From a virus: a DNA stretch of 36,365 bases. Of the stretch, positions 1-36,365 are shown in pieces. Both the position numbers and the translations under genes were made by a program. The DNA is taken from IMG/VR virus record IMGVR_UViG_3300025291_000012, positions 1 through 36,365 of that record. One strand, given 5' to 3'. The notes under the pieces are model-generated. The model saw only the letters and a list, made by a program, of their open reading frames with translations. It searched no databases and had not been told where the DNA came from. The first letter of the stretch is position 1, and each line of letters begins with the position of its first letter.

Positions 1-127
1 ACGGGCATTCGCGCCGAGGGCGACACGATCTATCTGTATGACGTGATCGGTGATTGGGGTGTGTCGGCCGATGCCTTCGCAAAGTCGCTGGCGGCCATGA
101 CTGTGGAGGTGGTGCATCTGCGGATCA
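1..127. repeat. Terminal overlap copy 1 (identical to 36239-36365)
   Basis: Base-by-base comparison of the window ends shows 127/127 identity. Confidence 0.95.
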
Positions 128-654
128 ACTCGCCTGGTGGTGACGTGATGGCGGGCCGCGCCATGGCTACCGCGATCGCGCAGTACAAGGGCAAGGTGAT
201 CGCGCACATCGACGGCCTGTGCGCGAGCGCGGCCACCTATGTGGCCCTCGCTGCGAGCGAGGTGGAGATCAGTGAAGGCGCGTTCTTTATGATCCATAAC
301 GCCTGGTCGTTCGCTATCGGCAACAAGGCCGACATGAAGGAAATGGCCGCGCTGCTGGAAAAGATCGATGCCACGATCGTCGCCGACTATCGCCGCAAGA
401 CCGGCAAGGACGAAAAGCAGATCGTGACATGGATGGAGGCGGAAACCTGGTTCACCGCCGAGGAGGCCAAAGAGCACGGATTCGTCGATCGCATCGTGCC
501 GGCCGCCAAAACGAGCAAGGATTCGAAGCCGTGGAACCTCGCTGCGTATGAGAACGCCCCGGCCGCGCTGACCGCGCCGCCGGCTAATGAGCCCGATTTC
601 GCCGAGATCGCCGCCAGTAATGAGCGGCGCCTTCGGTTGCTCGAAGCCGCGTAA
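1..654 (+). CDS. Head maturation protease, ClpP/S14-like (5-prime part lies at 36182-36238 across the circular junction)
   Basis: Frame 1 is open from base 1. Motifs seen are INSPGGDV, GLCASAATYVAL and FMIHNAW. The gene sits between portal and major capsid. Confidence 0.85.
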   Translation, partial: TGIRAEGDTIYLYDVIGDWGVSADAFAKSLAAMTVEVVHLRINSPGGDVMAGRAMATAIAQYKGKVIAHIDGLCASAATYVALAASEVEISEGAFFMIHNAWSFAIGNKADMKEMAALLEKIDATIVADYRRKTGKDEKQIVTWMEAETWFTAEEAKEHGFVDRIVPAAKTSKDSKPWNLAAYENAPAALTAPPANEPDFAEIAASNERRLRLLEAA

Positions 655-674
655 CGCCTCGCGCGTCGCGTACC

Positions 675-708
675 GCCCGCCCCGGGTAACTGGGGCGGGC
701 TTTTTTTT
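675..708 (+). terminator. Rho-independent terminator or attenuator after the protease gene
   Basis: 9-bp GC stem gcccgcccc (675-683) pairs with ggggcgggc (692-700), followed by T8 (701-708). Confidence 0.6.
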
Positions 709-729
709 GTCTACACCTCTGGAGAACAG

Positions 730-1968
730 ATGACGATCCAAGCACTGCGCGAGAAAAAGACGGCTCTGGCCCGTGACGCTCGCAACATGCTCGCCAACAA
801 GGGCGACGCCAAGTGGTCCGACGACGACCAAAAGAAGTACAACGATCTGCTGGAAAAGATCGACGCGATCAACGCCGAGATCGAGAATCACCAGCGCCTG
901 CTCGACATCGAGGCGGAAAACGCCTTCAACGAGATCACCGGGCAAGAGCCGGGGCGCGGCGCGGCTGCTCCTCCGGCGGCGGCCGTGGTCGATCCGCAGG
1001 CCGCCAAGGCCCGCGACCTGTTTAACACCTGGCTGCGCAACGGTCCCCAGGCGCTGACGCCGGATGACTGGCAGACGATCCGCAACACGATGTCGACGAC
1101 GACGCCGGCAGAAGGCGGCTACACCGTGCAGACCGATGTCGCCACGCGATTCATCGACGCCATGGCAGCTTTCGGTGGCATGCGCGACGTGGCCGAGTCG
1201 ATCCGCACGGCGCAGGGCAATCCGCTGTCGTTCCCCACCACGGACGGCACCACGGAGGAGGGCGAGATCGTTCCGGAAAACACGCAGGCCGGCAGTGCCG
1301 ACATCGCGTTCGGTACGCGCCCCCTCAACGTGTTCAAGTTCGGCTCCAAGATCATCACGGTGCCGATCGAGCTGCTGCAGGACAGCACGCTCAATGTCGA
1401 GTCGCTGGTGTTCGGCCGTCTGACTACCCGCATTTCCCGCGCCGGCAACCGCAAATTCACGGTCGGCACCGGCGTCGGCGAGCCGACGGGCATGATCACC
1501 GCCGCGACCGTCGGCAAGGTCGGCGCAGTCGGCAGCACCGCGACGGTGGGTTACGACGACCTGGTTGACCTGCAGGAATCGGTCGACGAAGCCTACCAGT
1601 CCGGTGCGCGCTGGATGTTTGCGCAGAGCACCCGCAAGGTGGTGCGCAAGCTCAAGGATGGCAACGGCCGGCCGATCTGGACGCCTGGCTACGAAGGCGG
1701 CATCACCAAGGGCGCACCCGACGAGCTGCTCGGCAAGCCGGTGACGCTCAACAGCCACGTGCCGGCGATGGCCGCAAACGCCAAGTCGATCGCCTACGGC
1801 CAGATGGACAAGTACGCGATCCGCGATGCGCTGGAGGTGACGCTGTTCCGCTTCTACGACTCGGCGTATGCGTCCAAGGGCCAGGTCGGTTTCCTCGCGT
1901 GGGCACGCAGCGGCGGCAACCTGATGGATCTGCTGGCCGTCAAGACCTACCAGAACTCGGCGACCTGA
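730..1968 (+). CDS. Major capsid protein, HK97 family
   Basis: 412 aa with SD ggag upstream. It has an N-terminal delta-like coiled region, then the capsid body, and follows the protease. Confidence 0.9.
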   Translation: MTIQALREKKTALARDARNMLANKGDAKWSDDDQKKYNDLLEKIDAINAEIENHQRLLDIEAENAFNEITGQEPGRGAAAPPAAAVVDPQAAKARDLFNTWLRNGPQALTPDDWQTIRNTMSTTTPAEGGYTVQTDVATRFIDAMAAFGGMRDVAESIRTAQGNPLSFPTTDGTTEEGEIVPENTQAGSADIAFGTRPLNVFKFGSKIITVPIELLQDSTLNVESLVFGRLTTRISRAGNRKFTVGTGVGEPTGMITAATVGKVGAVGSTATVGYDDLVDLQESVDEAYQSGARWMFAQSTRKVVRKLKDGNGRPIWTPGYEGGITKGAPDELLGKPVTLNSHVPAMAANAKSIAYGQMDKYAIRDALEVTLFRFYDSAYASKGQVGFLAWARSGGNLMDLLAVKTYQNSAT

Positions 1969-1984
1969 TCACCTGACGCCGTTC

Positions 1985-2008
1985 CGGCCAGTTCGCGAGG
2001 GCTGGCCG
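1985..2008 (+). terminator. Weak hairpin after the capsid gene (possible attenuator)
   Basis: cggccag (1985-1991) pairs with ctggccg (2002-2008), followed by a T-rich ttcttcccttcattt. Confidence 0.3.
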
Positions 2009-2036
2009 TTCTTCCCTTCATTTCCCAGGAGTCAAC

Positions 2037-2270
2037 ATGGAACAAACGAACGACAACGGCGGCGCCGATCAGGATCTCGCGGGCACCAAGCCGGCGGGCA
2101 AGGCCGAGACGACCGTCAAGGTGCGCGTGCTGGTGGACTGCGAGCACGGCAAGCCCAACGATGTGGTGTCGCTCCCGAAGTCTGTCGCCACAGCGGCTGA
2201 AAAGGCCGGCGCCGTCGACACCAGCAAGGAAGCGGTGGCCTACGCCGAGTCGATCGCCGCGCAGGAGTAA
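2037..2270 (+). CDS. Small head-module protein, unknown function
   Basis: 77 aa with SD aggag and GC3-rich codons. It lies between the capsid and connector genes. Confidence 0.6.
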   Translation: MEQTNDNGGADQDLAGTKPAGKAETTVKVRVLVDCEHGKPNDVVSLPKSVATAAEKAGAVDTSKEAVAYAESIAAQE

Positions 2271-2273
2271 TCC

Positions 2274-2828
2274 ATGCGCATCGAGACCGTCACCGCGCCG
2301 GTGGGCGAGCCGATCGACCTTGACCGCGCGAAGTTCCAGGCGCGCATTGACGACGCCGACGACGACGAAACCGCGTACCTGCAGGGCACGATCATCCCGG
2401 CCGTGCGCCGGGCGACCGAGCGCTACCTGCGCCGGCCGCTGCGTGCCGGCCAGTACAAGGCGGTGCTGGAGGATGGCGAGCAGTGCAGCACGCTGATCCT
2501 GCGCGGATACGGCCCGGCGGTGGTTACGTCGGTCACGTACCTCGACGGTGCCGGAGTGCGGCAGACGGTCTCGCTGATGGCGTACGGCACGCAAGAGGTG
2601 CCCGAGGGCATGCTGGTCCGTCCGGTCACGGCCTGGCCGGCTGGCACCGCCTTCGAAATTGCGTTCGATGCTGGCTATGTCGACGTGCCCGAGGACATCG
2701 AGCTAGCCATGCTGTTGCTGGCGGCCGAGTTCTACGCCAAGCGCGAGGTGTCGGCGGTCTTTGCCGACAACCAGTGCAAGGCGTACGACTGGCTGCTGGA
2801 CGATCACCGTTGCGGGGTGGGGCTATGA
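2274..2828 (+). CDS. Head-tail connector protein (gp6-like)
   Basis: 184 aa with SD aggag and the syntenic position after the capsid gene. Confidence 0.7.
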   Translation: MRIETVTAPVGEPIDLDRAKFQARIDDADDDETAYLQGTIIPAVRRATERYLRRPLRAGQYKAVLEDGEQCSTLILRGYGPAVVTSVTYLDGAGVRQTVSLMAYGTQEVPEGMLVRPVTAWPAGTAFEIAFDAGYVDVPEDIELAMLLLAAEFYAKREVSAVFADNQCKAYDWLLDDHRCGVGL

Positions 2829-3184
2829 GCGGCGAGCCGACACGTTCCCTGATCGAGCCGGGCGCTGGTGAGCTAAACCGCCGCGTCACCATCCGTCGCC
2901 GGCTGGATCTGCCCGCGGCGGATCTGGGGCTTGATGAGACTTTCCCCGAGACGCGCAAGCGTTGGGCCAAGATCACGCCGGCCGGCGCAGCCACCTATGC
3001 AGGCAGCGCGCAGATCGACGACCTGGTCACGCACCGGATCATCGTGCGCTATCTCGACGGCATCACGAATGCCCACGAGGTGGTGCATGGTGCGCGGATC
3101 TACCGCGTCAAGCGCGTCACCGACATGAACGGCGGGCATCGCTTCACCATGCTCGACGTGGAGGAGCTGCAGCATGGCCAGTAA
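2825..3184 (+). CDS. Head closure / head-tail adaptor protein
   Basis: The ATG at 2825 overlaps the upstream stop as ATGA. 119 aa. The upstream part of the tracked ORF 2483-3184 overlaps the connector gene. Confidence 0.7.
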   Translation: MSGEPTRSLIEPGAGELNRRVTIRRRLDLPAADLGLDETFPETRKRWAKITPAGAATYAGSAQIDDLVTHRIIVRYLDGITNAHEVVHGARIYRVKRVTDMNGGHRFTMLDVEELQHGQ

Positions 3185-3650
3185 GCCAGGCGTGTACATG
3201 CACATCGACGGCTTTGACGGTTTCGACCGCTCGGTCGATTTCGACAAGCGCGAGATCCGCAAGGCAATGCGTCGCGCCGGCGCACTGGTGACCAAGGCTT
3301 CCCGAAAGAAGGTGTCGCGCAAGGGCGGCTCGAAGGCTGGCGAGTATCCCGGCAAGCGCCTCGGCAATCTGGCTAAGTCGATTCGCGCCAAGGTCAGCCG
3401 GTCGGGCTTCATGGTGCGAATCGAGCCCAAGACCGGCAGCGGTGTTCCGGCCAGCGCCCCCTACTTTGCCTATCTGTTCTATGGGGTGAAGCGAGGCGCA
3501 GTCCGGCGCAAAGACCACCAGGCGCAGCCGAGTGGCCCGTATCGCATCGAGCCGCGCGCCAACTACATGACCGACGCCCTCGAGGAGGAGGCGCCGGCCG
3601 TGCAAAACCTGCTCAGTGCCGCGCTCGCCGCCGGCTTGCGGATCCGATAG
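3174..3650 (+). CDS. HK97 gp10-like tail-completion / neck protein
   Basis: 158 aa with a basic N-terminal half, in the syntenic position. Confidence 0.65.
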   Translation: MASKPGVYMHIDGFDGFDRSVDFDKREIRKAMRRAGALVTKASRKKVSRKGGSKAGEYPGKRLGNLAKSIRAKVSRSGFMVRIEPKTGSGVPASAPYFAYLFYGVKRGAVRRKDHQAQPSGPYRIEPRANYMTDALEEEAPAVQNLLSAALAAGLRIR

Positions 3651-3660
3651 ACCCTCAATA

Positions 3661-3686
3661 GCCCCGCCGCTGAGCGGGGCTTTTTC
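3661..3686 (+). terminator. Rho-independent terminator between head and tail modules
   Basis: gccccgc (3661-3667) pairs with gcggggc (3674-3680), followed by tttttc. Confidence 0.6.
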
Positions 3687-3691
3687 TTGCC

Positions 3692-4279
3692 ATGAAGCTA
3701 TCCCCTGTGGTCACGCAGCTGCGCCAGTACGCGCCGACGTTTGGCGGCCGTGTCGGCGGCGGCATCGAGTTCGAGATGGTGCGCGACAGCGCGCTGCTGC
3801 CGATGCCGGCGGCCTACGTCGTTATGACGGCCGACGACCCCGGCGAAAACACGCAGCAGAACAGCATCCGGCAACCGATCTTCGACGAGTTCGACGTGGT
3901 CGTGGCGCTGAAAACCGGCGACGAACGCGGCCAGTCGGTGGCGGATCCGCTGCACGACATTCGTGCCGAGCTGTTGCGCGCACTGGTCGGCTGGAAGCCG
4001 ATGCCCGATTACGAGCGGGTCACGTATGAGGGTGGGCAGTTGCTGCTTATCGATCGTGGCCGCGTGCTGTACCGCTTCACGTTCCGCTGCGAGTGGACGC
4101 TCGGCGGCGGCGCGGCGCCGGAAACCTTCGAGGAGCTGGAGTTGGCCGGCCTCCCGGCGCTTGCCGGCGTCGACATCAATCTGGATGCCATCGACCCGAT
4201 GGCCGATCCCAACCTGCAGAAGCCCGGCCCCGATGGCCGGATCGAAACCGTGCTCCGCGTGGAGCTTGATCAAGGATGA
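3692..4279 (+). CDS. Tail terminator/neck-type protein (Mu gp37-like position)
   Basis: 195 aa, first gene of the tail module. No clear SD. Confidence 0.5.
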   Translation: MKLSPVVTQLRQYAPTFGGRVGGGIEFEMVRDSALLPMPAAYVVMTADDPGENTQQNSIRQPIFDEFDVVVALKTGDERGQSVADPLHDIRAELLRALVGWKPMPDYERVTYEGGQLLLIDRGRVLYRFTFRCEWTLGGGAAPETFEELELAGLPALAGVDINLDAIDPMADPNLQKPGPDGRIETVLRVELDQG

Positions 4280-4530
4280 ACATGAGTACAGACCGCAAAA
4301 CGGTGCGCGTGGTGCCTGCTGTGGGCCGCGTGGTGCCGGATCCGGAGCGTGGCGACACGCTCCCCAGCGAAGGCCGCGACGTGGTGCGATCGCCGTATTG
4401 GGCGCGCCGCATCAAGGAACAGGACGTGACCGAGCACGAAGTACCGGCAGTCACGGAAACCGCAACCGAAGGTGACTCGCAGGCCGGTATGGCTGCGACG
4501 ACCACAAAGACCGCCAAGGGAGCCAAGTAA
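4276..4530 (+). CDS. DUF2635-type small protein preceding the sheath gene
   Basis: 84 aa. Its start overlaps the upstream stop as ATGA, and it occupies the conserved position before Mu-like sheath genes. Confidence 0.65.
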   Translation: MNMSTDRKTVRVVPAVGRVVPDPERGDTLPSEGRDVVRSPYWARRIKEQDVTEHEVPAVTETATEGDSQAGMAATTTKTAKGAK

Positions 4531-6032
4531 TGTCGGTGAGCTTCAATAACATTCCGAACGACGTTCGGGTGCCGCTGTTCTATGGCGAGATCGACAATTC
4601 CATGGCGAGCAGCGGCGCGGCGGCGGCTCTGCGACGCCTGATCATCGCGCAGATGAACGACGACGCCACCGGCGCGGCCGGCGTGCTGGCGATTGCCAGC
4701 CGCCAAAGCGATGTCGACGCGATCGCTGGTGATGGCTCGATGCTGTCGGCTATGTATCGGAAATTCCGGGTCGGCGATCCGCTGGGGCAAATCTGGGTGC
4801 TGCCGATCAAACTGGCGACGGGCACTGCAGCCAGCGGCAAGCTGACCTTTACCGGTGCCGCGACCGAGGCGGGGCTGCTCAATGCCTACATCGCTGGGCG
4901 ACGCCTGCGTGTGACGGTGGCCAACGGTATGACCGCGGCGGCGGCGGCCACGGCACTCGCCAACGTGGTCAACGCGGCAGTCAACATGCCCGTCAAGGCG
5001 GTAGCTGTCGCGGGCGAGGTGACGCTGACTGCCAAGTGGAAGGGTCTGACCGGGAATGACATCCGGCTGGAGATGAACCGGGCAGGCCTGGCGAACGGCG
5101 AGCGTACGCCGGCGGGCCTGACTGTCGCTGTGACGGCCATGGCTGGCGGCGTGGGCAGCCCGGACATGGACGATGTGCTGGCGGCCGTAGGCGACGAAGA
5201 ATTCGAGTTCATCTGCCAGCCGTACACCGACACGGCCTCGCTCGATGCCTGCCGCGATTGGATGGGTGACATCTCCGGCCGCTGGGCATGGTCGTCGCAG
5301 ATCTATGGGCACGTCTATACGGCGATGCGCGGATCGCTGGGCTCTCTCGTTGCCGCCGGCGTCGTGCGCAACGATCAGCACGTCACGATCGAGGGTTTCG
5401 AAACAAACGTCATGGCGCCGGTGTGGGAGCACGCTGCGGCGTTCACTGCCCGCACAGCGGTGTTTATCTCGGCAGATGTGGCCCGCCCCACGCAGACCGG
5501 TGAGCTGGTCGGCATCGACGCGGCGCCATCGGGCGAGCGCTTTACGCTTCAGGAGCGCCAGGCGCTGCTCTCGAACGGCATCGCCACAACCACGTCGGGC
5601 GACGGCGTGGTGCGCATCGAGCGCGGCATTACGACGTACCAGCGCAACGCCTACGGCCAGCCCGATGACTCGTATCTGGACAGCGAGACGATGCACATTA
5701 CGGCGCGCGTCATGCGCCGCCTGAAAAGCGTCATCACGACCAAGTACGGGCGCCACAAGCTGGCCGACGACGGCACGCGCTTCGGTGACGGCCAGTCGAT
5801 CGTGACGCCTTCGACGATCCGCGCCGAGCTGGTCGCCGAGTATCGCGCCATGGAGCTGGAGGGCATCGTGGAAAACGCCGACCTGTTCGAGCAGTACCTG
5901 ATCGTGGAGCGGGATGCGAACAACCCGAATCGCGTGAACGTGCTGTTCCCCCCGGACTACATCAACCAGCTGCGGATCTTCGCGCTGCAGAACCAGTTCC
6001 GCCTGCAGTACCCGCAGCAAGCGGCGGCGTAA
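4530..6032 (+). CDS. Contractile tail sheath protein
   Basis: 500 aa, with TAATG start/stop overlap, followed by tube and chaperone genes. Confidence 0.9.
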   Translation: MSVSFNNIPNDVRVPLFYGEIDNSMASSGAAAALRRLIIAQMNDDATGAAGVLAIASRQSDVDAIAGDGSMLSAMYRKFRVGDPLGQIWVLPIKLATGTAASGKLTFTGAATEAGLLNAYIAGRRLRVTVANGMTAAAAATALANVVNAAVNMPVKAVAVAGEVTLTAKWKGLTGNDIRLEMNRAGLANGERTPAGLTVAVTAMAGGVGSPDMDDVLAAVGDEEFEFICQPYTDTASLDACRDWMGDISGRWAWSSQIYGHVYTAMRGSLGSLVAAGVVRNDQHVTIEGFETNVMAPVWEHAAAFTARTAVFISADVARPTQTGELVGIDAAPSGERFTLQERQALLSNGIATTTSGDGVVRIERGITTYQRNAYGQPDDSYLDSETMHITARVMRRLKSVITTKYGRHKLADDGTRFGDGQSIVTPSTIRAELVAEYRAMELEGIVENADLFEQYLIVERDANNPNRVNVLFPPDYINQLRIFALQNQFRLQYPQQAAA

Positions 6033-6052
6033 GTCCTCCCGTTCCATCCCTT

Positions 6053-6077
6053 TGCGGCCCGCCATCGTGCGGGCCGC
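6053..6077 (+). terminator. GC hairpin after the sheath gene (attenuator-like, poor T tract)
   Basis: gcggcccg (6053-6060) pairs with cgggccgc (6070-6077). Confidence 0.35.
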
Positions 6078-6098
6078 TTCGCATTCTAGGAGACCGAC

Positions 6099-6446
6099 AT
6101 GGGTCAAAAAGTCGCCGGCACCGTCTACATCAAGGCGGACGGCTTTGCATTCGACGTGCAGGGCGCCTTCGAGGCGCCGCTGATGAAGTACAAGCGCGAG
6201 ACGATCCGTCCGGGCTACTTCAAGGAGGAAGATCTGCCGGCCTACATCAAGGCGGATCTGACCTTCACCAAGAATTTCCCGATCAAGAAGCTGCAGACGG
6301 CCATCAACATGGTCATCACGGCTGAAACCAAGGGCGGGCAGATCTACGTTCTGCAGGGTGCCTACGTGATCGGTGAGCCCGCCGTGTCCGGTGACGACGG
6401 CAAGGTGTCGATCGAGTTCAACGGTGACGACGGTAACTGGCAATGA
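6099..6446 (+). CDS. Tail tube protein
   Basis: 115 aa with SD taggaga, located directly after the sheath gene. Confidence 0.85.
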   Translation: MGQKVAGTVYIKADGFAFDVQGAFEAPLMKYKRETIRPGYFKEEDLPAYIKADLTFTKNFPIKKLQTAINMVITAETKGGQIYVLQGAYVIGEPAVSGDDGKVSIEFNGDDGNWQ

Positions 6447-6733
6447 AGACCTTTCCGCTTGCAAAACCGATTCAGGCGCACGGCGAGGAAGTTACCGAGC
6501 TGAAGCTGCGCGAGCCCACTGGCGAAGACGTGGAGGACTGCAAAGGCCTGCCGTACTTTCTGGAGGACGGCGAAACCATCCTGATCAACACGAAGACCGC
6601 GATGAAGTATGTGTCGCGCTGCGCCGGGATCCCGATGGGCTCGGTGCGGCAGATCCTGCCTGGCGATCTCAACAATCTGTTCTGGTGGGTCGCTGGTTTT
6701 TTCTTGAATCAGGGTGCCAAGAGGCCGAGCTGA
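6443..6733 (+). CDS. Tail assembly chaperone (G-like, zero-frame product)
   Basis: 96 aa, located between the tube and tape measure genes. Confidence 0.8.
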   Translation: MKTFPLAKPIQAHGEEVTELKLREPTGEDVEDCKGLPYFLEDGETILINTKTAMKYVSRCAGIPMGSVRQILPGDLNNLFWWVAGFFLNQGAKRPS

Positions 6734-6870
6734 TCGTCAACCTGGCGTATGACCTCGCGGAGTTCTGGGGCATGGATCCCGAGGTCATGCTGCAGCGGCC
6801 CATTCCGCGGCTGATGAAGTATTGGCACCACGCCGATCGCATCAACCGGGCCAGACAACCGGAATCCTAG
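6443..6870 (+). CDS. Tail assembly chaperone, -1 frameshift fusion product (GT-like)
   Basis: The -1 frame is open from the slippery site to the TAG at 6868-6870, immediately before the tape measure ATG at 6872. Confidence 0.65.
6697..6703 (+). promoter_or_regulatory. Slippery heptamer T_TTT_TTC for programmed -1 frameshifting
   Basis: The zero-frame codons ggt ttt ttc give an X_XXY_YYZ pattern in the correct phase. Confidence 0.65.
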
Positions 6871-6871
6871 A

Positions 6872-8806
6872 ATGGCTGACAAGTTTCAACTCAAGGCGCT
6901 GATCACGGGTGTCGATCAGCTGTCGCCGGCTCTTGCAGGCATCCGCAAGAATATCGCCGGCTTCCGGAAGAGCCTGAAATCGGACGGGCTGGGCGATCTC
7001 TCGTTCAAGGATGTGCTGGCCGGCGGGGCGCTTGCTGCGCCGGTCATCGCGGCGACCAAGTCGGCGATCGACTTTGAGAGCGCCATGGCGGATGTGCGGA
7101 AGGTGGTCGATTTCGACACGCCTGACCAGTTCAAGGCCATGGGGCAGGACATCATGGACATGTCCAAGCGCCTGCCCATGGCGGCCAAGGACATCGCCGC
7201 GATCGTCGCCGCCGGCGGCCAGGCCGGTTTCGATAAGGCCGAGCTGCCGAAATTCGCCGAGGACGCGGTCAAGATGGGCGTCGCGTTTGATCAGACCGCC
7301 GAGCAGGCCGGCGAAATGATGGCGACCTGGCGCACCTCGTTCAAGCTGGGGCAGGACGCCGTCGTGCAGTTGGCCGACCAGATCAACTATCTCGGCAATA
7401 ACGGCCCAGCCAAGGCTGCCAAGATTTCCGAGATCGTGACGCGTATCGGTCCGCTGGGCGAGGTGGCGGGCTTCGCGGCCAGCCAGATCGCGGCTATGGG
7501 CGCGACGCTGGCGGGCATGGGGGTGCAGGAGGAGATTGCGGCAACCGGCATCAAAAATATGATGCTGACGCTCACCTCCGGCGCATCGGCCACCAAAGAG
7601 CAGCAGCAGACATTCAAGGCGCTGCGGCTCGATGCCAAAAAGTTGGCCGTGGACATGCAAAAGGATGCGCAGGGCACGATGCTGCGGGTGCTGACCGCGA
7701 TCGGCAAGGTGGACAAGTCGAAACAGGCCTCTGTGCTGGATGGGCTGTTCGGCAAGGAATCCATCGGGGCTATTGCGCCTCTGCTCACGAACATGGATCT
7801 GCTGCAGAAGAATTTCCAGCGCGTTGGCGAGGCGTCGCAATACGCCGGCTCGATGCAAAAGGAATACGAGTCGCGCGCCGCCACCACGGCGAACAACATG
7901 CAGTTGATGCAGAACCGTGTGACGGCGCTGGCGATCTCGGTGGGCGACATCCTGCTGCCGCCGCTCAATTCGTTCCTGGCGTACGTCGGACCGCTGGTCG
8001 ATGGGATGTCGGCTTTCGCGAGTGCGAACCCGGCTGTGATTCAGGGTGTGCTCGGTGCGGCGGCAGGCCTGACAGTGCTCAAGCTGGGCGCGGTTGCGGC
8101 TGCTGCTGGCATCAAGCTGCTGATGGGCGTCACCAGCCTGACGCCGATCGGCCTGGCGGTGCGCGGCATCGCACTGGTGGCGGGGCTGCTGATCGCCAAC
8201 TGGTCGACCGTGGGTCCGTTCTTCGCAGATCTGTGGGCCGGTATTCAAAGCCGGGCCGAAGTCGCATGGGGCTGGATCAAATCGGCGCTGAGCTTCACGC
8301 CGCTGGGGCCAATCCTCGCCAACTGGGAGCCAATCACCGAGTTCTTCGGGGCGCTGTGGGATGCGGTGGTCGCGGTGACCGGGCTGGCGTGGGACTGGAT
8401 TAAAGACGCGTTCTTCAGCTTCCATCCGCTCGGCATCATCATCGCCAATTGGGAGCCCATCGTCGCGTGGTTTAGCGGCCTGTGGGACCGCGTCAAGCCG
8501 TTCATCGAGCCGCTGGTCAATGCCGGGGCATGGATCGGGCAAAAGGTCGGCGCCGTATTCAATGGCGGCGGGGGTGAGGGCGCGGCGGCGGCTGGCGGGG
8601 CGATCCGATCGGGGACCGATTCCGTGCGCAACTGGACGGCTTCCCTGTCCTCACAGACGGCGCAGTCGCAGCAGCTGCGCGGCGACATGACGGTACGTTT
8701 CGAGAACGCGCCAGCCGGCACGCGCGTCGATCCAGGCAACACCAACCAGCCCGGCCTCACCATGACGCCGCGCGTCGGATACCGCTCGCTCTCGGGGGCG
8801 GATTAA
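6872..8806 (+). CDS. Tail tape measure protein
   Basis: 644 aa, Ala/Gly-rich and helical, with a repeated W-x-W-I-K motif near the C-terminal hydrophobic segment. Confidence 0.9.
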   Translation: MADKFQLKALITGVDQLSPALAGIRKNIAGFRKSLKSDGLGDLSFKDVLAGGALAAPVIAATKSAIDFESAMADVRKVVDFDTPDQFKAMGQDIMDMSKRLPMAAKDIAAIVAAGGQAGFDKAELPKFAEDAVKMGVAFDQTAEQAGEMMATWRTSFKLGQDAVVQLADQINYLGNNGPAKAAKISEIVTRIGPLGEVAGFAASQIAAMGATLAGMGVQEEIAATGIKNMMLTLTSGASATKEQQQTFKALRLDAKKLAVDMQKDAQGTMLRVLTAIGKVDKSKQASVLDGLFGKESIGAIAPLLTNMDLLQKNFQRVGEASQYAGSMQKEYESRAATTANNMQLMQNRVTALAISVGDILLPPLNSFLAYVGPLVDGMSAFASANPAVIQGVLGAAAGLTVLKLGAVAAAAGIKLLMGVTSLTPIGLAVRGIALVAGLLIANWSTVGPFFADLWAGIQSRAEVAWGWIKSALSFTPLGPILANWEPITEFFGALWDAVVAVTGLAWDWIKDAFFSFHPLGIIIANWEPIVAWFSGLWDRVKPFIEPLVNAGAWIGQKVGAVFNGGGGEGAAAAGGAIRSGTDSVRNWTASLSSQTAQSQQLRGDMTVRFENAPAGTRVDPGNTNQPGLTMTPRVGYRSLSGAD

Positions 8807-8819
8807 TCAGGAGAAAGCA

Positions 8820-10061
8820 ATGGCAAGCTGGCGAGACAAGCTACGCCCGGCCTCTTTTCGTGGTGTGCCATTCGAGGTCGAAGGGGACAAGGTTCCCATC
8901 GGCCGCCGGGTGGTCACGCACGAATACCCGGGAAAGAATGTCCCCTATGTCGAGGACATGGGCCGCGTCACGCGTGAATACAAGATCACGGCCTTCGTCA
9001 TCGGCTCGGACTACATGGACAAGCGCGACAAGCTGCTCACCGCGGTGGAAACCGAGGGCAAGGGCGAGCTGGTGCATCCGTGGCTCGGCACGCTCAACGT
9101 CAAGGCCGGTGTCGGGGAAATGTCCCACTCGTGGAAAGACGGCGGCATGGTCACCTTCGATCTGACTTTTACCGAGTCGGGCGACCAGGCCACGCCCACG
9201 GCCAAGGTGAACACCGGCAAGGCTGCGTCCCTCGCCGGTGCTTCGCTGGCGGATGGGGCGCTGACGCGGTTCGAGCAGGCCATGGCGACGGTCAATTCCG
9301 CGCAGGTGACTGTTTCACAGCTGTCCAAGGCGGCGGGCGCCGCAATGGACGCCCTGCAGCAGTACGCGGCGCCGATCGCTGCGGCCATCGGGACGGCGCA
9401 GAACTTCGCCAACCTGGTGCTCAACGCGCCGGCCGAGCTGACTGGCTTGATCCGTGGCGTGCTGGCGAGCGTGCCGGGGGCGTTCCACATGTTCGATGGC
9501 TTCGGCTCCGGCCTCTCCAGCCTCTTCGGCAAGTCGTCGGCGGTGTCCACGCTGGCGACCGTGGTGCCGCCACAGGGCGAAGCTGCGGCGGCTGCGCACG
9601 ATGCCGTGGTGAAGCTCACGCAGGATCTGCTGATCGCCGACACCGTCAAGGAAGTCGGCGAGATGCCGGTGGCGACCGTTCCCGCGCCGCTGCCGAGCGC
9701 ACCGTCTGTCGATGTGCAGGTGCTGCAGCCCATCGAGCGACCGGAGATCCCCGTCGCAGACGATGTGCTGGAGGTGCGGGAGGAGATCGCGGAAACGATG
9801 TGGGAGCAAGCGCAGACCGCGCCGCAGTGGCATTACCAGCTGCTCACGGATGCGCGGATTCAGGTGTCGCGGCACCTGGCGACCGTGGCCCGGCCTGCAG
9901 CGCGCCTCACGACCGTGACACCTGGTCAGCCGGTGCCGGCGCTGGTGCTCGCCTATGCCCGTTATGGCGACGCCACGCGGGCCGACGAGATCGTGGTGCG
10001 CAATCGTGCCTCGCATCCCGGCTTCCTGCCTGCGGCGCCTTTACAGGTGGCGATGAAATGA
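8820..10061 (+). CDS. DNA circularization-type protein (Mu gp43-like)
   Basis: 413 aa with the N-terminus WRDKLRPASFRGVPFEV, in the syntenic position after the tape measure gene. Confidence 0.7.
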   Translation: MASWRDKLRPASFRGVPFEVEGDKVPIGRRVVTHEYPGKNVPYVEDMGRVTREYKITAFVIGSDYMDKRDKLLTAVETEGKGELVHPWLGTLNVKAGVGEMSHSWKDGGMVTFDLTFTESGDQATPTAKVNTGKAASLAGASLADGALTRFEQAMATVNSAQVTVSQLSKAAGAAMDALQQYAAPIAAAIGTAQNFANLVLNAPAELTGLIRGVLASVPGAFHMFDGFGSGLSSLFGKSSAVSTLATVVPPQGEAAAAAHDAVVKLTQDLLIADTVKEVGEMPVATVPAPLPSAPSVDVQVLQPIERPEIPVADDVLEVREEIAETMWEQAQTAPQWHYQLLTDARIQVSRHLATVARPAARLTTVTPGQPVPALVLAYARYGDATRADEIVVRNRASHPGFLPAAPLQVAMK

Positions 10062-11179
10062 GTGACGCGAGCGAGGTAACACTAACCGTCAACGGGATGG
10101 ACTATGGCGGCTGGAAAGACATCCGGATCACGGCGGGCATCGAGCGCCAGGCGCGGGACTTCTCGGTAGGTATTACGTGGAAGTGGCCGGGCGGCGGCGA
10201 ACGTCCGCGCCAGATCCGTCAAGGCGATCGCTGCGAGCTGCGCATTGGCAACGAGCTGGTGCTGACGGGCTGGGTCGACGCCACGCCGGTCCGCTGGAAC
10301 GCGCGCGAGATCTCCACGGCCGTCTCCGGCCGATCGCTGACCGGGGATCTGGTCGACTGCGGCGCCGACAACTCGCCGGGGCAATGGCGCAACCAGAGCG
10401 TGCGGCGGATCGTGCAGGCGCTGGCATCGCCCTACGGGATCCCGGTGGTTAGTGAGCTGCAGGACAACACCACGCTGGCCGATCACACGATCCAGCCAGG
10501 CGAATCGGCATTCCAGTCGATCGACCGGCTGCTGCGCCTGTCTCGATTGCTTTCCACTGACGACGCGCAGGGGCGGCTCGTGATCGCGAGGCCGGGCAGC
10601 GCTGGCCGGGCAGTCGACCGGCTGGAGCGAGGCGTCAACCTGATCAGTGGTGATGCGCCGCTGGACTTCACGGGCGTGTTTTCCGAGTACGTCAGCAAGG
10701 GCCAGCGCGCCGGATCGGATGAGGTCTTCGGCCTGGCGGCCAGCGAGGTCGAGGCGCGCGCCACCGACACGCGGATCCAGCGCAAGCGCGTCCTCGTGCT
10801 GCACGAGCGCGGGCAGACCACGCCAGAGCTTGCGCGTAAGCGGGTGGCATGGGAGCGCGAGAACCGGATCAGCAAGGCGCTGCAAACGACCTATGAGGTA
10901 CAGGGGTGGCGGCAGTCAAACGGCGCGCTGTGGCGGCACAACCAGATCGTGCGCGTGGTGGATCCGCTGGTCGGATTCGATCGGGATCTGCTCATTACGG
11001 AAATCGAATACAGCCTGAGCAACCAGGCCGGCACCAAGGCAAAGATCACCGTGGCGCCGCCCGATGGTTTCGAGGCCGAGCCGCCGGATCCGACCAAGCG
11101 CCGCAAGCGCGACAAGACGGGCAAGGGCAAGGACGATTTCGAGTACCTGCTGCCCGCCGATTGGGAAAAGAAAAAATGA
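10058..11179 (+). CDS. Baseplate hub protein (Mu gpP / late control D-like)
   Basis: The ATG at 10058 overlaps the upstream TGA. 373 aa. The tracked ORF's extension back to 9080 overlaps the previous gene. Confidence 0.75.
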   Translation: MSDASEVTLTVNGMDYGGWKDIRITAGIERQARDFSVGITWKWPGGGERPRQIRQGDRCELRIGNELVLTGWVDATPVRWNAREISTAVSGRSLTGDLVDCGADNSPGQWRNQSVRRIVQALASPYGIPVVSELQDNTTLADHTIQPGESAFQSIDRLLRLSRLLSTDDAQGRLVIARPGSAGRAVDRLERGVNLISGDAPLDFTGVFSEYVSKGQRAGSDEVFGLAASEVEARATDTRIQRKRVLVLHERGQTTPELARKRVAWERENRISKALQTTYEVQGWRQSNGALWRHNQIVRVVDPLVGFDRDLLITEIEYSLSNQAGTKAKITVAPPDGFEAEPPDPTKRRKRDKTGKGKDDFEYLLPADWEKKK

Positions 11180-11691
11180 ATCAGTCTGTGACAGGAATGA
11201 TTGCGCGAGGCGTGGTGGTGCTGGCGAACGCCAGTCGAAAGCTGCAGGCGCTGCAGCTGCGGCTGACCGCGCGCGAGGTCAAGGACAACGTCGAGCACTT
11301 CGAGCCGTACGGCTTCACCAGCAATCCGAAAGACGGCGCCGAGGCGCTGGTGGCGTTTCTGGGCGGCGATCGTTCGCACGGCGTGGCCTTTATGGTCACC
11401 GACCGTCGCGTGCGGTTGCAGGGGCTGCAGCCGGGCGAGGTGGCGATTTTCACGCATGAGGGTCAGGCGCTGGTGTTGAAAAACGGAAAGATCGCCGAGC
11501 TGACAACCGGCACCTTCCGCGTCAATGCCGAGGATCTGATTGAACTGAATGCGCCGAGGGTCACTGCTCCGAAGGACGTCGAGGCCGGCGGCAAGCTCAA
11601 GGTAACCGGGGACGTGGAGATCAACGGCAAGCCGGTGCTGCATCACCGGCACCCGGAAACCGGAAACATCACCGGGGAGATGCAGCAATGA
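11176..11691 (+). CDS. Baseplate assembly protein V / spike
   Basis: ATGA overlap at the start. 171 aa with the motif EHFEPYGFTS. Confidence 0.8.
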   Translation: MNQSVTGMIARGVVVLANASRKLQALQLRLTAREVKDNVEHFEPYGFTSNPKDGAEALVAFLGGDRSHGVAFMVTDRRVRLQGLQPGEVAIFTHEGQALVLKNGKIAELTTGTFRVNAEDLIELNAPRVTAPKDVEAGGKLKVTGDVEINGKPVLHHRHPETGNITGEMQQ

Positions 11692-12083
11692 CGGCGACCG
11701 CGCAGCAGGCGCTGCTCTATCGCGCGGTCGAGATCAGCCTTTTCTCCTGGCGGCGGGCTGAGCCTGACGACGAGATCGACGACGAGCAGCGCATGGGGTG
11801 GTGGGGCGACTCTTTCCCGGCCGTGGATGGCGACAAGCTCGGATCGCGCCTCTGGCTGTTGCGCCGGAAAACGATCACGCCGGAGGTCTTGCGCCAGGCC
11901 GAGGCATACGCGCGCGAGGCCCTGCAATGGATGATCGACGACGAGCTGGTGCGCACGGTAGAGATCCAGCTGACGAGGCCTAACCACACGCGCGTCGACA
12001 TGGTTGTGACGCTCACTGACGACGGCGGCCCGCTGCCGCCGTTCAACTTCGAAAACATCTGGCAGGTACAGCATGGCATTTAG
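11688..12083 (+). CDS. GP46-family baseplate protein
   Basis: 131 aa, ATGA-coupled to the upstream gene, located between the V and J genes. Confidence 0.7.
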   Translation: MTATAQQALLYRAVEISLFSWRRAEPDDEIDDEQRMGWWGDSFPAVDGDKLGSRLWLLRRKTITPEVLRQAEAYAREALQWMIDDELVRTVEIQLTRPNHTRVDMVVTLTDDGGPLPPFNFENIWQVQHGI

Positions 12084-13122
12084 CACTCCAACACTTCCGC
12101 AACTGGTACAGCGGGCCGATGCCGATCTGACGGCCAAATCGCTCGATACGCTGCGGCGCTCTGACCAGTTGGTGATTGCGCGCGTGCATGCCGGCGCGAC
12201 ATCGGGTCTGCATGGCCACGTCAAATGGGCGGCCGACCAGATCCTGCCCGACACCTGTGATGAGGACATGCTGCTGCGCATCGCCAAGCTGCGGCTAAAG
12301 ACGCCGCGCGGCGAGGCGGTGGCCTCTACCGGGCCTGTCGTGCTAAACGGCGTGCCCACAGCAGTAATCGACGCCGGCACGATCCTGCAGGTGCAGGATG
12401 GGCGCCGGTACGCGGTCGCCGCGTCTGTCGAGTTCGTGGGCACCACAGCCACCGTCACGGTCAACGCGGTCGATCCGGGCCGCGCCGGCGATGTCGACGA
12501 GGGCGTGACCATGGAGCTGGTGTCTCCTGTGCCTGGCGTCGAGTTCTCCGGTACTGTGGGCGCCGGCGGCATCAGCGGCGGCACCGATCAGGAACCGGTC
12601 GAGTCCTTGCGATCGCGGGTGATTCGGTCCTATCGCATCGTGCCGCAGGGTGGCGCGGCCGACGACTACGTGACGTGGGCGCTGGATGCTGGCTACGGCA
12701 TCACGCGCGCCTGGTGCATCCGCAACTACATGGGGCCGGGGACTGTGGGGCTGTTTGTCGTGCGCGACAACGATGCGGATCCGATCCCGGCGCAGGTGGT
12801 GCTCGAACAGATAAAGGCGGCCATCGAGGCGACGCGGCCTGTTACGGCCGAGCTTTACGTGCTCGCGCCGGTGCCCCGTGCCATCGCCTTCCAAGTCAAG
12901 GCGTTTCCCGATACCTCGCAGACCCGTGCGGCGATTGAAAAATCCCTGCGTGATCTCCTCCGGCGTGAGGGCGATCTCGGCGTCACGGTGATCTGGACGC
13001 ACCTCACGGAGGCTATCAGCGTCTCGCCGGGTGAGAACGACCATCAACTCGCCGTCCCCGCTGGAAACGTGCTTCTTGCGCCCAACGAAATGCCGACATT
13101 CGGGAGCATTGCATGGCTGTGA
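12073..13122 (+). CDS. Baseplate J-like protein (Mu gp47)
   Basis: 349 aa in the syntenic position. Confidence 0.85.
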   Translation: MAFSTPTLPQLVQRADADLTAKSLDTLRRSDQLVIARVHAGATSGLHGHVKWAADQILPDTCDEDMLLRIAKLRLKTPRGEAVASTGPVVLNGVPTAVIDAGTILQVQDGRRYAVAASVEFVGTTATVTVNAVDPGRAGDVDEGVTMELVSPVPGVEFSGTVGAGGISGGTDQEPVESLRSRVIRSYRIVPQGGAADDYVTWALDAGYGITRAWCIRNYMGPGTVGLFVVRDNDADPIPAQVVLEQIKAAIEATRPVTAELYVLAPVPRAIAFQVKAFPDTSQTRAAIEKSLRDLLRREGDLGVTVIWTHLTEAISVSPGENDHQLAVPAGNVLLAPNEMPTFGSIAWL

Positions 13123-13712
13123 GATCAGAGGCGGACTACCGGCAGCAGCTGGCTGCGCTTCTTCCGCCTGGCCCTGCGTGGGAGCTGGAGCAGGCGCCAG
13201 CCATTCATGCGCTGCTTGCGGGTCTCGGTCCGGAATTCGCGCGGGTCGACGCGCGGGTAAGCGCTTTGATCGACGAGGCGGATCCCGCGACGGTGCGGGA
13301 GCTTGTTCCGGACTGGGAGCGCGTCATGGGGCTGCCCGATCCGTGCATGGGGGCATCGCCATCGTTTGAGGATAGGCGTAAGGCGGTGCGTGATCGGCAC
13401 GTCGCGATCGGCGGTCAGAGCATTCCCTACTTCCTGTCGATCGTCTGGCAGCAGGGCTATCTCGGGGCAACGATCACCGAGCATCGCGCGCCACGTTTCC
13501 GTCGATCCCGATTCGGGTCTGCCGGGTTCGGAACGTGGCGGAAGCAGTTTTTCTGGACGTTGAACCTTGGACGGCGGATCGAGGGTGGTCGGCGCTGGGG
13601 CGTCACCCAGTGGGGTGAGCGGTTCGGCATGAACCAAAACGAGGGCATCGAGTGCCTGGTGAAGCGTTATGCGCCGGCCCACACGGTGGTGCTATTCAAC
13701 TACGAGGAGTGA
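13113..13712 (+). CDS. DUF2313/YmfQ-type tail protein (Mu gp48)
   Basis: 199 aa, follows the J gene. Confidence 0.7.
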   Translation: MAVRSEADYRQQLAALLPPGPAWELEQAPAIHALLAGLGPEFARVDARVSALIDEADPATVRELVPDWERVMGLPDPCMGASPSFEDRRKAVRDRHVAIGGQSIPYFLSIVWQQGYLGATITEHRAPRFRRSRFGSAGFGTWRKQFFWTLNLGRRIEGGRRWGVTQWGERFGMNQNEGIECLVKRYAPAHTVVLFNYEE

Positions 13713-13713
13713 A

Positions 13714-14580
13714 ATGGATTATCCAAAAACAGTGCCTGGTGTCGGCTTGGTGAATGGCAAGTTTGTCGACGAAGATGCCACCACGGGCCAGATTGGGTCG
13801 CTGATCCCTAGCAAATGGGGGAACTTGATCAGTGACGAGCTGCTCGCAATTTTGGCTTTGGCGGGGATCGCTCCAAACGAGAACGTCAGTGACCAGGTGG
13901 CTACGGCTATCCGTGCGCTCATGCAGGTGCAGGCGTCCAACTACGGTGTAGATGTCGGGGTGGCAAACGTCTATGCGGCCACGTTCGGACCAGCTGTAAC
14001 CGCTCTGACGAATGGTATGCGATTGCGCATCAAGGTGAAGACCACGAACACCGGAGCTTCGACGTTCGCGCCGGACGCGATCGCTGCTAAACCTATCTGG
14101 GGTGGAAATCACCAGGCATTGCAAGGTGGCGAGCTGGTGGTGGGTGGCATCGCGACGCTGGAGTGGAATGCGGCTTTGAATTCGGGGGCCGGCGTCTGGG
14201 TGCTGATTCAATGCTCGGGCGGCGCGTTGCAGGTGGCTCCGGCGGCGACCAGTCAGCAGGCGGTGACTCTGGGGCAATTCTTGTCATCGTTGAGTGCATA
14301 CGGTTCCATCCGTATTCCCGTTCTTGTGGGCTCCGTTGTTCGCTCTCTCATTGTGAACTGGGGGTCTTTTGCGGGATCTGGTTCCGGCGACACTCCCGTC
14401 ACGTTCAACACGGCATTTCCGAATGCCTTTTTCCTTGCGGTGGTATCCGGCCAGTGCTCTGGTACGGGCGCATGGGGTGGCTACAACAGTGCCACGCTGT
14501 CCGGAATGAATGGTAACTGGTGGTCTGCGAGCGGTACGCGCCAGTCTGGGAATGCCACATACATCGCGTTGGGTTGGTAA
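13714..14580 (+). CDS. Tail fiber protein
   Basis: ATG at 13714. 288 aa and Gly/Ser-rich. Third-codon-position GC is visibly lower than in neighbouring genes. Confidence 0.75.
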   Translation: MDYPKTVPGVGLVNGKFVDEDATTGQIGSLIPSKWGNLISDELLAILALAGIAPNENVSDQVATAIRALMQVQASNYGVDVGVANVYAATFGPAVTALTNGMRLRIKVKTTNTGASTFAPDAIAAKPIWGGNHQALQGGELVVGGIATLEWNAALNSGAGVWVLIQCSGGALQVAPAATSQQAVTLGQFLSSLSAYGSIRIPVLVGSVVRSLIVNWGSFAGSGSGDTPVTFNTAFPNAFFLAVVSGQCSGTGAWGGYNSATLSGMNGNWWSASGTRQSGNATYIALGW

Positions 14581-14591
14581 AGGGGACGGTC

Positions 14592-15164
14592 ATGGCAATT
14601 TATTACGGGAAGTTGGTGGACGGGTCGTTTGGCTTCATGGATACGGCTGACTTCGGCGCACGGACGGTGTTAGTCGTCGATCCGCAGTGGCGACGTCCGA
14701 CGATCCAGATTCCGGATCCCACGTGGCAGGCTGGGGCGCATCCTGGGGAATCGGTGCCGCTGATAGAGGTGCCCGATATGGCTGCGGAGCCTCCGCTTAT
14801 CGAAGTGGATAACCCGGATTGCCGCATTCCGCCGGATGCGTGCCTGGTCACCGCAGAACAGCGTGCCGCGATGATGGTGGCGCAGGGTGATGGGAAGGTG
14901 ATCGTGTGCGGCGTGGATGGGTGCCCTATCTTGACGGATCGCCCTGCGCCCACGCTGGAGCAGGTGGTGGCTGCAAACACGACGCAGAGGAATGAGCTGC
15001 TGGCAGTTGCCGCTGCGCGTATTGCGCCGCTGCAGGATGCCGTCGATCTCGGCATTGCAACGGACGGCGAGCAGACAGCGCTCCTGGCGTGGAAGCGATA
15101 TCGCGTGGATATAAGCCGGGTCGATCTCGCTGCGCCGGTCTGGCCGCAGTCGCCTGGCACCTGA
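14592..15164 (+). CDS. Tail fiber assembly chaperone
   Basis: ATG at 14592. 190 aa with a C-terminal motif PLQDAVDLGIAT..ALLAWKRYR typical of fiber assembly proteins. Confidence 0.75.
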   Translation: MAIYYGKLVDGSFGFMDTADFGARTVLVVDPQWRRPTIQIPDPTWQAGAHPGESVPLIEVPDMAAEPPLIEVDNPDCRIPPDACLVTAEQRAAMMVAQGDGKVIVCGVDGCPILTDRPAPTLEQVVAANTTQRNELLAVAAARIAPLQDAVDLGIATDGEQTALLAWKRYRVDISRVDLAAPVWPQSPGT

Positions 15165-15187
15165 AGTTCATCTGGTTCCCGTCAATC

Positions 15188-15216
15188 AAGCCCGCATGCG
15201 CGGGCTTTTTCTTTTC
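15188..15216 (+). terminator. Rho-independent terminator after the tail operon
   Basis: aagcccgc (15188-15195) pairs with gcgggctt (15200-15207), followed by tttcttttc. Confidence 0.7.
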
Positions 15217-15220
15217 GTTC

Positions 15221-15862
15221 ATGGACAAACGAGCTTTCAAGATGGCTGCCGGCCTGAGTGATGCGCTGGCTGATCGGTGGTGGCCGCACGTCGACGCGGC
15301 ACTTTTCGAATTCGGGATCCTGTTGCCGCAACGTGTGGCGGGGTGGATCGCGCAGGTGGGGCACGAATCGCAGGGCTTCACGCGGTTGCAGGAATCATTC
15401 GACTACAAGCCGCAGGCGCTGATCGATACGTTTGGCAAGCGCATGCCGGCAAGCCTGGCGGCCACGCTTGGCCGTCAGCCCGGCGAGCCCGCTGTCCCGA
15501 TCGAGCGACAGCGGCGGATTGCGTCGATTGTCTACGCCGGCCGGTACGGCAATGGTGATGCGGCAAGCGGTGACGGCTGGCGTTACAGCGGGCACGGCCT
15601 GAAACAGATCACGTTCTTCGACAACCACAAGGCCTGCGGCCGGGCGCTTGGCGTCGACCTGATTGAGCATCCCGAGCTGCTGGCGAAGGATGACGCCTTA
15701 GCGGCTCGGTCCGCCGCATGGTTCTGGTTCGCCAACGGTTGCAATCAGTTGGCCGATGCCGGTGATTTTCTGGGATTAACCCGCCGAATCAATGGCGGTG
15801 AAACGGGGCTGGATAAGCGAATGGCGCGCTGGCAGCTCGCAAGGCAATTTATCAACGGGTGA
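15221..15862 (+). CDS. Endolysin, glycoside hydrolase family 19 (chitinase class I-like)
   Basis: ATG at 15221. 213 aa with motifs AQVGHESQGF and INGG. No signal peptide is evident. Confidence 0.85.
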   Translation: MDKRAFKMAAGLSDALADRWWPHVDAALFEFGILLPQRVAGWIAQVGHESQGFTRLQESFDYKPQALIDTFGKRMPASLAATLGRQPGEPAVPIERQRRIASIVYAGRYGNGDAASGDGWRYSGHGLKQITFFDNHKACGRALGVDLIEHPELLAKDDALAARSAAWFWFANGCNQLADAGDFLGLTRRINGGETGLDKRMARWQLARQFING

Positions 15863-15876
15863 AAAAGAGGGGTCTC

Positions 15877-16173
15877 ATGCAGGAACACGAAAGGAATCTC
15901 TACATGCTGCTGGTCATGGGTGCATTGATTGGGCTTGGCAAGCTCCTGGTGAGCGATGACCCGATCACGCTGCGTCTGATCTTTGGGCGCGCGGTGCTGG
16001 GGGCGGCAACGTCAATGGTTGCTGGGGTCGGCCTGATGCAGTTTCCGGGCATGCCGCCGATGGCGCTGTATGGGGTCGGCTGCGCGCTCGGTATCGTGGG
16101 GTCGCAGTACTTGGAAGTTTGGCTCAAGCGGTGGATGAACCGACAAGGAGGTAACCGTGGGAAGCGTGCTTAA
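15877..16173 (+). CDS. Holin (three predicted TM segments)
   Basis: ATG at 15877 with SD aagagggg. 98 aa with a basic C-terminal tail. An alternative GTG start lies at 15859. Confidence 0.7.
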   Translation: MQEHERNLYMLLVMGALIGLGKLLVSDDPITLRLIFGRAVLGAATSMVAGVGLMQFPGMPPMALYGVGCALGIVGSQYLEVWLKRWMNRQGGNRGKRA

Positions 16174-16729
16174 GGGTGTAGCTGTTGCGCTGGCGGGCTG
16201 GCGTGGCTATGTGTTCGTGTTCGTGCTGGGGGCGTTGCTGGCCGGCACCGGCGTTTGGAAATGGCTGGCGAATGCGTATGAACGCCAGCTGGCCGATCTA
16301 CGTGCGACGCATGCCGCCGAGGTTGCCGCCGCTGCACGCGACGCGCGCGGCTGGTCGGACCTCTATCGAGAGTTCGAGCGTAACGCGGGCCTGGCTCGCG
16401 ACAACATCATGGCGCAAGCCAGAAAGGAAGCTGATGATGAAAAAATTGCCGCTGCAGCTGCTTTGGCTGAGTATCGTGCTGGCACTCGCCGGCTGTCACT
16501 CGCCATCCGTAACCATCAGGCCGGATCGACAGGTGATGTGCCCACGGATGCCAGAACTGCCTCCGGACCTGGTCAAGCGAGAGCCGAACTTGATCCGGAG
16601 ACTGGAGGCGCTCTCTACGCCATCGCAGTCGACGGTAACGCCGGCATCCGGGATGCCAATGCCTGTATCGACATTTACAACGCCGTCCGCGCTGAGGTAG
16701 GGGCTGTGGTCGGGGTGGTTGACGAGTAG
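16157..16729 (+). CDS. Rz: i-spanin (Rz-like)
   Basis: GTG at 16157 after SD aaggagg. It has an N-terminal TM segment and then a coiled periplasmic domain. Confidence 0.75.
   Translation: MGSVLKGVAVALAGWRGYVFVFVLGALLAGTGVWKWLANAYERQLADLRATHAAEVAAAARDARGWSDLYREFERNAGLARDNIMAQARKEADDEKIAAAAALAEYRAGTRRLSLAIRNHQAGSTGDVPTDARTASGPGQARAELDPETGGALYAIAVDGNAGIRDANACIDIYNAVRAEVGAVVGVVDE
16434..16700 (+). CDS. Rz1: o-spanin lipoprotein (Rz1-like), fully embedded in Rz in the +1 frame
   Basis: MMKKLPLQLLWLSIVLALAGC provides a signal sequence and LAGC lipobox. The mature part is Pro-rich, and SD aaggaag lies upstream. Confidence 0.8.
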   Translation: MMKKLPLQLLWLSIVLALAGCHSPSVTIRPDRQVMCPRMPELPPDLVKREPNLIRRLEALSTPSQSTVTPASGMPMPVSTFTTPSALR

Positions 16730-17796
16730 GCTTTGGGTCGCACCTCGATGCGCCGTGCAATGGCCCCGCCCAGTAGCTGGGTGGGGCGTTCCACCAAGTG
16801 ATAGGCAGCATATGCTGCGAGTAGCGTGGTGGAGAATATGGCGATCGGGTACATGCCGCTTGCCGCCAGCATGGCATCGATGTCTGCGGAAAGATTCTTG
16901 TGCAGCCATCCAGCCGTGTATATGACAGGAAGGTGGAGTAGGTAAATTGAGTACGTATAGTCGCCCATAGCGGCGGCTCGCTTGCCGACCCGATCCTCAA
17001 ACAGCATTACTGACAGCGCGAACAACGCTGCCGGCACACCCCAGCCAATGAAGCGAGGCAGCAGCCAATCAAAGGCGTACAAGCGCACTTCCATTCGCGG
17101 GACGCTCATGCCCCATTCGTGAGGCCAGTCGGTGCCGTGTGCGGCAAACAGCAGTAACACCGCGCTGCCGATTGCGATTGGTACGCGATGGGCTACCAGT
17201 TGACTCCATATTGCCGGACGCTGCCAAAGGGTGCCAAGCGCAATGCCGAAGGCAAACTCGACGATGATGGAGGCGGTGAAATAAATCGTGTTGTCGATCA
17301 GCAGTGACGCGCACCCTAGCAGCGTGACGGTAATAGCAGCAGCCTTTGTTTTCCAGGGGAGCAGCATACAAACGGCGGTCAGCGCATAGAAGTACATCTC
17401 AAAATGCAATGTCCAGCCGGATGGCAGGGGTGGATCCCGGAAACCCGCCGGGCTCAGGTAGGGGGCGAAGGTCAGCCATTTCCAGTACCACTGAAGATCG
17501 ACGCCATTGACGGTCATGAAGGCGATGATGGTCAAGGCATAGAGGGGCCAGATTCGGAGCACTCGGCGTGTTGCAAAGCCCAATGCGTTGCGCAGGCCTG
17601 GCGTGCGGCCGGCGGTGGTCAAGGCCATGAGAAAGCCGCTGATGCAGAAGAACAGATCCACGCCAATGGATCCGCACACGGCTGCGCCGCGCCCGCAATT
17701 GGCTGGATTGCCATACGGCATGGCCCAAGGCGGCATGTGGGCAAAGAGAACCGACAAAGCGGCGATAAGCCGCAGCAGTTGAATGCTGTTTAGCAT
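16675..17796 (-). CDS. Acyltransferase family 3 membrane protein (OafA-like polysaccharide/O-antigen acyltransferase)
   Basis: 373 aa and polytopic, with the N-terminus MLNSIQLLRLIAALSVLFAH. It lies on the opposite strand and has lower GC3. Its 3-prime end overlaps the Rz 3-prime end by 55 bp. Confidence 0.8.
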   Translation of the reverse strand: MLNSIQLLRLIAALSVLFAHMPPWAMPYGNPANCGRGAAVCGSIGVDLFFCISGFLMALTTAGRTPGLRNALGFATRRVLRIWPLYALTIIAFMTVNGVDLQWYWKWLTFAPYLSPAGFRDPPLPSGWTLHFEMYFYALTAVCMLLPWKTKAAAITVTLLGCASLLIDNTIYFTASIIVEFAFGIALGTLWQRPAIWSQLVAHRVPIAIGSAVLLLFAAHGTDWPHEWGMSVPRMEVRLYAFDWLLPRFIGWGVPAALFALSVMLFEDRVGKRAAAMGDYTYSIYLLHLPVIYTAGWLHKNLSADIDAMLAASGMYPIAIFSTTLLAAYAAYHLVERPTQLLGGAIARRIEVRPKAYSSTTPTTAPTSARTAL

Positions 17797-17891
17797 TTTT
17801 GTTGTTGTTTTGTGTCTTGGTAGATACAGTCCGCCCTTTTACGCGGGATTTGTGCTGTTGACAACAGTAGAAGGCGCCGGGTTGCGTTGCC

Positions 17892-17919
17892 TTCACACGT
17901 TCCTAGGGGTATTTATACT
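17892..17919 (+). promoter_or_regulatory. Candidate sigma70 promoter (TTCACA, 16 bp spacer, TATACT)
   Basis: The hexamers lie at 17892-17897 and 17914-17919, in an AT-rich spacer upstream of the Cys-rich ORF. Confidence 0.4.
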
Positions 17920-17946
17920 GTATGGATAAACAGTTATAAATTCCCT

Positions 17947-18162
17947 ATGTCCGGCACCGGCTTCATGCCGCCACCCCCGCCCATGCCGTCCTACTCGGTC
18001 CCCGAGTCGATCTGCCGGAGCTGCGCGCGCCTCCATTTCGGCGTCCGATACGAATTCCCCCATCCTCGCCTCTGGATGGAATGCATCTACGCCGTGCCAT
18101 ATGCGCCCATCAAGGAGCTGTGCTGCCCCCACTACGTGCGCGAGCCAGGCGCAGACGACTAA
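17947..18162 (+). CDS. Cys-rich 71-aa protein, unknown function (possible zinc-binding)
   Basis: ATG at 17947. GC3 bias is very strong. The sequence has a CxxC motif, a distal CC-x-H, and a Pro-rich N-terminus. No SD is present. Confidence 0.55.
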   Translation: MSGTGFMPPPPPMPSYSVPESICRSCARLHFGVRYEFPHPRLWMECIYAVPYAPIKELCCPHYVREPGADD

Positions 18163-18198
18163 ACATCTTCCCGCGCTAGATGGGGCGTGCGGCCCGCT

Positions 18199-18218
18199 AT
18201 ACAACCAAGTGGTTGTAT
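18199..18218. repeat. Inverted repeat with 9-bp arms
   Basis: atacaacca (18199-18207), spacer ag, then tggttgtat (18210-18218). Confidence 0.6.
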
Positions 18219-18256
18219 CTCCCATTTACTACGTATGTGATGTGAGCTTCGATAAT

Positions 18257-33238: not shown

Positions 33239-34928
33239 CCGCGCAACCGAGTTTGCGCAGGCGGTAGCCGCCGGCAAGATCATGGCCGGGCCGCACGTTC
33301 GCGATGCCTGTGCGCGTCACCTGCGCGACCTGGTCGAAGGGCCGGCGCGAGGGCTGACGTGGGATCTGGACGCGGCAAATCGCGCCATCGGCTTCTTCGA
33401 GGACGTGCTATGCCTGAACGGCGGCGACTATGAGGGCAAGCCGTTCGACGTGCAGCCGTGGCAGGCCTTCATCATCGGCAGTCTGTTCGGCTGGAAAGGC
33501 CCGGACGGCTATCGGCGCTTCCGCGTCGCGTATGTCGAGACGGCGAAGGGCAGCGGCAAGTCACCGCTGGCCGCCGGCATCGGGCTTTACGGCCTGACCG
33601 CTGATGGTGAGGCGCGGGCCGAGATCTACGCCGCGGCGACCAAGAAAGACCAGGCGCAGATCCTGTTTCGCGACGCCGTTGCGATGGTCGATCAGTCGCC
33701 GCTGCTGCGCCAGCGCATCGAGAAGTCCGGCGGCGCCATGCGCGAATTCAACCTCGCGTATCTGCCGACCTCGTCGTTTTTCCGGCCGGTCAGTGCCGAC
33801 GACGGGCAGTCGGGGCCGCGTCCACACATTGCGCTGCTGGACGAGATCCACGAGCACAAGGGGCCGCACGTCGTCGAGATGATGCGCGCGGGCACGAAAA
33901 GCCGGCGGCAGGCGCTGATCTTCATGATCACGAACAGCGGCACCGACAAGCGCACGGTGTGCTGGGACTACCACGACTACGGCGCCAAGGTGAGCGCCGG
34001 CACGCTGGTCGACGACAGCTTTTTCGCGTTCATCTGTGCGCTCGATGAGGGCGACGATCCGTTCAAGGACGAAAGTTGCTGGGCCAAAGCGAACCCGAGC
34101 CTTGAGTACGGTATCCCGGGCATCAAGTACTTGCGCGAGCAAGTCACGCAGGCGCGCGGCATGCCGTCGAAAGAGGCGACCGTGCGTCGTCTGTGCTTCT
34201 GCCAGTGGACTGAGGCGTCAGCGCCGTGGATCTCCGGAGAGATCTGGTTCGCGTGCCAGGCGACGCCACCTATCGGCATCGAGGCACTGTACGGGCGCTC
34301 TGGCGTTGCGGCACTCGACATTTCGAGCACGCAGGACTTGACGGCCCTCGTGGTGGCGCTGGACCCGACAGAGGATGACCCGGTGACTCGGCTGATCCCG
34401 TATTTCTGGCTGCCGGGTGACGGACTGCACGACAAGGCCGACAAGGACCGCGTCCCTTACCTTGCCTGGCGTGACGCCGGCTATCTGGAGGCGGTGCCAG
34501 GCCGGGCGATCAACCGTCTTTTCGTATTCCGCCGCCTGGTGGAGATCTGCACGGCATTCGACATCCGGGAGATCGCCGCCGACCGTTGGCGGGTCGAGGA
34601 CTACGAGGCGATGGTCAATCAGGAGGGTCTGAGCCTGCCGCCGTTCTTCAAGTTCGGGCAGGGCTTCAAGGACATGGCGCCCGCCGTGGATGAATTCGAG
34701 CGCATGTTGCTCGACCAGCTGCTGTCGCATGACGGAAATCCGGTGCTGACATGGAACGCGGCCAACGCCGTGACCGAGGAGGATCCGGCGGGCAATCGGA
34801 AGTTGTCCAAGCAGCGCGCCACCGGTCGCATCGACGGGATCGTGGCGGGTGTCATGGCGATCGGCCGGCTGCAGGGCGCCACTGAGTCGCAGGTTATCGA
34901 GAGCGGTTACGCCTCATTGGACGATTGA
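33204..34928 (+). CDS. Terminase large subunit
   Basis: ATG at 33204. 574 aa with Walker A AKGSGKS and the Walker B-like LLDEIHEH. Confidence 0.9.
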   Translation: MAKRQSPQSTSDRATEFAQAVAAGKIMAGPHVRDACARHLRDLVEGPARGLTWDLDAANRAIGFFEDVLCLNGGDYEGKPFDVQPWQAFIIGSLFGWKGPDGYRRFRVAYVETAKGSGKSPLAAGIGLYGLTADGEARAEIYAAATKKDQAQILFRDAVAMVDQSPLLRQRIEKSGGAMREFNLAYLPTSSFFRPVSADDGQSGPRPHIALLDEIHEHKGPHVVEMMRAGTKSRRQALIFMITNSGTDKRTVCWDYHDYGAKVSAGTLVDDSFFAFICALDEGDDPFKDESCWAKANPSLEYGIPGIKYLREQVTQARGMPSKEATVRRLCFCQWTEASAPWISGEIWFACQATPPIGIEALYGRSGVAALDISSTQDLTALVVALDPTEDDPVTRLIPYFWLPGDGLHDKADKDRVPYLAWRDAGYLEAVPGRAINRLFVFRRLVEICTAFDIREIAADRWRVEDYEAMVNQEGLSLPPFFKFGQGFKDMAPAVDEFERMLLDQLLSHDGNPVLTWNAANAVTEEDPAGNRKLSKQRATGRIDGIVAGVMAIGRLQGATESQVIESGYASLDD

Positions 34929-34929
34929 T

Positions 34930-36195
34930 ATGGGCATTCTTGACCTACTGCGCGGAGGCTCTACGGAGGCCGCGCCGCCGCCGGCCGCGCCGGTTGACCG
35001 CATCGAGCCGTCGTTCCAGGACGCGGTCACCATCGTGCAGGGCGGTGAGGCTCACGCGATGGAGTTCTTCGGCACGCCATCGGCTGCAGGTAAGCCGGTC
35101 ACCGAAGACACTGCAGCCCGTGTCGCTATGGTGTTCGCCTGCACCAGGCTGATCGCTGGTGCGATCGCCTCGCTACCGATGCACTTTTACGAGCGGATCG
35201 AGAACGGGCGGCAGCGTTGGGATACGCCGCTGTGGTGGATCTTCAACGAGCAGCCCACCCCGCGCTTTTCAGCGGCGGTGTTTTGGGAGTACGTCACAAA
35301 GTCGATCCTGTTCCACGGCGACGGCTTCGCGACATTGCGACGCAACGCGGCCAACCAGGTGGTGCAGGTCGTGCCGCATCACCCGCTGGATGTGGTGGTC
35401 GAGCGGCGAGGCGATCGCCTGGTGTACTTCGTTCAGGATCTCGGGCAGCGCCGTGGATACGAGCAGGACGATGTGCTGCACTTCCCCGGGTTCGGCTTTG
35501 ATGGCCGGCGCAGCCTTTCGGTGATCCAGTACGCCGCCAAGCAGCAGATCGGCTTCAACCTGACCACGGACGAGTTTCGTGGCAAGTTCATGAGTCAAGG
35601 GCTGCATACGCCGTTCTTCTTCAAGACGGACGGAAAGATGACGCCGGAAAAGCGCGAGATGCTGCGCGGCGAGTATGACCGCAAGTATCGCGGCTACAAC
35701 AACACCGGCACGCCGATGGTTCTCACCGAGGGTGTCGACCTCAAGTCCATCCAGATGTCGATGGCCGATGCGCAGCTGATCGAGCAGCTCAAGATGTCCA
35801 ATGCGGACATCTGCCGGGCCTTCGGCGTGCCGCCTTTCATGGTGGGCGATCCGGAGGGCAGCACGAGTTGGGGTAGCGGCATCGAGCAGATGAGCATCGG
35901 ATTCGTGATGTACACGCTGCAGCCCTACATCAACCGCAACGAGCAGGAGATCAATCGCAAGCTCTTCCGCACGTCGAAGTACTTCTGCGAATGCAACGTC
36001 GAGGCGCTGCGACGCGGCGACCTGAAAAGCCGCGGCGAGTACTACAAAACCTCGCTGGGCGGCACGCAGGGCGCCGGCTGGATGACGCAGAACGAAGTGC
36101 GTCGAGAGAACAACCTGCCGCCGGTCGAGGGCGGTGACAAGCTCTTTGCCCCCGTGGCAAAGCCAACCGGAGAAAAGCCAAATGAAGGCACTTAA
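34930..36195 (+). CDS. Portal protein, HK97 family
   Basis: ATG at 34930. 421 aa, located between TerL and the protease. Confidence 0.9.
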   Translation: MGILDLLRGGSTEAAPPPAAPVDRIEPSFQDAVTIVQGGEAHAMEFFGTPSAAGKPVTEDTAARVAMVFACTRLIAGAIASLPMHFYERIENGRQRWDTPLWWIFNEQPTPRFSAAVFWEYVTKSILFHGDGFATLRRNAANQVVQVVPHHPLDVVVERRGDRLVYFVQDLGQRRGYEQDDVLHFPGFGFDGRRSLSVIQYAAKQQIGFNLTTDEFRGKFMSQGLHTPFFFKTDGKMTPEKREMLRGEYDRKYRGYNNTGTPMVLTEGVDLKSIQMSMADAQLIEQLKMSNADICRAFGVPPFMVGDPEGSTSWGSGIEQMSIGFVMYTLQPYINRNEQEINRKLFRTSKYFCECNVEALRRGDLKSRGEYYKTSLGGTQGAGWMTQNEVRRENNLPPVEGGDKLFAPVAKPTGEKPNEGT

Positions 36196-36365
36196 GAGCT
36201 GCTTGTCTGCGCTGCTGCGCAACAACGCAGAAGAGGGTACGGGCATTCGCGCCGAGGGCGACACGATCTATCTGTATGACGTGATCGGTGATTGGGGTGT
36301 GTCGGCCGATGCCTTCGCAAAGTCGCTGGCGGCCATGACTGTGGAGGTGGTGCATCTGCGGATCA
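36182..36365 (+). CDS. Head maturation protease, 5-prime part (continues at base 1 by circular permutation)
   Basis: The ATG at 36182 overlaps the portal 3-prime end. The frame is continuous with 1-654, since 36239 corresponds to base 1 on a codon boundary. The full protein is 236 aa. Confidence 0.8.
   Translation, partial: MKALKSCLSALLRNNAEEGTGIRAEGDTIYLYDVIGDWGVSADAFAKSLAAMTVEVVHLRI
36239..36365. repeat. Terminal overlap copy 2 (identical to 1-127)
   Basis: Same comparison. The overlap indicates circular-assembly overlap or terminal redundancy. Confidence 0.95.

Follow-up and report, generated by a model that had tools for sequence, protein, structure and literature searches.

A complete temperate myophage, probably of a Cupriavidus-like host, whose prophage is likely a low-copy circular plasmid

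The DNA analysed here (the window, a viral record of 36,365 nucleotides with a GC content of ~63%) carries the genes of a temperate tailed phage and no recognisable integrase, which raises the question of how its prophage would be inherited. With a probability of roughly 0.8, gene content and relatives point to a complete temperate, probably SOS-inducible myophage whose prophage persists as a low-copy circular plasmid without integration, in a host that its relatives suggest to be Cupriavidus-like (Burkholderiaceae). Both lines of evidence agree with the sequence-only reading, which had proposed an integrase-less temperate myophage with a RepA-iteron replicon and ParAB/KfrA, i.e., a phage-plasmid. 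Because a plasmid replication and partition cassette lies where relatives have an integrase (Table 1), the element is very probably a low-copy plasmid in its host.

Table 1. Positions of modules, genes and sites in the window, with supporting matches
Feature	Position	Strand	Support or remark
Terminal overlap	1-127		= 36239-36365; assembler k-mer overlap
Head module	1-3650	+	
ClpP-type prohead protease	36182 to 654, across circle junction	+	Pfam CLP_protease 1e-25
HK97-fold major capsid protein	730-1968	+	Pfam Phage_capsid 4.5e-60
Connector	2274-2828	+	Pfam Phage_connect_1
Head completion protein	about 2829-3184	+	Pfam Phage_HCP
gp10-like protein	3174-3650	+	
Contractile tail module	3692-8806	+	tail terminator (Phage_tail_terminator), DUF2635, sheath, tube, assembly chaperone (Phage_TAC_7), tape measure
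Sheath	4530-6032	+	Pfam Phage_sheath_1/1C
Tube	6099-6446	+	Pfam Tail_tube
Tape measure	6872-8806	+	Pfam PhageMin_Tail
Mu-type baseplate and fibres	8820-15164	+	DNA_circ_N protein, gpP/gp44 hub (GpP-like_1st/Gp44-like_2nd/GpP_4th), gp45 (Phage_Mu_Gp45), gp46 (GP46), gp47 (Baseplate_J), gp48 (Phage_Mu_Gp48), fibre, fibre assembly; fibre region Gp53-like_C, Caudo_TAP
Tail fibre	13669-14580	+	
Lysis cassette	15242-16729	+	GH19 endolysin (PHROG 2.9e-73; Pfam Glyco_hydro_19), holin, spanin
Holin	15877-16173	+	PHROG 9.8e-35; Pfam Phage_holin_3_2
Rz-like spanin	16157-16729	+	PHROG Rz 3.1e-21
Acyltransferase-3 membrane protein, 373 aa	16675-17796	-	Pfam Acyl_transf_3 2.3e-25
KfrA-like DNA-binding protein, coiled coil	18386-19291	+	Pfam KfrA_N 1.8e-19
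Palindrome copy 1	19838-19862		directly past repA stop
RepA, RepA_C-family initiator, 336 aa	19862-20872	-	Pfam RepA_C 4.9e-27; ATG at 20872, AGGAGG just before
oriV	20873-21320		iterons, AT-rich stretch, DnaA boxes
Inverted iteron	20934-20948		candidate repA operator
AT-rich stretch	about 21040-21115		
Five phased direct iterons	21132, 21153, 21175, 21198, 21220		
DnaA boxes	21248, 21261		
Sixth direct iteron	21278		beyond DnaA boxes
Palindrome copy 2	21295-21319		between oriV and parB stop
Partition operon	21320-23073	-	
parB, 307 aa	21320-22243	-	Pfam ParB_N 1.6e-22
parA, 277 aa	22240-23073	-	Pfam AAA_31 3.2e-44; CbiA, MipZ
parA promoter-like site	23134-23106	-	
Palindrome copy 3	23147-23171		directly upstream of parA promoter-like site
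Early-left operon	23463-27712	-	~9 small genes, function unassigned
dNMP-kinase-like gene	26790-27332	-	PHROG
OL-like operator	27744-27785		ATTAGAAGTTCTGAT + half-site; precedes early-left operon
cI-type repressor, LexA-like S24 autopeptidase domain	28377-29186	-	Pfam Peptidase_S24 2e-19
OR-like operator pair	29231-29270		ATCAGAAGTTCT..., ATTAGAACTTCTAAT; overlaps cro promoter-like site
cro promoter-like site	29244-29272		
Early-right regulators	29281-30580	+	
Cro/YdaS-type HTH	29281-29595	+	Pfam YdaS_toxin/HTH_3/P22_Cro
CII, CP76 family	29719-30249	+	Pfam Phage_CP76 3.8e-25
Small ORF	30236-30580	+	
Candidate lytic replication module	30580-32054	+	
352-aa protein	30580-31638	+	AF2 model
Conserved 139-aa partner	31635-32054	+	
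Packaging module	32083-36195	+	
HNH endonuclease	32083-32601	+	Pfam HNH; PHROG HNH
P27-type small terminase (TerS)	32696-33238	+	Pfam Terminase_4
TerL	33156-34928	+	Pfam TerL_ATPase, TerL_nuclease
Portal	34849-36195	+	Pfam Phage_portal

Pfam matches and motif counts agree on KfrA, RepA with iterons and DnaA boxes, and ParA/ParB at 18.4-23.2 kb, as first proposed, and the cassette is self-contained in the order kfrA-repA-oriV-parB-parA. By tblastn, RepA belongs to a genuine plasmid family that is essentially absent from phage records, with matches to 1104 plasmid records and to a single record (3.9 kb) of the phage collection. It is 84% identical to RepA of a C. oxalaticus X32 plasmid and about 54% identical to those of the nearest ordinary plasmids (Burkholderia/Ralstonia), and its clade at >= 80% identity comprises 8 clusters, all on contigs of <= 45 kb. 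The iteron GCCCCCACATATGCG occurs in seven exact copies (0.17 expected by chance), six of them direct within 21132-21292 and one inverted; five of the direct copies are spaced by 21-23 bp, in helical phase, and the DnaA box at 21261 is a perfect TTATCCACA. This 5+1+1 layout is also found in L001, L004 and L006. A palindrome, AAAGTGTC-N9-GACACTTT, is present three times against 0 by chance, and its arms are kept beside parAB in four relatives (L001, L006, L011, L012) with a variable spacer, which makes the copies candidate parS sites or ParB operators; they might also simply be terminators, copy 1 possibly a bidirectional one. KfrA is an accessory to the maintenance region and adjoins RepA in IMG/VR relatives too (48% identity in L006; a figure of 72% derives from the pooled L004-L006 database). 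Weighing against plasmid maintenance, the element has no identified multimer-resolution recombinase and no dif- or cer-like Xer site, and no toxin-antitoxin addiction module was seen in it, whereas ParE-like genes are present in the relatives L034 and L035.

The plasmid reading is strengthened by closed circular relatives together with a cousin that has an integrase in the same slot. In two Cupriavidus genomes these relatives have records of their own as closed circular replicons, and both share the window's RepA clade and immunity/early core. The first, C. oxalaticus X32 plasmid unnamed3 (NZ_CP038638.1, circular, 37,950 bp; also IMG/VR UViG 2846725519_000001), is syntenic with the window (ParA 87%, ParB 65%, cI 75%, 352-aa protein 57%, sheath 76%, holin 92%), has no annotated integrase, and repeats both the 5+1+1 iteron layout and the palindrome beside parAB. 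It differs in its head and packaging genes (TerL 33%, portal 32%, an S49 rather than a ClpP protease, no capsid match) and in its fibres, its KfrA is only partly conserved, and its record is annotated as a plasmid only, without study as a phage. The second, C. basilensis CP163416.1 (40,625 bp), carries RepA (80%), ParAB, cI/cro/cII and a gene of the 352-aa family. One further relative, L012, has TrfA instead of RepA_C, and integrative cousins with the same backbone lie in Ralstonia and Cupriavidus chromosomes. The lineage is small and mosaic, with maintenance cassettes (integrase, or RepA_C/TrfA with ParAB) and virion modules swapped around a conserved immunity/early core. The element is thus not unique, a relative being already in RefSeq and IMG/VR, and the phage-plasmid lifestyle is already known; the Cupriavidus/Ralstonia lineage is undescribed so far. 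Pfeifer et al. 2021 (PMC7969092) mentioned Cupriavidus phage-plasmids as part of a "VP882 community" but did not characterise them.

The immunity region suggests how such a plasmid would be kept quiescent and then released. The S24 domain of the repressor was confirmed, and the translation shows a candidate cleavage site (QAG) and a catalytic pair (GVSM...K), presumably making the repressor SOS-inducible. The operator motif occurs at three sites across the window (0.1 expected), and paired candidate operators would place the early operons under cI control at PL and PR. We propose that the DNA circularises upon infection, presumably through cos ends, and that cI, once established, would turn off PL and PR while RepA would be made from its own promoter, with autoregulation through the inverted iteron. 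RepA on the five phased iterons and host DnaA at its two boxes would melt the AT-rich stretch and initiate theta replication, iteron handcuffing would limit copy number, and ParB on the three palindromes with the ParA ATPase, aided by KfrA, would segregate the copies. DNA damage would trigger cI self-cleavage and derepress PR; the winged-helix protein of 352 aa, together with the 139-aa partner, would then support lytic-phase replication, and HNH/TerS/TerL would package the genomes in heads of HK97 type that carry contractile tails of Mu type.

The lytic step of this scheme is where the sequence-only reading, which had called the 352-aa protein a second, lambda O-like initiator, held in part. 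The likeness in position and architecture stands: as with lambda O/P, the gene lies directly past cII in a cI-repressed rightward operon with a small partner gene next, and the AF2 model has a winged-helix N-domain, a ~120-aa disordered linker and a helical C-domain, as in the two-domain lambda O with its long flexible linker. Homology to lambda O was not supported, as the protein has no Pfam match and no PDB sequence match, and Foldseek of the model returned only generic winged-helix matches (E of at least 0.19), none significant; nor was a convincing iteron array, such as the one internal to lambda O, found in or near the gene. The module's PHROGs (23635 and 13103) are both of unknown function, and the NCBIfam match to the STY4528 island replication protein is sub-threshold (1.4e-5). 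The family comprises 26 clusters confined to Cupriavidus/Ralstonia. Since its gene invariably follows cII or early regulators, in myo-, sipho- and PM2-like elements alike, a lytic initiator is plausible from position and fold class, and since the likeness to lambda O is one of analogy, separate lysogenic and lytic replication modes are suggested by that analogy. The alternative is a single replicon, as in N15, where one repA serves both lysogenic and lytic replication: RepA/oriV would work in both modes and the 352-aa protein would be, e.g., a regulator, an antirepressor or a primosome adaptor. The protein's lack of homology to any characterised initiator, the generic fold matches and the missing iterons keep this a real possibility at somewhat less than even odds, against which the family holds the replication slot past cII even in elements without RepA, one member is named "DnaT DNA-binding domain-containing protein" in one source, the island replication match points the same way, and a winged helix, flexible linker and C-terminal domain are typical of origin-binding initiators.

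The claim of a complete temperate tailed-phage module set was well founded: each phage module is backed by Pfam or PHROG, and packaging, portal, protease (its ORF rebuilt across the window-end junction), capsid, connectors, tail, baseplate, fibres, lysis and immunity switch are all there, none interrupted. TerL is 81% identical to that of Ralstonia phage YO103_6, and from the HK97-style, HNH-assisted set cos packaging is presumed. It is improbable that the element is instead a plasmid with a domesticated or defective prophage (tailocin-like or cryptic) that yields no infectious virions. Infectivity cannot be read from sequence, and phage-plasmids decaying into plain plasmids have been documented by Pfeifer and Rocha 2024 (PMC10879196); however, besides the uninterrupted modules, several relatives diverged to 50-90% amino acid identity retain the full gene order, as would be the case if phage function were under selection, and 36.2 kb is a typical size for such a capsid.

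Still less probable, and quite unlikely, is integration by an unrecognised function, in which a novel early-left recombinase or, as in CTXphi, host XerCD would act and RepA/ParAB would be transient or lytic-only. No function could be assigned to about 12 genes, and integrative cousins share the backbone. Against this, the predicted absence of recombinase, transposase and protelomerase was upheld by Pfam, PHROG and NCBIfam searches of the called genes and by zero Pfam matches in 150 stop-to-stop ORFs from alternative frames, each at least about 90 aa long, and that of an att/tRNA target by a tRNA search of the window, which was empty, with no att candidate; no dif- or cer-like Xer site was found in the element either. 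The early-left genes, common to phage-plasmid and integrative relatives, include no recombinase and gave no Pfam, NCBIfam or PADLOC match, their PHROGs being of unknown function or dNMP kinase. In the cousin L028, the same early-left genes are followed by a tyrosine integrase (PF00589 with Arm-DNA-bind_3) in the exact slot of ParAB-oriV-RepA, so that the integrase replaces the cassette rather than coexisting with it. The cassette is moreover an intact, complete low-copy maintenance system whose iteron/palindrome architecture is kept in relatives, and two relatives are separate circular replicons.

Circularity itself was correctly anticipated. The exact 127-nt match between the window ends, which marks a circular or concatemeric template, gives a unique circle of 36,238 bp, and an independent MEGAHIT contig (ENA k141_277936, 36,379 bp = 36,238 + 141) is 100% identical across the 21 kb compared, so the same element was assembled as an equal-sized circle in ENA and JGI assemblies. 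A circular assembly is equally expected from cos or terminally redundant virion DNA, or from replicative forms in the metagenome. Misassembly of a small plasmid and a phage contig, conceivable for a short-read metagenome with k-mer overlap at the ends, is next to negligible, as the plasmid-phage junction sequence is identical in the two independent assemblies and the gene order recurs in isolates' closed replicons and IMG/VR contigs.

Among known systems, the element falls outside the ten defined phage-plasmid types, in line with the view that it is not a P1, N15 or SSU5 archetype. P1 maintains its unit-copy prophage by oriR, an iteron-controlled RepA replicon, with parABS, and uses oriL-repL for lytic replication; the window resembles it in the logic of RepA-iterons with ParAB/parS and in the proposed separate repressor-controlled lytic function. 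No homology to P1 was found, the RepA search of the phage collection having returned no P1-like record, and unlike P1 (about 94 kb) the 36-kb window has an HK97 head and Mu-type tail, no Cre/lox-type resolution system and, in place of C1/c4 immunity, an S24-type repressor; the sole c4-related Rfam match is sub-threshold. Closer in scale is KS14, a small (32.3 kb) temperate myophage of the same host family with ParA and a plasmid-type initiator, whose plasmid prophage was demonstrated by plasmid preparation (PMC3091744). In KS14 the virion genes are of P2 type, the initiator is of RepB type and there is a Gin/Cin-like serine recombinase, whereas the window has the HK97 head, Mu-type tail, RepA_C with iterons, ParA with ParB and KfrA, and no recombinase. 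The RepA_C domain is shared with IncC/IncA plasmids, pXAC64 and SGI1. For SGI1, experiments proved that a RepA_C protein, iterons and a DnaA box together make a functional oriV (PMC7433901). DnaA boxes and AT-rich flanks are common to these replicons and the window, and the SGI1 iteron consensus RKGGGGGHRATTATGCG, like GCCCCCACATATGCG, is GC-rich, direct and ends in ...ATGCG; in contrast to them, the window's replicon is phage-embedded and joined to ParAB/KfrA.

The virion plan resembles that of another group. Phages of the Shigella SfV/Salmonella ST64B type pair a Mu-like contractile tail with HK97-like head and packaging genes, carry O-antigen-modifying conversion genes beside the lysogeny module and use a tyrosine integrase, the slot of which holds the plasmid cassette in the window. 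The window's acyltransferase gene has a local GC of 57% against about 63% overall and is missing from the C. oxalaticus relative. It was ruled out as an integrase, the protein being an Acyl_transf_3 member, and is a moron that may encode an acylase acting on O-antigen or surface polysaccharide in lysogenic conversion.

The analysis of the called genes reveals a complete temperate tailed phage gene set, with Pfam and PHROG matches for every module (packaging, capsid, tail, lysis and lysogeny control), in line with the sequence-only reading, which had proposed a full temperate phage with an HK97-type head and a Mu-type tail. The packaging and head genes encode an HNH endonuclease, a P27-type TerS, TerL, portal, HK97-fold major capsid protein, connector and head-completion proteins, the HNH/TerS/TerL set being of HK97 type. 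These are followed by tail genes for terminator, sheath, tube, chaperone and tape measure, a Mu-type baseplate (DNA_circ_N, gpP/gp44, gp45, gp46, Baseplate_J/gp47 and gp48) with fibre and fibre-assembly protein, and a lysis set of GH19 endolysin, holin and Rz spanin. No phage gene is disrupted, and the order of the genes is preserved in diverged relatives.

The proposed overlap of the window's ends was found to be exact, as the 127 bases at the start are identical to the 127 at the end, which leaves a circle of 36,238 bp as unique sequence. Four metagenomic contigs encode the same RepA, all in the 20-50 kb class, and one of them, a MEGAHIT k141 contig of 36,379 bp (36,238 + 141), therefore represents an independent circularisation at equal length. 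Identity to the window was 100% over the 21.0 kb fetched of an ENA contig and over 16.8 kb of a JGI contig, covering both plasmid-phage junctions, which excludes a chimeric assembly. The GC content of the window is ~63%, with lower values at an acyltransferase gene and in the rep/par region.

The proposal that this circle carries KfrA, RepA with iterons and DnaA boxes, and ParA/ParB at 18.4-23.2 kb is upheld by Pfam domains and exact iterons (table). KfrA matches KfrA_N (E 1.8e-19) and RepA matches RepA_C (PF04796, E 4.9e-27) at 95.8 bits, where the cut-off is 26. The 450-bp gap between repA and parB holds the iteron origin, in which a 15-mer occurs in seven exact copies (6 direct and 1 inverted; 0.17 expected by chance), and the 5+1+1 architecture is kept in three relatives. 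With initiator domain, iterons, DnaA boxes and AT-rich region all present, the cassette is predicted to be an iteron-regulated theta replicon of the RepA_C family capable of autonomous replication. In SGI1, whose rep/oriV is homologous, a RepA_C protein, GC-rich iterons and a DnaA box were shown by experiment to form a working oriV (PMC7433901). RepA matches 1104 plasmid records, those of Burkholderia, Paraburkholderia and Ralstonia at ~54% identity, and is essentially absent from phage records, a distribution by which the predicted protein is a member of a genuine plasmid family. A perfect inverted repeat of 14 nt (GCCATTGCGATAAG-N4-CTTATCGCAATGGC, 18257-18288) stands ~100 bp before kfrA, next to a promoter-like site (18322-18350); it is a possible KfrA operator or terminator.

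Coordinates of features of the plasmid cassette and of two further genes
Feature	Position	Strand	Remark
KfrA, RepA, ParB, ParA cassette	18.4-23.2 kb		Pfam
Palindrome copy 1	19838-19862		after repA stop
repA start	20872		ATG, preceded by AGGAGG
Inverted iteron	20934		likely autoregulatory operator
AT-rich stretch	~21040-21115
Five direct iterons			GCCCCCACATATGCG, spacing 21-23 bp
DnaA box	21248		cTATCCACA
DnaA box	21261		perfect TTATCCACA
Sixth direct iteron	21278
Palindrome copy 2	21295-21319		after parB stop
Palindrome copy 3	23147-23171		just upstream of promoter-like site for parA
Acyltransferase	16675-17796	-	373 aa, Acyl_transf_3 membrane protein (Pfam)
ClpP-type prohead protease	36182 to 654, across circle junction		reconstructed wrap-around gene

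The partition genes overlap by 4 nt in one operon and encode a Walker-type ParA (AAA_31, E 3.2e-44) and a ParB with a ParB_N domain (E 1.6e-22), a pair that would constitute a system of the ParABS kind. A 25-nt palindrome (AAAGTGTC-N9-GACACTTT) is present in three copies against 0 expected, bracketing repA and parAB, and its arms are kept beside parAB in relatives, including those with a TrfA-type initiator, while the spacer is variable. We infer that the palindromes are candidate parS sites or ParB operators. They also look like bidirectional terminators, and may double in this role and insulate the cassette from the early-left operon (23463-27712, minus strand). The sole match in an Rfam scan of this DNA, to c4-a1b1, the targets of the P1/N15 c4 antisense RNA, lies at 22274-22338 (+), inside parA and on the opposite strand. 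With E 0.058 and 23.7 bits it stays below the gathering score of 46.7 and is most probably a chance match.

The claim that integration functions are missing was sustained by HMM searches, in which no tyrosine or serine recombinase, DDE transposase or protelomerase family was matched by the ~50 called genes (Pfam, PHROGs and NCBIfam) and no Pfam match was obtained for 150 stop-to-stop ORFs of at least ~90 aa in other frames. The gene that fits an integrase in size and position encodes the Acyl_transf_3 membrane protein and was rejected as such. Tolerant patterns for a dif- or cer-like Xer site gave no hit, and a tRNA search of the window found none. Indirectly, the lack of an integrase, closed circular relatives, the confinement of the RepA clade to contigs of at most 45 kb and independent circles of the same size point to a prophage that would be maintained extrachromosomally.

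The closest annotated relative is plasmid unnamed3 of Cupriavidus oxalaticus X32 (CP038638), a circle of 37,950 bp that keeps the window's order of genes and shares those for tail, lysis, rep/par and immunity as well as the early-left and early-right sets, with amino-acid identities of 84% for RepA, 87% for ParA, 75% for cI and 76% for the sheath. Its head/packaging module differs (TerL 33%), and the TerL/TerS/HNH block of the window is instead 74-81% identical to Ralstonia phage YO103_6 (TerL 81%). The head/packaging genes (32083-36195 and 1-2828) have been exchanged as a block between otherwise syntenic elements, with a boundary near the head-completion gene at ~2.9 kb. As a relative of the whole element, phage YO103_6 was rejected, sharing only this block and a few early genes, and a 36.9-kb Comamonas odontotermitis "plasmid" (TerL 58%) proved to be an unrelated siphophage carrying an integrase. 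At a RepA identity of at least 80%, the clade comprises eight clusters, all on contigs of at most 45 kb, with C. oxalaticus, C. necator and C. basilensis as named hosts, and the next best matches reach at most 57%; RepA of one relative locus (L004) is 86% identical to that of the window. A genome-contig scan with RepA alone gave no match, and the same scan with the alignment of the 352-aa protein family, described below, returned only distant, chromosome-borne relatives. Genomes of Ralstonia, Paraburkholderia and Cupriavidus also contain more remote relatives of the early core.

Further loci differ from the window in tail type or replicon. The C. basilensis element CP163416.1 (L034; 40,625 bp) combines a clade RepA, ParAB, cI/cro/cII and the 352-aa gene with a lambda-like siphovirus tail, and contigs of ~40 kb join more distant RepA_C and ParA(B) cassettes to sipho- or P2-like tails; in L034 and L035 the tail that accompanies the cassette is of the lambda-like siphovirus kind, whereas L036 has a P2-like one. 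Pairs of a ParE-like toxin and an HTH protein occur in L034 and L035, and the window is without them. In a 36,515-bp Logan contig (L012, SRR28624395_4118), a TrfA-type initiator (PF07042) takes the place of RepA_C beside ParB/ParA (1-2290), on a backbone that remains close to the window in the early-left genes g26790 (88%) and g25886 (93%) and in the 352-aa protein (62%). A DNA methylase is encoded in the early-left operon of this contig as well. The early-left genes g25886, g24807 and g23463 have homologs in a prophage-type element (L028, at 12637-15142; IMG/VR UViG 2913661577_000002, 39,863 bp), in which an SDH-type ClpP-like protease together with a tyrosine integrase (Phage_integrase, E 9e-12; Arm-DNA-bind_3) at the element's end sits exactly at the parA-parB-oriV-repA-kfrA slot of the window. 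By this swap, the plasmid cassette lies where a mosaic phage lineage has its integrase, and its position is the strongest comparative argument that the cassette is the lysogeny-maintenance device.

The immunity region, by its gene content, corresponds to a lambda-like switch. The cI protein (269 aa) carries a Peptidase_S24 domain, as the sequence-only reading had stated, with a candidate QAG cleavage site and a GVSM...K catalytic pair, and lies next to a divergent Cro/YdaS HTH protein followed by a CP76-type CII. An operator-like palindrome, ATTAGAA(G/C)TTCTAAT, is found in three copies against 0.1 expected, two of them overlapping the promoter-like site before cro and one, with a half-site, before the early-left operon. 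Within that operon, the C-terminal ~100 residues of a 239-aa protein (24091-24810, minus strand) resemble the ends of numerous PHROG families that have no known function and differ greatly in length (217-685 positions; best E 4.5e-46), and this region looks like a widespread mobile domain. A PADLOC search of early genes without assigned function gave no credible match.

The 352-aa protein encoded after cII (30580-31638, plus strand) had been called a second, lambda O-like initiator; the analogy of position and architecture stands, and homology to lambda O was rejected. The protein has no Pfam match at E ≤ 0.01, Phage_rep_O included, matches only PHROG families of unknown function, and at 25 bits (E 1.4e-5) stays below the cut-off of 130 for the STY4528 pathogenicity-island replication proteins of NCBIfam; a PDB sequence search gave no match. 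An AlphaFold2 model built from the family alignment (mean pLDDT 68.6) shows two confident domains, residues 1-105 and 225-350, with a disordered stretch of ~120 residues as linker between them, and Foldseek returned nothing significant for it in the PDB; the best matches (E at least 0.19) are generic winged-helix folds (ArsR-type regulators, ORC winged-helix domains and TubR). The family is narrow, with 26 clusters assigned to Cupriavidus, Ralstonia or unnamed sources, and one member is labelled "DnaT DNA-binding domain-containing protein" in one source. Its gene always follows cII or early regulators, whether in Mu-tailed myophage, siphophage or PM2-like (P2_N capsid) prophages, some of which are without any RepA, and in the window it belongs to an operon controlled by the OR operators. 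A role of the 352-aa protein as lytic initiator is plausible, with odds that range from even to modestly favourable. The alternative is that RepA/oriV serves both lysogenic and lytic modes. No convincing iteron array was found inside or near the 352-aa gene, which holds short repeats only.

Within the linker-coding part of this candidate lytic initiator gene, an A-rich stretch of lower GC (30950-31060) holds three tandem AAAACCYT units and two copies of AAAGCCGACA. The AAAACCYT units are followed by a C-run (CCCCCCCAACCCCCCC), and the whole stretch (30950-31070) could be a DNA-unwinding or origin element or could reflect codon bias for a disordered Lys/Pro-rich linker. Homologs with 40-45% identity were also observed in small prophages of the Ralstonia pickettii chromosome (L009) and Cupriavidus sp. 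SK-3 (L033), which encode a PM2-type double-jelly-roll capsid (Pfam P2_N/P2_C). As these are corticovirus-like elements, the family crosses virus realms while still occupying the replication slot.

What is established for iteron plasmids, ParABS partition and lambdoid switches suggests how these parts would work together. In the lysogen, cI would repress PL and PR, while RepA, autoregulated through the inverted iteron, would fire oriV together with host DnaA for theta replication, with copy number limited by iteron handcuffing and copies segregated by ParB, ParA and KfrA. Upon RecA-stimulated autocleavage of cI, PR would be derepressed and the module of the 352-aa protein and its 139-aa partner would be expressed together with the late genes, followed by packaging through HNH/TerS/TerL, presumably at cos.

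Searches against phage records gave no nucleotide match for the window and no P1-, N15- or SSU5-type match for RepA, and in size the 36-kb window is well below AB_1 and below P1 (~94 kb) and SSU5 (~100 kb). The remark that its combination of modules is not recognised from the P1, N15 and SSU5 archetypes agrees with this RepA result and the smaller size. The N15 type is defined by a protelomerase (TelN) and telRL, whereas the window assembles as a circle and shows no protelomerase family in called genes or the 150 alternative-frame ORFs. Mu-like transposable phages carry the DDE transposase MuA and MuB, whereas the window is Mu-type in tail and baseplate only, with no rve or transposase in any frame. 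Phage-plasmids are an established class (PMC7969092), for which tyPPing distinguishes ten well-defined types, including P1, N15, SSU5/pHCM2, AB_1, pMT1, pCAV, pSLy3, pKpn and cp32, none of them with a Burkholderiaceae host and with AB_1 ranging from 101 to 122 kb (PMC12977533). By nucleotide and RepA searches, size and host, the element would fall outside these defined types. For P1-like elements, phage-plasmids have been reported to interconvert with plasmids and with integrative prophages (PMC10879196). Among Burkholderiaceae myophages, KS14 is a plasmid prophage by plasmid preparation but differs in its P2-type virion genes, RepB-type initiator and serine invertase (PMC3091744). Pfeifer et al. 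mention Cupriavidus phage-plasmids only as members of a loose "VP882 community" (PMC7969092); the article texts searched contain neither CP038638 nor a description of this Cupriavidus/Ralstonia lineage.

Under the phage-plasmid criteria sensu Pfeifer et al. 2021 (PMC7969092), all features that a sequence can reveal were found, namely temperate tailed phage functions together with replication and partition functions (RepA_C, ParA, ParB_N, KfrA_N and the iteron oriV), which bears out the main point of the sequence-only reading. Since it joins these functions with a RepA_C replicon and does not fit P1, N15, SSU5 or Mu, the element is very probably an uncharacterised phage-plasmid within a known class and is not categorically new. 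More speculatively, with a probability of roughly 0.4, it may represent an undescribed Cupriavidus-centred phage-plasmid type, a cassette system built around a conserved immunity and early core with a new, non-lambda-O initiator family (the 352-aa protein, common to sipho- and PM2-like prophages), in which the maintenance cassette (tyrosine integrase, RepA_C with ParABS and KfrA, or TrfA with ParAB) and the head and tail modules would be freely swapped, and which would follow a P1-like dual-replicon lifestyle in 36 kb and with no recombinase.

Phage-plasmids are by now seen to be common, but to our knowledge the well-defined, experimentally proven types are almost all enterobacterial, Acinetobacter or Borrelia elements; with this lineage, a compact (36-41 kb) betaproteobacterial type would join them. 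Its value would lie in the clean integrase/plasmid cassette swap at one locus, the RepA_C/TrfA swap, the mosaic myovirus and siphovirus virion modules and the 352-aa proteins as an unstudied family of candidate initiators. Such natural "isogenic-like" variants would make a convenient system for learning what sets episomal apart from integrated lysogeny and for following replicon and virion module recombination. Cupriavidus strains such as C. necator are biotechnological workhorses, and a small self-transmissible, stably partitioned replicon with a minimal rep-ori-par cassette could serve as a vector.

The acyltransferase gene, at a local GC minimum of 57%, separates the lysis genes from the plasmid cassette and is missing from the C. 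oxalaticus relative. Its product is probably an O-antigen or exopolysaccharide acylase acting in serotype conversion or superinfection exclusion, and the gene, beside the cassette, is a likely lysogenic-conversion moron. Contigs of two separate projects (L007, ENA ERZ27252039; L008, JGI 3300005511) match the window at 100% over 17-21 kb, which suggests repeated sampling of one strain or element, possibly in a community of laboratory or plant-associated isolates.
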